The notes beneath the pieces are model-generated. The model made no database searches. It saw nothing but the letters and a program-made list of their open reading frames with translations, and was not told the DNA's origin. A program made the translations under genes and the position numbers. DNA of 64,000 nucleotides from an uncultured Solirubrobacterales bacterium (lineage in GTDB: Bacteria; Actinomycetota; Thermoleophilia; Solirubrobacterales; 70-9), in assembly GCA_963817065.1 (NCBI GenBank), contig CAWFMO010000002.1, positions 559,745 to 623,744 of the forward strand, written 5' to 3'. Shown in pieces: positions 1 to 64,000 of this stretch (positions are counted from its first letter, which is position 1; each line of letters starts with the position of its first letter).

Positions 1-697
1 GCTCCTCGGGTGCCTGCTCCTGCGCGGGCTCGCCGGTCGGCTCGTCCTCGGAGGGCTGCTCCTCGGCGTCTTTGCCGGCCGATTCTTCCTCCGGCTTCTC
101 TTCGGCCGTCGGCTCCTCGGCCTGCTCAGCGGGAGCTTCCTCGGCCGGCGCCTCCGGCTCGGCGGCCGGGGCCTCGCCGGTGACCAGGCCCTGGTCGGCG
201 ATCTGCTTGAGCTGCTGCGCGAATCCCGAGATCATCGAGCCGAGGCCGCGGACGAGGCCGGTGATCGGGCTCGCGACCATGCCCGCGATCTGGGCGTTCA
301 TCTGGTCGCGGCCGGGGAGCTTGGCGATCGCCTTGAACTGGTCGGGCTCGAGCACCTCGCCCTCCATCAGGCCGCCCTTGTAGGTGAGCACCTCGTATTC
401 GGATCCGAGCTTGGTGATCGTCTTGGCGGCGAGCGCGACGTCGCCCTTGACCAGCGCCAGTGCGGTCGGGCCCTCGAGCCATTCCTTGAGCGACTCGGTG
501 CCGGCGTCGTCGGCGGCCCGCAGCGTGAGCCGGTTCTTGACCACGCGGAAACGCGCGTCGGCCTCGCGGAGCTGGGCGCGGAGCTCGGCGGCCTGCGGGA
601 CGCTGATCCCCCGGTAGTCGACGGCGAAGATCGCCTCGGACTCGGAGAGCTCCTTCGAGAGCTCCGCGACTACGGCTTCTTTCTGGTCTCTTTTCAC
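1..697 (-). CDS. rplJ: 50S ribosomal protein L10, partial (3' end runs off window), with long acidic Glu/Pro/Ala-rich C-terminal extension
   Basis: Own minus-strand translation from GTG at 695-697 gives VKRDQKEAVVAELSKELSESEAIFAVDYRGISVPQAAELRAQLREADARFRVVKNRLTLRAA...GMVASPITGLVRGLGSMISGFAQQLKQIADQG, then a PAAEPEAPAEEAPAEQAEEP... tail. It sits downstream of rplK-rplA. It is absent from the ORF track because it is open at the window edge. Confidence 0.85.
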   Translation of the reverse strand, partial: MKRDQKEAVVAELSKELSESEAIFAVDYRGISVPQAAELRAQLREADARFRVVKNRLTLRAADDAGTESLKEWLEGPTALALVKGDVALAAKTITKLGSEYEVLTYKGGLMEGEVLEPDQFKAIAKLPGRDQMNAQIAGMVASPITGLVRGLGSMISGFAQQLKQIADQGLVTGEAPAAEPEAPAEEAPAEQAEEPTAEEKPEEESAGKDAEEQPSEDEPTGEPAQEQAPEE

Positions 698-824
698 GGT
701 GTCGGACTACCTTGGTGACCGCGCGGGCGGGCGCGGACATGGCCGTCCGGCACCACCTGCACCGGACTTGCGGGCCTTGCGCTGCGTGCGGCCCCGCCGG
801 TGGTCTTTGGCAGAGCGCGAAAGC
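698..824 (-). promoter_or_regulatory. Putative structured L10 (rplJ) leader
   Basis: 127-nt untranslated gap directly upstream of the rplJ GTG. Nested complementary segments on the minus strand: CACCGG...CCGGTG enclosing GGGCC...GGCCC. The position matches where L10 autoregulatory leaders occur. No covariance model was run. Confidence 0.3.
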
Positions 825-2051
825 TTACTGCTTGAGCTTGTTCTTGCCCGCGCCGCCCTTGAGCAGGTCCGATTCGCCGCCGCCGCGCAAGAGGTCGCGG
901 CCGCCGCTGCCGACCAGGATGTCGGCCGCCTTGCCGCCGGAGAGCTTGTCGTTCCCGGGGCCGCCGAAGATCCGGTCCTTGCCCGAGCCTCCGGTCAGCC
1001 GGTCGTTTCCGTTGCCGCCGCAGATCCGATCCTGTCCGCCGAGGCCGGCGATCCGGTCGTTGCCCGCGAAGGCGACGATCACGTCGGGGCCCTTGGTTCC
1101 TCGCAGCACGTCATCGCCGAGCGTGCCGACGATGTTGGCGCGCTGCTTCGAGCACTCCTGGAAGGGCTGGTAGTCGGGGTTCGTGTCGTCGGCGGAGCTG
1201 ACGACCGTGATCGGGAACTGGTTCGCGCCGTTGACGCTCATCGTGTAGATGTCGAGGTTGAGATTCGAGCGGGCGCTCGAGAAGGCGATCTCATCTCCCG
1301 TGCGCGAGAACGCCGGGTCGGAGTCGTTGACGGTCGTGGCGGCGGTCAGATTTGCGAGGAAGGCGCCGGCCGAGGTCGCGAGCAGGATGTCCTCGTCGCC
1401 TCCCTGGACTCCGGTGTAGGCGATCTGCGTCCCGTCGGGCGAGTAGTCGGGCTCGGATTGGCTGTCGGGCCCGGCGATCAGGCTCGAGAGCCCCGAGCCG
1501 TCCACGCCCATCGTGAAGATGTCCTCGTCGCCGGCAGGGCTCGTGCGGCTGAAGGCGATCGTCTTGCCGTCGGGGGAGAAGGTCGGGTCGGAATCCGCCA
1601 GCAGGTAGCCCGCGGTCAGATTGACGAGGTCGGTGCCGTCGGTGTCGACGGCGAATACGTCGCGCGTCGGCCCCTGGCCGCGGGTGAACGCGATCCGCTT
1701 GCCGTCGGGCGAGAACGCCGGCTCGCCGTCGTTGCCGCCGGAGGGGGTGATCGCGACCGGGTCCGAGCCGTCGGCGTTGATCAGCACGATGTCGGTGTCG
1801 CCCCCGAGCTTGCTCGTCAACGCGATCCGCCTGCCCTCGGGCGAGTAGACCGGCTCGGTGTTCAGGGCGCCGAAGCTCGAGGAGATGTTGGTCGGGTTCT
1901 CGCCGAAGATGCTGACCACGAACACGTCCGCCTCGCCCGCCGCGTAGGCGAGCTGTCCCTGCTTGCCGGGAGGGAAGGCCGCCTGGCTCTGCGCGGCGAA
2001 GAGCAGCGAGCCCGTGACCAGCGCGATCGCCGCCGCGCTGATGCGGGCCAC
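825..2051 (-). CDS. Secreted TolB-like (PD40) beta-propeller protein with C-terminal RTX/hemolysin-type Ca-binding nonapeptide repeats
   Basis: - Signal peptide MARISAAAIALVTGSLLFAAQSQA.
- Repeated xSPDGxxIAF motifs (YSPEGRRIAL, FSPDGKRIAF, FSPDGKTIAF, YSPDGTQIAY).
- C-terminal GGxGxD repeats (GNDRIAGLGGQDRICGGNGNDRLTGGSGKDRIFGGPGNDKLSGG...).
- GTG start lies 1 nt after the rplA stop. Confidence 0.85.
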   Translation of the reverse strand: MARISAAAIALVTGSLLFAAQSQAAFPPGKQGQLAYAAGEADVFVVSIFGENPTNISSSFGALNTEPVYSPEGRRIALTSKLGGDTDIVLINADGSDPVAITPSGGNDGEPAFSPDGKRIAFTRGQGPTRDVFAVDTDGTDLVNLTAGYLLADSDPTFSPDGKTIAFSRTSPAGDEDIFTMGVDGSGLSSLIAGPDSQSEPDYSPDGTQIAYTGVQGGDEDILLATSAGAFLANLTAATTVNDSDPAFSRTGDEIAFSSARSNLNLDIYTMSVNGANQFPITVVSSADDTNPDYQPFQECSKQRANIVGTLGDDVLRGTKGPDVIVAFAGNDRIAGLGGQDRICGGNGNDRLTGGSGKDRIFGGPGNDKLSGGKAADILVGSGGRDLLRGGGESDLLKGGAGKNKLKQ

Positions 2052-2052
2052 G

Positions 2053-2802
2053 TCAGCCGGCTGGGACCGGCTCGGCGTCCTCGGCGGGGGCTGCCCCGCC
2101 GAGAATCTCCGCGGCGCGCGTGCGCCCCGGGTCCACCCTTATCCCTGGCCCCATCGTGGTCGTGAGCGTGAGCGAGAGCAGGTAGCGCCCCTTCGCCGCC
2201 GCGGGCTTCGCCCGGATCAGCTCCTCGATCACGGCGGCGTAGTTCTCGAGCAGCGCTCGCTCGTCGAAGCTGGTGCGCCCGATCGTCAGGTGGATGATCG
2301 CCTGCTTGTCGGTCCGGTACTCGACTTTGCCCGCCTTGGCCTCGCCGACGGCCTTGGCGATGTCGTCGGTGACGGTGCCGACCTTCGGGTTCGGCATCTT
2401 GCCCTGCGGGCCGAGCACCCGGCCGAGCTTGCCGACCTCGGGCATCAGCGCCGGGGTCGAGATCGCGACGTCGAAGTCGGTCCAGCCCTCCTCGACCTTC
2501 GCGGCGAGGTCGCCGGCGCCGACGAAGTCCGCGCCGGCCTCCTCGGCCGCGCGCGCCTGCTCGCCCTCGGCGAAGACGGCGACCGAAACGTTCTTGCCGA
2601 GCCCGGCGGGAAGCGCGAGCGTGCCGCGCAGCTGCTCCTCGGCGTGGCGGACGTTGACGCCGAGCCGAGCGTGGAGCTCGACCGACTCGTCGAAGTTCGC
2701 GGTCGCGCTGTGCTTGACCAGCGAGACGGCCTCGGCGGGCATGTAGGGCCGGCCGGGCTCGATCTTCTCGCGCAGCTCGCGGTAGCGCTTGCTCCTCGCC
2801 AT
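2053..2802 (-). CDS. rplA: 50S ribosomal protein L1
   Basis: 249-aa ORF: [20 protein letters not shown]...DESVELHARLGVNVRHAEEQLRGTLALP...GPQGKMPNPKVGTVT, a typical L1. Follows rplK with an ATGA-type overlap. Confidence 0.97.
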   Translation of the reverse strand: MARSKRYRELREKIEPGRPYMPAEAVSLVKHSATANFDESVELHARLGVNVRHAEEQLRGTLALPAGLGKNVSVAVFAEGEQARAAEEAGADFVGAGDLAAKVEEGWTDFDVAISTPALMPEVGKLGRVLGPQGKMPNPKVGTVTDDIAKAVGEAKAGKVEYRTDKQAIIHLTIGRTSFDERALLENYAAVIEELIRAKPAAAKGRYLLSLTLTTTMGPGIRVDPGRTRAAEILGGAAPAEDAEPVPAG

Positions 2803-3233
2803 CAGTCCAGCCCCTCGACCTCGACGCCCATCGAGCGGGCGGTGCCGGCGATGATCTTGTCGGCGGCGTCGAGGTCGTTGGCGTTCAGGTCGGGCATCTT
2901 GCGCTCCGCGATCTGGCGCACCTGGGCGGCGTTGATCTTGCCGACCTTCTCGACGTGGGGCTCGCCGGAGCCCTTATCGATCCCTGCGGCCTCCTTGATC
3001 AGCACGGCGGCCGGCGGGGTCTTGGTGATGAAGGTGAACGAGCGGTCCTCGAAGACCGTGATCTCGACCGGGATGATCGTCCCGGTGTCGGCCTGCGTCT
3101 CGGCGTTGAACGCCTTGCAGAACTCCATGATGTTGACCCCGTGCTGGCCCAGCGCGGGACCGACCGGGGGCGCCGGGTTGGCCGCCCCGGCGGGGATCTG
3201 AAGCTTGATCTTTGTCAGCTCTTTCTTCGCCAT
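2802..3233 (-). CDS. rplK: 50S ribosomal protein L11
   Basis: 143-aa ORF: [43 protein letters not shown]..., a canonical L11. Confidence 0.97.
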
Positions 3234-3247
3234 CGTGCCGAGGGTAG

Positions 3248-3769
3248 CTAGATCTTCTTGACCTGGTCGTAGTTGACCTCGACCGGCGTCTCGCGGCCGA
3301 AGATCGAGACCAGGACCTTGAGCTTCGCCGCGTCCTCGTTGATCTCGGCGATCTCGCCGGAGAAGTCGGCGAGCGGGCCGGAGATCACCTTCACCGACTC
3401 GCCGATCGAGAACTGGGCCTGGGTGCGGGGGCGCTCGGCGGACTCGCGGTGCAGGAGCCGGTCGACCTCGGGCTTCGAGAGCGCGACGGGCTTGTTTCGC
3501 GAGCCGACGAATCCGGTGACGCCGGGCGTGTTCTTGACCAGCCCCCAGGAGTCGTCGGTCATCTCCATGTTGACGAGCACGTAGCCGGGCATCGTGCGCT
3601 TCTCCTTGGTCTCCTTCTGCCCGTCCTTCATCTCCGAGACCTGCTCGGTCGGGACGACGACCTGGCGCACGTTGCGCTCCTGGCTCATCGAGTGCACGCG
3701 GTGCTCGAGGTTCTGTTTGACCTTGTTCTCGTGCCCGGAGTAGGTGTTGATGACGTACCAGCGAAACAT
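3248..3769 (-). CDS. nusG: Transcription termination/antitermination factor NusG
   Basis: 173-aa ORF: [25 protein letters not shown] (NGN domain) and a C-terminal KOW ([22 protein letters not shown]). Shows secE-nusG-rplK synteny. Confidence 0.95.
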
Positions 3770-3792
3770 TCAGAGTTCTCCCGTTCGGTCTC

Positions 3793-4182
3793 TTAGAGGA
3801 CTTGCTTGACGAGCCAGTTGAATGCGGCGTCGAGGGCGCCGAGGTAGGCGGCCATCACGGCGACGAAGATCAGGGTGACGGCCGAGGCCTGGACGAGCGT
3901 GTCGCGATCGGGCCACTGGACCTTCTTGAGCTCGGCCCAGCAGGAGATCAGGAAGCCGATCACGGCGCCGCGGCGGCGCTCCTCGACCGGGGCGTCCTTG
4001 CGCATCTTGGCCTGCGACTCGAGCTGCTTGCGCTCGCGCTCCTTCTCGGCCTTGCGCTCGGCGCGCTGCTCGCGGCGCGACTTCTTCTGCGGCTCGGCCG
4101 GCGTCGGGGTGTCGGCGCGCGAGGGCGCCGGCGCCGCGGGTACCTCGGCCGGGGAGTCGGGCGGCGCGGACTGGGTCTCCAT
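3793..4182 (-). CDS. secE: Preprotein translocase subunit SecE (start uncertain; upstream coding-like sequence lies in another frame up to 4379)
   Basis: The C-terminus [56 protein letters not shown] is a typical SecE TM segment. Located between rpmG and nusG. The first in-frame ATG is at 4180-4182. See the finding on the frame switch. Confidence 0.8.
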
Positions 4183-4378
4183 CGAAGCCTCGAACTCGGC
4201 GACGTCGCCGGAGACCGGGACCTGGGTGTCGTGCTGGGCGTGGGACTCCTGTCGGAGCGCGACTCCTGCTCCGCCCCCTCGGCGGGCTGGGAACGCTGTT
4301 GCCCGGCCTGGCCCTGGCGCTGCTGCTCGGCTTCGCGGGCGCGTTTCTCTGCCTTGCGCTGGGCGCGTGTCTTCGCCA

Positions 4379-4540
4379 CTACCGCGTCTCTTTATGCGGG
4401 GTGTGGCGGCCGCACCAGCGGCAGTACTTGCGCAGCTCGACCCGGTCGGGCGAGTTGCGGCGCGACTTATTCGTCTGGTAGTTGCGGCGCTTGCACTCTT
4501 CACATGCAAGCGTCACGGCGATTCGTACGTCTGAGGCCAT
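4379..4540 (-). CDS. rpmG: 50S ribosomal protein L33
   Basis: Own translation (below the ORF-track size cutoff): [53 protein letters not shown], with the CxxC...CxxC L33 signature. GAGGAGA Shine-Dalgarno sequence upstream. Confidence 0.9.
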
Positions 4541-4592
4541 TTCTCCTCTGCTATCTCACTCGACTGCGGGATCCGACAACGGACCCAACAAG

Positions 4593-4620
4593 AAAAAACC
4601 CCCGGCCAGGCGGCCCGAGG
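4593..4620 (-). terminator. Putative intrinsic terminator after the giant-protein operon
   Basis: Minus strand reads CCTCGGGCCGCCTGGCCGGGGG followed by TTTTTT. This is about 8 bp of stem with one mismatch and a tetraloop, 57 nt downstream of the stop at 4677. Confidence 0.45.
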
Positions 4621-4676
4621 TAGGCGAAGGATAGCGCGCCGCGCGCGCCATCCCCGTCTCCTCTTCTCTCAGCGCG

Positions 4677-7600
4677 CTACTTCTTCTTCTTCTTGCGAAC
4701 GCACTTCTTCTTTTTCTTGCCCTTGACCTTCTTGAGCTTGAAGCCCTTGCGGCACTTCTGCGCGGTTCCGGTTCCGGATCCGGTTCCGGGCGGGTTGGTG
4801 ACCGGCGGGGTCGTTCCGGGCGTCTGGCCGGCGGGCGAGGTGATCAGCCAGCTGTAGGTGTCGGAGCTCTCGCGGTCGAGCTCGTCGGTGCCGCGGACGA
4901 TGAACACGTGCGGCCCGACGCTCAGCCCCGTGTATGCGTGGGCGGTGTTCGAGTCGCAGGCCGCGAACGCCGCGCCGTCGAGCTGGCATTCGACCGTCGC
5001 CAGCGCGTCGTCGACCGTGAACGCGAAGCTGGCGCTGGTCTCGGTCGTCGAGGCCGGCGGCTGGGCCGTGATCGTGACCACCGGGGCCGTCGTGTCGACG
5101 TTCCACTCGTGCTCGTCGGTGCCCACGTTTCCCGCCTCGTCGATCGCGAAGACCGTGAACTCGTGCGGGCCCTCGGAGAGCGCCGTGGCGACCGTGAACG
5201 GGTCGGTACACGGAACCGCGGGGTCGAGATCGACCTTGCACTCGAAGTGGTCGACGTCGCCGGCCGGCGAGCTGAACGTGAACTCGGGCGTCTGGTCGTC
5301 GTCCGGATCGCCCGGCGCCGAGTTGATCGTCACCGGCGGCGCGTCGAGATCGACCGTCCAGGTGTGAGTGTCGCTGGAATCGTTGCCGAGCGCGTCCTCT
5401 CCGCTGACGGTGAAGGTGTGATCGGCGTCGCCGAGACCGGTGAAGTCCTGCGGCGATGTGCAGGGGTTGATCGGCGTCTCGCCGTCGAGCTGGCAGGTGA
5501 CCGTGGCCGGGATGGCGTCGCCGATCGTGAACTCGAAGTGCGCGTTGGTCGAGTTGGTCGGGTCATCCGGCGCGGCGGTGATCTCGATGTCGGCACCGGT
5601 CGTGTCGAGCGCCCAGGTGAAGGCGTCGGCGGGGCCGGTGTTGCCGGCGGCATCGGTCGCCTGGACCTCGAAGGTGTGCGAGCCGTCCCCGGTCACCGGG
5701 AAGGTGTCGCCCGGATCGCAGGCCGCGAACGGGTCGGTGTCGAGTCGGCACTCAAACGTCGCGTTCGGGTCCTCGTCCGAGCTGAAGGTGAACTCGGGCG
5801 CGGTGTCGCTGGAGGGGTCGGTCGGGGTCGGGGGGTCGATCGTCGCGACCGGGGCGGTCTGGTCGACGTCCCATTCGTGGGTGTCCGACCCGGTGTTGGC
5901 GGCGTCATCCGTCGCCCGGACCGTGAACGTGTGCGGGCCCTCACCGACGACCGTGCGGTCCTCCGGGGAGTCGCAGGACGCGAACGCCTCGCCGTCGAGC
6001 GAGCACTCGACATCCGCGCTCGGGTCGTCGACGGTGAACTCGAAGTGGGCGTCGAGCGAGTTGGTCGGGTCGTCGGGGCCGTCCGTGATCACGACCTCCG
6101 GGGTCGCGGCCTCGACGATCCAGGTGAAGGAGTCTTCGCCGAAGTTGCCGGCCTCGTCGTAGACCCTGACCGTGAACGTGTGCTCGCCATCGGCGAGCTC
6201 CGGCGTCACCTCGTGCGGCGAGGAACAGAGCTCGAAGTCGCCGGCATCGATCTGGCACTCGAAGCGGTCGACGTCGCCGTCGGGTGAGGAGAACTCGAAC
6301 TCGGGCGTCGTGTCAGCCGACGGGTCGGTCGGCTGGTCGTCGATCGTCACCGTGGGCGCACCGGTCTCGACCGTCCAGGTGAATGAGGCGGGAGTCGGAT
6401 CGACGTTGCCGAGCGCGTCGGTCGCCTGAACCTCGAAGGTGCGCGAACCGTCGGTCACCGGGAAGCTGTCTCCCGACACGCAGGCCGCGAACGGGTCCGC
6501 GTCGAGCCGGCACTCGAAGGTCGAGTTCGCCTTGTCGGAGCTGAAGAAGAACTCCGGATCGGTGTCGTTCGACGGATCGGTCGGGGTCGGCGGGTCGATC
6601 GTCGTCTCCGGCGCGGCGGTGTCGATCGTCCATTCGTGCGAGAGGCTCGACTCGTTGCCGAGTGCGTCAAACGCGGTCACCGTGAACGTGTGGTCGCCGT
6701 CGGCGACGTCGGTGAAGTCCTGCGGCGAGGCGCAGGGGTCGATCGGCGTCTCCGCGTCGAGCTGGCAGGTGACGGCGACGGCGTCGCCGACCGTGAACTC
6801 GAAGTGGGGATCGTTGGAGTTCGTCGGATCGTCGGGAGCATCCGTGAACTCGATCTCGGAGCCGGTCGTGTCGACCGTCCAGGTGTGGGAGTCGGCACCC
6901 ACGTTGCCGGCCGTGTCGTTGCCGGTGACGACGAAGGTGTGCGAACCGTCGCCGAGGTCCGTGTAGTCCTGCGAGCTGAACGAGTCGCAGGCGACGAACG
7001 CGCCGAGGTCGAGCGAGCACTCGACGCTCTCGAGGTTCAGGTCGCTCGCCGTGAACTCGAAGTGAGCGTCATCCGAGGCGGTGGGATCGTCTGGGGCGTC
7101 GGTGATGTCGACCACGGGGAAGGTGGTGTCGAGCTCCCAGGTGAACGAGTCGGCAGCGCCGACGTTGCCGGGCCCGTCGATCGCCCGGACCTCGAAGGTG
7201 TGGTCGCCTTCCCCGGTGACCGGGAACGTGTCGCCCGAGACGCAGTTAAGGAATGGGTCGGTGTCGAGGCTGCACTCGAAAGTCGCGCTCGGGTCGTTGG
7301 AGCTGAAGAAGAACTCGGGATCCGTGTCGTTCGAGGGATCGGTCGGCGTCGGGGGATCGATCGTCGCGATCGGGGCGGTCAGGTCGACGTTCCAGCTGTG
7401 CGAAGCGAGGGGGCCGGTGTTACCGGCCACGTCGACCGCCCTGACGTCGAAGGTGTGCGGGCCCTCGCCGAGCGCCGGCGTGACCTCGAACGGCGAGCTG
7501 CAGGTGTCGAAGAGGCCGCCGTCGAGGCTGCACTCGAAGCGGTCGACGTCGAGATCGACGGAGCTGAACTGGAACTCGGGCGTCGTGTCGTTGGAGGGAT

Positions 7601-9377
7601 CGTCGGGCGCAACGTCGATCGTCGCCGACGGCGCCGCGGTGTCGATGTCCCACGTGTGGGAGTCCTGGCCGGCGTTTCCGGCCGGGTCGGTCGCCCGGAC
7701 GACGAACGTGTGCGGCCCGTCGCCGAGGCCGGAGAGGTCGTGCGAGGTCGAGGAGTCGCAGGGGTCGAAGCTGCCGCCGTCGATCTGACACTCGATGGTG
7801 GCGGTGTTGTCGTCGACCGTGAACTCGAAGTGGGGGTTGGTGTTGTTGCTGACCGCCGGCGGGCTGACGGTGATGTCGACGACCGGATCGATGAGGTCGA
7901 CGGTCCAGGTGTAGGAGTCGGCCGGGCCGGTGTTGCCGACCTCGTCGGTCGCCCGGACCTCGAACGTGTGCGAGCCATCGGTGACCGGGAAGGCGTCGCC
8001 CGACACGCAGGCCGCGAAGGGGTCGGTGTCGAGTCGGCATTCGAAGGTCGAGTCGGGGTCCTCGTTCGAGGAGAAGGTGAATACGGGTGCCGGATCGTTG
8101 GAGGGGTCGGACGGGAAGGTGTCGATGCTCGCGATCGGCTCGATCGTGTCGATCGTGAACGTCCGGCTCGCGGGCGTCGGGTCCTCGTTGCCGGCGACGT
8201 CGATCGCCTTGACGGTGAACGTATGGCTGCCGTCGGCGAGCGCGCCGGTGTTGAAAGTGCCGCTGTTGCAGGGCGCGAACGGGCCGTCGAGGCTGCACTG
8301 GAGGGTCGAGTTGGCCTCGGTCGAGTGGAAAGTGAAGGCCGCGCTGTCGTCCGGGATAGTCGAGCCGTCCGCGGGACCGGTGTCGATCACAGTGTCCGGC
8401 GGGGTGTTGTCGGTCTGCCAGCTCGGGTTGATGTCGGTCGCGGTGTTGTTCGTGAGCGCGGTGGTCGCGCCGCCCCCTGACGGGATCCGGTGGATCTCCT
8501 GGTCCGCGCCCGCGCCGAGGTTGGTGTTGAAAGCGATCGCGGCGCCGTTCGGCGACCAGGAGGGGTTCTGGTCGGTCGCCGTGTTGGTGGTGAGCTGCGT
8601 CTGCGACCCGCCGGCGGCGGTCATCGAGAAGATCTCGGCGTCACCGTCGCGGTTGCTGTCGAAGGCGATCTGGGTGTTGTCGGGGGACCAGCTCGGGCGG
8701 CCGTCGTTGGCGGCGTTGTTGCTGAGGTTGTTCTGACCGGAGCCGTTCGAATTCATCACGAAGACTTCGTTGTTGGTGTTGAAGCGCTGGAAGGCGATCT
8801 TGGTCCCGTCCGGCGACCAATCGGGGTTGAAGTCCGAGTCGTTGAGGCCGGTGTTGGTGAGGTTGGTGAGTGAGCCGCCGGCGGCGGTCATGCTCCAGAT
8901 CTCGTTGTCGCCGTCGCGTGAGCTGCGGAACGCGATCGAGGCCCCGCTCGGAGACCAGGCGGGGTCGCGGTCGTCACCGGTCGCGCCGGCGCCGGTCGTC
9001 GTCAGCTGGGTCAAGCCTGTGCCGTCGATGTTCATCGTGAAGATCTCGTTGTTGCTGGCGGCGACGGTCCGCGTGAACGCGACCTTGGTCCCGTCCGGCG
9101 AGACGGCGGGATCGAAATCGGGGACCGCGTTGTTGGTCAGCCGGACGGGATTGGTGCCCGTCGGAGTGATCTTGTAGATCTCCTCGTTGCCGTCGCGATT
9201 GCTGCTGAAGACGATCAACCCGTTCCCACCCGGGACGGTTGCGCTGCCGGCGGAGGCGAAGATCGCGACACCGAGGGTCGCGAGGCCGCCCGCGAGGACG
9301 GCGAAACGACGACGAGGCGAGCGCGCGGCGCCCTGCACCAGCGGTCCTCCCTGGTCGGTGGCGCTCTTGCTGGTCAT
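4677..9377 (-). CDS. Giant secreted protein: TolB-like PD40 propeller + 14 tandem two-Cys Ig-like repeats + Cys/poly-Lys C-terminal tail
   Basis: - ATG at 9375-9377 overlaps the upstream stop (ATGA).
- N-terminus MTSKSATDQGGPLVQGAARSPRRRFAVLAGGLATLGVAIFASAGSA (RR-type signal).
- WSPDGTKIAF-type propeller blades.
- 14 repeats of about 85 aa with FxFSS..FEC.LD....C......L.DG.HTF.V.A.D.AGN.
- Ends AQKCRKGFKLKKVKGKKKKKCVRKKKKK. Confidence 0.9.
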   Translation of the reverse strand: MTSKSATDQGGPLVQGAARSPRRRFAVLAGGLATLGVAIFASAGSATVPGGNGLIVFSSNRDGNEEIYKITPTGTNPVRLTNNAVPDFDPAVSPDGTKVAFTRTVAASNNEIFTMNIDGTGLTQLTTTGAGATGDDRDPAWSPSGASIAFRSSRDGDNEIWSMTAAGGSLTNLTNTGLNDSDFNPDWSPDGTKIAFQRFNTNNEVFVMNSNGSGQNNLSNNAANDGRPSWSPDNTQIAFDSNRDGDAEIFSMTAAGGSQTQLTTNTATDQNPSWSPNGAAIAFNTNLGAGADQEIHRIPSGGGATTALTNNTATDINPSWQTDNTPPDTVIDTGPADGSTIPDDSAAFTFHSTEANSTLQCSLDGPFAPCNSGTFNTGALADGSHTFTVKAIDVAGNEDPTPASRTFTIDTIEPIASIDTFPSDPSNDPAPVFTFSSNEDPDSTFECRLDTDPFAACVSGDAFPVTDGSHTFEVRATDEVGNTGPADSYTWTVDLIDPVVDITVSPPAVSNNTNPHFEFTVDDNTATIECQIDGGSFDPCDSSTSHDLSGLGDGPHTFVVRATDPAGNAGQDSHTWDIDTAAPSATIDVAPDDPSNDTTPEFQFSSVDLDVDRFECSLDGGLFDTCSSPFEVTPALGEGPHTFDVRAVDVAGNTGPLASHSWNVDLTAPIATIDPPTPTDPSNDTDPEFFFSSNDPSATFECSLDTDPFLNCVSGDTFPVTGEGDHTFEVRAIDGPGNVGAADSFTWELDTTFPVVDITDAPDDPTASDDAHFEFTASDLNLESVECSLDLGAFVACDSFSSQDYTDLGDGSHTFVVTGNDTAGNVGADSHTWTVDTTGSEIEFTDAPDDPTNSNDPHFEFTVGDAVAVTCQLDAETPIDPCASPQDFTDVADGDHTFTVTAFDALGNESSLSHEWTIDTAAPETTIDPPTPTDPSNDTDPEFFFSSDKANSTFECRLDADPFAACVSGDSFPVTDGSRTFEVQATDALGNVDPTPASFTWTVETGAPTVTIDDQPTDPSADTTPEFEFSSPDGDVDRFECQIDAGDFELCSSPHEVTPELADGEHTFTVRVYDEAGNFGEDSFTWIVEAATPEVVITDGPDDPTNSLDAHFEFTVDDPSADVECSLDGEAFASCDSPEDRTVVGEGPHTFTVRATDDAANTGSDTHEWDVDQTAPVATIDPPTPTDPSSDTAPEFTFSSDEDPNATFECRLDTDPFAACDPGDTFPVTGDGSHTFEVQATDAAGNTGPADAFTWALDTTGADIEITAAPDDPTNSTNAHFEFTIGDAIPATVTCQLDGETPINPCTSPQDFTGLGDADHTFTVSGEDALGNDSSDTHTWTVDLDAPPVTINSAPGDPDDDQTPEFTFSSPAGDVDHFECKVDLDPAVPCTDPFTVATALSEGPHEFTVFAIDEAGNVGTDEHEWNVDTTAPVVTITAQPPASTTETSASFAFTVDDALATVECQLDGAAFAACDSNTAHAYTGLSVGPHVFIVRGTDELDRESSDTYSWLITSPAGQTPGTTPPVTNPPGTGSGTGTAQKCRKGFKLKKVKGKKKKKCVRKKKKK
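4836..8402 (-). repeat. 14 tandem ~255-bp coding repeats (Ig-like two-Cys module, four shuffled subtypes)
   Basis: Protein-level periodicity read directly from the 1587-aa ORF. For example, IDPPTPTDPSNDTDPEFFFSS recurs three times, and the DITxxPxDP..HFEFT and VDRFEC subtypes alternate. Confidence 0.85.
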
Positions 9378-12300
9378 CGTTTCCTGCCCTTGCGTTTGCA
9401 CTTTTTCTTCTTCTTCCCTTTCTTCTTCTTCGCCTTGCACTTCTTTGCAGGCGTGGTGGTGGGTGGCGTCAGTTGTGCGCCCTGCTGTTGTGCCGGGGGC
9501 GGCAAAACGCCGATCCCGACGCTGTCGGAAGCCGTGTTGTTGGCGAGGTCGCCGTCGGAGCTGGTCGAGGCCGTGGCCGTGTTCTCGACGGTCTGGCCCG
9601 CCGCGCCCGCCGCGGCGCTGACGTTGAGGACGATGTCAGCCGCCTGCTCGCCCGCGTGCAGGTGGTCGTCGCTCGTGCAGGTGACGGTGCCGCCGGCGTG
9701 CGAGCACGCCCAGCCCGTGCCCGAGGCGCTGACGAAGCTGAGCCCGGAGGGCAGCGCGTCGGTGACCGTCACCGGGTCGATGCCGTCGGCGTTGCCGACG
9801 TTCTCGACCGAGATCAGGAAGGCGCCCGCGCCGCCCGGGGCGAAGCTCGCCGGCGCGTGCGACATCGCGACCGCGAGATCGATCATCTCGACGTCGGTGG
9901 TCGCCGAGTCCGTGTCGTTCGCGGCGTTGCCGTCGCCGGGCGCCGAGATCTCGACCCCGGTGGTGACGCTCGGGACCGCGGTGCTCGCGACCACGACCTC
10001 GATGCCGACGTCGCTGCGCGTCTCGGCCTCGAGGCCGTCCGCGTGGGTGCAGGTCACAACGGCGCCTGCCGCGGAGCAGGACCAGCCGTTGCCTTCGTAG
10101 TCGGTGAACGTGAGCCCGGCCGGGAGCGTGACCTCGGCGCTGATCGGGCCGCTGAGGTCATCGGCGCCGTCGTTGCGGACCGCGACGGTGTAGGTCGCGT
10201 TGGTGCCGACCCTGAACTTGTCGTCAGGGGGATCGGGGACCCGCGGGCGGATCGAGACCGCGGCGTCGAGCGACGGGCTGATGTTCGCCGAGTCGGTGTC
10301 GGAGTCGTTCGAGCCGTCGGCGTCGTCGCGGGTCGAGACCGAGGCGGTGTTGTCGATCGTCGCCGGAGCGTCGTTGTCGACGACCACGTCGAGGGTGATC
10401 GGCGCCGCCGCTCCGCCGGCCGCGATCGGGCCCGCGTGGTCGCAGCTCACGGTCCCGGAGGAGATCGAGCAGCTCCAGCCGGCTCCCGTGGCGCCCGCGT
10501 AGGTGAGTTCGGTCGGGAGCGCGTCGCTGACGTGCGCCGGGCCGTCGCTGTCGAGATCGCCGACGTTGGAGACGTCGATCGTGTAGCTGCCCTCGCCGCC
10601 GCGCTCGGGCTGTTCGGTGTGGCTCTTGTCGATCGCGAGGTCGATCCGGCCGACGTCGGCGGTGTCGTCGTCGCTGTTGTCGGCGGTGTTCGGGTCCTCG
10701 GGGATCTCGACGCTCGCCTCGTTGGTGATCTCGGAGGCCGCGTCGGATGCGACGTCGGCGAGCAGCTCGAGCGTCTGGGCGCCGTCGCCGGCCGCGATCG
10801 CACCGGCGTGCTCGCAGGTGACCACCTGGCCGAGCGCCGAGCAGGACCATTCGCTGCCGTTGGCGCCGGCGAACGTCAACCCGTCGGGGAGCTCGTCGGT
10901 GACGACGGCGGGAGCGCCGGTGTCCGCGTCGCCGACGTTGGAGACGTCGATCTCATAGCTCGCCTCGCCGCCGACGTGGAAGCTGCCCGAGCTCGTCTTC
11001 GAGAGCGCGAGGTCGTTGGCGTGGACGACGGTCGGATCGGAGGCGGTGTCGTTGGCGTCGTTGCCGTCCTCCTGGTTCGAGACCGTCGCGACGTTGGTCA
11101 CGCCAGGGTAGGCGTCGGCCCCGACCAGGACCTGGAGAGTTATCGGGGGCGCCGAGTCGCCGTCGGCGATCGCCGCCGCGCGGTCGCACGTGACCTCCTC
11201 GCCGTCCAGGGAGCAGGTCCAGCCCGAGCCGGTCGCGTTCACGTAGTCGAGCCCGTCGGGGAGCGTGTCGGTGACGGTCGTCGTGCCGACGGTCGGCCCG
11301 GAGCCGATGTTGTTGACCCGCAGGATGTAGGCGCGGGTGTTGCCGGCGCGGAAGTCGCTGCTGTGGGTCTTGACCAGCTCGAGGTCGGTCGAGGTCAGCG
11401 CGGTCGGATCGGAGTCGGAGTCGTTGGCCCCGTTGACGTCGTCGGCGCCGCTGACGGTGGCGCTGTTGGTGATCTCCTCCTCCTCGGTGAGCCCGACGTC
11501 GACGGTCAGCGTGATCACGGGCGCGGTCTGGCCCGCGGCGACCGCTCCTCCGCGTGTGCAGGTGACGTCCTGGCCGGCCGCGCCGCAGCTCCAGCCGGTA
11601 CCGGTGGCGCTGACGAAGGTCAGCTCGGGCGGCAGCGTGTCGGTGACGGTGGTCGTGCCGACCGTCGCGGCGTCGCCCTCGTTCGTGACCGCGAGCGTGT
11701 AGACGCCCTCCTGGCCGATGCCGAAGCCGCCGGCGTGGCTCTTGTCGATCGTGAGGTCGGTCGCCGTGACCGTCGTCGGGTCGTCGTCGGAGTCGTTGGC
11801 GGGGTTCAGGTCCTCGTCGTCACCGGTTCCGGCGCTATCCACGTTCGCGGTGTTGGTGACCGAGGGAAGCGCCGAGGCGTCGACGTCGACCGAGATCGAG
11901 ATCGGGGCCGCGTCCTCGTTCGGGTCGAGGGTCTCGTCGCTCGTGCAGGTCACGTCCTGGCCGAGGACGTTGCAGATCCAGTCGGTCCCCGAGGCGTTGG
12001 TCGGGGTGAGCCCGGCGGGAAGCGTGTCGGTGACGGTGGTCGTGCCGGCGCTCGCGCGAGCGCCGTCGTTGGTTACCGCGAGCGTGTAGGCGCCCGGGGA
12101 GCCGACGCGGAAGTCTCCGGCGTGGCTCTTGTCGATCGCGAGGTCGGGGGTCGCCGTGACCGAGGTCGGGTCGCTCGAGCTGTCGTTGGCCGCGTTCGGG
12201 TCGAGCGCGGTCGAGACCGAGGCCGTGTTGATCACCGATGGGACGGCGGCGACGCCAACCGATACCGGGATCTCGATCGTCGCGCTTTCGGCGGGAGCGA

Positions 12301-13858
12301 TCCCCGCCGCGTGGGTGCAATCGACGTCCTGGCCGGCGGTGGTGCAGTCCCAGCCGCCCGGCTCGGTCGCGTCGGAGGGCGTGAGCCCCGCGGGCAGCGT
12401 GTCGTGGATCGTCGCCGCGCCGGTCGTCGCGGCCGTGCCGGCGTTCGAGACCTCGAGCGAGTAGGTCCCGGTGCCGCCGACCAGGAACGCGCCGGTGTGG
12501 CTCTTCGAGATCGCGAGGTCGGCCGCGTCGACGGTCGTCGGGTCGGATGAGGAGTTGTTCGGAGCCGCGCTGTCGCCGGCGGTGGCGACCGTCGCGGTGT
12601 TGGTCACCGAGGGCCACGCGGCCGCGCCGACGTTCGTGTTCACGGTGATGCTCGGGACCCCGGCTCCGCCGAGGATCCCCAGCGGGCGGGTGCAGGTGAC
12701 GGTCTGCGAGACCGCGCCGCAGCTCCACCCCGTGCCGGTGGCGCTGACGAAGCTGAGCCCGGTCGGCAGCGTGTCGGTGACGGTCGTCGTCCCGGTCGTC
12801 GCACCGGTGCCGACGTTGGAAACCGCGAGGTTGTAGCTGCCCGGGGATCCGACCGCGAAGTTGCCCGTGTGGCTCTTGGTGATCGCCAGATCGGGCGGCA
12901 ACGGGGCGCCGACGGTCACCGTGCGTGTGGTCTTGTCGGAGTCCAGGTCGTTGTCGAACACCGTCATCCCGACGGTGTGGGTGCCGGGGGTCGCGAAGAT
13001 GTGGTTGACCGACGCGGTGTTGGTGACCTCGTCGATCGTGCCGTTGTTGTCGTAGTCCCAGCGGTAGCCGCAGTTCGCCGTCGTCGGCAGCGCCGGGACG
13101 CAGGTCTTGACTCCGGCGGGCACGAACGAGCCCGAGCCGTTGAGCGCCACGTTAAGAGGGGCCGGGCCGTTGTTCGGCGTGGCCGTGAACGACGCGTTGA
13201 CGCCCTTGGTCAGGATCGGGCTGAAATCGGCCCTGAGGATCGCGTGGTTGCTACCCGAGCCAGACGGAATCCCGACCGCGTCGTTGACCTGATTTCCAAT
13301 GATCGTGCTGCATTCGCTCGTCCCCGGTACCGAGAAGGTGTGATTGGCGAGCGTCACCTCGCCGTTCGCAGTGCTGTACGGGACGCCGTTGGCGACGCCC
13401 GTCGTCGCCTGGTTGATGTCGATCGGTGAGCCGGCGGAGCCGATCCGGCAGCCGCCGTTGAACGGCACGCCATCGATCTTGATCCAGACACGCAGGCGAA
13501 CCGAAGCCGCGCCGGTCAGAGGGTCGATCGTCCCCTTGACGTTCGAGGCATTGCTCGGGTCCCCGACCACGTTGATGTGGATCGTGATGTCGATCCCGCT
13601 GACCGTTATCGGGATGTCGGGGAAGTCGAACTGGCTTACGGGGATCAGCAGGTTGCCCTGCCCGTCGACCGTGCCACTGAACGTGATGTCCTCGTCGGGG
13701 TCGGAGTCATCGAAGTCGAAGCTTTGGGAGCCGACCTCGAGGTGGCCGTCCTTGACCACGGCGCTGAACGCCCCCGGGTTGCCGACCTTGCGCGCCGCGG
13801 CGTCGCCCGCCGGGATCAGCAGCGCCGCCAGCATCCCCGCCAATAGAAGCTTCTTCAC
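9374..13858 (-). CDS. Giant secreted protein: unknown N-domain + PKD-like domain + 9 DUF11 repeats + Cys/poly-Lys tail
   Basis: - GTG at 13856-13858 overlaps the upstream stop (GTGA).
- Signal peptide VKKLLLAGMLAALLIPAGDAAA.
- PKD-like segment FTATPNNGPAPLNVALNGSGS...YRWDYDNNGTID...HIFATPGTHTVGMTVFDNDLDSD.
- Nine repeats starting DLAI(T/S/D)KSH.G.F.VG..G.Y.L.V.N.G (DUF11 / conserved repeat domain).
- Ends PAKKCKAKKKKGKKKKKCKRKGRKR. Confidence 0.9.
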   Translation of the reverse strand: MKKLLLAGMLAALLIPAGDAAARKVGNPGAFSAVVKDGHLEVGSQSFDFDDSDPDEDITFSGTVDGQGNLLIPVSQFDFPDIPITVSGIDITIHINVVGDPSNASNVKGTIDPLTGAASVRLRVWIKIDGVPFNGGCRIGSAGSPIDINQATTGVANGVPYSTANGEVTLANHTFSVPGTSECSTIIGNQVNDAVGIPSGSGSNHAILRADFSPILTKGVNASFTATPNNGPAPLNVALNGSGSFVPAGVKTCVPALPTTANCGYRWDYDNNGTIDEVTNTASVNHIFATPGTHTVGMTVFDNDLDSDKTTRTVTVGAPLPPDLAITKSHTGNFAVGSPGSYNLAVSNVGTGATTGTTTVTDTLPTGLSFVSATGTGWSCGAVSQTVTCTRPLGILGGAGVPSITVNTNVGAAAWPSVTNTATVATAGDSAAPNNSSSDPTTVDAADLAISKSHTGAFLVGGTGTYSLEVSNAGTAATTGAATIHDTLPAGLTPSDATEPGGWDCTTAGQDVDCTHAAGIAPAESATIEIPVSVGVAAVPSVINTASVSTALDPNAANDSSSDPTSVTATPDLAIDKSHAGDFRVGSPGAYTLAVTNDGARASAGTTTVTDTLPAGLTPTNASGTDWICNVLGQDVTCTSDETLDPNEDAAPISISVDVDASALPSVTNTANVDSAGTGDDEDLNPANDSDDDPTTVTATDLTIDKSHAGGFGIGQEGVYTLAVTNEGDAATVGTTTVTDTLPPELTFVSATGTGWSCGAAGQDVTCTRGGAVAAGQTAPVITLTVDVGLTEEEEITNSATVSGADDVNGANDSDSDPTALTSTDLELVKTHSSDFRAGNTRAYILRVNNIGSGPTVGTTTVTDTLPDGLDYVNATGSGWTCSLDGEEVTCDRAAAIADGDSAPPITLQVLVGADAYPGVTNVATVSNQEDGNDANDTASDPTVVHANDLALSKTSSGSFHVGGEASYEIDVSNVGDADTGAPAVVTDELPDGLTFAGANGSEWSCSALGQVVTCEHAGAIAAGDGAQTLELLADVASDAASEITNEASVEIPEDPNTADNSDDDTADVGRIDLAIDKSHTEQPERGGEGSYTIDVSNVGDLDSDGPAHVSDALPTELTYAGATGAGWSCSISSGTVSCDHAGPIAAGGAAAPITLDVVVDNDAPATIDNTASVSTRDDADGSNDSDTDSANISPSLDAAVSIRPRVPDPPDDKFRVGTNATYTVAVRNDGADDLSGPISAEVTLPAGLTFTDYEGNGWSCSAAGAVVTCTHADGLEAETRSDVGIEVVVASTAVPSVTTGVEISAPGDGNAANDTDSATTDVEMIDLAVAMSHAPASFAPGGAGAFLISVENVGNADGIDPVTVTDALPSGLSFVSASGTGWACSHAGGTVTCTSDDHLHAGEQAADIVLNVSAAAGAAGQTVENTATASTSSDGDLANNTASDSVGIGVLPPPAQQQGAQLTPPTTTPAKKCKAKKKKGKKKKKCKRKGRKR
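9509..12892 (-). repeat. Nine tandem DUF11-type coding repeats (~375 bp each)
   Basis: The motif DL(A/T)IxKSHxGxFxVGxxGxYxLxVxNxG...TDTLPxGLTxxxAxGxGWxC...VTCT recurs nine times in the ORF translation. Confidence 0.8.
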
Positions 13859-16788
13859 TTGCCGCCCCGCTTGCGCTTGCATTTGCCCTTGCGCTTGCCC
13901 TTGCACTTCTTCGGGCCCGAGCCGCCGGATCCGCGCGGAGCCGCCTGCGCGGAGAGCGACTCGGGGAACTCGAGCCCCGAGTCGATCGTCCAGGTCGCCG
14001 ACGCGGGCGTCGGATCGAAGTTGCCGGCGAGGTCGAGCGCGCGGACCTCGAAGGTGTGGGTGCCGTCGAGCAGGCCGCCGTAGCTAGCCGGCGAGGCGCA
14101 GGCCGCGAAATCGCCCTCGTCGACGGAGTCGAGCCTGCACTCGAACGTCGCGAGCTCGTTCGAGGAGAACTCGAAGTCGGCGTTCGGGCTGGGCGACGGG
14201 TTGGGCGGGGTCGAATCGATTCCGGTCTCCGGGACGGTCAAGTCGATCAGCCAGGTGTGCGAGGCGGGCGTCGCGTCGACGTTGCCGCCGATGTCGATCG
14301 ACCTGACCTCGAAGGTGTGCTCGCCTTCGCCGAGCCCCGAGTACCCGTGCGGCGAGGCGCATGGCAGGAAATCGACCTCGTCGGCCGAGTCGAGCCGGCA
14401 CTCGAACGTGCCGAGCTCGTTCGAGGAGAACTCGAAATCGGGATTGACGTTCGAGGAGGGATTCGAGGGAGTCGAGTCGATGCTGGTCTCTCCGGAGAGC
14501 CCGTCGATCGTCCACTCGAACGAGGCGGGGGTCTCGTCCGCGTTGCCCGCCAGGTCCAGTGCCCTGACGTCGAGGGTGTGCTCGCCCGGGGCGAGATCCT
14601 CGAACTCGGAATGCTCGGCGCAGGGATCGAAGTCGCCGGGCGCCGTGGAGTCGAGGCGGCACTCGTATCCGCCGAGCTCGTTCGAGGCGAAGTCGAACTC
14701 GGCGTCGGGGTTCGAGGTCGGGTTGGCCGGCGTCGACTCGATCGCGGTCTGGGGATCGGTCGCGTCGCTGCGCCAGGTGATGCTGTCGACCCCGCTCGCG
14801 TTCCCGGCCGCGTCGGTCGCCTTGACCTCGAAGGTGTGGACGTCGTCGGCGAGCACCGGGGTCACGTAGGGCGAGCTGCAGGGGTCGAAGCCATCGCCGT
14901 CGAGCTGGCACTGGAAGCTCACCGGCGAGGTGACCGGCGTCTCGGTGTTCGAGAAGTCGATCTCCGGCGTCGTGTCGTTGGAGGGGTCGGGCGGCCCGGC
15001 GTCGACGCCGGCGCTCGGGGCGACGGTGTCGACGGTGAACGAGGTCGTGTCGGGCGAGGCGTCCTCGACGCCGCCCGCGGCGGCCTTGACCTGAACGGTG
15101 TGCGCGCCGTCGGCGAGCCCCGGGAAGGTCTGCGGCGAGTTGCAGCTCGTGAACGATCCGCCGTCGAGCTTGCACTGGAAGTTCGTCGCGACCGCGGTCG
15201 CGTTGCTGTTGAAGGCGACGTCCGGGCTCGCGTCGTTGGTGAACGCCGGCGGCTCGTCGGTGATCGTGGTGCCGGGGCGGACGTTCAACGAGACGGTGTC
15301 ATCGTCGGTGCGGCCGAAGCCGTCGTTGGCGGTGACGCTGAAGGAGTCGGTTCCGGCGAATCCGGCCGCCGGGGTGTAGGTCCGGGCGGCGCCGCTGCCG
15401 CCGACCGTGCCGTTCGCCGCGGCGCCGGTGGTCCAGGAGAGCGAGTCGCCGTCGGGGTCGGAGCCTGTGAGCGTCATCGGAGCGTTGGTCGCGCCGGTGT
15501 CGGTGGTCACCGTCTGGCCGTTCGCCGTCGGCGCCGCGTCGACCCGGTACTGGAGCGTCACCGCGCCGCCCGTCCTGCGAATCGGGTCCGCCGCGTCGCC
15601 GGCGCCGTTGTCGGTGACCTTTGCGCGGACGCTGTAGAGACCCGCGGCCTGGGGGCTGCTGTCGACGTTCTGGGTCGTCGTGTTCGCGGGGAGGGTCGAG
15701 CCGTAGCCGGCGATGTCACTCGCCTCGAAGCCGCTGGCGCCGTCGCCGGTGTTGTTGTTCACGTCCCACTCGACGATCTGGGCGCCGCCGCCGTCACCGG
15801 CGTCGGGGTCGACGAGGCCCTGGGCCCTGACCGTCCAGTCCTGGCCGAACTGCGGGCGTACGACGCCGCTCTGCGTGGTGGTCGCGCTGTCGAGGCTGAG
15901 GCTCGGGGCGCCGGCGCTGTTGACGTCTGCGGTTCCGATCGGGACCCAGTAGTTGGGATTCTGGTCCTGGTTGCAGGTGTTGCCGGTGAGAAGCTCGGCC
16001 TCGACCACGAACGCGCCGCGGTCGGGGAAGGTGACGGTCAGCGACTTCGACGCGTTATCGCCGTTGCTCGGACAGGAATCGGTCTCCGCCGACAGGGCGC
16101 CGGTGCGGATGTTTCGGGTCCGCCAGCGGATCCCGTCGAAATCGGAGTTGCCGGTTGTGTCGCTGTCGTCGCCGGTGTAGGTGAAGGTCTTCTGCTCGCC
16201 CGGCTCCAGGGAGGTCGAGTTGACGAAGTTGTTGGTGCCCCAGGTGTAGATGTAGGCGAAGTCCTCGGGGCCCGTGCAGCTTCCGGCGGCGAGGAACTTG
16301 ATCTGCGACGAGCTGGTGCCGCTCGTCTGGTTGCCGGAGTCGCGCGCCGCGATCCGGGCGACGCGGTTGTCGGTGCGCCGCGTGCCGCCGAATCCCGGGA
16401 ACCCGTCGCAGCTCATCCCGGTGTTGCCGGTCGGGAGCTGGTAGGTGACGTTGGAGCGCGAGCGCGGGTAGCCGCCGAAGATGTTGGGACGCGTGGCGCC
16501 GGCGCCGCGGACGGTCGAGACGTCGTTGGTGCCGTCCCAGTCGTCGTCGGTGAGCAGCGAGGCCAGCGTGTTCCCGGTGTCATGGCTGAACCAGCCGGAG
16601 ATCCGGAGCTGGTTCGCGTTGCCGCCCGTGCCCGTCTGGCCGGCGGTCGCGCACGAGATCAGCCAGGACGTCTGGCCGCTGCAGCCGGTGTTTGTATTGA
16701 GGATCGTCGGGTTGGCGGCCGAGGCCGCGGCGGGAATCGCCAGCGCGGCGACCGCGGCGAGCGCGGCGATCAGGCCCGCGCGCCTCAC
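13855..16788 (-). CDS. Secreted protein: Cys-rich unknown N-domain + PKD-like + cadherin/Ig-like + 5 two-Cys Ig-like repeats + Cys/poly-basic tail
   Basis: - GTG at 16786-16788 overlaps the upstream stop (GTGA).
- Signal peptide VRRAGLIAALAAVAALAIPAAASA.
- The N-domain is paralogous to that of the upstream gene.
- Ends GPKKCKGKRKGKCKRKRGGK. Confidence 0.9.
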   Translation of the reverse strand: MRRAGLIAALAAVAALAIPAAASAANPTILNTNTGCSGQTSWLISCATAGQTGTGGNANQLRISGWFSHDTGNTLASLLTDDDWDGTNDVSTVRGAGATRPNIFGGYPRSRSNVTYQLPTGNTGMSCDGFPGFGGTRRTDNRVARIAARDSGNQTSGTSSSQIKFLAAGSCTGPEDFAYIYTWGTNNFVNSTSLEPGEQKTFTYTGDDSDTTGNSDFDGIRWRTRNIRTGALSAETDSCPSNGDNASKSLTVTFPDRGAFVVEAELLTGNTCNQDQNPNYWVPIGTADVNSAGAPSLSLDSATTTQSGVVRPQFGQDWTVRAQGLVDPDAGDGGGAQIVEWDVNNNTGDGASGFEASDIAGYGSTLPANTTTQNVDSSPQAAGLYSVRAKVTDNGAGDAADPIRRTGGAVTLQYRVDAAPTANGQTVTTDTGATNAPMTLTGSDPDGDSLSWTTGAAANGTVGGSGAARTYTPAAGFAGTDSFSVTANDGFGRTDDDTVSLNVRPGTTITDEPPAFTNDASPDVAFNSNATAVATNFQCKLDGGSFTSCNSPQTFPGLADGAHTVQVKAAAGGVEDASPDTTSFTVDTVAPSAGVDAGPPDPSNDTTPEIDFSNTETPVTSPVSFQCQLDGDGFDPCSSPYVTPVLADDVHTFEVKATDAAGNASGVDSITWRSDATDPQTAIESTPANPTSNPDAEFDFASNELGGYECRLDSTAPGDFDPCAEHSEFEDLAPGEHTLDVRALDLAGNADETPASFEWTIDGLSGETSIDSTPSNPSSNVNPDFEFSSNELGTFECRLDSADEVDFLPCASPHGYSGLGEGEHTFEVRSIDIGGNVDATPASHTWLIDLTVPETGIDSTPPNPSPSPNADFEFSSNELATFECRLDSVDEGDFAACASPASYGGLLDGTHTFEVRALDLAGNFDPTPASATWTIDSGLEFPESLSAQAAPRGSGGSGPKKCKGKRKGKCKRKRGGK
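13978..15280 (-). repeat. Five tandem two-Cys Ig-like coding repeats
   Basis: Same repeat family as 4836-8402, for example IDSTPSNPSSNVNPDFEFSSNELGTFECRLDSADEVDFLPCASPHGYSGLGEGEHTFEVRSIDIGGN. The upper boundary is approximate. Confidence 0.75.
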
Positions 16789-19700
16789 TTCTTCTTCCTC
16801 TTCAGCTTGATGTTCCCGCTGACGCTGACCGGCGTGCCGCCGCTCGGGGTCACGGTGACCGTGACCTTGAGCTTGCCGCGCTTGAGCCGCGACGGGACGT
16901 TGATCGTCAGGTCGGCGCTCGCGCCACCGGCGATCGGGCCGGGGTCGACGATCGAGACGTTCGACTTCTTCTTCTTGACCTTGAGCTGGCCGGTTCCGAC
17001 GACGCTGCACGTGGCGCCCGCGGGACAGCTCACGGTGCCGATCTTCGCCGTCGTGCTCGTCAGCTTGACCTTGCGCAGGAGGTTGACCAGCGCGGCGCCG
17101 ACCGAGGTTCCCGGGATCGCCTGGACTCCGCCCTGCGCCGGCGGCGGCGGGGTCACCGGCACCGCGGTGACGGCCCAGGTGTATTCGGCGGGGGTCGGGT
17201 CGTCGACCAGGTCGGTGTCGATCGCCTTGACGCGGAAGGTGTGCGAGCCGACGGCGAGGCCGCTGTAGCTCTGCTCCGAGCTCGAGTCGCAGGCGACGAA
17301 GCCGCCGCTGTCGAGCTTGCAGACGAAGCTCGAGCCCGGCTCGTTGGAGCTGAAGCTGAAGTCGGCGTCGGTCGAGGTCGTGCTCGCGGGCGGCTTGATG
17401 CCGATGAACGTGTCCGGCGCGTCGCTGCCGGTGATCGTCCAGTCATGGACCAGCCAGTCGCTGGCGTTGCCGACGTCGTCGGTCGCCCTGACCTCGAAGC
17501 TGTGATCGCCCTCGTCGAGCCCGGTGTAGGTCCGCGGGGATCCGCAGTTGCCCTGGATCGCGCCGCCGTCGAGCCTGCACTCGAAGGTCGCGTCGGGGTC
17601 GGTGCTCGAGAACTCGAACGACGCGGTGGTCGAGCTGTCCGGCGTGTGGGTCGCGTCGTCGATCGTCACGTCGGGCGGCGTCCGATCGACCTCCCAGTCG
17701 TGCTGGACCGGTGCCCCGGCGTTGCCTACTGAGTCGACCCCGACGATGATCAGGGTGTGGACGCCTTCGGGGACGCCGCCGTATGACTTCGGGGAGTCGC
17801 AGGGCTCGGGAGCGCCGCCGTCGAGCGCGCAGGTGAAGTCCGCGGCCTCGTCGGCGGAGAACTCGAAGCTCGCCTCGTCGGAGCCGGTCGGATCGGCCGG
17901 AGCCGAGTCGATCGTGACCACGGGCCCGGTCGCGTCGACGACCCAGGTCCTGGTGGCGGCGGTGCCGTCCGGATTCCCGAACTCGTCGACCGCGCGGACG
18001 CGGAACGTGTGGCTGCCGTCATCGAGGCCGCCGAAGTCCTGCGGTGAGCCGCAGGGGGCGAACCCGCCGTCGTCGAGATCGCACTCGAAGGTCGCGGCGG
18101 GGTCGTCGGAGGAGAACTCGAAGTGGGCGTCGGTCGAGGCGGTGGTCCCGCTCGGCCCGGCGTCGATCGTCGTCCCGGGGGCGCCGGTGTCGGTCGACCA
18201 CTCGTGCGTGTCCGGCGTCGGGTCCTCGTTCCCGGCGAGGTCGATCGCGCGAACCTCGAGCACGTGGTCGCCGTCGCTGAGATCGGCGTAGAGCTGCGGC
18301 GAGGAGCATTCCTCCCAGGCGCCGGGGTCGTTCGAGTCGAGGCGGCACTCGAACGTGACGTCGGGCGACTCATCGGAATCGAACTCGAAGGTCGCGACGG
18401 TGGAGGTGCTCTGCGCGGGCGGACCATCGGTGATCGTCGTATCGGGAGTCGAGAGGTCGATCCTCCACTCATGTGAAGCCGCGGTTCCGACGTTCTCGGC
18501 GAAGTCGGTTGCGCGGACGTCGAAGGTGTGGGTGCCCTCGGTCAGGCCCGGGTAGTCGGCCGGCGACGTGCAGCTCGTGAACGGCCCGCCGTCGAGCGAG
18601 CACTCGAAGGTCACGTCGGGGTCCTCGTCCGAGGAGAACTCGAAATGCGCGACGGTCGAGTTCGTCGGATCGTCGGGGGCGTCGGTGATCGTCGTAACCG
18701 GGGCTGTCGTGTCGACGGTCCAGGTGTAGGAGGCGATCGGGCCGGTGTTGTCTGCGAGGTCGGTCGCGCGGACCTCGAGCGTGTGCTCTCCCTCGACGAG
18801 CTCGGGGGTCTCGTACGGCGAGCTGCAGGTCGCGAAGTCGCCCTCCTGATCGGAGTCGAGGCGGCACTCGAAGGTGACGTCGGGGCTCTCGTTGGAGCTG
18901 AAGGTGAACTCCGGCGTCGTGTCGTTCGAGGGATCGTCCGGGAAGGTGTCGATCGTCGTCAGCGGGTCGCCGCTGTCGATCGTCCACGTGCGGGCGTCGT
19001 CGCCGACGTTGCCCGCCGGGTCGGTGGCGCGGACCGTGAAGGTGTGCGGTCCGTCGTCGAGGCCGGTGTAGTCCTGGGAGCTGGTCGAGTCGCAGTCGAC
19101 GAACCCGGCGCCGTCGAGATCGCATTCGACGTCGGCCGAGGGATCGTCGACCGTGAACTCGAAGTGGGCGTCCTCGGAGCTCGACGGGTCGGTCGGGGAG
19201 ACGGTGATCTGGACGACGGGCGCTGTGATGTCGACGGTCCAGGTATGGCTGTCGATCGGGCCCGTGTTGCCGGCCGGATCGATTGCGCGGACGTCGAATG
19301 TGTGGTCCCCCTCGATCAGCACGGGAGTCTCGAACGGCGAGCCGCAGGGCGCGAAGTCGACCTCGTCGACGGAGTCGAGGCGGCACTCGAAGGTCGAGCC
19401 CGGGTCCTCGTCGGAGGAGAAGGTGAATTCCGGCGTCGTGTCGTTGGAGGGGTCAGGCGGGAATGTGTCGATCGTCGCCGTCGGCGGGTCGGTATCGATC
19501 TCCCAGCTGTAGGAGGCGGGGGTCGGATCGGTGTTGCCGGCGGCGACCGCGCGGACCTGGAAGTTGTGGATGTCGTCGCTGAGCCCCGTGTAGCTGGTCG
19601 GCGAGGTGCACGGGGTGAAGCCGGCGCTGTCGAGCGAGCATTGGAAGGTGACCGGCGCGCTCGTCACCGGTGAGCTGAAGCTGAAGCTCGGATCGGCGGA

Positions 19701-21353
19701 GTCGCTCGGGTCGGGCGGCGATGCGTCGATCTGGGTCTGGGGATCGACGCGGATCGTCACGGTCGCGGTCGCGGTGCGCCCGAAGCCGTCGTTGACCTGG
19801 AACTGGAAGCTGTCGATTCCGGCGAAGGTGGCGTTGGCGGCGTAGTTCCGGTTCGGGCCGCTACCGGTCAGCGATCCGTTGTCGGGCGCATCGGTGATCG
19901 AGTAAGTCAGCGGGTCGCTGTCCGGGTCGGATCCGGTGAGCGTGATCGGGATCGAGTTGCCCGACTCGACGTTGAGCGACTGTCCATTCGCGACCGGCGC
20001 CGAGTCGACGAGGTAGGTCGTGGTCACTGTCCCCGAGGTGCGGCGGATGCCGTCGGCGGCGTCCATGGCGCCGTTGTCGGTGACCCTGCTGCGAACGGTG
20101 TGCAGCCCAGGGGACTCCCCCGTCGTGTTGTGAACCTTGGTCTGGCCGGATGCCAGCGTCGCGCCCGCGCCGGCGATCGTCGTGTCCTCGTAGCCGGCGA
20201 CGCCGTTGCCCGCGTTGCCGTCGAGATCCCATTCGAGGATCTGTGCGCCGCCGCCGTCACCGCTGTCGGGGTCGACGAGGCCGGTCGCGGTCACCGTGGT
20301 GTTGCCGTTGAACTGGGGTCGCGTTGCGCCGAGGGTGAGGCTGGGCGCGCCGGTGCTGTTGACGTCGGCGGTTCCGATCGGGAACCAGAAGCCTGGGTTC
20401 TGGTTCGTGTCGCAGTTGTCGCCGTCGAGAAGCTCGGCCTCGACCACCCAGGCGCCTCGGTCGGGGAACGAGACCGCCACCGCCTTCCTGGCGTTGTCGC
20501 CGTTCTCAGGGCAGGATTCCGTCGCCCCTGTAACTGCCCCCGTCCTCAGGTTGCGGCGCCGCCAGCTGATCCCCTCGAAGTTGGAGTCACCGCTGATGTC
20601 CGGGTCATCGCCGGTGTAGCAGAAGGTCAGGCTCGTGCCGGGGGTGATCGAGTTGCCGAAGTTGCTGCCTGTGGGCGTAGCGCAGCCGCCGCTCGAGAGG
20701 CCGGGCCAGTCATAGATGAAAGCGAAGTCCTCGGGGCCGGTGCACTGGTTGGCGGCGGTGAACTTGACGATCGAGTTGCTGGTGCCGCTGGTCTGGGTCG
20801 CGGAGTCGCGCGCGCGCAGCCCTAGGACGCGGTCGGATGTGCGCCGGGTACCGGAGAGAAAGCCGCAGCTCAGACCGGTGTTGTTGTTGTCGTGGGTGAG
20901 CGTCATGTTGACCCGTGAGCGTGGATAGCCACCGTCGATGGTGGGTCTCGAGCCGCTGACGCCCGTGGTCACGGTGGGGTTGGTCCACTGATCGGTGAGC
21001 ATCGAGGCGATCGAGTTGGGGGCGTCGTGATTGACGAGCGCCGAGATGCGCAACCGGCGGCCGCTCGAGTGGTCGCCGTCGTGGCCGGTGGTCGCGCAGG
21101 AGACGAGCCAGGCTGTCTGGCCAGCGCATCCGGTCCCGGTGTTGACAATCGAGGGGTTGGCCGCGGAGGCAGTGGCGGGAAGCGCGTAAAGGCACCCGAC
21201 CGCGAGCAGGCCGATCAGAGCCCGGCGACCCGGCCGTGATACGCGCGTAAGTCCCGACCCCGCGCAGCGATGCGTTGCGTCTCCCGTGCGGACTGGCTTC
21301 TCTCTCCCGGGTCGGCGACGGGGGTGTCCCCGACCAGACGGGGTTGGTATCAC
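16785..21353 (-). CDS. Giant secreted protein: Cys-rich unknown N-domain + PKD-like + cadherin/Ig-like + 10 two-Cys Ig-like repeats; first gene of the four-gene operon (start uncertain)
   Basis: - 1522-aa ORF with signal-like RPGRRALIGLLAVGCLYALPATASA at aa 41-64.
- The only in-frame canonical start is GTG at 21351-21353; CTG at 21216-21218 is the alternative.
- Codon third-position GC is low upstream of about 21230.
- Ends ...GNIKLKRKKK. Confidence 0.85.
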   Translation of the reverse strand: MIPTPSGRGHPRRRPGREKPVRTGDATHRCAGSGLTRVSRPGRRALIGLLAVGCLYALPATASAANPSIVNTGTGCAGQTAWLVSCATTGHDGDHSSGRRLRISALVNHDAPNSIASMLTDQWTNPTVTTGVSGSRPTIDGGYPRSRVNMTLTHDNNNTGLSCGFLSGTRRTSDRVLGLRARDSATQTSGTSNSIVKFTAANQCTGPEDFAFIYDWPGLSSGGCATPTGSNFGNSITPGTSLTFCYTGDDPDISGDSNFEGISWRRRNLRTGAVTGATESCPENGDNARKAVAVSFPDRGAWVVEAELLDGDNCDTNQNPGFWFPIGTADVNSTGAPSLTLGATRPQFNGNTTVTATGLVDPDSGDGGGAQILEWDLDGNAGNGVAGYEDTTIAGAGATLASGQTKVHNTTGESPGLHTVRSRVTDNGAMDAADGIRRTSGTVTTTYLVDSAPVANGQSLNVESGNSIPITLTGSDPDSDPLTYSITDAPDNGSLTGSGPNRNYAANATFAGIDSFQFQVNDGFGRTATATVTIRVDPQTQIDASPPDPSDSADPSFSFSSPVTSAPVTFQCSLDSAGFTPCTSPTSYTGLSDDIHNFQVRAVAAGNTDPTPASYSWEIDTDPPTATIDTFPPDPSNDTTPEFTFSSDEDPGSTFECRLDSVDEVDFAPCGSPFETPVLIEGDHTFDVRAIDPAGNTGPIDSHTWTVDITAPVVQITVSPTDPSSSEDAHFEFTVDDPSADVECDLDGAGFVDCDSTSSQDYTGLDDGPHTFTVRATDPAGNVGDDARTWTIDSGDPLTTIDTFPDDPSNDTTPEFTFSSNESPDVTFECRLDSDQEGDFATCSSPYETPELVEGEHTLEVRATDLADNTGPIASYTWTVDTTAPVTTITDAPDDPTNSTVAHFEFSSDEDPDVTFECSLDGGPFTSCTSPADYPGLTEGTHTFDVRATDFAENVGTAASHEWRIDLSTPDTTITDGPPAQSTSTVATFEFDSDESPDVTFECRLDSNDPGAWEECSSPQLYADLSDGDHVLEVRAIDLAGNEDPTPDTHEWSTDTGAPGTTIDAGPSGTTASTDAHFEFSSDDPAATFECDLDDGGFAPCGSPQDFGGLDDGSHTFRVRAVDEFGNPDGTAATRTWVVDATGPVVTIDSAPADPTGSDEASFEFSADEAADFTCALDGGAPEPCDSPKSYGGVPEGVHTLIIVGVDSVGNAGAPVQHDWEVDRTPPDVTIDDATHTPDSSTTASFEFSSTDPDATFECRLDGGAIQGNCGSPRTYTGLDEGDHSFEVRATDDVGNASDWLVHDWTITGSDAPDTFIGIKPPASTTSTDADFSFSSNEPGSSFVCKLDSGGFVACDSSSEQSYSGLAVGSHTFRVKAIDTDLVDDPTPAEYTWAVTAVPVTPPPPAQGGVQAIPGTSVGAALVNLLRKVKLTSTTAKIGTVSCPAGATCSVVGTGQLKVKKKKSNVSIVDPGPIAGGASADLTINVPSRLKRGKLKVTVTVTPSGGTPVSVSGNIKLKRKKK
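17163..19745 (-). repeat. Ten tandem two-Cys Ig-like coding repeats
   Basis: Same family as 4836-8402, for example TIDTFPPDPSNDTTPEFTFSSDEDPGSTFECRLDSVDEVDFAPCGSPFETPVLIEGDHTFDVRAIDPAGN. Confidence 0.8.
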
Positions 21354-21373
21354 GAAAGCGCGCCGCTTGTCAA
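21344..21373 (-). promoter_or_regulatory. Candidate sigma70-type promoter for the giant-protein operon
   Basis: Minus strand reads TTGACA (21368-21373), an 18-nt spacer containing TG, then TACCAA (21344-21349). This is AT-richer than its surroundings. It conflicts with use of the GTG at 21353 as start codon, so only one of the two can be right. Confidence 0.25.
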
Positions 21374-21390
21374 ACGAACGGCCAATCCCG

Positions 21391-21419
21391 GCCGCCCCGC
21401 TAAAGCTTTGCGGGGCGGC
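21391..21419 (-). terminator. Perfect 10-bp hairpin immediately after the acyl-CoA dehydrogenase stop
   Basis: GCCGCCCCGC-(9 nt loop)-GCGGGGCGGC. No U-tract, which is common in high-GC actinobacteria. Confidence 0.5.
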
Positions 21420-22562
21420 TCAGAGTCCGAGCGTCTTGGCGATGATCCCGCGCTGGATCTCCGAGGTGCCGCCGTAGATCGTCGCGACCAGCGTCGTGCG
21501 GACGAGGCGCTCCATGTCGTACTCGGAGGAGTAGCCGTAGCCGCCCATCATCTGCATCCCCGCGAGCGCCGCGCGCTGCGCGGTCTCGGTGACGAACAGC
21601 TTCACCATCGATGCCTCCTTGGGGAGCATCCGGTCGGGGTCCTCGTCGGTGAGGCTCGCAACCCACCAGGTCATCAGCCGCGCCGCCTCGAGCTCGGTTG
21701 CGAGGTCGGCGAAGCGGTGCTGGAGCGCCTGGAAGGAGCCGATCGGCTTGCCGAACTGCTTGCGCTCCTTGGCGTAGGCGAGCGCGTCGTCGAAGGCGCG
21801 CTGGCCGACCCCGAGCATCGTCGCGGCGAGGATCAACCGCTCGACGTTGAGGCCGGCCATGAGCTGGGTCCAACCCTTGTCGACCTCGCCGAGCACCGCG
21901 TCCTCTCCGACCTCGCAGTCGCTGAAGAAGAGCGTGTTGGTCTCGCGGCCGCCCATCGTGTCGATCGGGGTCACCTCCATCCCCTCGGCGCCGCTCGGGA
22001 CCCAGAGCATCGTCAGTCCCTCGTGCTTGTTCTCGCCCTTGGTCGTCCTGCAGACGACGAGGACGTGGTCGGAGATGTGGGCGTTGGAGATGAAGACCTT
22101 CTGGCCGTTGATCACGTAGCCGCCGTTGCTCTTCTCGGCCTTGGTCGTCAGCGAGCCGACGTCGGAGCCGGCCTCGGGCTCGGTCATCGCGATCGCCTCG
22201 ACGCTGCCGCTCGCGATCCCGCCGAGGATCTCCCGCTTCTGCTCCTCGGTGCCGAAGCGCTTGGTCGCCCCGGCGACGATCAGCGTCGTCGCGTAGCCGC
22301 CGATCGGCGCCATCCCGCGCGAGGTCTCCTCCATGAAAAGGCAGGCGTCGAGCATCGACCCGTCGGCCCCGCCGTACTGATCCGGGATCGTCAGCCCGAG
22401 CCAGCCGAGCTCGGCCATCTGCTTGTAGATCTCCTGGTTGTGGAGCTCGGTGTGACCGGCGGTCAGCTTCTCGCGCTGCTCCGGGGTCCCAGCCTCGCGC
22501 TTGCAGAAGTCGCGGATCGCGGCGACGAAGTCGTTCTGCTCGTCGGTCAGCTTCACGTCCAT
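21420..22562 (-). CDS. Acyl-CoA dehydrogenase
   Basis: 380-aa ORF with typical ACAD features: AMTEPEAGSDVGSL, GGYVINGQKVFISN, and the C-terminal YGGTSEIQRGIIAKTLGL. Confidence 0.95.
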   Translation of the reverse strand: MDVKLTDEQNDFVAAIRDFCKREAGTPEQREKLTAGHTELHNQEIYKQMAELGWLGLTIPDQYGGADGSMLDACLFMEETSRGMAPIGGYATTLIVAGATKRFGTEEQKREILGGIASGSVEAIAMTEPEAGSDVGSLTTKAEKSNGGYVINGQKVFISNAHISDHVLVVCRTTKGENKHEGLTMLWVPSGAEGMEVTPIDTMGGRETNTLFFSDCEVGEDAVLGEVDKGWTQLMAGLNVERLILAATMLGVGQRAFDDALAYAKERKQFGKPIGSFQALQHRFADLATELEAARLMTWWVASLTDEDPDRMLPKEASMVKLFVTETAQRAALAGMQMMGGYGYSSEYDMERLVRTTLVATIYGGTSEIQRGIIAKTLGL

Positions 22563-22574
22563 GGCGGCGGCAGC

Positions 22575-23489
22575 CTACTGGCTCGGCTCGGGCGCCTCGA
22601 GGCCGCCGTCGGCCGCGTCGGAGCCCTGATCGATGCCGCTGCCGGCCGCGTCGGAGCCCTGGTCGATCAGGTCTCCCGCGTCGCCACCCGCGTCGTCGAT
22701 CTCGGTCTCGACCGCGTCGATCACCTCGCGCAGGTTCTCGGCCCCCTCGTCGAGCGCCGCGGCGACGATCACCAGGGCGACGATCGCGAGCGTGGCGAGG
22801 ATCGCGCCGATGATCCCCGTGATCCGGCCGGCGTGCGCGAGGCCGCGCCCCTGGTCGGCCTTGCCGGCATCGACCTTGCGCATCCCGATCGAGCCGCAGA
22901 CGATCGCCCCGATCGCCATCGGCAGCGCGACGTAGAAGGCGCCGCCGGAGCTGAAGAGGACGAGGACGATCGAGAGCGGGCCGAGGATGATCGCCGCGAG
23001 CGCGGCGATGTTCTGCCTCGAGGGATCGTTGAGGCGGCCGACCTCGGCCGGCGCGGGCTGGCGCGGCGCCGGCCGGGGCTGGCGGCGCCGCGCGGGCGCC
23101 GGCGGCTCGGGAGCCGGATCGCGGCGGGCCGCGGACCCGGGCTGGATCTCGGTCGCCGCCGCGCCCGCGACCGCCCCGCCGATCACGTTGGTCGCCGCGC
23201 CGCCGTCGTGGAGTTCGAAGACGGTGGCGCCGATCTGGATCTGATCGCCGGACGCGAGCTCGGCCGGGCCGGAGATCTGCTCGCCGTTGACCCAGGTGCC
23301 GTTCGAGGAGCCGAGGTCCTCGACCGTGACCGCGGCTCCCGAGTGCCGGAAGGCGGCGTGGCGGCGCGACATCTCAGGGTCGGCGATGACGAGGTCGACG
23401 CCGTCCTCGCGTCCGACGGTGAGCTCGCGATCGAGCGGATGCTCGCCGGAGCCCGCTCCACCCTTGACTACGAGAAGGGCTTCGGTCAA
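22575..23489 (-). CDS. FHA-domain protein with Pro/Ala linker and C-terminal membrane segment
   Basis: The N-terminus LTVGREDGVDLVIADPEMSRRHAAFRHSGAAVTVEDLGSSNGTWVNGEQI is an FHA domain. TM helices IAALAAIILGPLSIVLVLF and ALPMAIGAIVCGSIG. TTG start lies 2 nt from the tRNA. Confidence 0.85.
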   Translation of the reverse strand: MTEALLVVKGGAGSGEHPLDRELTVGREDGVDLVIADPEMSRRHAAFRHSGAAVTVEDLGSSNGTWVNGEQISGPAELASGDQIQIGATVFELHDGGAATNVIGGAVAGAAATEIQPGSAARRDPAPEPPAPARRRQPRPAPRQPAPAEVGRLNDPSRQNIAALAAIILGPLSIVLVLFSSGGAFYVALPMAIGAIVCGSIGMRKVDAGKADQGRGLAHAGRITGIIGAILATLAIVALVIVAAALDEGAENLREVIDAVETEIDDAGGDAGDLIDQGSDAAGSGIDQGSDAADGGLEAPEPSQ

Positions 23490-23490
23490 G

Positions 23491-23562
<72 letters not shown>

Positions 23563-23607
23563 GAGGCGGACAGGGTAGCTAAGCGGGCTCCGGCGGCGGG
23601 CGGCCCG

Positions 23608-23964
23608 CTACCCCGCGAGCGGCCGCACCTCGACCGCGCCGCCCATCTTCGCCGCCGGGATCCGCGCGGCGAGCTCGATCGCCGCGTCGCGGTCGTCGGC
23701 CTCGAAGAACAGGTAGCCGCCGAGCGCCTCCTTGGTCTCGGCGAACGGGCCGTCTGTCCGCATCAGCTTGCCGTCCTTCACGCGCACGGTCGTCGCGGAC
23801 TCCGGGTCCTGCATCCGGACCCCGGGCGTGACCCCCGGGGTCTCGTTGATCTCCCGGTAGCCCTCGTAGACCGCCTTCTGCTGCTCCGGCGAGAGCTTCG
23901 CCCAGTCTTCCTGCCCATCGGGCGTCGCCATGTCGCCGTGGTGGATCAAGAGCATGAACTTCAT
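23608..23964 (-). CDS. YCII-related (DGPF) domain protein
   Basis: 118-aa ORF: MKFMLLIHHGD...RTDGPFAETKEALGGYLFFEADDRDAAIELAARIP, typical of the YCII/DGPF family. Confidence 0.85.
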   Translation of the reverse strand: MKFMLLIHHGDMATPDGQEDWAKLSPEQQKAVYEGYREINETPGVTPGVRMQDPESATTVRVKDGKLMRTDGPFAETKEALGGYLFFEADDRDAAIELAARIPAAKMGGAVEVRPLAG

Positions 23965-24037
23965 CGCTTCCTCCTTGTCGGGGTTGTCGCCTGTTCGACG
24001 AACGGACGGCGATGAATTCGACGTTTGGGCGACGGTA

Positions 24038-24119
24038 TGGGGGAGACAGGATTCGAACCTGTGAAGGCAGAGCCAATGCGTTTACAGCGCATCCCGTTTG
24101 ACCGCTTCGGTACTCCCCC
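24038..24119 (-). tRNA. tRNA-Tyr (anticodon GUA), long variable arm
   Basis: Acceptor GGGGGAG/CTCCCCC, anticodon stem ATGCG/CGCAT with loop CTGTAAA, T-arm ACAGG TTCGAAT CCTGT. Confidence 0.93.
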
Positions 24120-24339
24120 GGAGCGACCGCGCATTCTAGATACCGCGACCGCGACCGCGGACGGCTAGGGCACGACGGCGAACAGCCCCGGGACGACGCT
24201 GCCGAGCACGACGATCGCCACGACGGTGACGAGGAAATTGGTCAGCGTTACTTGGGGTCGCAGCTCGGTCATCTCTTTGGCAATCGGCGGGCCGGCGGCA
24301 ACTCTTTAGCGATGGGCCGCTCGGTGGACTCCGTACCCT

Positions 24340-25353
24340 GTGTCCCCGATGAGCGAGATTTCAACATCCGCCTCCACCGTCCTCCCCGACGCCCAGGCGA
24401 GCCCGCCCGACACCCGGGTCAGCCTCTCGCGCGTCGGCGTGACCGGAGTCGAGAAGGTGATCCGGGTCAACGTCGAGGGGGCCGAGCAGCTCTACTACGC
24501 CGAGCTCGAGGGGGTCGTCGACCTCAACCCCGGCCAGGCCGGCGTCCACATGTCGCGCTTCGAGGAGGTCGTCAACGAGGCGATCGACGAGGTCGTGCTC
24601 GGCGAGGCGCTGCGGGCCGAGAACCTCGCCGCCCACATCGCCGAGCTCGTCCGCGAGCGCCAGGGCGGGCTCCGGGCCGAGGTCCGGATCGCCGCCCGCT
24701 ACCCCGAGACCGTTCCGGCGCCGGTATCGGGCATCCGGACCCAGGAGATCTACACGCTGTTCGGGACCGCGGTCGCCTCCGAGCGCGGCACGCGAACCCT
24801 GACCGGGGTCGAAGCCCAGGGGATGACCGCCTGCCCCTGCGCCCAGGGGCTGGTCGAGGAGAACGCCCGCGCGCGGCTCAGCGAGCGCGGCTTCGACCAG
24901 CAGCAGATCGACGAGGTAGTCGAGGTGGTGCCGATCGCCACGCACAACCAGCGCGGGATCGGGCGCCTATATATAGGGAGGCCCGAGGGCACCGAGACCG
25001 AGATCGAGGCGCGCAAGCTGCTCGAGATCGTCGAGAGCTCGATGTCGAGCGAGATCTACGAGCTGATGAAGCGCTCCGACGAGCTCGCGGTGGTCGAGAA
25101 GGCGCACCGCCAGCCGCGCTTCGTCGAGGACTGCGTCCGGGAGATGATCCGCCAGGTCGCCGAGGAGTTCGACGGCCTCGGCGAGGGCGCCTTCGTGATG
25201 GCGCGCCAGGAGAACCTCGAGACGATCCACCGCCACAACGTGATCGCCGAGCGCTACGGGTTGCTCGACGAGATCCTCGCCGAGCTCGGCTCCGATACGC
25301 ATTCGCGCCACCACACGACGATGCGCGAGTGGCTCGAAGCCCCCGCGGCCTGA
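24340..25353 (+). CDS. folE2: GTP cyclohydrolase FolE2/MptA family (type IB)
   Basis: 337-aa ORF with VGVTGVEK, GVHMSRF, GMTACPCAQ and ATHNQRG motifs, as I recall them for FolE2. Confidence 0.88.
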   Translation: MSPMSEISTSASTVLPDAQASPPDTRVSLSRVGVTGVEKVIRVNVEGAEQLYYAELEGVVDLNPGQAGVHMSRFEEVVNEAIDEVVLGEALRAENLAAHIAELVRERQGGLRAEVRIAARYPETVPAPVSGIRTQEIYTLFGTAVASERGTRTLTGVEAQGMTACPCAQGLVEENARARLSERGFDQQQIDEVVEVVPIATHNQRGIGRLYIGRPEGTETEIEARKLLEIVESSMSSEIYELMKRSDELAVVEKAHRQPRFVEDCVREMIRQVAEEFDGLGEGAFVMARQENLETIHRHNVIAERYGLLDEILAELGSDTHSRHHTTMREWLEAPAA

Positions 25354-25357
25354 CCCG

Positions 25358-25912
25358 CTAGGGCGACTCGGCCGCCGCCGGCTGCTCGTCGAGCATCCGT
25401 CTCAACCCGAAGAAGTAGTCGACTCCCGAGATCGCGGTGACGGCGACCGCGACGTAGACGAGGATGTCGACCCCGAGCGACGCCGGGTGCGACGCGATCA
25501 GCGCGAAGATCGCAGCGATCTGGAGCACGGTCTTGAGCTTGCCGAGCCAGCTCGCCTGGATCACGATCCCGCGCTCCGCCGCGACCCCGCGCAGCCCGGT
25601 GACCGCGAACTCGCGCGCGATGATCACCATCGCGACCCAGGCCTCGACCCGGTCGAGCGAGACCAGCGAGACGAGCGCCGCGGTGACCAGCAGCTTGTCC
25701 GCGATCGGGTCCATCAGCTTGCCGAAGGTCGTGATCGCGCCGCGCGAGCGCGCGATCCAGCCGTCGAGCCCGTCGGTGAGCGCGGCGAGCGCGAAGACGA
25801 CCGCTGCCAGCGTGTCCCCGTTCGCGGTCTCGTCGAGCAGCGCGACGACCACCACCGGCACCGCGAGGATGCGGAGCATCGTCAGCGCGTTGGGGAGGTT
25901 GAGGGGGAACAA
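25358..25912 (-). CDS. pgsA: CDP-diacylglycerol--glycerol-3-phosphate 3-phosphatidyltransferase
   Basis: CDP-alcohol phosphatidyltransferase motif in TDGLDGWIARSRGAITTFGKLMDPIADKL. Multi-TM, 184 aa. Confidence 0.9.
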   Translation of the reverse strand: MFPLNLPNALTMLRILAVPVVVVALLDETANGDTLAAVVFALAALTDGLDGWIARSRGAITTFGKLMDPIADKLLVTAALVSLVSLDRVEAWVAMVIIAREFAVTGLRGVAAERGIVIQASWLGKLKTVLQIAAIFALIASHPASLGVDILVYVAVAVTAISGVDYFFGLRRMLDEQPAAAESP

Positions 25913-25942
25913 GCGTGCTTAGGTTACGGCGGCGGTCGGGGA

Positions 25943-26629
25943 CTAGATGCCAGCGAGCTCCCGGGCGCGGGTAAGCACCGAGTCGAGCATCTCCTCGGTC
26001 AGCTTGCCGGTGAACGTGTTCTGCTGGCTCGGGTGGAAGCTGCCGAGCACGACGTAGGGGCCGACCTCCGCCTCGGCCCCGTGGCCGAAGCGGGGCTTCG
26101 GCTTCGGGACCTCGTGTCCGAGCGCGCGGCAGCCACGCAGCGAGGCGTCCCAGCCGAATGAGCCCAGCGCCAGCAGCACCCTCGCCTCGCCGAGCAGCTC
26201 GAGCTCGCGCTCGAGGTAGGGCTGGCAGTTGTCGCGCTCGTCGATCGTCGGCTTGTTGGCCGGCGGCGCGCACTTGACCGCCGCGGTGACCCACGTCTGC
26301 TCGAGCCGGAGACCGTCGTCGCGGCTGATCGACTCGGGCTGGTTCGCGATCCCGGCGCGGTGGAGCGCCGCGAACAGCCAGTCGCCCGAGCGGTCGCCGG
26401 TGAAGACGCGCCCGGTGCGGTTGCCGCCGTGGGCGGCCGGCGCGAGCCCGACGAGCACGATCCTCGCGCCGGGGTCGCCGTAGCCGGGTATCGGTCGCGC
26501 CCAGTAATCCTCGCCGCGGTAGCGCTTCGGCGGGTCGGCGGCGGTGGCCTCGCGCCACTCGACCAGCCGCGGACAGCGGCGGCATTCCTCGACCTCGGTG
26601 GCGAGGCTCTCGAGCGAATCGGCGTTCAC
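25943..26629 (-). CDS. Uracil-DNA glycosylase, Fe-S family 4/5 type
   Basis: Motifs CRRCPRL, VLVGLAPAAHGGNRTGRVFTGDRSG and GSFHPSQQN. Confidence 0.88.
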   Translation of the reverse strand: MNADSLESLATEVEECRRCPRLVEWREATAADPPKRYRGEDYWARPIPGYGDPGARIVLVGLAPAAHGGNRTGRVFTGDRSGDWLFAALHRAGIANQPESISRDDGLRLEQTWVTAAVKCAPPANKPTIDERDNCQPYLERELELLGEARVLLALGSFGWDASLRGCRALGHEVPKPKPRFGHGAEAEVGPYVVLGSFHPSQQNTFTGKLTEEMLDSVLTRARELAGI

Positions 26630-26639
26630 GGCGACGAAG

Positions 26640-26933
26640 CTAGCCGGTCGCGCGCACCGCGAGCCTGATCCCGTAGGAGATCACGCGGCGGGCGGCGATC
26701 ACCGCTGCGACGAGACCGAGCATCTCGAAGCTCTGGGCGCTCGCCAGCCGCAGCAGTCCGGCGGCGAGTAGGAACTCGAGCCCGAGCGAGATGAACTCGG
26801 CGTAGGAGGAGCCGATGTGGCGGCCGCGGGTCAGCGAGACCAGTGCGCCCACGACCAGCAGGACGCCGGCGATCGCGAACGGGACCGCGGCGGCGCCGTG
26901 GGTCAGCTCGGCCGGGAGATGTGGATCGGTCAC
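26640..26933 (-). CDS. Small membrane protein, DUF1622-like
   Basis: 97 aa with two or three TM segments and an ISLGLEFLLAAGLLRL motif. 4-nt overlap with the upstream paralog. Confidence 0.6.
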   Translation of the reverse strand: MTDPHLPAELTHGAAAVPFAIAGVLLVVGALVSLTRGRHIGSSYAEFISLGLEFLLAAGLLRLASAQSFEMLGLVAAVIAARRVISYGIRLAVRATG

Positions 26934-27335
26934 TTCTTGTCGGAGCGCGGCTCAGGCATGTCGGTCGGCGAGGCGAGCATGCCCTGCTTCTCGAGCGCCG
27001 CGGCGCGCTCGATCTCCTGGGCGAGGAAGTAGTTCAGCGCTGTCCGGATCGCCGCGATCGCGCCGAGCTGGCCGATGTCCTCCCAGGTCGGCGAGACCGC
27101 GCTCGAGAGGATGTCCGAAGCGAGCTGGAACTCGATCCCGAGCGCCAGGAAGCGGCCGAGCAGCAGCCGCACGTGCTCGTAGGCGACCGGACGGATCCGC
27201 AGCTCCGAGAGTACGAAGACGGCCGCGGTGACGAGCACGCCGACGGCGATGATCGAGGCCCCGATCGCCTCGACGACCGGGATGAACTCCTCGACCGCAT
27301 CGCGGACTGTCTCCTCCAGCGAGATGGGCAGACAA
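26930..27335 (-). CDS. DUF1622 membrane protein (start approximate)
   Basis: ...VVEAIGASIIAVGVLVTAAVF...LGRFLALGIEFQLASDILSSAV...AIRTALNYFLAQEIE. The N-terminal half of the 245-aa track ORF is antisense to the thioesterase gene, so the start was moved to about CTG 27335. Confidence 0.6.
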
Positions 27336-27350
27336 TAGGATCGGCCTCCG

Positions 27351-27857
27351 ATGGATCCCCGCCCCGCCTCCGCCTCGAGCGCGACCCTGGTCAGGTGGAT
27401 GTCGATCCTCGACGCCAACAGCGCCGGGTTCGTCCACGGCGGCGTGGTGATGAAGATGTGCGACGAGGCGGCCGGGCTCGCGGCGCTGCGCCATTGCGGG
27501 ACCCGGATCGTGACCGCCGGCATGGACCGGATGGCGTTCACGAAGCCGGTCAACGTCGCCGACCTTCTGACCTGCGCCGCCTCGGTGAACGCCGTTTGGC
27601 GGACCTCGATGGAGGTCGGGGTCCGGGTCGAGGCCGAGAACCCGGTCACGCGCGAGGTGCGCCACACGTCGACCGCCTACCTGACGATGGTTGCGGTCGA
27701 CCAGACCGGACAGCCGATCCCGGTCCCGCCACTCGAGGTCGAGGGCGAGACCGGCGAGCGGCGGCAGCGCGAGGCCGAGCTGAGGCGGCGAAACCGGCTC
27801 GCCGAGCGCGACGAGATCCTCTCCGAGCGCGAGGATCCCGGCAACTCCGGGGGCTGA
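27351..27857 (+). CDS. Acyl-CoA thioesterase (hotdog fold)
   Basis: DANSAGFVHGGVVMKMCDEAAGLAA...MEVGVRVEAEN, typical of YciA/BFIT-type thioesterases. Confidence 0.85.
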   Translation: MDPRPASASSATLVRWMSILDANSAGFVHGGVVMKMCDEAAGLAALRHCGTRIVTAGMDRMAFTKPVNVADLLTCAASVNAVWRTSMEVGVRVEAENPVTREVRHTSTAYLTMVAVDQTGQPIPVPPLEVEGETGERRQREAELRRRNRLAERDEILSEREDPGNSGG

Positions 27858-27881
27858 CCCCCTCCCTATCCTTCCCGGCTC

Positions 27882-30239
27882 GTGCTGGTCGCCACCTACG
27901 CCTCCGCGGCGCTGATCTGTGTCGCATCGCTGCTCGTCGGCCGGGCGATCCTCGTCGCGCTCGGACGCCGCGACGGCGCGTTCCTCGAGCCCGCGGTCGG
28001 GCTCGCGGCTCTGCTGATCGCCGGATCGCTCGCTCCCCGGGTGCCGGGGAAGGCGACGACGGTCCTTGTCGTCCTCGTCGTCATGGTCGTCGCCTCGATC
28101 GCGTTCCTGCGCGGACGGGCTATGCCGACCCGCGAGTCGCTGCGGGTCGCGCTCCCGGTCGCGCTGCTGACCCTGCTCGTCGCTTCGATCCCGTTCATCG
28201 CCAGCGGCAACCTCAGCGTGATCGGGATCGGCGTCAACAACGACCTCGCGGGGCACCTGCACTACACGGCCTGGCTCGAGGACCCGATCGGGGTCACGCC
28301 GACCGAGATCCGCAACGGCTACCCGATGGGCCCGCACGGCCTCGTCGCCGCGACCGCCAAGGGGATCGGCGCCGAGCCGCTCTCTCCGATGCTCGGCCTG
28401 CTGCTCGCGGTCCCGGTCCTGACCGCGGTCTCGGCGCTCGCGATGCTCCGCGGGCTCTCGCCGCTGCCTCGGGCGATCGCGGCCTCGATCACCGCGGTCC
28501 CCTACCTCGCGGCGTCGACGCTCGCGATCGGCGGCTTCAAGGAAACGATCATGGCGCTGCTGCTGATCGGCTTCGCGCTCGCGCTGCGCGAGCTCTCGCT
28601 CGGCGAGGGCGAGCGCCGCGGGCTGCTGCTCGCGCTCGTCGTGCTCGCCGCCGGGATGCTCGGCGTCTACAGCTATCCCGGCGTGCTCTACGCAGGGCTG
28701 ATCGCGGCGCTCTGGGGCGGCGCCGAGCTGATCGCGGCGTTCAGGCGCGGCGAGGGCGACCAGGTGACCGGCGCGATCCGCAGCGCCGGCCCGCTGCTGG
28801 TCGTGCCGGCGGTGCTGATCACGATCATCGCGGTGATTCAGCTGCCGCAGGCGATCGACTTCGTCCAGTCGGGCGCCGTCGGCTACGTCCAGGACGTCAA
28901 CAGCCGGCTCAAGGAGGCGGTCTCGCCCTTCGAGGCGATGGGGGCCTGGCCCGCCGGCGACTTCCTCGAGGGCACCGCGGGCCTCGACGCCTACCTCGTC
29001 TTCGGCGTGCTCGGCGCGCTGGCGCTGCTGGTCGGCATCGCGTTCGCGATCCGCAAGAACGAAAAGGCGCTCCTTGCCGGCCTGGTCGGCGCGATTTTGA
29101 TCTACGTCGGGACCTTGATCGACGGCGGCTTCTACGTACAGGCGAAAGCATTGGCGATTGCCTCTCCGCTGGGAATGCTGATCGCCCTCCGCGGCCTGCT
29201 CGCCGCGAGCGACCCCCGAGCAAGTAATGCGCGCCAATCGGCGCCACCGAGGACCCCAATCACAATCGCCCGAACCCTCGTCGCAGTGGCCTTCATCGGC
29301 GTCGCCGGCTACTCGACGTTCCTGGCGTTGAGGGACGCCCGCGTCGCGCCGCCGGAGTTCGCCTCCGAGCAGCTCGGCGAGTTCCGCGACGAGGTCCGCG
29401 GCAAGCGCGTGCTTGCGCTGACCAGCGACCGCTACACCGACTACTGGCTGCGCGGCGCCGAGCTCGAGGGGCCGGCCAGGTTCTCCGAGGAGCAGGTCCT
29501 GGCGCGCAACGGCAAGCTCGAGCGGTTGCCGGTCGACTTCGACTCGGTGGCGCCGAACGCGCTCGACCGCTTCGACTACGCGGTGACGACGAGCGCCGCC
29601 TACAAGAGCGCCCCGCCCTCGAGCTACCGGCTCGTCGACGAGACCGAGTCGTTCCAGCTCTGGAAGCGCAAGGGCAAGAGCGCGCTGGTCGGGGTGCTCC
29701 CCGAGGAGGAGCGCCCGGGCAGCCGCTTCAACTGCAAGGTCACCAAGCTCCTCGACCTGGTCGACGTGGCGATCGGAAAGGGCTACGACACCGCCCGCGT
29801 GCAGCCGAAATCGGTCATCGGCAAGCGGCTTCGCTGGGATCCCGCGTCGAAGCTCTCCGACGGCGACGAGATCACCCAGACGATCGAGTTGCCGAAGGGC
29901 CGCTGGGAGCTTTCGCTCCAGTACTACAGCCCGGTGCTCGGACTCGACGTGACGGCCGGGCCGCTCGAGACCTCGCTGCCGCCGACGGCCGACGGCGGCG
30001 TGCGCTTTCGCACCGCCCAGGGCCCGTTCTGGCCGCTCGGCGAAGTCGACCATCCCGGCGGCCTGCTCGACGTCACGCTCAGCGCCCACGGGCTGTCGGG
30101 CCTGCAGGAGCTGCTCGGCGTCGATCAGGTAGCCGACATCGGTAACGTCACCGCCGCCCAGCCCGACGCCGCGCGTGAGATTCCGCTCACCGAGGCCTGC
30201 GGCGAATACGTAGACCACTACACGGTGGGACCCGGATGA
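27882..30239 (+). CDS. Large polytopic membrane protein with ~300-aa extracytoplasmic C-domain; probable GT-C-type glycosyltransferase
   Basis: 785 aa with at least 12 predicted TM helices in the first ~480 aa. ATGA overlap with the downstream GT2 gene. Family assignment is inferred from architecture and context only. Confidence 0.7.
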   Translation: MLVATYASAALICVASLLVGRAILVALGRRDGAFLEPAVGLAALLIAGSLAPRVPGKATTVLVVLVVMVVASIAFLRGRAMPTRESLRVALPVALLTLLVASIPFIASGNLSVIGIGVNNDLAGHLHYTAWLEDPIGVTPTEIRNGYPMGPHGLVAATAKGIGAEPLSPMLGLLLAVPVLTAVSALAMLRGLSPLPRAIAASITAVPYLAASTLAIGGFKETIMALLLIGFALALRELSLGEGERRGLLLALVVLAAGMLGVYSYPGVLYAGLIAALWGGAELIAAFRRGEGDQVTGAIRSAGPLLVVPAVLITIIAVIQLPQAIDFVQSGAVGYVQDVNSRLKEAVSPFEAMGAWPAGDFLEGTAGLDAYLVFGVLGALALLVGIAFAIRKNEKALLAGLVGAILIYVGTLIDGGFYVQAKALAIASPLGMLIALRGLLAASDPRASNARQSAPPRTPITIARTLVAVAFIGVAGYSTFLALRDARVAPPEFASEQLGEFRDEVRGKRVLALTSDRYTDYWLRGAELEGPARFSEEQVLARNGKLERLPVDFDSVAPNALDRFDYAVTTSAAYKSAPPSSYRLVDETESFQLWKRKGKSALVGVLPEEERPGSRFNCKVTKLLDLVDVAIGKGYDTARVQPKSVIGKRLRWDPASKLSDGDEITQTIELPKGRWELSLQYYSPVLGLDVTAGPLETSLPPTADGGVRFRTAQGPFWPLGEVDHPGGLLDVTLSAHGLSGLQELLGVDQVADIGNVTAAQPDAAREIPLTEACGEYVDHYTVGPG

Positions 30240-30991
30240 AAGACCTGCGCAAGCTCGCCATCGTTCCCGCCCTCAACGAGGCCGACTCGATCGCCACGGT
30301 GATCGGCGAGCTCAAGGCGAAGGCCCCGGGCTTCGACGTCCTCGTGATCGACGACGGCTCCAACGACGGCACGGGCAGGGTCGCCGAGGAAGCCGGCGCG
30401 CGCGTCATCCGCCATCCGTTCCGGGTCGGGATCGGCGGCGCCGTGCAGAGCGGCTTCCGCGTCGCGATGCGCGAGGGCTACGACGTCGCGGTCCAGGTCG
30501 ACGGCGACGGCCAGCACGACCCCGCCTACCTCCAGGCGATGCTCGAGCGGTTGCACACCGAGGGCGACGCGGACATGGTCTGCGGCACGCGCTTCGTCGG
30601 CGAGGCCGGCTACGACGTCCCGCTCGCGCGGCGGGCCGGGATGCGCGTCTTCCGATTCCTGCTCTCGCGGATCGTCGGCCAGCGGGTAACCGACCCGACC
30701 TCCGGCTTCCGGATGGCGAACCGGCGCGGGATCGAGCTCTTCGCCCGCGACTACCCCCACGACTACCCTGAGGTCGAGGCGATCCTGATGCTCCACGCCA
30801 ACAAGCTGCAGCTCCACGAGGTCCCGGTCGAGATGCGCCAGCGCGAGACCGGCCGCTCCTCGATCACCCCGCTGAGCAGCGGCTACTACATGGCCCGCGT
30901 GCTGCTCGCGATCTTCATCGGGCTCTTCCGCCGCCGCCCGGTCCCGGCGCCCGGCGAGCGGCTGCTTCCCGGCCTGCCCTCGGGGATCTGA
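30236..30991 (+). CDS. Family 2 glycosyltransferase (polyprenyl-phosphate sugar synthase-like)
   Basis: IVPALNEADSI, VIDDGSNDGT and VQVDGDGQHDP (DxD) motifs, plus a C-terminal TM segment. Confidence 0.9.
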   Translation: MKDLRKLAIVPALNEADSIATVIGELKAKAPGFDVLVIDDGSNDGTGRVAEEAGARVIRHPFRVGIGGAVQSGFRVAMREGYDVAVQVDGDGQHDPAYLQAMLERLHTEGDADMVCGTRFVGEAGYDVPLARRAGMRVFRFLLSRIVGQRVTDPTSGFRMANRRGIELFARDYPHDYPEVEAILMLHANKLQLHEVPVEMRQRETGRSSITPLSSGYYMARVLLAIFIGLFRRRPVPAPGERLLPGLPSGI

Positions 30992-30992
30992 G

Positions 30993-31418
30993 TTGAGCAC
31001 CAAGCTCCAGGTCGTCGCGATCATCGCCAGCAGCGGCGTGCTGCTGCTCGTGCTCGAGCTTGTCCGCCAGCGGCGGCTCGGCGAGCGCTACGCGCTGCTC
31101 TGGCTCGCCGCCGGCGTGGTCATGCTGCTGCTCTCGGCCTGGGCGAACCTGCTCGACGAGGTCGCCGACCTGCTCGGGATCGCGACACCGACCAACGCGC
31201 TGTTCGGGATCGCCTTCGGCTTCGTGCTCCTGCTGCTGCTCCACTTCTCGATGACGATCTCGCGCCTGGCCGAGGAGAACAAGATGCTCGCCCAGGAGGC
31301 CGCGCGGCTCGATCAGGAACTGCGCTCGCGCTCCGGGGCCCCGACCGGCTCCGGCAACGCGGGGGCCGACCCGCCGCGCGAGCCGGCGCCGAGCAGCGCC
31401 AGCACCGCCGACCAGTAG
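30993..31418 (+). CDS. DUF2304 small membrane protein (usual partner of this GT2 type)
   Basis: VVAIIASSGVLLLVLELVRQRRLGERYALLWL...FGFVLLLLLHFS, followed by a coiled C-terminus. Confidence 0.8.
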   Translation: MSTKLQVVAIIASSGVLLLVLELVRQRRLGERYALLWLAAGVVMLLLSAWANLLDEVADLLGIATPTNALFGIAFGFVLLLLLHFSMTISRLAEENKMLAQEAARLDQELRSRSGAPTGSGNAGADPPREPAPSSASTADQ

Positions 31419-32417
31419 GTCCGCAGCCCCCAGCGCAGCGGGCGGATCCGCGCCGCCCGGCCGAGGTACTCCGAGTCGAGCTCGGCGCTCAGCGCCGCGG
31501 CGAACTCTCCGGCGCGGAACCGTGCGCTGGGCGCGGATTGCACGCCGCTCGCCCAGCAGCCGCGGCAGCAAGCGGATCAGGTCAAGGTTGGCGCGCAGCT
31601 TCGCGGGAAACCAGCCGCCCGCGATCGAGACAGCGACGAGCGCCAGCTCGGTCAGCAGCAGCGCCGGGAAGATCAGCGCCAGCAGCGCGGCCGGATAGGT
31701 GCGGATCAGCATCGCCCAGCGGTTGCGCTCGAGGTGGCGCCACTTCGCCGACCCGGGCTTCGAGAACTCGTAGCGGTGCTCGACCGCGGCCGCGGGCTCG
31801 ATCCCGAGCTCGCCGCCGGCGAGTCGCAGCCGCAGCGAGAGGTCGGTGTCCTCGAGGTAGGTGAAGAACTGCTCCGCGAAGCCCCCGAGCCGGTCCCACT
31901 CCGCGCGCGGGACCGCGAGGCATGCGCCCGAGAGCGAGGGAACCGGGCGCGGCGTTCGCGGCGCCTCGGAGGCCGGGAGGCCGTCGCCGCCCGCCCAGGT
32001 GAAGCCCGCGAAGTGGACGACGTTGCCGGCGCTGTTGACGCGCGCGCCGCCGTCGCGGGTGATCAGCCCCATCCACGCCGCCCAGCGGCGCTCGGCGAGC
32101 GGGGCGACGATCGCGTCGCGGAACCCGGGCCGGACCTCGGTGTCGGGGTTGAGCAGCAGCAGGACGTCGCCGCCCGCGGCCGCGGCGCCGCGGTTGCAGC
32201 CGGCCGCGAACCCTTCGTTGGCCTCGTTCCCGATCAGCTTCGCCGCCGGCGCGAGCTCGGCGACCGCGTCCGCGGTGCCGTCGGACGAGGCGTTGTCGAC
32301 GACGATCAGCTCGTCCGCGGGGGTCAGCTGCTCGAGCAGCGGCGGCAGCGAGCGCGCGACGTCGTCGCGGCTCTCGTAGGTCACGATCACGACCGAAAGG
32401 GAAGGGGTCGGCGCCAC
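31313..32417 (-). CDS. Family 2 glycosyltransferase (rhamnosyltransferase-like) with apparent 1-nt frame disruption near 31515
   Basis: - GT2 motifs: SVVIVTYESRDDV, VVDNASSDGT, LLLNPDTEV, EDTDLSLRL.
- Third-position GC indicates that coding moves from the 30915..32417 frame to the 31313..31543 frame at about 31510-31520.
- The rest of the 500-aa track ORF is antisense to DUF2304. Confidence 0.72.
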
Positions 32418-32434
32418 GCGGCTAGGCTAGAGCC

Positions 32435-33055
32435 ATGGCCGGGCTCGAGCCGCTCAGCGACAAGTTCGTGGCAACGCGCGTCGCAATGCACGAGCTCGCC
32501 GAGAAACGCCTCGCGCCGGCCCGGAAGCCGGACTCCGAGATCTCGCTGCGACAGACGCCGGGAGGCTTCGGCACGCCGTGGTTCTGGGACGACGGCGCGT
32601 TCACCCAGCTCCGGGTCGAGAGCACGGAGCTCGTGACCGAGCGCGACGGCGAGCGCAGCCGCGAGCCGCTCGAGCTCGACCCCGTGGCCGCGGTCCAGCT
32701 CGGCGACTGGTTCGCGTTCGGCAGCCTCGTCCTCCAGCGCGTCCACCACGAGTGCGGCGAGGAGCTCGACCCCTCGGCGATCGTGCTCTGGCCCGAGCAC
32801 TTCGACGTCGCCTTCGAGGCGGGCTCGGAATCAGAGAAGCGGCGCGCCACCTACGGCGCCTCGCCCGGCGACGACGAGCACCCCGAGCCCTACGTCTACA
32901 TCGGCCCCTGGGAGGACGTCAGCGGCGAGCTCTGGAACTCGAGTGCATTCAACGGCGCCGAGCTCGGCTACGCGGAGCTGCTCGCCGCGCCGAACCCGGG
33001 CGTCGCCGCGCTCGCCTTCCTCCGCGAGCGGTTCCGCGAGCTGACCGCGCCCTAA
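32435..33055 (+). CDS. Conserved-looking hypothetical protein
   Basis: 206-aa ORF with good codon bias. No motif that I recognise. Confidence 0.65.
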   Translation: MAGLEPLSDKFVATRVAMHELAEKRLAPARKPDSEISLRQTPGGFGTPWFWDDGAFTQLRVESTELVTERDGERSREPLELDPVAAVQLGDWFAFGSLVLQRVHHECGEELDPSAIVLWPEHFDVAFEAGSESEKRRATYGASPGDDEHPEPYVYIGPWEDVSGELWNSSAFNGAELGYAELLAAPNPGVAALAFLRERFRELTAP

Positions 33056-33068
33056 ACTTTCCGATCTC

Positions 33069-33141
33069 GCCCAGGTAGCTCAGTTGGTAGAGCACATCTC
33101 TCGTAAAGATGAGGTCGCCGGTTCGAGCCCGGCCCTGGGCT
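33069..33141 (+). tRNA. tRNA-Thr (anticodon CGU)
   Basis: GCCCAGG TA GCTC AGTTGGTA GAGC A CATCT CTCGTAA AGATG AGGTC GCCGG TTCGAGC CCGGC CCTGGGC T. Confidence 0.95.
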
Positions 33142-33152
33142 TCACACGCAGC

Positions 33153-33608
33153 CTAGGCGGCGATGTCCTCGCGGGCGGGGCCTGCGACGACTTCCCACCA
33201 GCGCGGGGCCGTGCGCGCGATCCGGTCGGGGTCGGCGCCGCGGCGGATCGCCATCCCGAAGCTGTGGGCGATGCCGGCGCTGGCGCGGCGCATGACGCTC
33301 GCGCCGGGGTCGCCGAGGCGGAAGCGCTCGAACTGGGCCAGGGCGTAGTCCCAGGCCTCGACCTCCTCCTGCCAGCGCGGCTTCGAGCGGCCGTGGTGGA
33401 GGGCCTTGTGGCCGACCTCGTGGGCGAGCACCGAGAAGCTGACCCGGCCGCGCGGCTCGGGGCCCTCGATCTCGGGGGTGTGGTGGTAGGCGCAGCCGGT
33501 GGTCGAGCTGCGCCACTTGCGGACCGTCAGCCCGTGCTCGTCGAGCAGCGAAGCGGTCGCCGAGCGCCACGGCTCGCGGCCCGGGATCCGGTGTTGGCGG
33601 AACCTCAC
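33153..33608 (-). CDS. Small HExxH protein (putative zinc metallopeptidase-like)
   Basis: 151 aa containing VLAHEVGHKALHH. 4-nt overlap with the response regulator gene upstream. Confidence 0.55.
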   Translation of the reverse strand: MRFRQHRIPGREPWRSATASLLDEHGLTVRKWRSSTTGCAYHHTPEIEGPEPRGRVSFSVLAHEVGHKALHHGRSKPRWQEEVEAWDYALAQFERFRLGDPGASVMRRASAGIAHSFGMAIRRGADPDRIARTAPRWWEVVAGPAREDIAA

Positions 33609-34306
33609 TCGGCGAACTTGTAGCCGACGCGCCGGACCGTGACCACAAGCTCCGGCTTCTGCGCGTCGCGCTCGACCTTCTGGCGCAGGTTCGAGATGTG
33701 CACGTCGCAGGCGCGCACGTCGCCGCGGAACTCCGTCTGCCAGAGCTCCTCCATGATCTGCTTGCGGCTGAAGACCTCGCCCGGGCTCTCGGCGAGCAGC
33801 CGCAGGACCTGGAACTCCGAGCGGGTCAGGTTGACCGGCTCGCCGCGGACCGTGACCAGGTGGCGGGCGAGATCGATCGTCACGTCGCCGGCCTCGATCG
33901 TCGCGCCCTCGGCGGGCGCCGCGCGGTCGAGGTCGCGGCGGCGGAGCTGGGCGCGCACCCGGCCGAGCAGCTCGCGGACCGAGAACGGCTTGGTCACGTA
34001 GTCGTCGGCGCCGACCTCGAGCCCGACGACCTTGTCGACCTCGGCGTCCTTCGCGGTCAGGAGGATGATCGGCACCGGGCTGCGGCTGCGCATGTCGCGG
34101 CAGAGGTCGAGGCCGCTGCGCCCGGGCATCATGATGTCGAGGATCAGGAGGTCGTATTCGCCGTCGCCCGTGAGCTTGCCCTCGGCGTCGTCGCCGTCGA
34201 CCGCGAGCGTGACCTGGAAGCCCTCCTGGCCGAGCGCGTAGCCGACCGACTCGCGGACCGAGGGCTCGTCGTCGGCGACCAGTATGCGTCCGGGATTTGG
34301 GTTCAT
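33605..34306 (-). CDS. OmpR/PhoB-family response regulator
   Basis: Receiver domain ILVADDEPSVRESV...DLLILDIMMPGRSGLDL. Winged-helix domain LTRSEFQVLRLL...VTVRRVGYKF. Confidence 0.95.
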   Translation of the reverse strand: MNPNPGRILVADDEPSVRESVGYALGQEGFQVTLAVDGDDAEGKLTGDGEYDLLILDIMMPGRSGLDLCRDMRSRSPVPIILLTAKDAEVDKVVGLEVGADDYVTKPFSVRELLGRVRAQLRRRDLDRAAPAEGATIEAGDVTIDLARHLVTVRGEPVNLTRSEFQVLRLLAESPGEVFSRKQIMEELWQTEFRGDVRACDVHISNLRQKVERDAQKPELVVTVRRVGYKFAE

Positions 34307-34313
34307 GAGGGAT

Positions 34314-36020
34314 TCATGCGACTGGGGTGGGGCTCGGCTTCGGCTCGCGGAGGCGGATCCAGAAGGTGCTGCCCTGCTCGGGTCGCGACTCGACCCCGAT
34401 CTCGCCGCCCATCACGTTGACCATCCTCCTCGCGATCGAGAGCCCGAGGCCGAAGCCCTCGGTCTCGAGCGAGACCGTGCGGCGGTAAAAACGGTCGAAG
34501 ACACGATCCTGCTCCTCGGCGGGAATTCCTGTCCCGGTGTCCTCGACTTCGATCATCACTTGACGGTCTCCCTTCCGACGAGCGCGAAGGGTAACGCTGC
34601 CCGGCGGCGGCGTGTTTTTGTAGGCGTTGGTCAGCAGGCCGATCAGCACCTGCCGGACCAGGACCGGGTCGGCCTGGGCGACCAGGTCGGGGTCGCAGTC
34701 GATCGTCAGGGTGATGCCCTCGGGCGGGGAGACGGCCTCGGCGGCCTCGTCGAAGACGAGCTTCACGTCGACGACCTCGGTCTCGGTCTCGACCCCGGCC
34801 TCGACCCGCGCCAGGGTCAGCAGCGACTGGGTCAGCCGCGTCATCCGCTCGGCGTCGTCGGCGAGCCGGCCGAGGAAGTGGTCGCGTGCCTCGGCGTCGT
34901 CCTTGGCCCCGCCCTGGAGAACCTCGATCGAGCCCGAGATCCCGGCCAGCGGGTTGCGGAGCTCGTGGGCGGCGTTGGAGACGAACTCGCGCTCGGCGAG
35001 CTCGCGGCGCATCTCCTCGGTCCGGTCGCGGGCGACGAGCAGGACCGCGCGCTCGGCGGGGACCCGCCGTCCCTGGACCGCGAAGACCCGCCCGGAGACC
35101 CGCAGCCACGCGTTCTCGGCCGAGCCGTGGTCGGCGGCCTGCTTGAGCGCCAGCCGCAGCTCCGGCAGCGGCGCGCCCCCGGAGATCAGCGGTGCCGCGG
35201 CCGGGTTCGAGAAGCGGACCTCGCCGTCGGCGCCGACGACGATCACCGCCTCGGTCAGCCCGTCGAGGATCGCCGAGAGCCGGTCGCGCTCGGTCGCGAG
35301 CATGTTGAAGCTCTCGCGGAGCGCTTCGCGCATCGAGTCGAGCGCCCGCGCGAGGTCGCCGATCTCATCGCGGCCGCCGGTCGGCAGCGGCTCGTCGAAG
35401 CGCCCCTGTGCCATCCGCCCGGCGCTCTCGGCGAGCCCCTTGACCCGGGTCGCGATCAGGCTCGCGACAGCGAAGCCGATCAGGATGCCGGCGCCGATCG
35501 CGAACGCGAGCGCTGCGAGCGAGTCGCCGCGCAGGTCGTCGATCGAGCGCCGCAGGGCCGCGGGCGGCGTCGTCCGCGTGATCACCGCGCCCTTGATCCC
35601 GTCCGCGCTCAGCACCGGCGCGCCGACGATCGTCACGTCGTCGACGAGGTCGGCCTCGAAGCGGCTGCCGCGCATCGCGCGCGAGATCGCGATCGAGCGC
35701 CGCGGCAGCTCCGAGAACCGGTGGCCGCCGGGGCTCACGTCGGGGGTCAGCAGCTTGCCCTCGCGGCCGACGACCCATGCGTCGAGGTTCTCGGCCGCGG
35801 CGCCCTCGATCGTCTCCTCGATCCCGACCGGAAAGTTCTCGTTGACGCTGTCGGCGAGCCGCACCGTGCGCCCGACCGCGAGCTCGGCCGAGCTCTCCGA
35901 GAGCGTGCGCCCGGATGAGTCGCGGACGAGCAGGTAGACGGCGGCCGCCGTGATCAATCCGACCGCGGCGAAGCAGACCCCGAGCCAGAGCCGCATCCCG
36001 ATCCGTGGACGCCTCGCCAT
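34314..36020 (-). CDS. Sensor histidine kinase (TM-sensor-TM, HAMP, PAS-like, HisKA, HATPase)
   Basis: H-box AAHELRNPLAGISGSIEVL, N-box LLTNAYKNT, G1 VEDTGTGIP, G2 GFGLGLSIARR. Confidence 0.93.
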   Translation of the reverse strand: MARRPRIGMRLWLGVCFAAVGLITAAAVYLLVRDSSGRTLSESSAELAVGRTVRLADSVNENFPVGIEETIEGAAAENLDAWVVGREGKLLTPDVSPGGHRFSELPRRSIAISRAMRGSRFEADLVDDVTIVGAPVLSADGIKGAVITRTTPPAALRRSIDDLRGDSLAALAFAIGAGILIGFAVASLIATRVKGLAESAGRMAQGRFDEPLPTGGRDEIGDLARALDSMREALRESFNMLATERDRLSAILDGLTEAVIVVGADGEVRFSNPAAAPLISGGAPLPELRLALKQAADHGSAENAWLRVSGRVFAVQGRRVPAERAVLLVARDRTEEMRRELAEREFVSNAAHELRNPLAGISGSIEVLQGGAKDDAEARDHFLGRLADDAERMTRLTQSLLTLARVEAGVETETEVVDVKLVFDEAAEAVSPPEGITLTIDCDPDLVAQADPVLVRQVLIGLLTNAYKNTPPPGSVTLRARRKGDRQVMIEVEDTGTGIPAEEQDRVFDRFYRRTVSLETEGFGLGLSIARRMVNVMGGEIGVESRPEQGSTFWIRLREPKPSPTPVA

Positions 36021-36065
36021 GAGGATTTCTTAACACACCCGGTCGCCCGGGGCTCATTCAGCGCT

Positions 36066-37223
36066 TCAGCGTGGGCGCAGCGTGTCGGCGAGGCGGAACC
36101 AGAGCGCCTCGAGCGCGAGCTGCTCGGAGACGTTGATGATCAGCCGCCGGCGGGTGTCGAGCACGAGCTCGACCGCCTCGCGCGCCGCCGGCGGATCGAC
36201 CCCCGCGGCGTCGGAGGCAAGCTGCTCGAGCCGGTCGCGGTTGAAGGCGAGCTCGGGGGCGCCGTCGGCGACCGCGGCGAGGTCCCGGTACCAGGCGCAG
36301 CAGAGCGCGAGCCCGGTGTCGAGGCTCTCGGTGCGCCCGCGGCGCTCGACCCGCTTGATCTGGTCGGTCGCGTCGCGGGGCAGCTTGCCCGAGCGCCGCC
36401 CCTCGCCGACGAGCTCCTTGAGCTCGGCCTCGGCCGCGGCGCCGGCCCGCGCTCCGGCCGCCTCGGCGGTGTCGAGAAGCGCCCGCCAGGGCGAGGGCTC
36501 GGCGTCGGCCCCGGCGACCGGCGCCCGCGCCGCGCGCTCGGCCGCTTCGCGCAGCTCGCGCCCGGGCTCGGTGACGAGCAGCCGCGCGAGCTCGAGATCG
36601 CCGCCCGCGAGACGCGCCGCGGCCGCGAGCTCCTCGCCGGCCGCCTCGGTCCCGCCGCCCGCGAGTGCCGCCTCGATCGCCTCCGGCGGCAGCGGCGCGA
36701 AGTCGACCTCCTGGCAGCGCGACGCGATCGTCGCGAGCAGCAGCTCGGGCTCGGAGCAGAGCAGGATCAGGTGGGCGAACGGGGCGGGCTCCTCGAGCGT
36801 CTTCAAGAGCGCGTTCTGGCTCTCCTCGCGCATCGCCTCGGCCGCCTCGATCACGAACACGCGGTGTTCGCCCTCGAACGGGCGCAGGCTCGCGGCGCCG
36901 ATCACCGACTCGCGGATCTCGTCGACGAGGTGCTGGGCGCCGGGCGGGCGCAGCCAGACGAGGTCGGGGTGCGGCGAGGGATCGGCGCCGGCGCGGCGGC
37001 GCGCCGAGTCGGGGTCGGGCGACTCGGAGGCGAGGATCTCGCCGGCGAACGCGCGCGCGGCGGCGCGCTTGCCCGAGCCCCGCGGGCCGTTGAACAGGTA
37101 CGCGTGGGTCGGTCCCGAGGCGAGCGCGGCGCCGAGCGCGGCGCGGGCGCGCGGCTGCTCGGCGGTCGCCTCGGCGAGCGCCTCCGGGAGATCCCGCGCG
37201 CCGGCGGTCTCGGTCTCAGGCAC
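36066..37223 (-). CDS. holB: DNA polymerase III delta-prime subunit
   Basis: THAYLFNGPRGSGKRAAARAFAGEILA and a HRVFVIEAAEAM clamp-loader box. tmk-holB synteny. Confidence 0.85.
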   Translation of the reverse strand: MPETETAGARDLPEALAEATAEQPRARAALGAALASGPTHAYLFNGPRGSGKRAAARAFAGEILASESPDPDSARRRAGADPSPHPDLVWLRPPGAQHLVDEIRESVIGAASLRPFEGEHRVFVIEAAEAMREESQNALLKTLEEPAPFAHLILLCSEPELLLATIASRCQEVDFAPLPPEAIEAALAGGGTEAAGEELAAAARLAGGDLELARLLVTEPGRELREAAERAARAPVAGADAEPSPWRALLDTAEAAGARAGAAAEAELKELVGEGRRSGKLPRDATDQIKRVERRGRTESLDTGLALCCAWYRDLAAVADGAPELAFNRDRLEQLASDAAGVDPPAAREAVELVLDTRRRLIINVSEQLALEALWFRLADTLRPR

Positions 37224-37812
37224 GCGCGCGAACCTCCTCGACCGCGGCCATGACCCGCTCGTGGACCTCGTTCACCGTGCCCCGGCCGTCGATCACGCGG
37301 ACGCGCTCGGGCTCGGCCTCGGCGATCGCGCGGTAGCCGGCCGCGACGCGCTGCTGGAAGGAGAGCCCCTCGCTCTCGAAGCGGTCCTTGCCCTTGGCGC
37401 GCTTGAACGCGTCCTCGGGCTCGACCCAGATCAGCAGCGTCAGGTTCGGCCAGAGGTCGCCGGTCGCCGCCTCGCAGAGCACGCGCACGGTCGCCATGCT
37501 GCGCTCGCGGCCGGCCCCCTGGTAGGCGACCGAGGAGTCGCTGAAGCGGTCGCAGACCACGTCGCGGCCCCGCTCGAGCGCCGGCTCGATCACCTCCTCG
37601 ACGAGCTGCGCGCGTGCGGCGCAGAAGAGCATCAGCTCCGCCATCCAGCTCAGCGGGCGCTCGGGGTCGGTGAGCAGCTCGCGGATCGCCTCCGAGGACG
37701 GGGTCCCGCCCGGCTCGCGGACGAGGACCGCCTCGTCGCCGAGCTCCTTTGCGAGCAGCTTGGCCTGCGTCGTCTTGCCCGAGCCGTCGATTCCCTCGAG
37801 CGAGATCAGCAT
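37216..37812 (-). CDS. tmk: Thymidylate kinase
   Basis: MLISLEGIDGSGKTTQAKLLAKEL P-loop, then DRFSDSSVAYQG. Confidence 0.93.
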   Translation of the reverse strand: MLISLEGIDGSGKTTQAKLLAKELGDEAVLVREPGGTPSSEAIRELLTDPERPLSWMAELMLFCAARAQLVEEVIEPALERGRDVVCDRFSDSSVAYQGAGRERSMATVRVLCEAATGDLWPNLTLLIWVEPEDAFKRAKGKDRFESEGLSFQQRVAAGYRAIAEAEPERVRVIDGRGTVNEVHERVMAAVEEVRARA

Positions 37813-37825
37813 CCGGCGGCCGCCA

Positions 37826-40192
37826 CTAGCGCTTCGCGGGCGCTTTCTTCTTCTTCTTCGCCGGCGCCTTCTTCTTGGCGCCGTTCTTCGCCTTGCCGGC
37901 CTTGGCGGTCACCTTCTCCGCCTCCTCTGCCGCCGCGCCGTTGCTCGCCCCGGCGGCCTCGAGCGCCTCCTTCTCGGCCTTGGCCTTCTCCTTGGCCTCC
38001 TTGGCGGCCTCGCGCTCCGCCCGCTTGCGCTTCATCTCCTCCATCGAGGGGCAGGCGTCGTTGAAGCAGAGCTTCCACGGCCGGCCGGGCTTGAACTTCT
38101 GGGAGACCGAGACCCGCGGCGTGCGGCCGCAGATCGAGCAGGTGTCCTCGAGCTTGTGGACGTCGTAGAAGCGCGGCTGGGGCATCGGGAAGGTCTGGTC
38201 GCAGGAGCTCGGGTCGCCCTCTTCGGCCTCGGAGTTCCAGCCCGAGCAGCCGACGAACGACTTGCCCGACTTGCGGGCGCGGATCACGCGCAGCATGTGC
38301 GGCGAGCCGTCCTCCTGCTTGCGCCCCGCCTCCTTGCAGACGATGCACGGCCCGAGGATCCGGTCCTCGTCCATCCCGCTCCAGACGAGCTTCGCGAACT
38401 TCCGCCACGGCGCGGCCTCGTCGTCGTCGTCGACGTCGCCGCCCATCTCGTCGTAGGCGGAGCGCAGCATGTCGCGGCTGTCGCCGACGACCTCGTCCTT
38501 GGTCATCTCGCCCTTCGCGATCCGGTCCATCTCCGCCTCCATCTCGGCGGTCATCTCGGCGCCGGCGATCGGCGGGACGTAGGTCTTGAAGCCCTCGTAC
38601 ATCTTGACCCCGGTCTCGCTCGGCTCGGGCGGATTGCCGTGGACGTAGCCGCGGTAGTAGAGCTTCTGGATGATGTCGGCGCGCGTCGCCTTGGTCCCGA
38701 GGCCGCGCTCCTCCATCAGCTCGATCAGCTTGCCCTGCGAGATCCGCGAGGGCGGCTGGGTCTCCTTCGAGATCAGCTCCGGGTCGCCCTCGATCTCGAG
38801 CGTCTGGCCCTCCTCGAGCTTCGGGATCTCGTCGTCGGCGGAGCGCGCGTAGGTGTAGATCCCGGCGTACCCGGGGTCGAGGACGACGGAGCCGCGGACG
38901 AAGTAGCTCTCCGTGCCCGCCTCGATGTCGGCGCGGGTCGACTCGCTGATCATCGGCGGCGAGAAGGTCGCGAGGAAGCGGCGCGCGATCAGCTCGTAGA
39001 CCTTGCGGTGGGCGTCGCTGCGCGCCTCGAGCCGCTTCGGGTTGACGGCCTGGGTCGGGTAGATCGGCGGGTGGTCGGTGGTCTCCTTCTTGCCCTTGGT
39101 CGGCTCGAGCGGCTTGTCGAGCAGCCCCTTCGCGGCCGAGAAGTCCTCGATCTCGACCAGCGAGGTGACGAGCTCCTTGAGCGGCAGCGAGGCCGGGTAA
39201 ACGGTGTTGTCGGTCCGCGGGTAGGAGACATAGCCGTCCATGTAGAGGTCCTCGGCGAGCCGCATCGCGCGCGCCGGCGTGATCCCGAGCCGGCTCGACG
39301 CGTCGGTGGTGAAGGCGGTGGTGTTGAGCGGCGTCGGCGGCTTCCGCGTCTGCTTGCGGGCCTTGATCCCGGTCACCGTGCCGGGGCTCTTCGTGCCCTC
39401 GATCGCCGCCTTCGCCTCGGCCTCCTTCCAGAACTTGTCGGTCGCGTGATGGGCCTCGAACGAGCCGTCGGGATGGGCGAAGGTGGCGACGATCTCCCAG
39501 AACGGTTCCGGCACGTGGGCGCGGCGCTCGAGCTCGCGCTCGACGATCAGGCCAAGGGTCGGGCTCTGGACGCGGCCGACCGAGAGGAAGTTGGAGCCGA
39601 AGCGGCGCGTCGCGCGCGAGACCGCGCGGGTCAGTGTCGCGCCCCAGATCAGGTCGATGTCCTGGCGCGCGGCGCCGGCGTTGGCGAGCGGCATCGAGAG
39701 CTCGTCGAGGTTGTCGAAGGCGCGGGAGATCTCCTCCTTGGTCAGCGCCGAGTAGCGGGCGCGCTTGATCGCGGTCCCGTCGGTGTGGACGCCCTCGGAG
39801 GTCCCGAGCTCGGGGTTCGACTCGACGATCTCCTGCAGCGCCTCGAGCCCGATCAGCTCTCCCTCGCGGTCGAAGTCGGTCGCGATGATCAGGTCGTCGG
39901 CGTCCTTGGCGACCTTCTTCAGCGCCTTGACGACGTTCTTGTCGGTCGGCTCCTTGATCAGCGGCGCGTCGATCAGCGATCGGGGATCGGTCTTCTGCCA
40001 GTTGTTGAACTCCTCGGGGAACGCGGGGTTGAGGACGTGGCCTTTGAGCCCGATCGTCATCTGATCGCCGCCCTCGTCCTTCCAGACGTAGTAGGGCGTG
40101 CGGAAGCTCGCGTCCTCCTTGGCGCTGCCGCCGGAGAGGATCTCGGCGATCTTCTTGGCGCTGTTGTTCTTCTCTGTGACTATCAGTCGCAT
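37826..40192 (-). CDS. topA: DNA topoisomerase I (type IA) with Zn-ribbons and Lys-rich tail
   Basis: Start moved to ATG 40190-40192 (MRLIVTEKNNSAKKIAEIL, Toprim). Also DFDREGELIG, SYPRTDN, Cys4 ribbons, and the C-terminal AKKKAPAKKKKKAPAKR. Confidence 0.95.
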   Translation of the reverse strand: MRLIVTEKNNSAKKIAEILSGGSAKEDASFRTPYYVWKDEGGDQMTIGLKGHVLNPAFPEEFNNWQKTDPRSLIDAPLIKEPTDKNVVKALKKVAKDADDLIIATDFDREGELIGLEALQEIVESNPELGTSEGVHTDGTAIKRARYSALTKEEISRAFDNLDELSMPLANAGAARQDIDLIWGATLTRAVSRATRRFGSNFLSVGRVQSPTLGLIVERELERRAHVPEPFWEIVATFAHPDGSFEAHHATDKFWKEAEAKAAIEGTKSPGTVTGIKARKQTRKPPTPLNTTAFTTDASSRLGITPARAMRLAEDLYMDGYVSYPRTDNTVYPASLPLKELVTSLVEIEDFSAAKGLLDKPLEPTKGKKETTDHPPIYPTQAVNPKRLEARSDAHRKVYELIARRFLATFSPPMISESTRADIEAGTESYFVRGSVVLDPGYAGIYTYARSADDEIPKLEEGQTLEIEGDPELISKETQPPSRISQGKLIELMEERGLGTKATRADIIQKLYYRGYVHGNPPEPSETGVKMYEGFKTYVPPIAGAEMTAEMEAEMDRIAKGEMTKDEVVGDSRDMLRSAYDEMGGDVDDDDEAAPWRKFAKLVWSGMDEDRILGPCIVCKEAGRKQEDGSPHMLRVIRARKSGKSFVGCSGWNSEAEEGDPSSCDQTFPMPQPRFYDVHKLEDTCSICGRTPRVSVSQKFKPGRPWKLCFNDACPSMEEMKRKRAEREAAKEAKEKAKAEKEALEAAGASNGAAAEEAEKVTAKAGKAKNGAKKKAPAKKKKKAPAKR

Positions 40193-40265
40193 TTGGCCGG
40201 CGAGGGTAGCAAGGCCCTCAGAGCACCCCTTTGGGTACCCATGCTCGCGGGTAGAGTCCGCCGCC

Positions 40266-41213
40266 GTGAAAGCCGTGGTCACAGGAGGGGCGGGATTCAT
40301 CGGATCCCACCTCGTTGACGCGTTGGCCGAGCGTGGCCACGAGGTGCTCGTTCTCGACGATTTGTCCACCGGGAGGCGCGAAAACCTCGAATCGGCGCTC
40401 GCCGCGGGCGATCTCGTGCGGCTTCAGGAAATCAACGTCTCCGACGCCGAGGCGACCGCGGAGGCCGTCGCCACCCACGAGCCCGAGGCGATCTTCCACC
40501 TCGCGGCGCAGATCGACGTCCGCGTCTCGGTCGCCGACCCGGGGTTCGACGCGCGCCTCAACGTGGTCGGGACCGTGAACATGCTCGAGGCGGCCCGCCG
40601 CGCCGGCGTCCCCCGCTTCGTCTTCAGCTCGACCGGCGGTGCGATCTACGGCGAGGGCGAGGGGCGAAAGCTCCCGTTCGTCGAGGACGAGCCCTGCGAG
40701 CCGGACTCCCCGTACGGCCAGGGCAAGTTCGCCGCCGAGGGCTACCTCGACCTCTACCGCCGCATGCACGCGGTCGGCGCGACCGCGCTGCGGCTCGGGA
40801 ACGTCTACGGCCCGCGCCAGGACCCGCGCGGCGAGGCGGGCGTGATCGCGATCTTCGCCGGGCTCGCCCACGGGGGCGGGCGGCCGACCGTGTTCGGCGA
40901 CGGCCGCCAGACCCGGGACTACATATATGTAGGGGACGTGGTCACGGCCCTGCTCGCGGCGAGCGGCGCCCAGGCGCCGGGGCCGTTCAACGTCGGCACC
41001 GGGGTCGAGACCGACGTGCTCCGCCTCGCCCGGCTTATCGGCGATCTCGCCGGGCGCGATGACTTCGAGCCCGAGCAGGCCCCGCCGCGAACCGGCGAGG
41101 TCCAGCGCACCGCGCTCGACCCGACCCGCGCCGAGCGCGAGCTCGGCTGGCGCCCGGTCGTCGAGCTCGAGCAGGGGCTCGAGCAGACCGTCGCCGCGCT
41201 CGATCCGGGATAA
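40266..41213 (+). CDS. NAD-dependent sugar epimerase/dehydratase (UDP-glucose 4-epimerase-like)
   Basis: GTG start gives VKAVVTGGAGFIGSHLVDAL. YGQGKFAAE is the YxxxK motif. The upstream part of the track ORF is antisense to topA. Confidence 0.9.
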   Translation: MKAVVTGGAGFIGSHLVDALAERGHEVLVLDDLSTGRRENLESALAAGDLVRLQEINVSDAEATAEAVATHEPEAIFHLAAQIDVRVSVADPGFDARLNVVGTVNMLEAARRAGVPRFVFSSTGGAIYGEGEGRKLPFVEDEPCEPDSPYGQGKFAAEGYLDLYRRMHAVGATALRLGNVYGPRQDPRGEAGVIAIFAGLAHGGGRPTVFGDGRQTRDYIYVGDVVTALLAASGAQAPGPFNVGTGVETDVLRLARLIGDLAGRDDFEPEQAPPRTGEVQRTALDPTRAERELGWRPVVELEQGLEQTVAALDPG

Positions 41214-41258
41214 GACCCCGCCAAGGCGCCCCCGGACGCGTAGCGGAGGAGGCGCCGT

Positions 41259-43403
41259 TTATGGAGGCGTGCCGAACGCGGTCGGCGAGAGCTGCGCGGG
41301 AACCTCGGAGACAAACAGCAGTCCGGCGGACTTCTCGGGATCGGTCGCGAAGCTCAGCGGCTCGGCCTCGATCCGCTTCTGGACCGCGATGCTCGCGAGC
41401 CGGTAGTCGCCGAGCGCGTTCTCGGCCTCGACCAGGCGGTCCCAGACGCGGTAATTGTCCGGCTGGACGCGCGCCGCCTCGAACAGCAGCTCCTGGGCCT
41501 TGCCGATCTGAACGAGGCGGACCTGGAGGTCGGCGGCGACGAACAGCGCCTGCTCGTCGAGCGGGTTCAGCCGCCGCGCGAGCTCGGCCTTCTGCGCGGC
41601 GTCCTTGATCGCCTCGGGGTCGGTGCCCGCGGCCTCGGCTTCCGCCTGGGCTTCGAGCCGCTTGTCCTCGGCCGCCGCCGGCAGCGCCGCCGAGACCGCG
41701 ATCGCCGCGGCGAGCAGCGCCGAGGCGGCCGCGACCGGCACCGCGAGCCCGGGCTTTGCCTTTCGGCGCGTGCCCCCGCGCTTCGGCGGCGGATCGAACC
41801 AGGCGCGAGTGCCGCCGAACGGCGTCGCCGCGATCGCCGCCGCGGCCAGCGCCGGCAACGTGACCGCGGGGATCTCCCAGTCCCAGTCGTAGAGGCAGTG
41901 GACCGCCCACGCGGCGGCGATCGCGCAGAGGACGAGCCGCGCCTCGCGCTCGCGGCCGCTCGAGCGGAGCGTCGTCCGGACCGCGGCGGCGCCGAGCAGC
42001 CCGAGACCGCCGAGCGCGATCAGCGCCCCGATCAGCCCGCCCTCGGCGAGAAACTGGAGCGGCACGTCGTGGGCCGAGCGGACCTGGGTCACCGACTCGC
42101 GGTAGCGGTCGTGGATCAGCGGGAACGAGCCCGCGCCCCAGCCCGCGACGGGGCGATCGAAGAACGCGCCCTCGGCCTCGTTCCACCAGCTCCAGCGATT
42201 CGAGCCGCTCGAGGAGAGCAGCCGGCCGGGGTCGTTTGCGGTCACCGTCGCCGACTCGCGGAACTCGTTCCACTCCTTCGAGGGCCCGGAGATCGCCAGC
42301 GCGACGAGTCCGGCGAGCACGAGCGCGATCGCCGTGCCGGCAAGCGCGCGCCAGGTCTTGCGGCTGCGCTCGGCGCTCCACCCGACCCGTCCCTCGGCCG
42401 AGATCAGCACGCTGCCGAGCCCGGCGACGGCGGCCAGCGAGACCAGCAGGACGACGAAGACGATCGCGCCCTCGAGCTCGCGGTCGGAGGCGATCACGTT
42501 GTCGCGGGTCAGCGGATCGAGCGAGAAGGCGAGCGCGACGGTCGGGATCGCCCCGAGGACCCCGGCGCCGGCGGTGGCGAGCCGGCGCAGGCGCTCGGGC
42601 CCCGGGGCGGCCGCGACGAGGACCGCGACCGCGACCACGAGGGCGACCACCGCGCCGCGAGAGAGCGTCAGCGCCGTAGCCACCAGCAGCAGCGTCAGGA
42701 CGCAGAGCGCCCCGATCCGCAGCCGCCGCGACCGCGATCGGTCCGAGGCCGCCCAGATGCAGCCCGGGGTCGCGATCACGAACAGCAGCCCGAGCGCGTT
42801 CCAGTAGCCGAGCGGCTCGCGCAGGCGGGCGAAGATCTCCGTCTGGTCGAAGTCCACCGGCCCGATCGAGACCGTCGGTAAGAGCTTGCCGGCGAGCGCG
42901 TAGAGCGCGACCGCGACCACGAGCGCGGTCAGCGACGCGATCGCCAGCTCCGGAGCCCGGCGGACGGCGGGCGCGGCGACGAGCACGACGGCGACGAGCG
43001 CCGCGTAGGAGGCGGCGCGGTTGGCGGCGAGCCAGCCCTGGTCGGGGGCGATCGACCAGCCGACGCTGAGCGCGCTATAGAAAGCGAACAGCGCCAGCAG
43101 CCCGACCCCCGCCCAAGCGAGCGGCGAGCGCGCGGCCCCGAGCGTGCCCGAGGCGAGCCCGAGCCCGGCGAGCAGCAGCGCCGCGGCGATCCCGTATTCG
43201 GTCCGGCTCTGCTCGGGGATCGTCGTCGCGCCGCCGGCGAACGCGGCGTAGGCGATGCACGCGAGAACCGCGGCGAGCACCCAGCCCGCGTAGCCCGGCG
43301 CGCGCAGCGCCGGCCCGACCCGCTCGAGCGATGGCAGGATCCGGTCCTGGAAGAAGTCCGGACGCGGGTCGGACGCGGTGGCGCTCTGCGAGGAACCCTC
43401 CAT
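41259..43403 (-). CDS. O-antigen ligase/polymerase-like polytopic membrane protein with C-terminal TPR-like domain
   Basis: 714 aa with about 12 TM helices and a large periplasmic loop. The C-terminal helical repeats (...LNPLDEQALFVAADLQVRLVQIGKAQELLFEAARVQPDNYRVWDRLVEAE...) are TPR-like. Confidence 0.72.
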   Translation of the reverse strand: MEGSSQSATASDPRPDFFQDRILPSLERVGPALRAPGYAGWVLAAVLACIAYAAFAGGATTIPEQSRTEYGIAAALLLAGLGLASGTLGAARSPLAWAGVGLLALFAFYSALSVGWSIAPDQGWLAANRAASYAALVAVVLVAAPAVRRAPELAIASLTALVVAVALYALAGKLLPTVSIGPVDFDQTEIFARLREPLGYWNALGLLFVIATPGCIWAASDRSRSRRLRIGALCVLTLLLVATALTLSRGAVVALVVAVAVLVAAAPGPERLRRLATAGAGVLGAIPTVALAFSLDPLTRDNVIASDRELEGAIVFVVLLVSLAAVAGLGSVLISAEGRVGWSAERSRKTWRALAGTAIALVLAGLVALAISGPSKEWNEFRESATVTANDPGRLLSSSGSNRWSWWNEAEGAFFDRPVAGWGAGSFPLIHDRYRESVTQVRSAHDVPLQFLAEGGLIGALIALGGLGLLGAAAVRTTLRSSGREREARLVLCAIAAAWAVHCLYDWDWEIPAVTLPALAAAAIAATPFGGTRAWFDPPPKRGGTRRKAKPGLAVPVAAASALLAAAIAVSAALPAAAEDKRLEAQAEAEAAGTDPEAIKDAAQKAELARRLNPLDEQALFVAADLQVRLVQIGKAQELLFEAARVQPDNYRVWDRLVEAENALGDYRLASIAVQKRIEAEPLSFATDPEKSAGLLFVSEVPAQLSPTAFGTPP

Positions 43404-43444
43404 GACAGGGGCGCACGATAGTCACCCTGGCTAAGCTGCGACCG

Positions 43445-44074
43445 ATGCGCAACTGGAAATGGCTGCTCGCCGTCGCGGGACTGGCGACCATGCTGGCGCT
43501 GCCGGCCTCAGCCTCGGCGGCATCGCTGCAGACGATCTACAGGGACTTCGCCAAGGACGGGAAGATCGGCACCTGCACCTATACCGCCGCCGACCTCCAG
43601 AACGCGCTCGACTCGGTGCCGACCGACATCGCCCAGTACGACCCGCGCTTCGTCGACCAGCTCAACCGGGCGCTCGAGGCGCGCTCCTCGGGCCAGTGCG
43701 GCGGCGGCGGCGACCCGGGAACCGCGGTGACCCCCGGCGGCGGCTCGGTCGGTGGATCGACCAGCCTCCCGCCGGCCGGGATCGCCCCCGGCGGGCTCGG
43801 CGACGTCGCCCCCGACGGCGCGCCGAAGCCGGCCGGCGTGCCGGTCAACGTCGAGCCGATCGAGGCCCAGACCCTCGACGCGAACCTCGATCCCGACCGC
43901 GGCTTCCCGCTCGCGCTGGCTTTGCTCGGCGGCGTCGTCGCGCTCGTCCTGCTCGGAGTCGGCGGGCTGGCGCTCGCGCAGCGGCGCGGCTGGGACCCGG
44001 CGAGCGGATTCGACCGATTTGCAGGCAAGCTGCGCGGATTGGGCTCCGGCCTGCGCGCCAAGCTGGCCCGCTAG
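43445..44074 (+). CDS. Secreted/anchored hypothetical protein (signal peptide, Gly/Pro-rich region, C-terminal TM helix)
   Basis: [25 protein letters not shown]; TM segment [25 protein letters not shown]. Confidence 0.65.
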
Positions 44075-44076
44075 GC

Positions 44077-44103
44077 CGACCGCCGCGGTCGCGTAGGCTT
44101 TTT
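44077..44103 (+). terminator. Weak candidate terminator
   Basis: CGACCG-CCG-CGGTCG hairpin, then a TTTTT run 7 nt later. Confidence 0.3.
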
Positions 44104-44187
44104 CTGATGCCAGCCCAGGCCTTCGAAGGAAAGCCGTGCGTCTGCCAGTTCCGCAAGGGGACCTGCGACCAGACCTGCGTGCGCGAG

Positions 44188-44856
44188 ATGCTCGCGACCC
44201 CGGTCTACGTCGCCTGCCTGATGCTCAAGCGCCGTCGTTGCCTGGTCGTCGGCGGCGGCGAGATCGGGCTCGAGAAGGTCGAGGGTCTGCTCGCCTGCGG
44301 CGGCGACGTCGTCCTCGTCGCCCCGGAAGCGGTCCCCGAGCTCGCCGAGTACGCCCGCGAGGGCTCGATCGAGTGGGAACAGCGCCGCTACGAACACTCA
44401 GACCTCGAGGGCGCGTTCCTCGCGATCGCCGCCACCTCGGACACCGACGTCAACATCTCCGTCTACGAGGAGGCCGAGCGCCGCGCGATGCTCGTCAACG
44501 TCGTCGACGTGCCGCCGCTCTGCAACTTCATCCTCCCCGCGATCGTCCGCACCGGCCCGCTCGCGATCGCGATCTCGACCCAGGGCGCCTCGCCGGCGCT
44601 CGCCAAGCGGATCAAGAGCGAGATCGCCGACAGCTTCGGCGAGCCCTACGCGCGGCTCGCGGTGATGCTCAACGACGTCCGCGGCTGGGCCAAGGGCACG
44701 CTCCCGACATACCAGGACCGCAAAGAGTTCTTCGAGGGGATCGTCAACGGCGAGCCCGACCCAATCGAGCTGCTGCGTGAAGGCCGCGAGGACGAGGTCT
44801 TGGCGCTGATCGACGCCGCCCAGCAGCGCCACGGCGGCGCGGTCCCGGCGAGCTAG
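44188..44856 (+). CDS. sirC: Precorrin-2 dehydrogenase / sirohydrochlorin ferrochelatase (siroheme synthase N-domain type)
   Basis: [20 protein letters not shown] Rossmann motif, then [40 protein letters not shown]. Start could also be ATG 44107. The 5' part of the track ORF 43459..44856 is an out-of-frame overlap. Confidence 0.85.
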
Positions 44857-44888
44857 CTTGATCGGATGGCTGGGGTGTTGGAATCGCC

Positions 44889-45128
44889 GTGGCGCTGGCT
44901 TCAGCGATCTCGGCTCCGAGCGCGGGAGCGTTGACCTACACCGCCAGGGCCGGCAAGTCCGGCAAGACGAGCGGCAAGGGCGCCTTCGCGGCCGGGACCG
45001 GCAAGATCGGAAGGGCGAAGCGGAGCCTGCGAAGCGTCGAAGTCACGGTCGACCAGGCCGGGGTCAAGACCACGGACCGGGTAGTGCTCTACACCGCCAA
45101 GCAGGGCAAGACCGGAAGCGCGAAGTAG
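44889..45128 (+). CDS. Small Lys/Gly-rich hypothetical protein
   Basis: 79-aa ORF with a GTG start. No motif and no clear RBS. Confidence 0.3.
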   Translation: MALASAISAPSAGALTYTARAGKSGKTSGKGAFAAGTGKIGRAKRSLRSVEVTVDQAGVKTTDRVVLYTAKQGKTGSAK

Positions 45129-45135
45129 CGCTCGC

Positions 45136-45924
45136 CTAGCCCTCGGGCAGCGCGTAGATCGCGATCGCGGCGAAGTGGGCCGCGGCGGCGGCGATCACCA
45201 GCAGGTGGAAGATCTCGTGGTAGCCGAAGGTCGCCGGGCGCGGGTCGGGCCGCTGACGCGCGTAGACGACGGCGCCGATCGTGTAGAGGATGCCGCCGAA
45301 CGCGATCAGGATCGCGGCGCCGGCGTCGGTGTTGGCGACGATCGCCGGGAACGCGATCGCTCCGATCCAGCCGACCGCGAGGTAAACGCCCGCTGTCGCC
45401 CACTTCGGCGCCTCAATCCAGATCAGCTCGACCACGATCCCGGCCAGGGCTCCGGCCCAGACCGCGATCAGCAGCGCGTCGGCGAACGGCCCGTCGAGGA
45501 CCAGGACCAGGAACGGGGTCACGGTGCCGGCGATCAGGACGAAGATCATCGAGTGGTCGAGCCGCCGCATCCAGCGGCGGACGTTCGGGCTCTTCCAGTC
45601 GATCCGGTGGTAGAGGGCGCTCGTCCCGAGCAGCGCCGACAGCGAGCCCGCGTAGATCGCGACCGACGCCGTCGCCTCGGCGCCGTCGGCGGCGATCACC
45701 AGCGCCGCGCCGCAGCCGAGCGAGAGGAAGAACGCCCACTCGTGGGTGACGCCGCGCAGCCGCGGCTTGACCTTCGCGATCGCCTCGGCGGCGCCCTCGC
45801 GCGCGGCGGCCGCCATCTCGGCGGTGTTCTCGCGCGCGGTCGTCATCTTTTCCGCCGCGCCATCGCGGGCGGCGGTCATCCGTTCGGCGGCGCGTTCCCG
45901 CGCATCTCGTGCTCGCTCGGCCAT
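45136..45924 (-). CDS. Hemolysin III / PAQR-family membrane protein with N-terminal 11-mer repeat extension
   Basis: Start moved to ATG 45922-45924. Motifs HEWAFFLSL, YHRIDW, LDHSMIFVLIAGTVTPF and HEIFHLLVIAAAAAHF, with 7 TM segments. Confidence 0.9.
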   Translation of the reverse strand: MAERARDARERAAERMTAARDGAAEKMTTARENTAEMAAAAREGAAEAIAKVKPRLRGVTHEWAFFLSLGCGAALVIAADGAEATASVAIYAGSLSALLGTSALYHRIDWKSPNVRRWMRRLDHSMIFVLIAGTVTPFLVLVLDGPFADALLIAVWAGALAGIVVELIWIEAPKWATAGVYLAVGWIGAIAFPAIVANTDAGAAILIAFGGILYTIGAVVYARQRPDPRPATFGYHEIFHLLVIAAAAAHFAAIAIYALPEG

Positions 45925-45993
45925 CGCAGCCCAGGTTACTCCGGGTGGACCCGGGAGTTGTCTATTTGCGCGCGCGCCCTTAATCTCTCCGCC

Positions 45994-47448
45994 GTGGAGG
46001 TCGCGGGCTGGAGCGGGAGGCGCGCCGCCGCGGTGCTGGCAATCGCCGCGGCCGGGCTGACCTCGGCTTGCGCCGCTTCGAGCGCCGAGGCTCTCGCGCC
46101 GGCGCCCGCCCCGCAGGCCCACCAGGGCAGCCAGCCCCACGTGTCCGGCGAGCTCCTGGTCAGGTTCGACAGGGGGACGCCGCTCGCGACTGTCGAGGAG
46201 ATCCTGCGCGGGATCGGGGTCCGAGCCGAGGTCGAGCGCTGGTTCGAGGTCGTTCCCCGGCTCGCGCTGCTCGAGCTGCCCCCGGGGCTGCCGGTCGCCG
46301 AAGCGGTCGAGCTGCTCGAAGCGCTGCCGATCGTCTCCTACGCGGAGCCCAACTTCCTCAGCCGGACGAGCGGAACCGCAGACGACACCTACTTCCCCCA
46401 GCAGTGGGCGCTCGCGAACGCCGGCACGCCGGGGGCCGACGTCGCGGCGGCGCGGGCGTGGGACGGGGTCACCGGGTCGCCGGCGATCAAGCTCGCGATC
46501 ATCGACACAGGGCTCGCCGGATCGCATCCGGACATCGCGCCCAACTACGTGAACGGGATCGATCTGACGAAAGATCCGCCGGTCCCGAGCCACACCGACG
46601 CAGCCGGCCACGGGACGATGGTCGCCGGTGTCGCGGGGGCGATGGGCAACAACGGGATCGGGATCGCCGGCGTCGCCTGGCGGATCGGGCTCGTCGGCCT
46701 CAAGGTCGACGAAGGCAGCGGCTACCTGCCGGTCGACAAGACGCTGCTCGCCCTCCAGTACGTCGACTGGGCCGGGATCCCGGTCGCCAACATCGCGTTC
46801 CAGCACCACGGGTTCAGCGAGGCCGAATATCAGGCGATCAACGCGCTCGCCGGGAAGACGACGGTCGTCGTCAGCGCCGGCAACAACGGGATCGACGTCG
46901 ATCAGTACCCGATCTACCCCTGCTCGTACGCCGGCGAGACGAGCCGACCGGCGCCGTTGAACCTGATCTGCGTCAGCTCGACCGACAGGTACGACCAGCG
47001 CGTCGGCGACGTCAACTTCGGGTCGCGCACGATCGGGATCTCGGCCCCGGGGCTCCACGTCTTCACCACCTGGACCCCGCCCGAGTACTACACCGTCGCC
47101 AGCGGGACTTCGGTCGCGGCGCCGTTCGTCAGCGCCGCGGCGGCGCTCGTGCTCCAGCGCTTCCCCGGGACGACTCCCTACGGGATCGTCAAGCACCTGA
47201 AGGAGACCGGCGATCCGCTCCCGACCCTGAACGGCTACACGCAGAGCGGGCGCCGGCTCAACGTCTGGCGCGCGGTCGGCTCGCCGCCGCCGCCGGAGCC
47301 GCCCGCCGGTAGCGCCCCGCAGCGATCACGCTGCTCGAAACTCCGTGGCGCGAAGCGCAAGCGATGCGTCTGCAAGACGCGTAAACGCCGCAAAGCGTCG
47401 CGCTGCTCGCGCCGCGGACCGGGCAAGAAGGTCAAAGCTCGAAGCTGA
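45994..47448 (+). CDS. Secreted subtilisin-like (S8) serine protease with I9 propeptide and four-Cys polybasic tail
   Basis: - GTG start gives VEVAGWSGRRAAAVLAIAAAGLTSACA.
- Catalytic triad contexts AIIDTGL, HGTMVAGVAGA, GTSVAAPFVS.
- Tail CSKLRGAKRKRCVCKTRKRRKASRCSRRGPGKKVKARS. Confidence 0.9.
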   Translation: MEVAGWSGRRAAAVLAIAAAGLTSACAASSAEALAPAPAPQAHQGSQPHVSGELLVRFDRGTPLATVEEILRGIGVRAEVERWFEVVPRLALLELPPGLPVAEAVELLEALPIVSYAEPNFLSRTSGTADDTYFPQQWALANAGTPGADVAAARAWDGVTGSPAIKLAIIDTGLAGSHPDIAPNYVNGIDLTKDPPVPSHTDAAGHGTMVAGVAGAMGNNGIGIAGVAWRIGLVGLKVDEGSGYLPVDKTLLALQYVDWAGIPVANIAFQHHGFSEAEYQAINALAGKTTVVVSAGNNGIDVDQYPIYPCSYAGETSRPAPLNLICVSSTDRYDQRVGDVNFGSRTIGISAPGLHVFTTWTPPEYYTVASGTSVAAPFVSAAAALVLQRFPGTTPYGIVKHLKETGDPLPTLNGYTQSGRRLNVWRAVGSPPPPEPPAGSAPQRSRCSKLRGAKRKRCVCKTRKRRKASRCSRRGPGKKVKARS

Positions 47449-47478
47449 GACCGGCGCACGCTCCGTCTACCGAGTATT

Positions 47479-49041
47479 GTGCTCACGGTGGAGGTCGCCG
47501 GCTTGATCTGGAGCAGGAGGCGAGCCGCCGGGGTGCTGGGTATCGCCGCGGCCGGGCTGGCCTTGGCCTGCGCTCCCGCTGGCGCGGCTGAGCTCCGCGA
47601 GCAACCGGCTCCCAGGGCCGACACGGAGAGCCGGCCCCACGTCCCGGGCGAGCTCCTGGTCCGGTTCGACAAGGGCACCCCGCTCCCCGCCGTCGAGGAG
47701 ATCCTGCGCGGGGTCGGTATCGGCGGCCGGGTCGAGCGCTGGTACGACATCGTCCCCCGCCTCGCGCTGCTCGACCTGCCCCCCGGGCTCCCGGTCCGCC
47801 CCGCGATCGATTTGCTCGAGGCGCTGAACATCGTCTCCTACGCGGAGCCGAACTGGGTCAGCCACGTCGACGCGTCGGCGAACGACTACTACTTCTCGCA
47901 GCAGTGGGGGCTCCGGAACACGGGGGCCCCGACCTTCGGCAACAGCGGATTGAGCGCCGGCAAGCCGGGCGCCGACGTGATGGCGACCCGGGGCTGGGAC
48001 GGGGTCAACAGCGCGCCGGGGATCTACCTGGCGATCATCGACACCGGGCTCGCCGGCTCGCATCCCGACATCGCCCCCAACTACCGCGGCGGCATCGACA
48101 TCACCAAGAACCCGCCGGTCACAAGCCACACCGATGCGCACGGCCACGGGACGATGGTCGCCGGCGTCGCGGGCGCGGTCGGCAACAACGGGATCGGGGT
48201 CGCCGGGGTCGCCTGGAAGATCGGGCTGATCGGGCTCAAGGTCGACGAGGGCAGCGGCTATCTGCCGCTCGACAAGACGCTGCTCGCCTACCAGTACCTG
48301 AGCTGGTCCGGGGTCCAGGTCGCGAACATCGCCTTCGGCCACCACGGGTTCAGCGAGGCCGAGTACCAGGCGATCAACGCGCTCGCGAACAAGACGACGA
48401 TCGTCGTCAGCGCCGGCAACAACCGCGTCAACGTCGATCCCTGGCCCCTCTTCGGGTCGCCCGTGTTCCCCTGCTCGTACGCGGGCGGGATCGTCAGGCT
48501 GCCGCCGCCGAACCTGATCTGCGTCAACTCGACCGACAAGTACGACCAGCGCGTCCCGAGCCACAACTGGGGCCCGCTGACAGTCGGGCTCTCCGCGCCG
48601 GGGCTCGAGGTCGTCACGACCTGGAACCCGCCCTACAACTACGTGCTCGCGAGCGGGACGTCGGTCGCGGCGCCGTTCGTCAGCGGCGCGGCGGCGCTCG
48701 TCCTCCAGCGCTTCCCGGGGACGACGCCGCCCGGGATCGTCGCCCATCTCAAGGAGACCGGCGATCCGCTTCCGAGCCTCAACGGATACACGCAGACCGG
48801 CAAGCGGCTCAACCTCTGGCGCGCGCTCGGCTCTCCGCCGGCCCCGCCCGAGCCGAGGACGGCGTCCGCACCCGCCGCCGTTCCAACCGCGGCGAAGCGA
48901 TCCGCCGGCGGCTGCACGAACGCCCGCGCGGGGGCGCGCAGCAAGTGCTCCTGCAAGAAGAAGAAGCAGCGCCGGGCCTCGCGCTGCTCGAGCCGCGTCG
49001 CATCGCGCAAGGTCGGATCACGCGCCAAGCGCTCCCGCTAG
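47479..49041 (+). CDS. Secreted subtilisin-like (S8) serine protease, tandem paralog, four-Cys polybasic tail
   Basis: MLTVEVAGLIWSRRRAAGVLGIAAAGLALACA. Same triad contexts as the upstream paralog. Tail CTNARAGARSKCSCKKKKQRRASRCSSRVASRKVGSRAKRSR. Confidence 0.9.
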   Translation: MLTVEVAGLIWSRRRAAGVLGIAAAGLALACAPAGAAELREQPAPRADTESRPHVPGELLVRFDKGTPLPAVEEILRGVGIGGRVERWYDIVPRLALLDLPPGLPVRPAIDLLEALNIVSYAEPNWVSHVDASANDYYFSQQWGLRNTGAPTFGNSGLSAGKPGADVMATRGWDGVNSAPGIYLAIIDTGLAGSHPDIAPNYRGGIDITKNPPVTSHTDAHGHGTMVAGVAGAVGNNGIGVAGVAWKIGLIGLKVDEGSGYLPLDKTLLAYQYLSWSGVQVANIAFGHHGFSEAEYQAINALANKTTIVVSAGNNRVNVDPWPLFGSPVFPCSYAGGIVRLPPPNLICVNSTDKYDQRVPSHNWGPLTVGLSAPGLEVVTTWNPPYNYVLASGTSVAAPFVSGAAALVLQRFPGTTPPGIVAHLKETGDPLPSLNGYTQTGKRLNLWRALGSPPAPPEPRTASAPAAVPTAAKRSAGGCTNARAGARSKCSCKKKKQRRASRCSSRVASRKVGSRAKRSR

Positions 49042-49082
49042 GGCCCGGGTTCGCCCAATCTCCGGGCTTAAGTCTCGGGCGG

Positions 49083-49132
49083 CACGCTATATGTAGTGGG
49101 GGCCCATTTGGTCTCACACACCACCCCTAGTA
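49083..49132 (+). promoter_or_regulatory. Two candidate NrdR boxes upstream of nrdR-nrdJ
   Basis: CACGCTATATGTAGTG (49083-49098) and CACACCACCCCTAGTA (49117-49132). The first is an AT-rich imperfect palindrome with CAC...GTG arms, resembling the NrdR-box consensus as I recall it. The second is weak. Confidence 0.4.
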
Positions 49133-49144
49133 CCATGGGCGGCA

Positions 49145-49690
49145 GTGAACTGTCCCTCGTGCAGCTCCCCCACCCGCACCCTCGAGACCCGCGCGGCCGA
49201 GGACGGCGCCGTCGTGCGCCGGCGGCGCGAGTGCCGCGAGTGCGGGCGGCGGTTCACGAGCTTCGAGCGCCGCGAGCTCGAGCCGGGCTGGGTCGTGAAG
49301 CGCGACGGCGAGCGCCAGCCCTTCGACCGGACCAAGCTCCGCGCCGGGCTGATCCGCGCGACCCACAAGCGCCCGGTCTCCGACCACGACGTCGAGGAGC
49401 TCGTCAACCGGATCGAGGAGGAGTGCGAGCGCTCCGGCGGCGAGCTGCCGGCCGAGCGCGTCGCCGCGCTCTCGCTCGAGGGCCTCGGCGCCCTCGACGC
49501 CGGCGCCTATCTGCAGTTTGCGGGAGTCGAGCTCGAGGATCCGATCGCGATCCGCAAGGCCCTCGACCGGCTCGAGTCCGGAAAGCCAATTAACCCCGCA
49601 AATCGCGGACAAACCGCGACGAAAGTCCGTCCGGCTCGAAGCGCAAGATCCGGTGTTACCCCCAAACGCCGAAAAAGAGGAGACGGATAG
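49145..49690 (+). CDS. nrdR: Transcriptional repressor NrdR
   Basis: MNCPSCSSPTRTLETRAAEDGAVVRRRRECRECGRRFTSFE Zn-ribbon plus an ATP-cone (VVKRDGERQPFDRTKL). Confidence 0.95.
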   Translation: MNCPSCSSPTRTLETRAAEDGAVVRRRRECRECGRRFTSFERRELEPGWVVKRDGERQPFDRTKLRAGLIRATHKRPVSDHDVEELVNRIEEECERSGGELPAERVAALSLEGLGALDAGAYLQFAGVELEDPIAIRKALDRLESGKPINPANRGQTATKVRPARSARSGVTPKRRKRGDG

Positions 49691-52516
49691 ATGGCAAAGG
49701 CCGCAGCGAAGACCCCGAGGACGACCAGCAAGGGCCTTGTCATAGAGCGCCGCTTCTCAACCGAAGGCGTCCATCCCTTCGACGAATTCGAGTGGGAGAC
49801 CCGCGACGCGCTGATCGGCGACCCCGCCGCGCCGGCTTTCGAGCAGCGCGGGATCGAGTTCCCGACGACCTGGTCCCAGAACGCGACCAACATCGTCGCC
49901 CAGAAGTACTTCCGCGGCCGTATCGGATCTCCCGAGCGCGAGAGCTCGGTCAAGCAGATGGTCGGCCGCGTCGCCGGCACGATCGCCCAGTGGGGCCGCG
50001 ACGGGGGCTACTTCGCGAGCGAGGCCGACGGCGACGCCTTCGAGGCCGAGCTGACCTCGATCCTCGTCAACCAGAAGGCGGCCTTCAACTCGCCGGTCTG
50101 GTTCAACGTCGGCTTCGAGGAGCACCCGCAGTGCTCGGCCTGCTTCATCCTGAGCGTCGAGGACACGATGGAGTCGATCCTCGAGTGGAACACCAAGGAG
50201 GGGACGATCTTCCGCGGCGGCTCGGGGTCGGGGATCAACCTCTCCAACATCCGCGGCTCGAACGAGCACCTCGGCAAGGGCGGCACCGCCTCGGGCCCGG
50301 TCAGCTTCATGCGCGGCGCCGACGCCTGGGCGGGGACGATCAAGTCCGGCGGCAAGACGCGGCGCGCGGCGAAGATGGTCGTCCTCGACGTCGACCATCC
50401 GGACATCGAGCACTTCATCCGCTGCAAGGCCGACGAGGAGGAGAAGGCGGGCGCGCTCCGCGACGCCGGCTTCGACATGTCGATCGACGGCGAGGGCTTC
50501 ACCTCGATCCAGTACCAGAACGCCAACAACTCGGTCCGGGTCACCGACTCGTTCATGGAGATGGTCGAGACCGACGGCCAGTGGAAGCTCGTCAACAGGG
50601 TCGGCGGCGATACGGCCAAGGAGCTGCCCGCCACGGACCTCATGCACCAGATCTCCGAGGCGGCCTGGAAGTGCGCGGATCCCGGCGTCCAGTACGACAC
50701 GACGATCAACAACTGGCACACCTGCCCGGAGTCGGGGCGGATCAACGCCTCCAACCCATGCTCCGAGTACATGCACGTCGACGACTCGGCCTGCAACCTC
50801 GCATCGCTCAACCTGATGCGGTTCCGGAACGAGGACGGGACCTTCGACGTCGCCGACTTCGAGCACGCGGTCGACATCGTCCTGCTCGCCCAGGAGATCG
50901 TCGTCAGCCCCTCGAGCTACCCGACCGAGGAGATCGGCGACAACGCGCGCGCCTTCCGCCAGCTCGGCCTCGGCTACGCCAACCTCGGCGCGCTGCTGAT
51001 GTCGGACGGCGTCCCCTACGACTCCGACGAGGGCCGCGCGGTCGCCGCCGCGATCACCGCGCTGATGACCGGCCGCGGCTACCGCCGCTCGGCCGAGATC
51101 GCCGCCGCGATCGGCCCCTACGACGAGTACGGGAAGAACCGCGAGCCCCACAACAAGGTGATGCGGATGCACCGCGACGCCTCGTACGAGATCCCCGACG
51201 GCTTCGTCGAGGAGCCGCTGCTCGCCGCCGCGCGGCAGAGCTGGGAGGACGCGGTCGAGCTCGGTGAGCGCCACGGCTACCGCAACGCCCAGGCGACGGT
51301 CCTCGCCCCGACCGGGACGATCTCGTTCCTGATGGATTGCGACACGACCGGGATCGAGCCCGACTTCTCGCTGGTCAAGTTCAAGGAGCTGGTCGGCGGC
51401 GGGCAGATGACGATCGTCAACCAGTCGGTGCCGCTGGCGCTGCGGACGCTCGGCTACAACGAGCCCGAGATCGAGCAGATCGAGGCGCACATCGCCTCCG
51501 AGTCGACGATCATCGGCGCCCCGGCGCTCAAGGACGAGCACCTGCCGGTCTTCGACGTCGCGGTCGGCGAGCGCGCGATCAGCCACACCGGCCACATCGA
51601 CATGATGGCCGCCACCCAGCCGTTCATCTCGGGCGCGATCTCGAAGACGGTCAACCTGCCCGAGACGGCGACGGTCGAGGACATCGCCGACGCCTACACC
51701 CGCGGCTGGAAGGGCGGCCTCAAGGCGCTCGCGATCTACCGCGACGGCTCGAAGACGGCGCAGGCGCTGCGCACCGACGCCCAGGACTCAAAGGGCGAGA
51801 GCGAGGAGGAGGACGCGCCGAAGCCGCTGCGCCGCAAGATGCCGCGCGAGCGCGAGTCGATCACCCACAAGTTCAACATCGCCGGCCACGAGGGCTACAT
51901 CACCGCCGGCAAGTACGAGGACGGCACGCTCGGCGAGATGTTCCTCACCGACATCGGCAAGGAGGGCTCGACGATGCGCGGGCTGATGAACGCCTTCGCG
52001 ACCGCGATCTCGGTCGGCCTCCAGTACGGCGTGCCGCTCGAGACCTTCGTGCGCAAGTTCAGCTACATGCGCTTCGAGCCGGAAGGGATCACCCGCAACC
52101 CCGAGATCCCGTTCGCCAAGTCGCTGCCCGACTACATGATGCGCTGGCTCGCGAGCCGCTTCATCGACGACGAGGCGACGCTCGAGGACCTCGGCATCCT
52201 GACCGCCGAGATCCGCGCCAAGCGCGAGGCCCAGCAGGCCCTGCCGATCACCCAGGAGGGCCCCAAGCCCACCAACGGCGGCAACGGCAAGAGCTCAAAC
52301 GGCCACACCGAGGGCAACGGCAACGGCGGCGCGGCGATCCCCTCGGGCGAGTCCCAGGCTCCGACCAAGGCCTTCACCGAGACCCCGCCGGTGATCCCGG
52401 CGAAGATGGAAGGCCTCGAGCTCGGCCCGGCCTGCGATCAGTGCGGCGGGATGATGCAGCGGACCGGCTCTTGCTACACGTGCTCGAGCTGCGGCAACAA
52501 CACCGGCTGCGGCTGA
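49691..52516 (+). CDS. nrdJ: Adenosylcobalamin-dependent (class II) ribonucleotide reductase
   Basis: 941 aa with NPCSEYMH, TISFLMDCDTTGIEPDF and KTVNLP motifs, and a C-terminal CDQCGG...CYTCSSCG Zn-finger. The ATG abuts the nrdR stop. Confidence 0.95.
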   Translation: MAKAAAKTPRTTSKGLVIERRFSTEGVHPFDEFEWETRDALIGDPAAPAFEQRGIEFPTTWSQNATNIVAQKYFRGRIGSPERESSVKQMVGRVAGTIAQWGRDGGYFASEADGDAFEAELTSILVNQKAAFNSPVWFNVGFEEHPQCSACFILSVEDTMESILEWNTKEGTIFRGGSGSGINLSNIRGSNEHLGKGGTASGPVSFMRGADAWAGTIKSGGKTRRAAKMVVLDVDHPDIEHFIRCKADEEEKAGALRDAGFDMSIDGEGFTSIQYQNANNSVRVTDSFMEMVETDGQWKLVNRVGGDTAKELPATDLMHQISEAAWKCADPGVQYDTTINNWHTCPESGRINASNPCSEYMHVDDSACNLASLNLMRFRNEDGTFDVADFEHAVDIVLLAQEIVVSPSSYPTEEIGDNARAFRQLGLGYANLGALLMSDGVPYDSDEGRAVAAAITALMTGRGYRRSAEIAAAIGPYDEYGKNREPHNKVMRMHRDASYEIPDGFVEEPLLAAARQSWEDAVELGERHGYRNAQATVLAPTGTISFLMDCDTTGIEPDFSLVKFKELVGGGQMTIVNQSVPLALRTLGYNEPEIEQIEAHIASESTIIGAPALKDEHLPVFDVAVGERAISHTGHIDMMAATQPFISGAISKTVNLPETATVEDIADAYTRGWKGGLKALAIYRDGSKTAQALRTDAQDSKGESEEEDAPKPLRRKMPRERESITHKFNIAGHEGYITAGKYEDGTLGEMFLTDIGKEGSTMRGLMNAFATAISVGLQYGVPLETFVRKFSYMRFEPEGITRNPEIPFAKSLPDYMMRWLASRFIDDEATLEDLGILTAEIRAKREAQQALPITQEGPKPTNGGNGKSSNGHTEGNGNGGAAIPSGESQAPTKAFTETPPVIPAKMEGLELGPACDQCGGMMQRTGSCYTCSSCGNNTGCG

Positions 52517-52586
52517 GGCGGACCTGACAGAGCGAGACCGCCTGCGGGAAGGCGCGGAGGCAAGTCTCCGGCATCCGCTCTCGCTG

Positions 52587-53231
52587 ATGCTCCTGGCGCT
52601 GACCTTCACCGCCGGGATGGTCGACGCGGCGAGCTTCCTCGGGCTCGGCCAGGTCTTCACCGCAACCCTCAACGGCAACGTGCTGCTGCTCGGCTTCGGG
52701 ATCGCCGGGGGGTTCGGGCTACCGATCCTGGCGCCGCTCGTATCGCTGGCGGCGTTCCTCGCCGGCGCCGGCGCCGGCGGCGCGCTGCTACAGCGAGGTG
52801 GGGACCACACCCGTCGCGTGACGATCGAGCTCGCGGTCGAGTTCGCCGCGTTCGCGCTTGCCGGTGGCCTCGCGATCGCCTTCTCGCTCGACGGCGGCGG
52901 GGTCACCGACGCCATCGTGATCGCGGTGCTCGCGTTCGCGATGGGGATGCGCACGGTTCTCGTCCTGCGGATCGCGGTCACCGACATGGTCACGACACTC
53001 GTCGCGATCCCGCTGACCGTTCTCGCCGCCGATCTGCTCGGTACCGGTCATCCGAGCGCCAATCCGCTGCGCAAGGTCGCGGTCGTCGTCGCGCTGCTGG
53101 CCGGGGCGATCGCCGGCGCCGTGCTGCTCAAGTCGAGCCTCGGTTTGGTGCTGCTGGTCTGCGCGGGGCTGACCGCGGCGACCGCGCCCACCTACCTGCC
53201 CTGGGCGAGCCGCAACGTGAGGTCGAGCTAG
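52587..53231 (+). CDS. DUF1275 / YoaK-family membrane protein (start may be upstream, e.g. CTG 52524)
   Basis: LLALTFTAGMVDAASFLGLGQVFTATLNGNVLLLG, with 6 TM segments. Confidence 0.8.
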   Translation: MLLALTFTAGMVDAASFLGLGQVFTATLNGNVLLLGFGIAGGFGLPILAPLVSLAAFLAGAGAGGALLQRGGDHTRRVTIELAVEFAAFALAGGLAIAFSLDGGGVTDAIVIAVLAFAMGMRTVLVLRIAVTDMVTTLVAIPLTVLAADLLGTGHPSANPLRKVAVVVALLAGAIAGAVLLKSSLGLVLLVCAGLTAATAPTYLPWASRNVRSS

Positions 53232-53509
53232 GAGCTCGAGGCGCCCTCGACCGCGCGTGCGAGCTCGTCCTTGCTCATCTTCGAGCGGCCCTTGATGTCG
53301 AGCTTCTGCGCCTGCTCGTAGAGCTGGTCGCGGGTCATCTCAGCGCCGTCGGTCTGCGGGGGGACCTTGTCGGCGAGGGCCTGGGCGCGCTCCTCGGGCG
53401 ATCGCGTCTGGGGCTCGGCGAGATCGAGGCGGTCCTTGAGCAGCTCGCGCAGCAGCGCGGCGATGCCGACCAGCACTCCGACGCGGGCAAAGAATCTCAG
53501 CAGGCTCAC
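53228..53509 (-). CDS. Small membrane-anchored protein with C-terminal Rho_N/HeH-like motif
   Basis: N-terminal TM helix FFARVGVLVGIAALL. The C-terminus TRDQLYEQAQKLDIKGRSKMSKDELARAV resembles the Rho N-terminal helix-extended-helix. Confidence 0.55.
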   Translation of the reverse strand: MSLLRFFARVGVLVGIAALLRELLKDRLDLAEPQTRSPEERAQALADKVPPQTDGAEMTRDQLYEQAQKLDIKGRSKMSKDELARAVEGASSS

Positions 53510-53554
53510 AGCAGTTGATTATCCACCCCGCCGCAGGGCGAAACGTCGACGAGG

Positions 53555-53752
53555 CTAGAGCTCGGCGGAAACGCCGTTGCTCGAAGGCTGCTCCGGGCCG
53601 ATCGCGGTCGGAATCCAGCGGCCGGCGGAGCCGAGCGAGGGCCCGCCCGCGACGATGTCGAAGCATCCGGAGCAGAGCTGGAGGCCGGCGGAGTTGCGGT
53701 AAGCGCTCTCGTCCAGCGGCCCCAGGCACTGGATACAGCGGCTCTCTTCCAT
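53555..53752 (-). CDS. Small Cys4 zinc-ribbon-like hypothetical protein
   Basis: MEESRCIQCLGPLDESAYRNSAGLQLCSGCFDIV... (65 aa). This is the only part of the 402-aa track ORF that is not antisense to the dehydrogenase gene. Confidence 0.35.
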   Translation of the reverse strand: MEESRCIQCLGPLDESAYRNSAGLQLCSGCFDIVAGGPSLGSAGRWIPTAIGPEQPSSNGVSAEL

Positions 53753-53836
53753 GCGGCGCTCCGACACTTGCGGATGTCCTACCCGGAAGGCCGTAGACAA
53801 AACGCGTACGGCTGGAAGCGGCGTAGGAGGATCCAG

Positions 53837-55192
53837 TTGGGCGATGATGGGAGCGTGCGAAGAGCCTTCCTGATCGCGCTCGCCGTGGCCGCGCTCGCGG
53901 CGCCGGCCTCGTCCTCGGCCCAAACTCTCTCGCTGGCCGAGTTCCCGCAGGCCGGCGAGACCTTCGCCGCCCCCTTCCACGTCACCAGCCCGCCCGGGGA
54001 CACGCGCCGCGTCTTCGTCGTCGAGGCCGGCGGAACGATCCGGCTGGTCAAGGACGGCGTCACCGAGCCGGCGCCGTTCCTCGACCTGAGCGCCGAGGTT
54101 TTCGATTTCGCTGAAGGCGGCAACTGCGAGTGCGGCGTGTTCTCGATCGCCTTCGCACCCGACTACGCGACCAGCGGGCGCTTTTACGCCTTCTACACCG
54201 CCGACGACATGGACCTTCTCGACCCGGGACACCTGATCCGGATCACTGAGTTCCGGCGCTCGGGCGCCGACCCCGACCTGGCGGACCCGGCGACGCGCCG
54301 CCTCGTGCTCGAGATCGACCATCCGAGCGCCAGCAACCACAACGGCGGCCAGCTCCAGTTCGGCCCCGACGGCCTGCTGTACATCGCGACCGGTGACGGA
54401 GGTGGCGGGCAGTCGGCGAACGCCCAGAACACAGGGTCGCTGCTCGGCAAGCTGCTGCGGATCAACCCCGCCGGCGCCGGCGCCGGCGACTACTCCGTCC
54501 CCGCGGACAACCCGTTCGTCGGTGTGGCGGGCGCCGACGAGATCTACTCGACCGGGCTCCGCAACCCCTACCGCTTCTCCTTCGACCGCCTGACCGGCGA
54601 CCTCGTGATCGGCGACGTCGGCGAGGGCCAGTGGGAGGAGATCGACTTCCTGCCCCGCGGGCTCGGCAATGGCGCCAACTTCGGTTGGAACTGCTTCGAG
54701 GCCGACGCGCCGATCGTCGTCGCGCCCCCCTGCCCGCCGGCCGCTCACGTCCCGCCCGTGCACAAGTACCCGAACCCCGCCGGCGGCGGGGCGGCGATCA
54801 TCGGCGGCTTCGTCGTCCGCGACACCGCGCTCCCGACCCTGCTCGGCCGCTACCTCTACACCGACCAGTACATCGACGAGGTCCGCAGCATCTCGCTCGC
54901 CCCCGGCGGATCGAGCGGCGACACCGCGCTGGCGCTCGACCCGCTCTTCTCCCCGGTCTCATTCGGCGAGGACGCCTGCGCGCACGTCTACGTCACCACG
55001 TTCACCAACGTCTACCGGCTCGAGCCCGAGAACGGCCCGTTCCCGTGCGCGCCGCAGCGGGCTCCCTCCCTGACCGCTCCGCCGCCGGTCGCCGGCACCA
55101 TGCCGCCCGCGACCACCACCCGGCGCAAGAAGTGCAAGCGCAAGCGCGGCAAGGCGAAGAAGCGCTGCAAGCGCAGGAACCGCCGCCGCTGA
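53837..55192 (+). CDS. Secreted PQQ-dependent sugar (glucose/sorbosone) dehydrogenase-family beta-propeller with Cys/polybasic tail
   Basis: - GGAGG is 6 nt before TTG 53837; GTG 53855 is the alternative start.
- Signal peptide VRRAFLIALAVAALAAPASSSA.
- Motifs HNGGQLQFGPDGLLYIATGDGG, GKLLRINP, GLRNPYRFSFD, GDVGEGQWEEI.
- Tail RRKKCKRKRGKAKKRCKRRNRRR. Confidence 0.88.
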   Translation: MGDDGSVRRAFLIALAVAALAAPASSSAQTLSLAEFPQAGETFAAPFHVTSPPGDTRRVFVVEAGGTIRLVKDGVTEPAPFLDLSAEVFDFAEGGNCECGVFSIAFAPDYATSGRFYAFYTADDMDLLDPGHLIRITEFRRSGADPDLADPATRRLVLEIDHPSASNHNGGQLQFGPDGLLYIATGDGGGGQSANAQNTGSLLGKLLRINPAGAGAGDYSVPADNPFVGVAGADEIYSTGLRNPYRFSFDRLTGDLVIGDVGEGQWEEIDFLPRGLGNGANFGWNCFEADAPIVVAPPCPPAAHVPPVHKYPNPAGGGAAIIGGFVVRDTALPTLLGRYLYTDQYIDEVRSISLAPGGSSGDTALALDPLFSPVSFGEDACAHVYVTTFTNVYRLEPENGPFPCAPQRAPSLTAPPPVAGTMPPATTTRRKKCKRKRGKAKKRCKRRNRRR

Positions 55193-55202
55193 GGCAGCAC
55201 CG

Positions 55203-56033
55203 CTAGGCGGCGTCGCGCTTGCGCCAGTAACGGTCGAGCCCGTACCACTGCTGCTCGGGCGGCACCGCCTGGATCAGCGAGCGTGCGACGTCGGGATCGG
55301 CCGAGCGCTCAGCTTCGTCGCGAATGCGCTGCGCGAACTGCTCCGCGTCGAGCTCGCGGGCGAGATTCGCCTGCTCGTGGAGCCGCGCCTTGACGATCTC
55401 CATGTGCTCCTCGGGGTCGTCGATCTCGCCGAAGTGCGTGATCCCGAGACTCTCCGGCCGCCAGGCGAGGATCCGGTCGATCGACTGCTCCCAGAGCTCG
55501 ATGTCGATATCCGGCGGCGGGGTCGGCGGCACGACGTCGTTCGACGGCTCGATCCGGCAGGCCGCCATATCGCCGACGAAGGCGCGCCCGCTCTCGGGGT
55601 GGAAGTAGCTCACGTGGTGGGAGGCGTGGCCCGGCGTGTACGCGACCTCGAATCCGAGCTCGAACTCACCGCCCTTGAGCGCCGTGATGTTCTCCTCCGG
55701 CACCGGCAAGACCTCGCCCCAGAGCCGCTCCATGTCGTCCTTGTAGAGGCGGCCGGCGCTGGCGAGGAGCCGCGCCGGGTCGATCAGATGCGGGGCGCCG
55801 CGCTCGTGGACGTAGACCGGGAGGTCGGGCCAGCGCTTGACGAGCGTGCCGGTGGCGCCGGCGTGGTCGAGGTGGATGTGGGTGAGGAGGAGCGCCTTCG
55901 GCTGCGCGCCGCCGAGGGCGTCGATGACCGTCTGAACCGAGCTCGACGGACCAGGGTCGATGAGCACTCCGTCGATGTCCCAGCAACCGATCACCTTCTC
56001 GGTGCCGAGGTGGCGGACGTCGACTAGCTTCAA
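55203..56033 (-). CDS. MBL-fold metallo-hydrolase
   Basis: LLTHIHLDHAGATG (HxHxDH), then TPGHASHH. 276 aa. Confidence 0.9.
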   Translation of the reverse strand: MKLVDVRHLGTEKVIGCWDIDGVLIDPGPSSSVQTVIDALGGAQPKALLLTHIHLDHAGATGTLVKRWPDLPVYVHERGAPHLIDPARLLASAGRLYKDDMERLWGEVLPVPEENITALKGGEFELGFEVAYTPGHASHHVSYFHPESGRAFVGDMAACRIEPSNDVVPPTPPPDIDIELWEQSIDRILAWRPESLGITHFGEIDDPEEHMEIVKARLHEQANLARELDAEQFAQRIRDEAERSADPDVARSLIQAVPPEQQWYGLDRYWRKRDAA

Positions 56034-56034
56034 T

Positions 56035-56286
56035 TCAAATATCAGTCTCGGGCCAGCGCGGACGAACGAGCCATGCCGTCATGCGCCTGAGTTTCGCGCG
56101 CCGACGCTCTCGTTGGGGTCTTTCTGATTCCCATCGTCGAGCCCATTCGGTATTTGCACGTTGCAATTCACGAAGCTGCTTATGCATCTCCCGAGCATGC
56201 TCACGAAGATCGGATGGCCAGCGAAACAGGGGGTCAGCCGCTGGCAAGTGGAAGAGAGTCAACTGCTTGTCGTCCACCGGTTCCAT
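56035..56286 (-). CDS. Hypothetical 83-aa protein
   Basis: The ORF ends 1 nt before the MBL hydrolase start. Charged and helical (HAREMHKQLRELQRANTEWARRWESERPQRERRRAKL). No motif recognised. Confidence 0.4.
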   Translation of the reverse strand: MEPVDDKQLTLFHLPAADPLFRWPSDLREHAREMHKQLRELQRANTEWARRWESERPQRERRRAKLRRMTAWLVRPRWPETDI

Positions 56287-56643
56287 CGAATCGAATCAGC
56301 GTACCGGTGGCAGATGCGCTCGTCAGGTCGGGAACGAGACATCCGCTCTGCATGGAAAGCAGTAGCGCGTGCGAGGGTGTCGCCTTGCGTTCGCCGACTG
56401 ATCAGCAAGAATCGAGGTGTGCCAAAGGCGAAAGCGAAGACCTCAGCTGGTAAGACACCCGCGGCCCGTGAGCAGATGCCCACTTCGAAGAGAACGGGCA
56501 GCAAGACTGGATCGAAAAGGCAGCCGCCGCTCCCACCCGGAAGAAGGGCCGCGCCCAAAAGAAGAAGGGGGCGGAGCAGAGCGGCGCAACAGATGCAGTT
56601 GATCCCGTAACCGGCGAGGCCAGTTCGGCCCGGTGGTGCGGGG

Positions 56644-58421
56644 ATGTACCTCCATTGGGAGGGACGCAAGGGTTATCGAACGCACATGCCTGCGCCAAGA
56701 GTGCTGGAGCCGGTTAAGAAGCTGTCCACAACCGAACCGGGTGGCAACCGCGTTATCGAAGGGGACAACCTTCAGGTGATGGTGTCGTTGCGTTCCCAGT
56801 ACCAAAGCTCGGTCGATGTGGCTTACCTGGACCCGCCATACAACACAGGGAAGAACGACTTCGCATACTCAGATGCCCGCTTTCACGACCCGAATGCCGA
56901 AGCCGACGACCTGGTCTACGTCAACAACGAGGACGGCGGCCGACACACAAAATGGCTGAACTTCATGGGCCCGAGGCTTTGGCTTACCTGGCAGCTCTTA
57001 GCCGACCACGGCGTCTGTTTCGTCTCAATCAACGACGTGGAGCTATTCAGGCTCGGCATGCTGATGGACGAGATCTTTGGCGAGCAGAACCGCCTCGGGG
57101 TCATCGTCTGGAAGCAGGCTGCAGACAACAACCCGACCCGAATCGCGGTTGGGCACGAGTACCTCCTCTGTTACGCCAAGCGACAGGAGCAGGTTCCTCG
57201 CGCTTGGCATGGTGACAGCCCTGCGCAGAGATGGATGCTGTCCAAGCACGAGGAGCTTAAGAAGCAGCACAAGAAACTCGCTGACCTCCAGAAGGCATTT
57301 AAGGGCAGCGGTGCAAGCCCAGGTGGCCGCGTCCAAGGAGGCAGACAATCGCGAGTCCTCAGATGTTCTGGACCTGGGCGACCTGAGTCGCTACTCGCTG
57401 GTTGATACACGCGGCCCTTATGCGGCGAATCGCACGACCGAAAACCCTCAGCCCAACGGCTATGTCTATGACGTCAAGAACCCGACCACCCGGAGAGTCC
57501 ACAAGCGGCCAGGGCGGGGTTATCGCTACCCCGAGGAGACGATGCGTCGGCTACAAGAGGAAGACCGAATCATCTATCCGGACGACCCGGCCCGGCTCGT
57601 GCAATTGAAGAAGTATCTGGCAGAGCTGAAACCACCCCTGAGAGGCGTCGTCGAAATTGGTTCGCGTGGCGGCGCCGCAGACCTAAAGCGACTTCTCGCT
57701 GTCGAAGCGGCGCGATTCCCGAATCCAAAGCCAACGAGCTTGCTGGAGTTGCTGATCGGTTTTGCTTCTGATTCAGACGCCCTCGTCCTCGACCCCTTTG
57801 CCGGCTCGGGGACTACCGGTCATGCCGTCATGCGGTTGAACGCGAGGATGGTGGTAATCGTCGCTTCATTGTGATTGAGGAAGGTACGAAGGACGATCGC
57901 TACTGCCGGACCCTGATCGCTCCCAGGCTAAAAGCGGCGATCAAGCAAGAACAACTCCCGGGCGGCTTCCAGTTCGAAACCATGGGTAAGCGGCTCGACG
58001 TGTGACGCAATCCTACGGCTTGAGCGTGAGGCGATCGCAAATTTGATCATCCAAACGGACACTACTGGCGGAAGTGGTCGCGGGATCTCTGTTGTCACGG
58101 GTAAGTACGTCATCGGGCACAACTCAAAACAAGAGGCGATCTGTCTTTGCTGGAACGGGCGGGCAGAGAGCTCCATTACCCGCGATGTACTTGTTGCAAT
58201 GTTTGATGAAGCGAAATCGTTTGACCTACGACCGGCCACTTCGCGTCTACGGGGCGACGTGCGATGTTGGCGAGACAGACTCGTTCCGTTTCTGCCAGAT
58301 CCCTGATGAGATTCTCGCTGCCCTACATATCGGCGACGAAGACGAAACCCTCACCGGTGAGCCCGCGGCTGGTGAGCGATTTGAAGCTGCCGCAATAGCC
58401 GCTCCCAATGGCAGCGGATAG
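56644..58421 (+). pseudogene. mod: Type III-like N6/N4 DNA methyltransferase (Mod), disrupted by at least 4 frameshifts
   Basis: - Frame 1: NRVIEGDNLQVMVSLRSQYQSSVDVAYLDPPYNTGKNDFAYSD (motif IV).
- Continues in another frame: DLSRYSLVDTRGPYAA...FPNPKPTSLLELLI...LDPFAGSGTTGHAV (motif I).
- Continues in a third frame: EDGGNRRFIVIEEGT...
- Further pieces: REAIANLIIQTDTTGG... and RPLRVYGATCDVGETDSFRFCQIPDEIL. Confidence 0.8.
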
Positions 58422-60708
58422 CTTCCGGCTCTTCCGATTCAGGAGGACGCATCGCAAGAGCTGCGGGACGCCGCTTTGGGGTGGGTGGCCGTACTCGGCT
58501 GAGAACGGTCCGCCCAAGTATGGGACGGTCCCGATCCCGTTCCTCGGACAGCTCAAGGCTGTCACCGGTTCGGGTAAGACGCCGGTTCTCGCGCAAACCG
58601 TCGGTGGTCTGGGCGACGGGGTCGTCCTCTGGACGACGCGATCGAGCGCCGTGGTGGAGCAGACGTTTGCCAACCTCAATGGAAGTACCACCCCCTGCTC
58701 CCGAGTGGGGTCAAGGTCCTGCGGGACATCCCAAGTCAGGCGGTGTGGCGCGAGCTCATCGATGACGACACGGGCCTAACGATCTGGGTTCTCACCGTCG
58801 CGTCGTGGAACGAGGCGGATGCGGACAGCAATGGCGATGCACGACTTCGGCTTCGGCGTGAACAGCCAGATTGGGCGGGCGAGGGGTCGCCATGGGAGCA
58901 ATTGCGCGGCAACCTCAAGCGGCCCCTCTGGATCGTGTCGGATGAGAGTCACAACCAGAGCGCCGTGCAGCTCGCTGATCAGCTTGCGGGCCTGCGTCCC
59001 AAAGGTTTTTTCATGGCCTCCGCTACACCGCTCGTAAACGACCTGTTTAAGAAATGGTCCGATGCGCTCAGCGAGGAAGGCGCTACGCGGGCCATGCTGG
59101 AAGCGGCGCAGGTCCCCATCTTGACTCGCGACGTGGTGGACGCGAACCTCCTCAAGACCACCATCGAGCTGATCGACTACCGGTCTGGTGCTGAGGAGAG
59201 TCTGGATGGGACGCTCGCCGCACTGGAATCCGTTCAGCGAGCGGCGATCGATGAAGAGGCGAGCGTGACGCCGCGCGCCATATACGTAGTGGAACGCAGT
59301 AACCCACCCAAGGGATCAAAAGACGAGTCGCGCCCGGTCACGATCTGGCACTACCTTCGCAAGCGCGGGGTCCCTGCCGACGAAATAGCAATCTTCACCG
59401 ACACGAAGACACTGCCCGACGAGGCGGAGCGAGTCTCCAGCCTCAGCGCGCTCGAGCCACGCTACCGCCACATCATTTTCAATCAGTCGCTGCAGGAGGG
59501 ATGGGATGATCCCGAGGCGTATGTCGCTTACTTCGATGGCGTGACCAAGTCATTCGTTCGGATTCGCCAGATCGTCGGACGCGTCCTTCGCCAGCCGAGC
59601 GCCCGCCGCTACGAGGCGGAGGAGCTAAACACCGCGATGCTCATTCTCCAGACGCCGACGTCCGCATACGAGACCGTGGTGGAGGAGCTTCGGGCCGAGC
59701 TCCGCTCGACCGCCGGATGACGACCCCGCTTTCGCTGCTGTTCGCCTCAAGACTCGAACGGACCCGCTCGACCCAGTGCCGGTCAAGGCGGCCGCTAAGA
59801 AGTTGTCGCTGCCGCGGCGGGCCCTGCGCGCCCCCGACATGACCAAGATCGAGAAGCTCCTCAGCACGACCGGTGGGCTGAACCGTGGCCCGATGAGACA
59901 TTGGAGGCACCCGGCACCGGCCGGAAGGCAACCGTTTCGGTGGAGGAGGGGAGCGAGCGGTACGAGTACGTCGATGTGCTGCGTAGCGCGCGCACTGAGA
60001 ACGGCATTTTCCTTCGGCGTCGTATCGAGCAGCGGAACCGCGCCTGCCTGAATGCGATCCATCCGGATGCATTCCACGGCGATGCGTTCGAGCAAATGAG
60101 CTGCCACGGATCGCAGGCCCAAGCGGACCTCACAGACCTCGGCGCGTCAATCGTGGAGCAGTTTGAGGATCGGGTCGACTATCAGGAGGACCCTGACCCC
60201 GAAAAAGCGACTTGGAGGATTGACGAATACCGGCCGCGCGGGAAGGCAATGTACGACTTTGTGAAGGCGGCGCATGAGAAGTATTCGAAGAAGGACCTAA
60301 ACAACGACGAGCGTGAGTTCGCTCAAGCAATCGACCGGGTCCCGGGTCTGCTCTGGTCTCGCAACCCGACTACTGCTGCGCAGGGCTACGGCATCCCTCT
60401 CCCCCAAAAAGGTCGGGGACTCCTCGAACGTTCTACCCCGACTTCCGACCTGCTTAAGGGGGGCGAGTGCTGGGCCGTCGACACGACCGGGCGGCACCTC
60501 CTCGACACGAAGGTTCGTGGGAAGCTGATTGACCTTGGCCGTCCCATGATGGCGTTGGTCGTGCGCGGCGAGGTGGACCTGGGGGAGCGGCGCAAGGAAG
60601 GGCAAGGACGGATGGAGCCTTGTCCTGGGTCGCACCAACCTCAAGCCGCTGGTCGAGCATACGGACGACCTCCCGCCGCTGATCAAGCTCCTTTTCGAGA
60701 GCGGCTAG
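58408..60708 (+). pseudogene. res: Type III-like restriction helicase-nuclease (Res), disrupted by multiple frameshifts
   Basis: Pieces in different frames:
- LPIQEDASQELRDAALGW
- KAVTGSGKTPVLAQTV (Walker A)
- LWIVSDESHNQS (DExH)
- FFMASATP
- QSLQEGWDDPEAYV...RQIVGRVLRQP (motif VI)
- C-terminal nuclease-like DEREFAQAIDRVPGLLWSRNP...WAVDTTGRHLLDTKVRGKL, ending ...LIKLLFESG. Confidence 0.8.
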
Positions 60709-60827
60709 CCGTCGGCGTCTGCTTGAGCCTTCCGCTCCTCTAGCTCCTGCGTCGCGCGTGCAAGGCTTTTCGGATCCCAATAGAGGTAGCCCAGGAGAGC
60801 GTCCACGAACGCGAGGATGAGCGTCAT
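60705..60827 (-). CDS. 40-aa micro-ORF translationally coupled to the DUF4145 gene
   Basis: Own translation: MTLILAFVDALLGYLYWDPKSLARATQELEERKAQADADG. Its ATG overlaps the upstream stop (ATGA). Below the ORF-track cutoff. Confidence 0.3.
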   Translation of the reverse strand: MTLILAFVDALLGYLYWDPKSLARATQELEERKAQADADG

Positions 60828-61354
60828 GTCGCCTCTTCGACGTCGACCACGTCGTCGTGCCCTCCGATGTTCCTGTAGTCGCGGACCAGATGGGCTTGAT
60901 CCACCAGGGGTTTTGGGACTTCCCCCTGGGTCACAAGCGCGTCAAGGCGGTCGTACAGATTCCGCATCTCGTCGGTCCTCGGAAATCCCTGGTCAGCGCA
61001 GACGGCCTCTAGCGTGCGACCCGCATGGACGGCGAACGTGTCGGGGTCGAAGCGAAGCTCCATCATCCTGGCGTAGCGGCGCTTCACCCGGTCGGGCAAG
61101 TCCTCAATGTCCCGTGTGGTCGGAAAAAGGACCACAGGATTGACATCGGCGGGGTCATCAAGGCCGTCCATGAAGACGTAGCGCGACAGAGTCAACCCGC
61201 CGCAGCTCGAGCACTCCTGCACCCAGGCGGTGTCCTGCCGCTCGAGCTCCAGACGAACGGGGCGGTGATTGATCTCCCGCGCCGTGGGGACATAACCGCG
61301 CGTTCTCCACTTCCGAGCGTCCCTTCCCGCCCACAATGTCCGGCGGCCAGCCAT
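60824..61354 (-). CDS. DUF4145-domain protein
   Basis: The C-terminal half LPDRVKRRYARMMELRFDPDTFAVHAGRTLEAVCADQG...LYDRLDALVTQGEVPKPLVDQAHLVRDYRNIGGH matches my recollection of DUF4145 (ending ...R..GN..aH). The N-terminal start is uncertain. Confidence 0.6.
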   Translation of the reverse strand: MAGRRTLWAGRDARKWRTRGYVPTAREINHRPVRLELERQDTAWVQECSSCGGLTLSRYVFMDGLDDPADVNPVVLFPTTRDIEDLPDRVKRRYARMMELRFDPDTFAVHAGRTLEAVCADQGFPRTDEMRNLYDRLDALVTQGEVPKPLVDQAHLVRDYRNIGGHDDVVDVEEAT

Positions 61355-61472
61355 GGACCTGACGGTAGCGTGGGGCGGCGTCGGCTCGTGAAATGCCCGC
61401 GGCGACGCCCTTGCGAACGCTTCGTCTACGCATTCAGACAGGCGTCGTACCTAATCGCCGAGAGGTGCCAAT

Positions 61473-62006
61473 TCATTCGGCGTCCTCGACGGTGATCCGT
61501 ATCTGGCCGAGCAACGTTTGGATTGTCGTGTACTGCGCGCCGGCGGCATAGCCGCCGGCGCTCCGCTCGAGGTCTGCCATTTCGAACAGGCCGGGGTCTC
61601 CTGTGGCGGCCTGGGCGTCAGTCAGGATCCGGTTGAACTCCTGCGCTACCGGCCACGGGATCACGTCCATAGGATTGGCGTCAGCCGCTGACGATTCGAG
61701 TTGATGGATGCGGCGGAGGAGCGCGCGGTGAGAGTGTCGGACCTTCTGCAATACGCGCGCCGGATCGTCCTCTGATGGCGCGGTTGGCCGGCGCCGAAAC
61801 ACCACGGTGATCGCGATGACGCAGCCGATCTGAACCGCGCCGAACGCCACGATGGCCCACAGCGGGAGCGTCACGCCGTTGCTGCCGTAGACGGCTGCGG
61901 CGCCTATCGCGCCGAGTCCGAATACGACAAACGCGTAGAAGATCGCGTTGTCGAGGAAGGCGACAGCACGCCCGCGCAGAAAGCCCTTTTTGTCGCCGCT
62001 GGTCAT
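61473..62006 (-). CDS. Two-TM membrane protein with C-terminal soluble helical domain, unknown function
   Basis: 177 aa. TM helices IFYAFVVFGLGAIGAAAVY and LWAIVAFGAVQIGCVIAITVVF. Same strand as, and upstream of, the DUF4145 gene. Confidence 0.55.
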   Translation of the reverse strand: MTSGDKKGFLRGRAVAFLDNAIFYAFVVFGLGAIGAAAVYGSNGVTLPLWAIVAFGAVQIGCVIAITVVFRRRPTAPSEDDPARVLQKVRHSHRALLRRIHQLESSAADANPMDVIPWPVAQEFNRILTDAQAATGDPGLFEMADLERSAGGYAAGAQYTTIQTLLGQIRITVEDAE

Positions 62007-62051
62007 ACCGTCCTGAGCTACCGCTGCGCTACGTCGCCGTCTCGGGTGTCA

Positions 62052-62246
62052 CTACCGCTTCTTCTTCTCCTTGTACTTCTTGCGCTTACCGGCGGGCGTC
62101 GTCGAGGGCGCTGGAGGCGCCGGCGGCGGCGTGACGTACGCGTTGAACACCCACTCGTCGGTCGAGCCCTCCTGGGAGAAGACGTCAGGGGCCGGACCCG
62201 AGGTGAAGAAGTCCCCGGGGCATGGGTCACCTGGAACGGTGAGCAC
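62052..62246 (-). CDS. 64-aa ORF resembling only the linker + polybasic tail of the surface-protein family (possible gene remnant)
   Basis: ...EWVFNAYVTPPPAPPAPSTTPAGKRKKYKEKKKR. No signal peptide and no clear RBS. Confidence 0.3.
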   Translation of the reverse strand: MLTVPGDPCPGDFFTSGPAPDVFSQEGSTDEWVFNAYVTPPPAPPAPSTTPAGKRKKYKEKKKR

Positions 62247-62323
62247 GCCGAGCGAATCCGATCCGGGCCTCGTGATCGCGACTGCGTACTGTCTGAACCG
62301 TCAGCCTCTCGCCTCGGCCTAAG

Positions 62324-64000
62324 CTACTTCTTTCGCTTCCGCTTCTTCTTGCATTTCGCCTTCCGCTTCTTGCTGCTGGCCGCGGGCCGCCCTCGCCGTT
62401 TCTTCCGCTTCTTGCACCGCCGCGCGGGGCTCCCACTCGCCTGTGTCACGACCGGGGCGACGGCGGGGGCGGGGGCGGGCGGGGCGAGCGGGCAGGGCAC
62501 CTCGCTGCACCCCCGTTCGTAGGAGCCGGCGTCGCAGCCGCCGAAGGCCGGGCGCGCCGCGCCACGCTGGTCGACACCTAGCGGTGTGGATTCAAGATCC
62601 AGGCAGGCCGCGGGCGGGACGACGTTGAGCGCCGGGCTCATCGGGCCGAGGGCGTGAGTCGCGGTCGGGCCGCCGTTGTTCGCCAGACCTTCGGGCACCG
62701 CCAGCGTGTTGGGGAGATCGGTGTCGACATTGGGCCCGACGCAGCTCTCACCAGCGTCGACGTTGTAGGCGTCGGCGACAGCCGCCGTCTGGCATCCCTC
62801 CCCCGCCTGATTGATCAGCGAGCCACGCAGGGTCAGGGGGCCGGCGTTGGCGATCCCGTCGAGCGTCCCGTCGGTGGTATTGAGGGCGATCGTCGTGTGC
62901 ACGAGCTTCGTCGTAGCCGTCGCCGGGAATTGGGTGGCGATCGCGCCGCCAACGTCGACGGCCGGGCCGGTCGTGCTGTTCCCCGAGATCGTCGAGTTGA
63001 GCGCCTCGAGCGAGGTGGCGAAGTCCTGCCAGATCCCGCCGCCCCCCGGCCTCGGCAAAGGGGGCAGCGCATTCAGCGTATGGGTGAACACGTTGTTGCC
63101 GCTGATCGTGCTGCCGGTGATCCGAAGCGGCGCGGGGCCGCTGAGATCAATTCCCGCGCCGTGTGCCACGTCGCCGTCTTCCGGGGAGGTGACGTCATTG
63201 TCCTTGATCGTCGAGTCCTGGATCGTGGATGTACCGGTGGCGGTGCTGATCACGATCCCGCCCCCCCGGATCTCGGTCGGGTTCGCGTTCGCTACCTGGG
63301 TGGCCGTGTTGTCCTCGACCAGGGTGCGGACGATGCTCGTCCCGATCTCCGAAAAGAGACCCCCGCCGGCCACGCTCGCCATGTTCCCCCTCAGCGACAT
63401 GCCCGGCGGTCCTCCGATCGAGGAGTCCGAGATGCTCAGCGAGCCTCCCGAGTCCTTGTAGATCCCGCCGCCGCGGGCGGCGACGTTCCTGATCACGACG
63501 CTTGACTTCAGCGACAGCAAGCTGCCCGTGGCGGCGAAGATGCCGCCGCCGTCGTTGCCGGTGAGGCCATCCTCGATCACGACCGTGTCGATCGTCACCG
63601 GTGTGGTCGCGAGGACGTGGATCACCCGGTCGATGTCGGCCCCGTCGATCACGTCGAGCGGGCCGGCAATCGGGTCCAGGTCGCCCCTGATCGTCAGTCC
63701 GGCGTCGGCGCCCGGCGGCTGCCTGATGTCGAGGTCGCCGCCGGCGTTCAAGTTCTCATCCGGAGTGCCCGCGAGGGTGTAGGAGCTGTCGGGGGCGTCG
63801 AGGGTGATCAGGTCGGCGGTGGCGCTCTGACCGTCGACGCAGCCGTCGGCAGGGTTGGCGCTGTTCGCCTGGGCGCTGGTGACCGCTTCGCGAAGCGAGC
63901 AGTTCGCGTCATTGGCGACCGTGTCGGCCACGATGTTCACCGGAATCGTCGCCGCGGATGCCGCCGGTACGAGCCAGAGCCCCAGCGCCGCCAAGATCAC
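62324..64000 (-). CDS. Secreted right-handed beta-helix protein with CSLREA motif and choice-of-anchor-Q-like C-region, Cys/polybasic tail (5' end at or just beyond the window edge)
   Basis: - (V)ILAALGLWLVPAASA signal h-region.
- NCSLREAVTSAQAN.
- Repeated GGGI/GGGL beta-helix rungs.
- LANNGGPTATHAL...GVDQRGAARPAFGGCDAGSYE.
- Tail ARRCKKRKKRRGRPAASSKKRKAKCKKKRKRKK. Confidence 0.85.
   Translation of the reverse strand: MILAALGLWLVPAASAATIPVNIVADTVANDANCSLREAVTSAQANSANPADGCVDGQSATADLITLDAPDSSYTLAGTPDENLNAGGDLDIRQPPGADAGLTIRGDLDPIAGPLDVIDGADIDRVIHVLATTPVTIDTVVIEDGLTGNDGGGIFAATGSLLSLKSSVVIRNVAARGGGIYKDSGGSLSISDSSIGGPPGMSLRGNMASVAGGGLFSEIGTSIVRTLVEDNTATQVANANPTEIRGGGIVISTATGTSTIQDSTIKDNDVTSPEDGDVAHGAGIDLSGPAPLRITGSTISGNNVFTHTLNALPPLPRPGGGGIWQDFATSLEALNSTISGNSTTGPAVDVGGAIATQFPATATTKLVHTTIALNTTDGTLDGIANAGPLTLRGSLINQAGEGCQTAAVADAYNVDAGESCVGPNVDTDLPNTLAVPEGLANNGGPTATHALGPMSPALNVVPPAACLDLESTPLGVDQRGAARPAFGGCDAGSYERGCSEVPCPLAPPAPAPAVAPVVTQASGSPARRCKKRKKRRGRPAASSKKRKAKCKKKRKRKK

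Follow-up and report, generated by a model that had tools for sequence, protein, structure and literature searches.

The stretch of DNA analysed here, 64,000 nucleotides from an uncultured soil actinobacterium of the order Solirubrobacterales and referred to below as the window, codes for seven exported proteins that end in short, highly basic tails with two or four cysteines. The translations, stop codons included, matched exactly the letters and positions which a sequence-only reading had given for the seven tails. The features concerned are the following.

4677..9377, minus strand: T1, exported PD40 propeller and Big_13/OmpL47-barrel protein, signal peptide RRRFAVLAGGLATLGVAIFASAGSA (translation, domain matches)
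4677-4763, minus strand: T1 tail AQKCRKGFKLKKVKGKKKKKCVRKKKKK, subtype C ('CxKG[FY]..GKCV')
9374..13858, minus strand: T2, exported protein with nine DUF11 domains and PKD, signal peptide VKKLLLAGMLAALLIPAGDAAA (translation, domain matches)
9374-9451, minus strand: T2 tail KKCKAKKKKGKKKKKCKRKGRKR, C-x11-C
13855..16788, minus strand: T3, exported Big_9/Big_13 protein, signal peptide VRRAGLIAALAAVAALAIPAAASA (translation, domain matches)
13855-13917, minus strand: T3 tail KKCKGKRKGKCKRKRGGK, C-x7-C
16785..21242, minus strand: exported Big_13/Big_9 protein, first gene of a four-gene operon
16785-16808, minus strand: Cys-free basic stub KLKRKKK at the end of that protein
45994..47448, plus strand: S8a, exported subtilase with fervidolysin-type prodomain (translation, domains; signal peptide by eye)
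47323-47448, plus strand: S8a four-Cys tail, C-x10-C-x-C-x10-C
47488..49041, plus strand: S8b, exported subtilase with fervidolysin-type prodomain (translation, domains)
48907-49041, plus strand: S8b four-Cys tail, C-x10-C-x-C-x10-C, readable as two C-x10-C loops in tandem
53855..55192, plus strand: exported GSDH-type PQQ dehydrogenase
55121-55192, plus strand: GSDH tail RRKKCKRKRGKAKKRCKRRNRRR, C-x10-C
62324..64000, minus strand: CSLREA / beta-helix / choice-of-anchor Q protein, N-terminus off the window
62324-62425, minus strand: tail of the CSLREA protein, ARRCKKRKKRRGRPAASSKKRKAKCKKKRKRKK, subtype B-like with a small Ala/Ser core
62513..62686, minus strand: choice-of-anchor Q domain (NF041518; 51.5 bits versus a cut-off of 25)

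The ATG of T1 overlaps the stop codon of T2 (ATGA), the GTG start of T2 overlaps that of T3 (GTGA) and the GTG start of T3 overlaps the stop of the gene upstream (16785..21242). The stub on this last protein shows that a simple basic end devoid of Cys is also found on the same kind of exported protein.

Anatomy of the tails

The tails comprised 18-42 residues and carried a net charge of +12 to +23. As had been claimed, every one was preceded by a linker rich in Pro, Thr, Gly and Ala, and a hydrophobic stretch was found in none of the seven. Lys and Arg were interchangeable among them, with no conserved non-basic motif: the tails of the S8 proteases were Arg-rich, whereas the GSDH tail contained 8 Lys and 10 Arg. 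In the paralogues S8a and S8b, which share 65% identity, the Cys pattern was kept and the loop sequence had drifted. For the window GSDH, the AF2 model gave pLDDT values above 90 for the propeller, <50-61 for the linker (411-430) and about 75 for the tail, with a helix at 439-450; the tail is thus predicted to be a partly ordered helix behind an unstructured linker.

The passenger bodies were acidic, with net charges of -14 to -232 and pI values of 4.05-5.0, S8b being the exception (net -1, pI 6.9). In T1, a tail of +18 is attached to a body of pI 4.05 and net -232. An exported neighbour of similar acidity (825-2051) does not have the module. Leaving the two S8 proteases aside, the Cys counts of the passenger bodies were even (28, 22, 16, 6, 8, 30, 2), which, together with the paired Cys of the tails, is consistent with oxidative folding outside the cell.

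Such ends stand out against the composition of the window. Lys accounted for 2.2% and Arg for 5.8% of its 16,287 codons, whereas the seven tails combined contained 78 Lys and 49 Arg, an enrichment of Lys well above that of Arg; the chance of at least 8 Lys in 25 residues is 4e-8 per position. These figures, and the retention of the tails in homologues, bear out the view that the Lys runs go against the GC bias and are selected. Six-frame scanning of all stop-to-stop segments of at least 60 aa in the window returned only the five two-Cys tails as Lys-rich, Cys-containing basic ends. The two four-Cys tails also ranked among the most basic ends, and all remaining very basic ones were Arg-only, off-frame translations of GC-rich DNA. 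A sliding scan over all frames detected the five two-Cys tails and the AKKK tail of topoisomerase I, and nothing else. The tail of this cytoplasmic enzyme (37826-37918) is Cys-free and HBHA-like. GC3 values of 0.83-0.94 supported the reading frames.

Export, passengers and the wider family

All seven N-termini were signal-peptide-like, the last protein being cut by the window edge. Seven of the ten exported soluble proteins in the window carried a tail, compared to none of the approximately 29 other genes. The expected enrichment on signal-peptide proteins was confirmed in a larger sample: a crude predictor was positive for 27 of 35 complete tail-bearing ORFs and for 85 of 330 others (Fisher p = 3e-9), and inspection by eye revealed signal peptides in seven of the eight tail-bearing ORFs that it had missed, bringing the count to 34/35. 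The tail is restricted to signal-peptide proteins. It is also a portable module, as proposed: domain matches assigned the seven window passengers to six unrelated architectures, and 39 related proteins added beta-helix, DUF5122, GDPD, cadherin/Big_9, NHL, Kelch, GH5 cellulase and other passengers. Two minimal proteins, P0166 and P0202, consist of a signal peptide and the module only.

A DNA scan for KKCKKK over 185,579 species genomes mapped the taxonomic range: matches came mostly from Solirubrobacterales MAGs, and the source organisms of the module-bearing MAGs were from soil. About 30 of 120 GSDH homologues (53-62% identity) carry such tails, and a canonical subtype A tail occurs among them at the same place and with the same Cys spacing. 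The subtype A pattern, PTGQRAAALKKCKKK..KKCKKKAxxLPV, was found in 1009 clusters at 50% identity. It was C-terminal in all of the best 150 of these, ending at most one residue from the last residue in 146, and its near-invariant non-basic residues are T, G, R, A, A, L ... A, L, P. Exactly two Cys were present in the last 48 residues of 108 out of 134 representatives, with a gap of 10-11 residues in 102 of these 108. Most full-length representatives have signal peptides, and AF2 models subtype A as a helix-turn-helix hairpin (mean pLDDT 80.5). The window tails sit at the degenerate edge of a larger family, which includes better-defined subtypes; after HMMER bias correction, no significant score remained between these tails and the subtype A profile. 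No subtype matched any model in Pfam or NCBIfam, C-terminal sorting signals included, or any PDB entry, and no paper matching any of them was retrieved in the literature searched. The family, rightly suspected to be unnamed, is thus large and absent from Pfam and NCBIfam.

The C-terminal location inferred from the window holds for most members but not for all. While 94 of 116 in-frame KKCKKK matches in high-GC loci lay within 45 codons of the stop, at least 11 genes of related MAGs carry the Cys-bracketed poly-Lys module at the N-terminus of the mature protein, in the order signal peptide, AxA, module, polyPro linker and passenger. These copies belong to subtype B, and their placement is new with respect to the C-terminal tail first described. 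A module at the mature N-terminus speaks against a C-terminal signal of the sortase kind and in favor of a binding module that works by itself. Among the roles initially considered, use at either terminus therefore disfavours a tag for a C-terminal processing enzyme and favours an electrostatic anchor or a disulfide-closed basic loop.

The surroundings of the module were not indicative of a dedicated enzyme either. Clustering of 365 neighbouring ORFs yielded no recurrent one but only housekeeping synteny (NusG, acyl-CoA dehydrogenase, DnaX), and none of these ORFs had an LPXTG-like C-terminus. In the window, as in four related MAGs, a gene with a tail immediately precedes secE-nusG; with NusG 93% identical among these relatives, the adjacency is most simply shared synteny.

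Proposed retention at the envelope and its alternatives

We consider it somewhat probable that the tails are disulfide-closed polycationic anchors which hold very acidic exoproteins (pI 4-5) on the anionic envelope. Each module would comprise a single loop or two loops, closed Cys to Cys and dense in Lys and Arg, usually with another basic run behind them, and a flexible linker of Pro, Thr, Gly and Ala would join it to one end of a protein exported by Sec or Tat. After export, the paired Cys would be oxidized to a disulfide, making the basic loop stiffer and shielding it from proteases. The charge of +12 to +23 would then bind non-covalently to a polyanion of the cell's own surface, candidates being anionic phospholipid head groups, wall-linked acidic glycopolymers or lipoglycan, while the very acidic passenger, being repelled, would point outward from the far end of the linker. 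The Lys/Arg interchange, pointing to charge rather than sequence, the dipolar design and the lack of a dedicated enzyme in the neighbourhood are in favor of this anchor. So is the position of the module in what looks like the anchor slot: in the CSLREA protein, only a Pro/Ala linker separates the tail from choice-of-anchor Q (residues 439-496 of a 558-aa ORF), which we take from its NCBIfam naming to precede alternative anchoring signals, and the same domain followed by a canonical tail is seen in P0146, P0144 and P0174. On the other hand, the invariant non-basic residues of subtype A and its C-terminal position look more like specific recognition or a fold, Lys-specific chemistry would also account for most MAG tails favoring Lys strongly over Arg, and the two Cys of the subtype A hairpin model are not obviously juxtaposed. 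Translocating +20 charges moreover costs much energy, as established for Sec substrates in E. coli, so that some translocation-related role is conceivable. If the anchor is real, charge-based surface retention would be widespread in Solirubrobacterales, replacing a membrane-helix sorting signal.

All the electrostatic evidence suits equally well a 'sticky end' for polyanions outside the cell, be it extracellular DNA, acidic exopolysaccharide, humic material, clay or the surface of another microbe, where exoenzymes and adhesins would be concentrated. The soil origin of the MAGs, the two minimal proteins and passengers such as S8 proteases, GH5 cellulase, GDPD, a metalloprotease-like protein and cadherin/Ig repeats lend this idea some appeal. 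The present data do not separate it from self-anchoring; we nevertheless regard it as rather unlikely, long Pro-rich linkers and replacement of the signal after anchor Q suiting cell-surface display slightly better. Unlikely, too, and more clearly so, is a sorting or processing signal. A dedicated enzyme would recognize the module, in particular subtype A, which has TGQRAAAL and LPV flanks, and would cleave it off or attach the protein covalently. A Lys epsilon-amine could for example be joined to peptidoglycan, in the way that L,D-transpeptidases attach the C-terminal Lys of Braun's lipoprotein. The near-invariant positions and C-terminal location of subtype A (best 150 of 1009 clusters), the choice of Lys over the mutationally cheaper Arg and the place after anchor Q, where recognized sorting signals occur, would be explained. 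The N-terminal subtype B copies in at least 11 genes would not, and neither would the motif-free, Lys/Arg-interchangeable window tails, the missing recurrent enzyme or the lack of a sorting-signal HMM match; with no hydrophobic segment, nothing would hold the substrate at the membrane.

An aid to export or folding, the basic end slowing release from the translocon or transiently neutralizing and chaperoning the acidic passenger and having no later role, seems very improbable. The pairing of extremely acidic bodies with extremely basic tails and the secE-nusG adjacency might be read in this sense. However, the charge mismatch is very large (+18 versus -232 in T1), the equally acidic 825-2051 protein manages without the module, paired Cys and a folded hairpin subtype would be superfluous, and the adjacency has its simpler explanation in synteny. 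Functionless low-complexity drift or mis-annotation was effectively refuted: although the tails are compositionally simple and lose their subtype A score upon bias correction, their composition opposes mutational bias, Cys number and spacing are conserved, homologues at 53-62% identity keep them, only exported proteins bear them, subtype A alone comprises 1009 clusters and GC3 supports the frames.

Comparison with known systems

LPXTG (sortase), PEP-CTERM, GlyGly-CTERM, MYXO-CTERM and PGF-CTERM signals are, like the module, short portable terminal elements on unrelated signal-peptide passengers. They also share with it a preceding low-complexity linker, a basic end and an upstream choice-of-anchor domain. 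The module, however, has neither signature motif nor membrane-spanning hydrophobic segment, occurs N-terminally as well and matches no HMM, and its basic part measures 18-42 residues, instead of 3-6, and has paired Cys. GW, LysM, SLH, CWB2 and choline-binding repeats of monoderms are terminal and portable and provide non-covalent envelope retention from either protein end. They fold as repeats of 40-80 residues, bind specific glycan ligands and are covered by Pfam models, whereas the module has 18-45 residues, is compositionally extreme and is absent from Pfam and NCBIfam.

Mycobacterial HBHA, through its heparin-binding domain, and actinobacterial Hlp/LBP, through their Lys/Ala/Pro tails, provide Lys-rich, C-terminal polyanion binders that act by charge. 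They share with the module the actinobacterial origin and C-terminal Lys-rich character, and serve in surface association or adhesion. HBHA has KAAP-type repeats without Cys, methylated Lys and no classical signal peptide; the module has paired Cys, almost no Ala/Pro repeats and Sec/Tat signal peptides. The anti-LPS factor loop, bactenecin and thanatin-like peptides are cationic loops closed by a disulfide, with anionic lipids of the envelope as their targets. There, too, two Cys bracket a mostly basic loop of about 7-20 residues, and P0166 and P0202 resemble secreted cationic peptides; yet those peptides are free and amphipathic, with aromatic and aliphatic residues, while the module consists of little but basic residues and is joined to large passengers. 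In animals, the heparin-binding C-terminus of EC-SOD, with its adjacent Cys, and the retention motifs of PDGF-B and VEGF tether proteins to an anionic polysaccharide matrix and can be clipped by proteases cutting at basic residues. They likewise place a C-terminal Lys/Arg cluster beside disulfide-forming Cys, the disulfide of the module being putative, but are eukaryotic, unrelated and of much lower charge density, so that the analogy is functional only.

Tailed proteins of the window and their genomic setting

The seven Cys-bracketed basic tails of the window translated exactly as the sequence-only reading had given them. They are carried by the following proteins:

4677-9377 (-): T1, PD40 propeller with Big_13/OmpL47 barrels
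9374-13858 (-): T2, nine DUF11 domains and PKD
13855-16788 (-): T3, Big_9/Big_13 protein
45994-47448 (+): S8a, S8 protease
47488-49041 (+): S8b, S8 protease, paralogue of S8a
53855-55192 (+): GSDH, GSDH-type (PQQ) dehydrogenase
62324-64000 (-): CSLREA protein with beta-helix and choice-of-anchor Q, N-terminus beyond the window edge

Pfam and NCBIfam annotation gave a differing domain make-up for the seven carriers, bearing out the claim that the passengers are unrelated. N-termini were signal-peptide-like on all tail carriers in the window, Pro/Thr/Gly/Ala linkers preceded the tails as had been described, and a hydrophobic C-terminal segment was absent without exception. The tails were 18-42 residues long with two or four Cys each and few Ala and Pro; the last residue was Lys in four of the seven, and Arg or Ser in the rest. 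Their Lys runs indeed went against the composition bias of this DNA (G+C about 70%): the tails contained 78 Lys and 49 Arg, whereas Lys made up 2.2% and Arg 5.8% of the 16,287 codons of the window, and the chance of at least eight Lys per 25 residues was 4e-8.

When all stop-to-stop segments were scanned in six frames, the five two-Cys tails were the only Lys-rich, Cys-containing basic ends. The two four-Cys tails were likewise among the most basic ends, and the remaining ones were off-frame, Arg-only readings of GC-rich DNA. A sliding scan of the window detected no internal copy of the module and one further Lys-rich stretch, the Cys-free AKKK tail of topoisomerase I (37826-37918 (-); Lys/Ala/Pro-rich, AKKKAPAKKKKKAPAKR). 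Having neither Cys nor a signal peptide, this tail was rejected as a member of the module; it is a cytoplasmic HBHA/Hlp-like basic end and provides an internal contrast to the exported Cys-bracketed tails.

The four-Cys tails of the S8 proteases can be read as two tandem C-x10-C loops. The paralogues, 65% identical, kept this four-Cys pattern but not its sequence, and a search among S8b homologues gave no four-Cys tail besides these two. Distant S8 homologues (P0448 and P0461, 33-35% identity) bore Arg-rich two-Cys tails, e.g. KKRCQGKRRSQRRGRTRQRRCAAR, and the Cys-bracketed polybasic theme may, given these, reach past the Lys-rich Solirubrobacterales versions. The tails of T2, T3 and GSDH are short loops centred on Gly.

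Altogether, a Cys-bracketed tail was present on 7 of the 10 exported soluble proteins of the window and on none of its about 29 other genes. The exported proteins without one were:

825-2051: PD40/RTX protein, no tail
16785-21242 (-): first gene of the surface-protein operon, ending in a Cys-free KLKRKKK
43445-44074 (+): Gly-rich protein of no known family, with a C-terminal hydrophobic membrane helix followed by a basic segment

The last of these indicates that helix-type C-terminal anchoring is also used by this genome.

According to Pfam annotation of the other genes, the tails lie in ordinary chromosomal content. It comprises rplJ, rplA, nusG and secE; the four genes of an operon for giant surface proteins (16785-21242, T3, T2, T1); genes for an acyl-CoA dehydrogenase, a Wzy_C-like protein and envelope glycosyltransferases; folE2; a two-component system; holB, tmk and topA; both S8 genes; nrdR with nrdJ; the GSDH and CSLREA genes; and a restriction-modification-like islet of low GC. 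The four surface-protein genes are translationally coupled by 4-nt start/stop overlaps on the minus strand (GTGA at 16785-16788, GTGA at 13855-13858, ATGA at 9374-9377), which places the purine-rich Lys codons of a tail directly upstream of the next start codon. The AGGAAA found 4 nt ahead of the T1 ATG could double as its ribosome-binding site. A gene for a tail-bearing exported protein lay directly upstream of secE-nusG both in the window (3248-9377) and in four other Solirubrobacterales MAGs (loci L018, L039, L044 and L085; NusG 93% identical). Between secE and the gene for acyl-CoA dehydrogenase lay only about 2.3 kb in L085 versus about 17 kb in the window, indicating that the surface-protein operon is a variable insert at a conserved site.

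Two further observations concern this neighbourhood. The SecE reading frame (3793-4509 (-)) can be read as 238 aa with the SecE match limited to the last 55 residues; either the true start lies far downstream or the protein has a long Arg/Ala-rich N-terminal extension. The stretch 56000-62000, with a GC of 61% versus about 70%, contains a DUF4145 protein (60824-61354), ORFs that could not be annotated and an N6/N4 DNA methylase split over two frames that overlap (56644-57405 and 57077-57874). The stretch has the appearance of a restriction-modification or defence islet that was gained horizontally and whose methylase is frameshifted; an rRNA operon at 56-62 kb, suspected from the low GC, was rejected.

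Subtypes and distribution

A DNA scan for AAGAAGTGCAAGAAGAAG (KKCKKK) in 185,579 species, each represented by one genome, gave at least 115 loci. Among those listed, at least 74 came from about 38 different Solirubrobacterales MAGs and a few from unclassified Actinomycetota MAGs. Low-GC hits (n=34, among the matches listed) were chance-like, mostly in short ORFs, and contained the module in no case. This sets the range of the module, so far and among the matches listed, to Solirubrobacterales, with the AAG-only search pattern favouring high-GC genomes. In-frame hits of the high-GC loci lay at most 45 codons from a stop in 94 of 116 cases among the matches listed. At least 61 ORFs within the loci ended in such tails, for which we could delineate three subtypes.

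Tail subtypes and their counterparts in the window
Subtype A: PTGQRAAALKKCKKK-x(5-20)-KKCKKKAxxLPV; the GSDH tail may derive from it
Subtype B: KKKKCKKKK..(S/A)AAA..KKKKCKKKKK, with a small Ala/Ser core; the CSLREA tail resembles it
Subtype C: KC[RK]KG[FY]..K..GKCVKKKK; the T1 tail

Subtype A emerged from the homologues of GSDH, whose named relatives are Solirubrobacterales MAG proteins. About 30 of the 120 best homologues (53-62% identity) bore Cys-bracketed basic tails, most with the subtype A consensus, the hallmarks of which are the TGQRAAAL flank, a C-x10/11-C spacing and A-x-x-L-P-V at the very C-terminus. A tail-profile search returned 105 metagenomic fragments, nearly all of subtype A; this set comprises proteins of at most 88 aa, and passenger and taxon statistics rest instead on an exhaustive profile search of 1.84 billion representatives. 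At E up to 1e-3 the latter found 1009 clusters, of which 430 remained at E up to 1e-10. The match was C-terminal in all of the 150 best, ending at most one residue from the end in 146 and at most seven in the rest. Exactly two Cys were found in the last 48 residues of 108 of 134 representatives, with a gap of 10-11 residues in 102 of these 108, and most full-length members started with a signal peptide. Subtype A also occurred directly behind choice-of-anchor Q domains (P0144, P0146 and P0174; in P0146, a 49.6-bit Q domain with a canonical tail). Two proteins of 66-72 aa, P0166 and P0202, were no more than a signal peptide joined by a short spacer to the subtype A module; their products would be candidate secreted free cationic disulfide peptides.

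The GSDH (C-x10-C) and T2 (C-x11-C) tails are in register with the Cys core of subtype A and miss both flanks. After bias correction, their scores against the subtype A profile were non-significant (4.8 and -2.0 bits). HMMER's composition correction cancels the scores of subtype A against the window tails and subtypes B and C, so that homology between subtypes is not demonstrable by that route. Since GSDH homologues (53-62% identity) bear subtype A at the corresponding place, common descent appears likely but unproven. The C-x10-C spacing and the Gly position shared with the homologues' tails suggest that the GSDH tail is probably a subtype A derivative that lost both flanks. In GSDH homologues (P0017-P0120) and S8 homologues (P0362-P0476), the place of the tail can be taken by other recurrent C-terminal modules: RTX repeats ending in CKGGKGKDTASKCEVEKSI, or a basic beta-strand-like element, ..RRAVARIEVSATGGGGGT..VKQKR or ..RFVVRVGRAGRARLSAA..AKLVVRATDRWGNRRT.TVRILLRR.

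The module was not restricted to C-termini. In at least 11 genes (L048:1665-4067 and 4121-6499, and in L001, L003, L010, L016, L028, L034, L053, L070 and L108), a signal peptide with AxA site was followed, after a few residues, by the Cys-bracketed poly-Lys module, a polyPro linker and the passenger. Among the passengers are small beta-rich proteins, a cadherin-like protein and a metalloprotease-like family; the tandem L048 paralogues carry a metalloprotease-like HExxH motif. The module is thus functional on both the N- and the C-terminal side of mature proteins, a behaviour typical of binding domains and unlike that of sortase- or exosortase-type signals.

The sequence-only reading had further implied that the tail is confined to proteins with signal peptides, matches no described model and is not lost without pattern in orthologues. 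A crude predictor found signal peptides on 27 of 35 tail-bearing versus 85 of 330 comparison ORFs (p = 3e-9); of its eight negatives, seven had a clear signal peptide by eye and one was a fragment. Neither Pfam nor NCBIfam release 20 contained a model matching any subtype at E up to 10. The PDB sequence search gave no hits, a Foldseek search of PDB structures with the subtype A hairpin reached a best E of 4, and a description of the motif was not found in the literature searched. Homologues retained their tails, and the tail gene upstream of secE-nusG was kept in four MAGs; patternless loss was not seen. All three points held, and we conclude that the module is real, selected and lineage-wide, with no Pfam or NCBIfam entry and no description in the literature searched.

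Charge, structure and possible mechanism

Window passengers had a pI of 4.05-5.0 and a net charge of -14 to -232, with the exception of S8b (net -1, pI 6.9), and the tails a charge of +12 to +23. Cys counts were even in all passengers other than the two S8 proteases. In AF2 models, subtype A was predicted as a helix-turn-helix hairpin (mean pLDDT 80.5); for GSDH of the window, the propeller was modelled with confidence, the linker as disordered and the tail as semi-ordered with one helix. In the best-supported reading, the module would be a polycationic end-piece, closed by a disulfide of its Cys pair and carried on a flexible spacer. It may hold non-covalently to an anionic envelope component, and the acidic passenger would stay displayed outward. 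The disulfide and the ligand are what we infer, and so is the target, which may be the surface of the cell itself or material outside it.

A mechanism of recognition or covalent attachment, which we regard as unlikely, stays in play because subtype A has conserved non-basic flanks and the tails favour Lys over Arg. No recurrent partner enzyme was detected among 365 clustered ORFs around the modules, which shared housekeeping synteny only. In a more specific form, the module, above all subtype A (PTGQRAAALKKCKKK...KKCKKKAxxLPV), would be the recognition signal of a Solirubrobacterales-specific sorting or covalent-attachment system, a helix-free, Lys-based counterpart of sortase/exosortase signals of which the window tails are degenerate derivatives; we give this slightly less credence still.

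Solirubrobacterales are abundant, almost uncultured soil Actinomycetota, and to our knowledge their cell-surface organisation is essentially unknown. A helix-free, putatively disulfide-bracketed polylysine module on proteases, dehydrogenases, glycosidases and giant adhesin-like proteins, with more than 1000 clusters at 50% identity for subtype A alone, would point to a lineage-wide rule for exoprotein placement missed by current domain databases. The carriers are currently annotated without a localisation signal, and HMMs of the subtypes would immediately improve secretome prediction from soil metagenomes. If charge-based anchoring is true, the module would make a tag for surface display or immobilisation that is very small (about 25-35 residues) and usable at either terminus; if a dedicated enzyme recognises it, it would represent a new class of bacterial sorting signal.

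Comparison with known anchors and sorting signals

Sortase signals comprise an LPXTG-like pentapeptide, a hydrophobic segment of about 15-20 residues and a short basic tail. The window tails had neither LPXTG nor a hydrophobic stretch, the Gram-positive-anchor model gave no match in Pfam and NCBIfam at E up to 10 with full proteins or tails alone, and none of the 365 sampled ORFs had an LPXTG-like C-terminus. PEP-CTERM, GlyGly-CTERM, MYXO-CTERM and PGF-CTERM, the signals of exosortase, rhombosortase and archaeosortase, combine a signature motif, a transmembrane helix and an Arg cluster; their NCBIfam/TIGRFAM models matched no tail at E up to 10, and the hydrophobic helix was absent. The sole related hit was a sub-threshold match of rhombotarget A over the beta-helix body (27.6 bits versus a cut-off of 295). 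Type IX secretion CTDs are beta-sandwiches of about 80 residues from Bacteroidota, whereas the window tails have 18-42 residues and stem from an actinobacterium; the only T9SS-related hits, weak PorU matches over Ig-like repeats of a body, were sub-threshold as well (37.6 bits versus 420). In the Braun lipoprotein/L,D-transpeptidase type, a terminal Lys is cross-linked to the peptidoglycan stem peptide, and no YkuD-type gene was found in the window. Every testable defining feature of known C-terminal sorting signals is missing from the module.

Some likenesses exist nonetheless. Choice-of-anchor Q is usually found ahead of recognised sorting signals. In ORF 62324-64000, the Q model (NF041518) matched residues 439-496 with 51.5 bits versus a cut-off of 25, and nothing but linker and tail followed; the module thus stands directly C-terminal of the Q domain, like the signals expected there. 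HBHA-type C-terminal domains consist of K-A-P repeats free of Cys, and the proteins that bear them lack a classical signal peptide; the tails, in contrast, have two or four Cys and few Ala or Pro, on carriers that all have a signal peptide. In function, the module resembles charge-based retention devices such as the Lys-rich tail of HBHA, the polybasic tails of EC-SOD and VEGF, disulfide-looped cationic peptides and non-covalent wall-binding domains.
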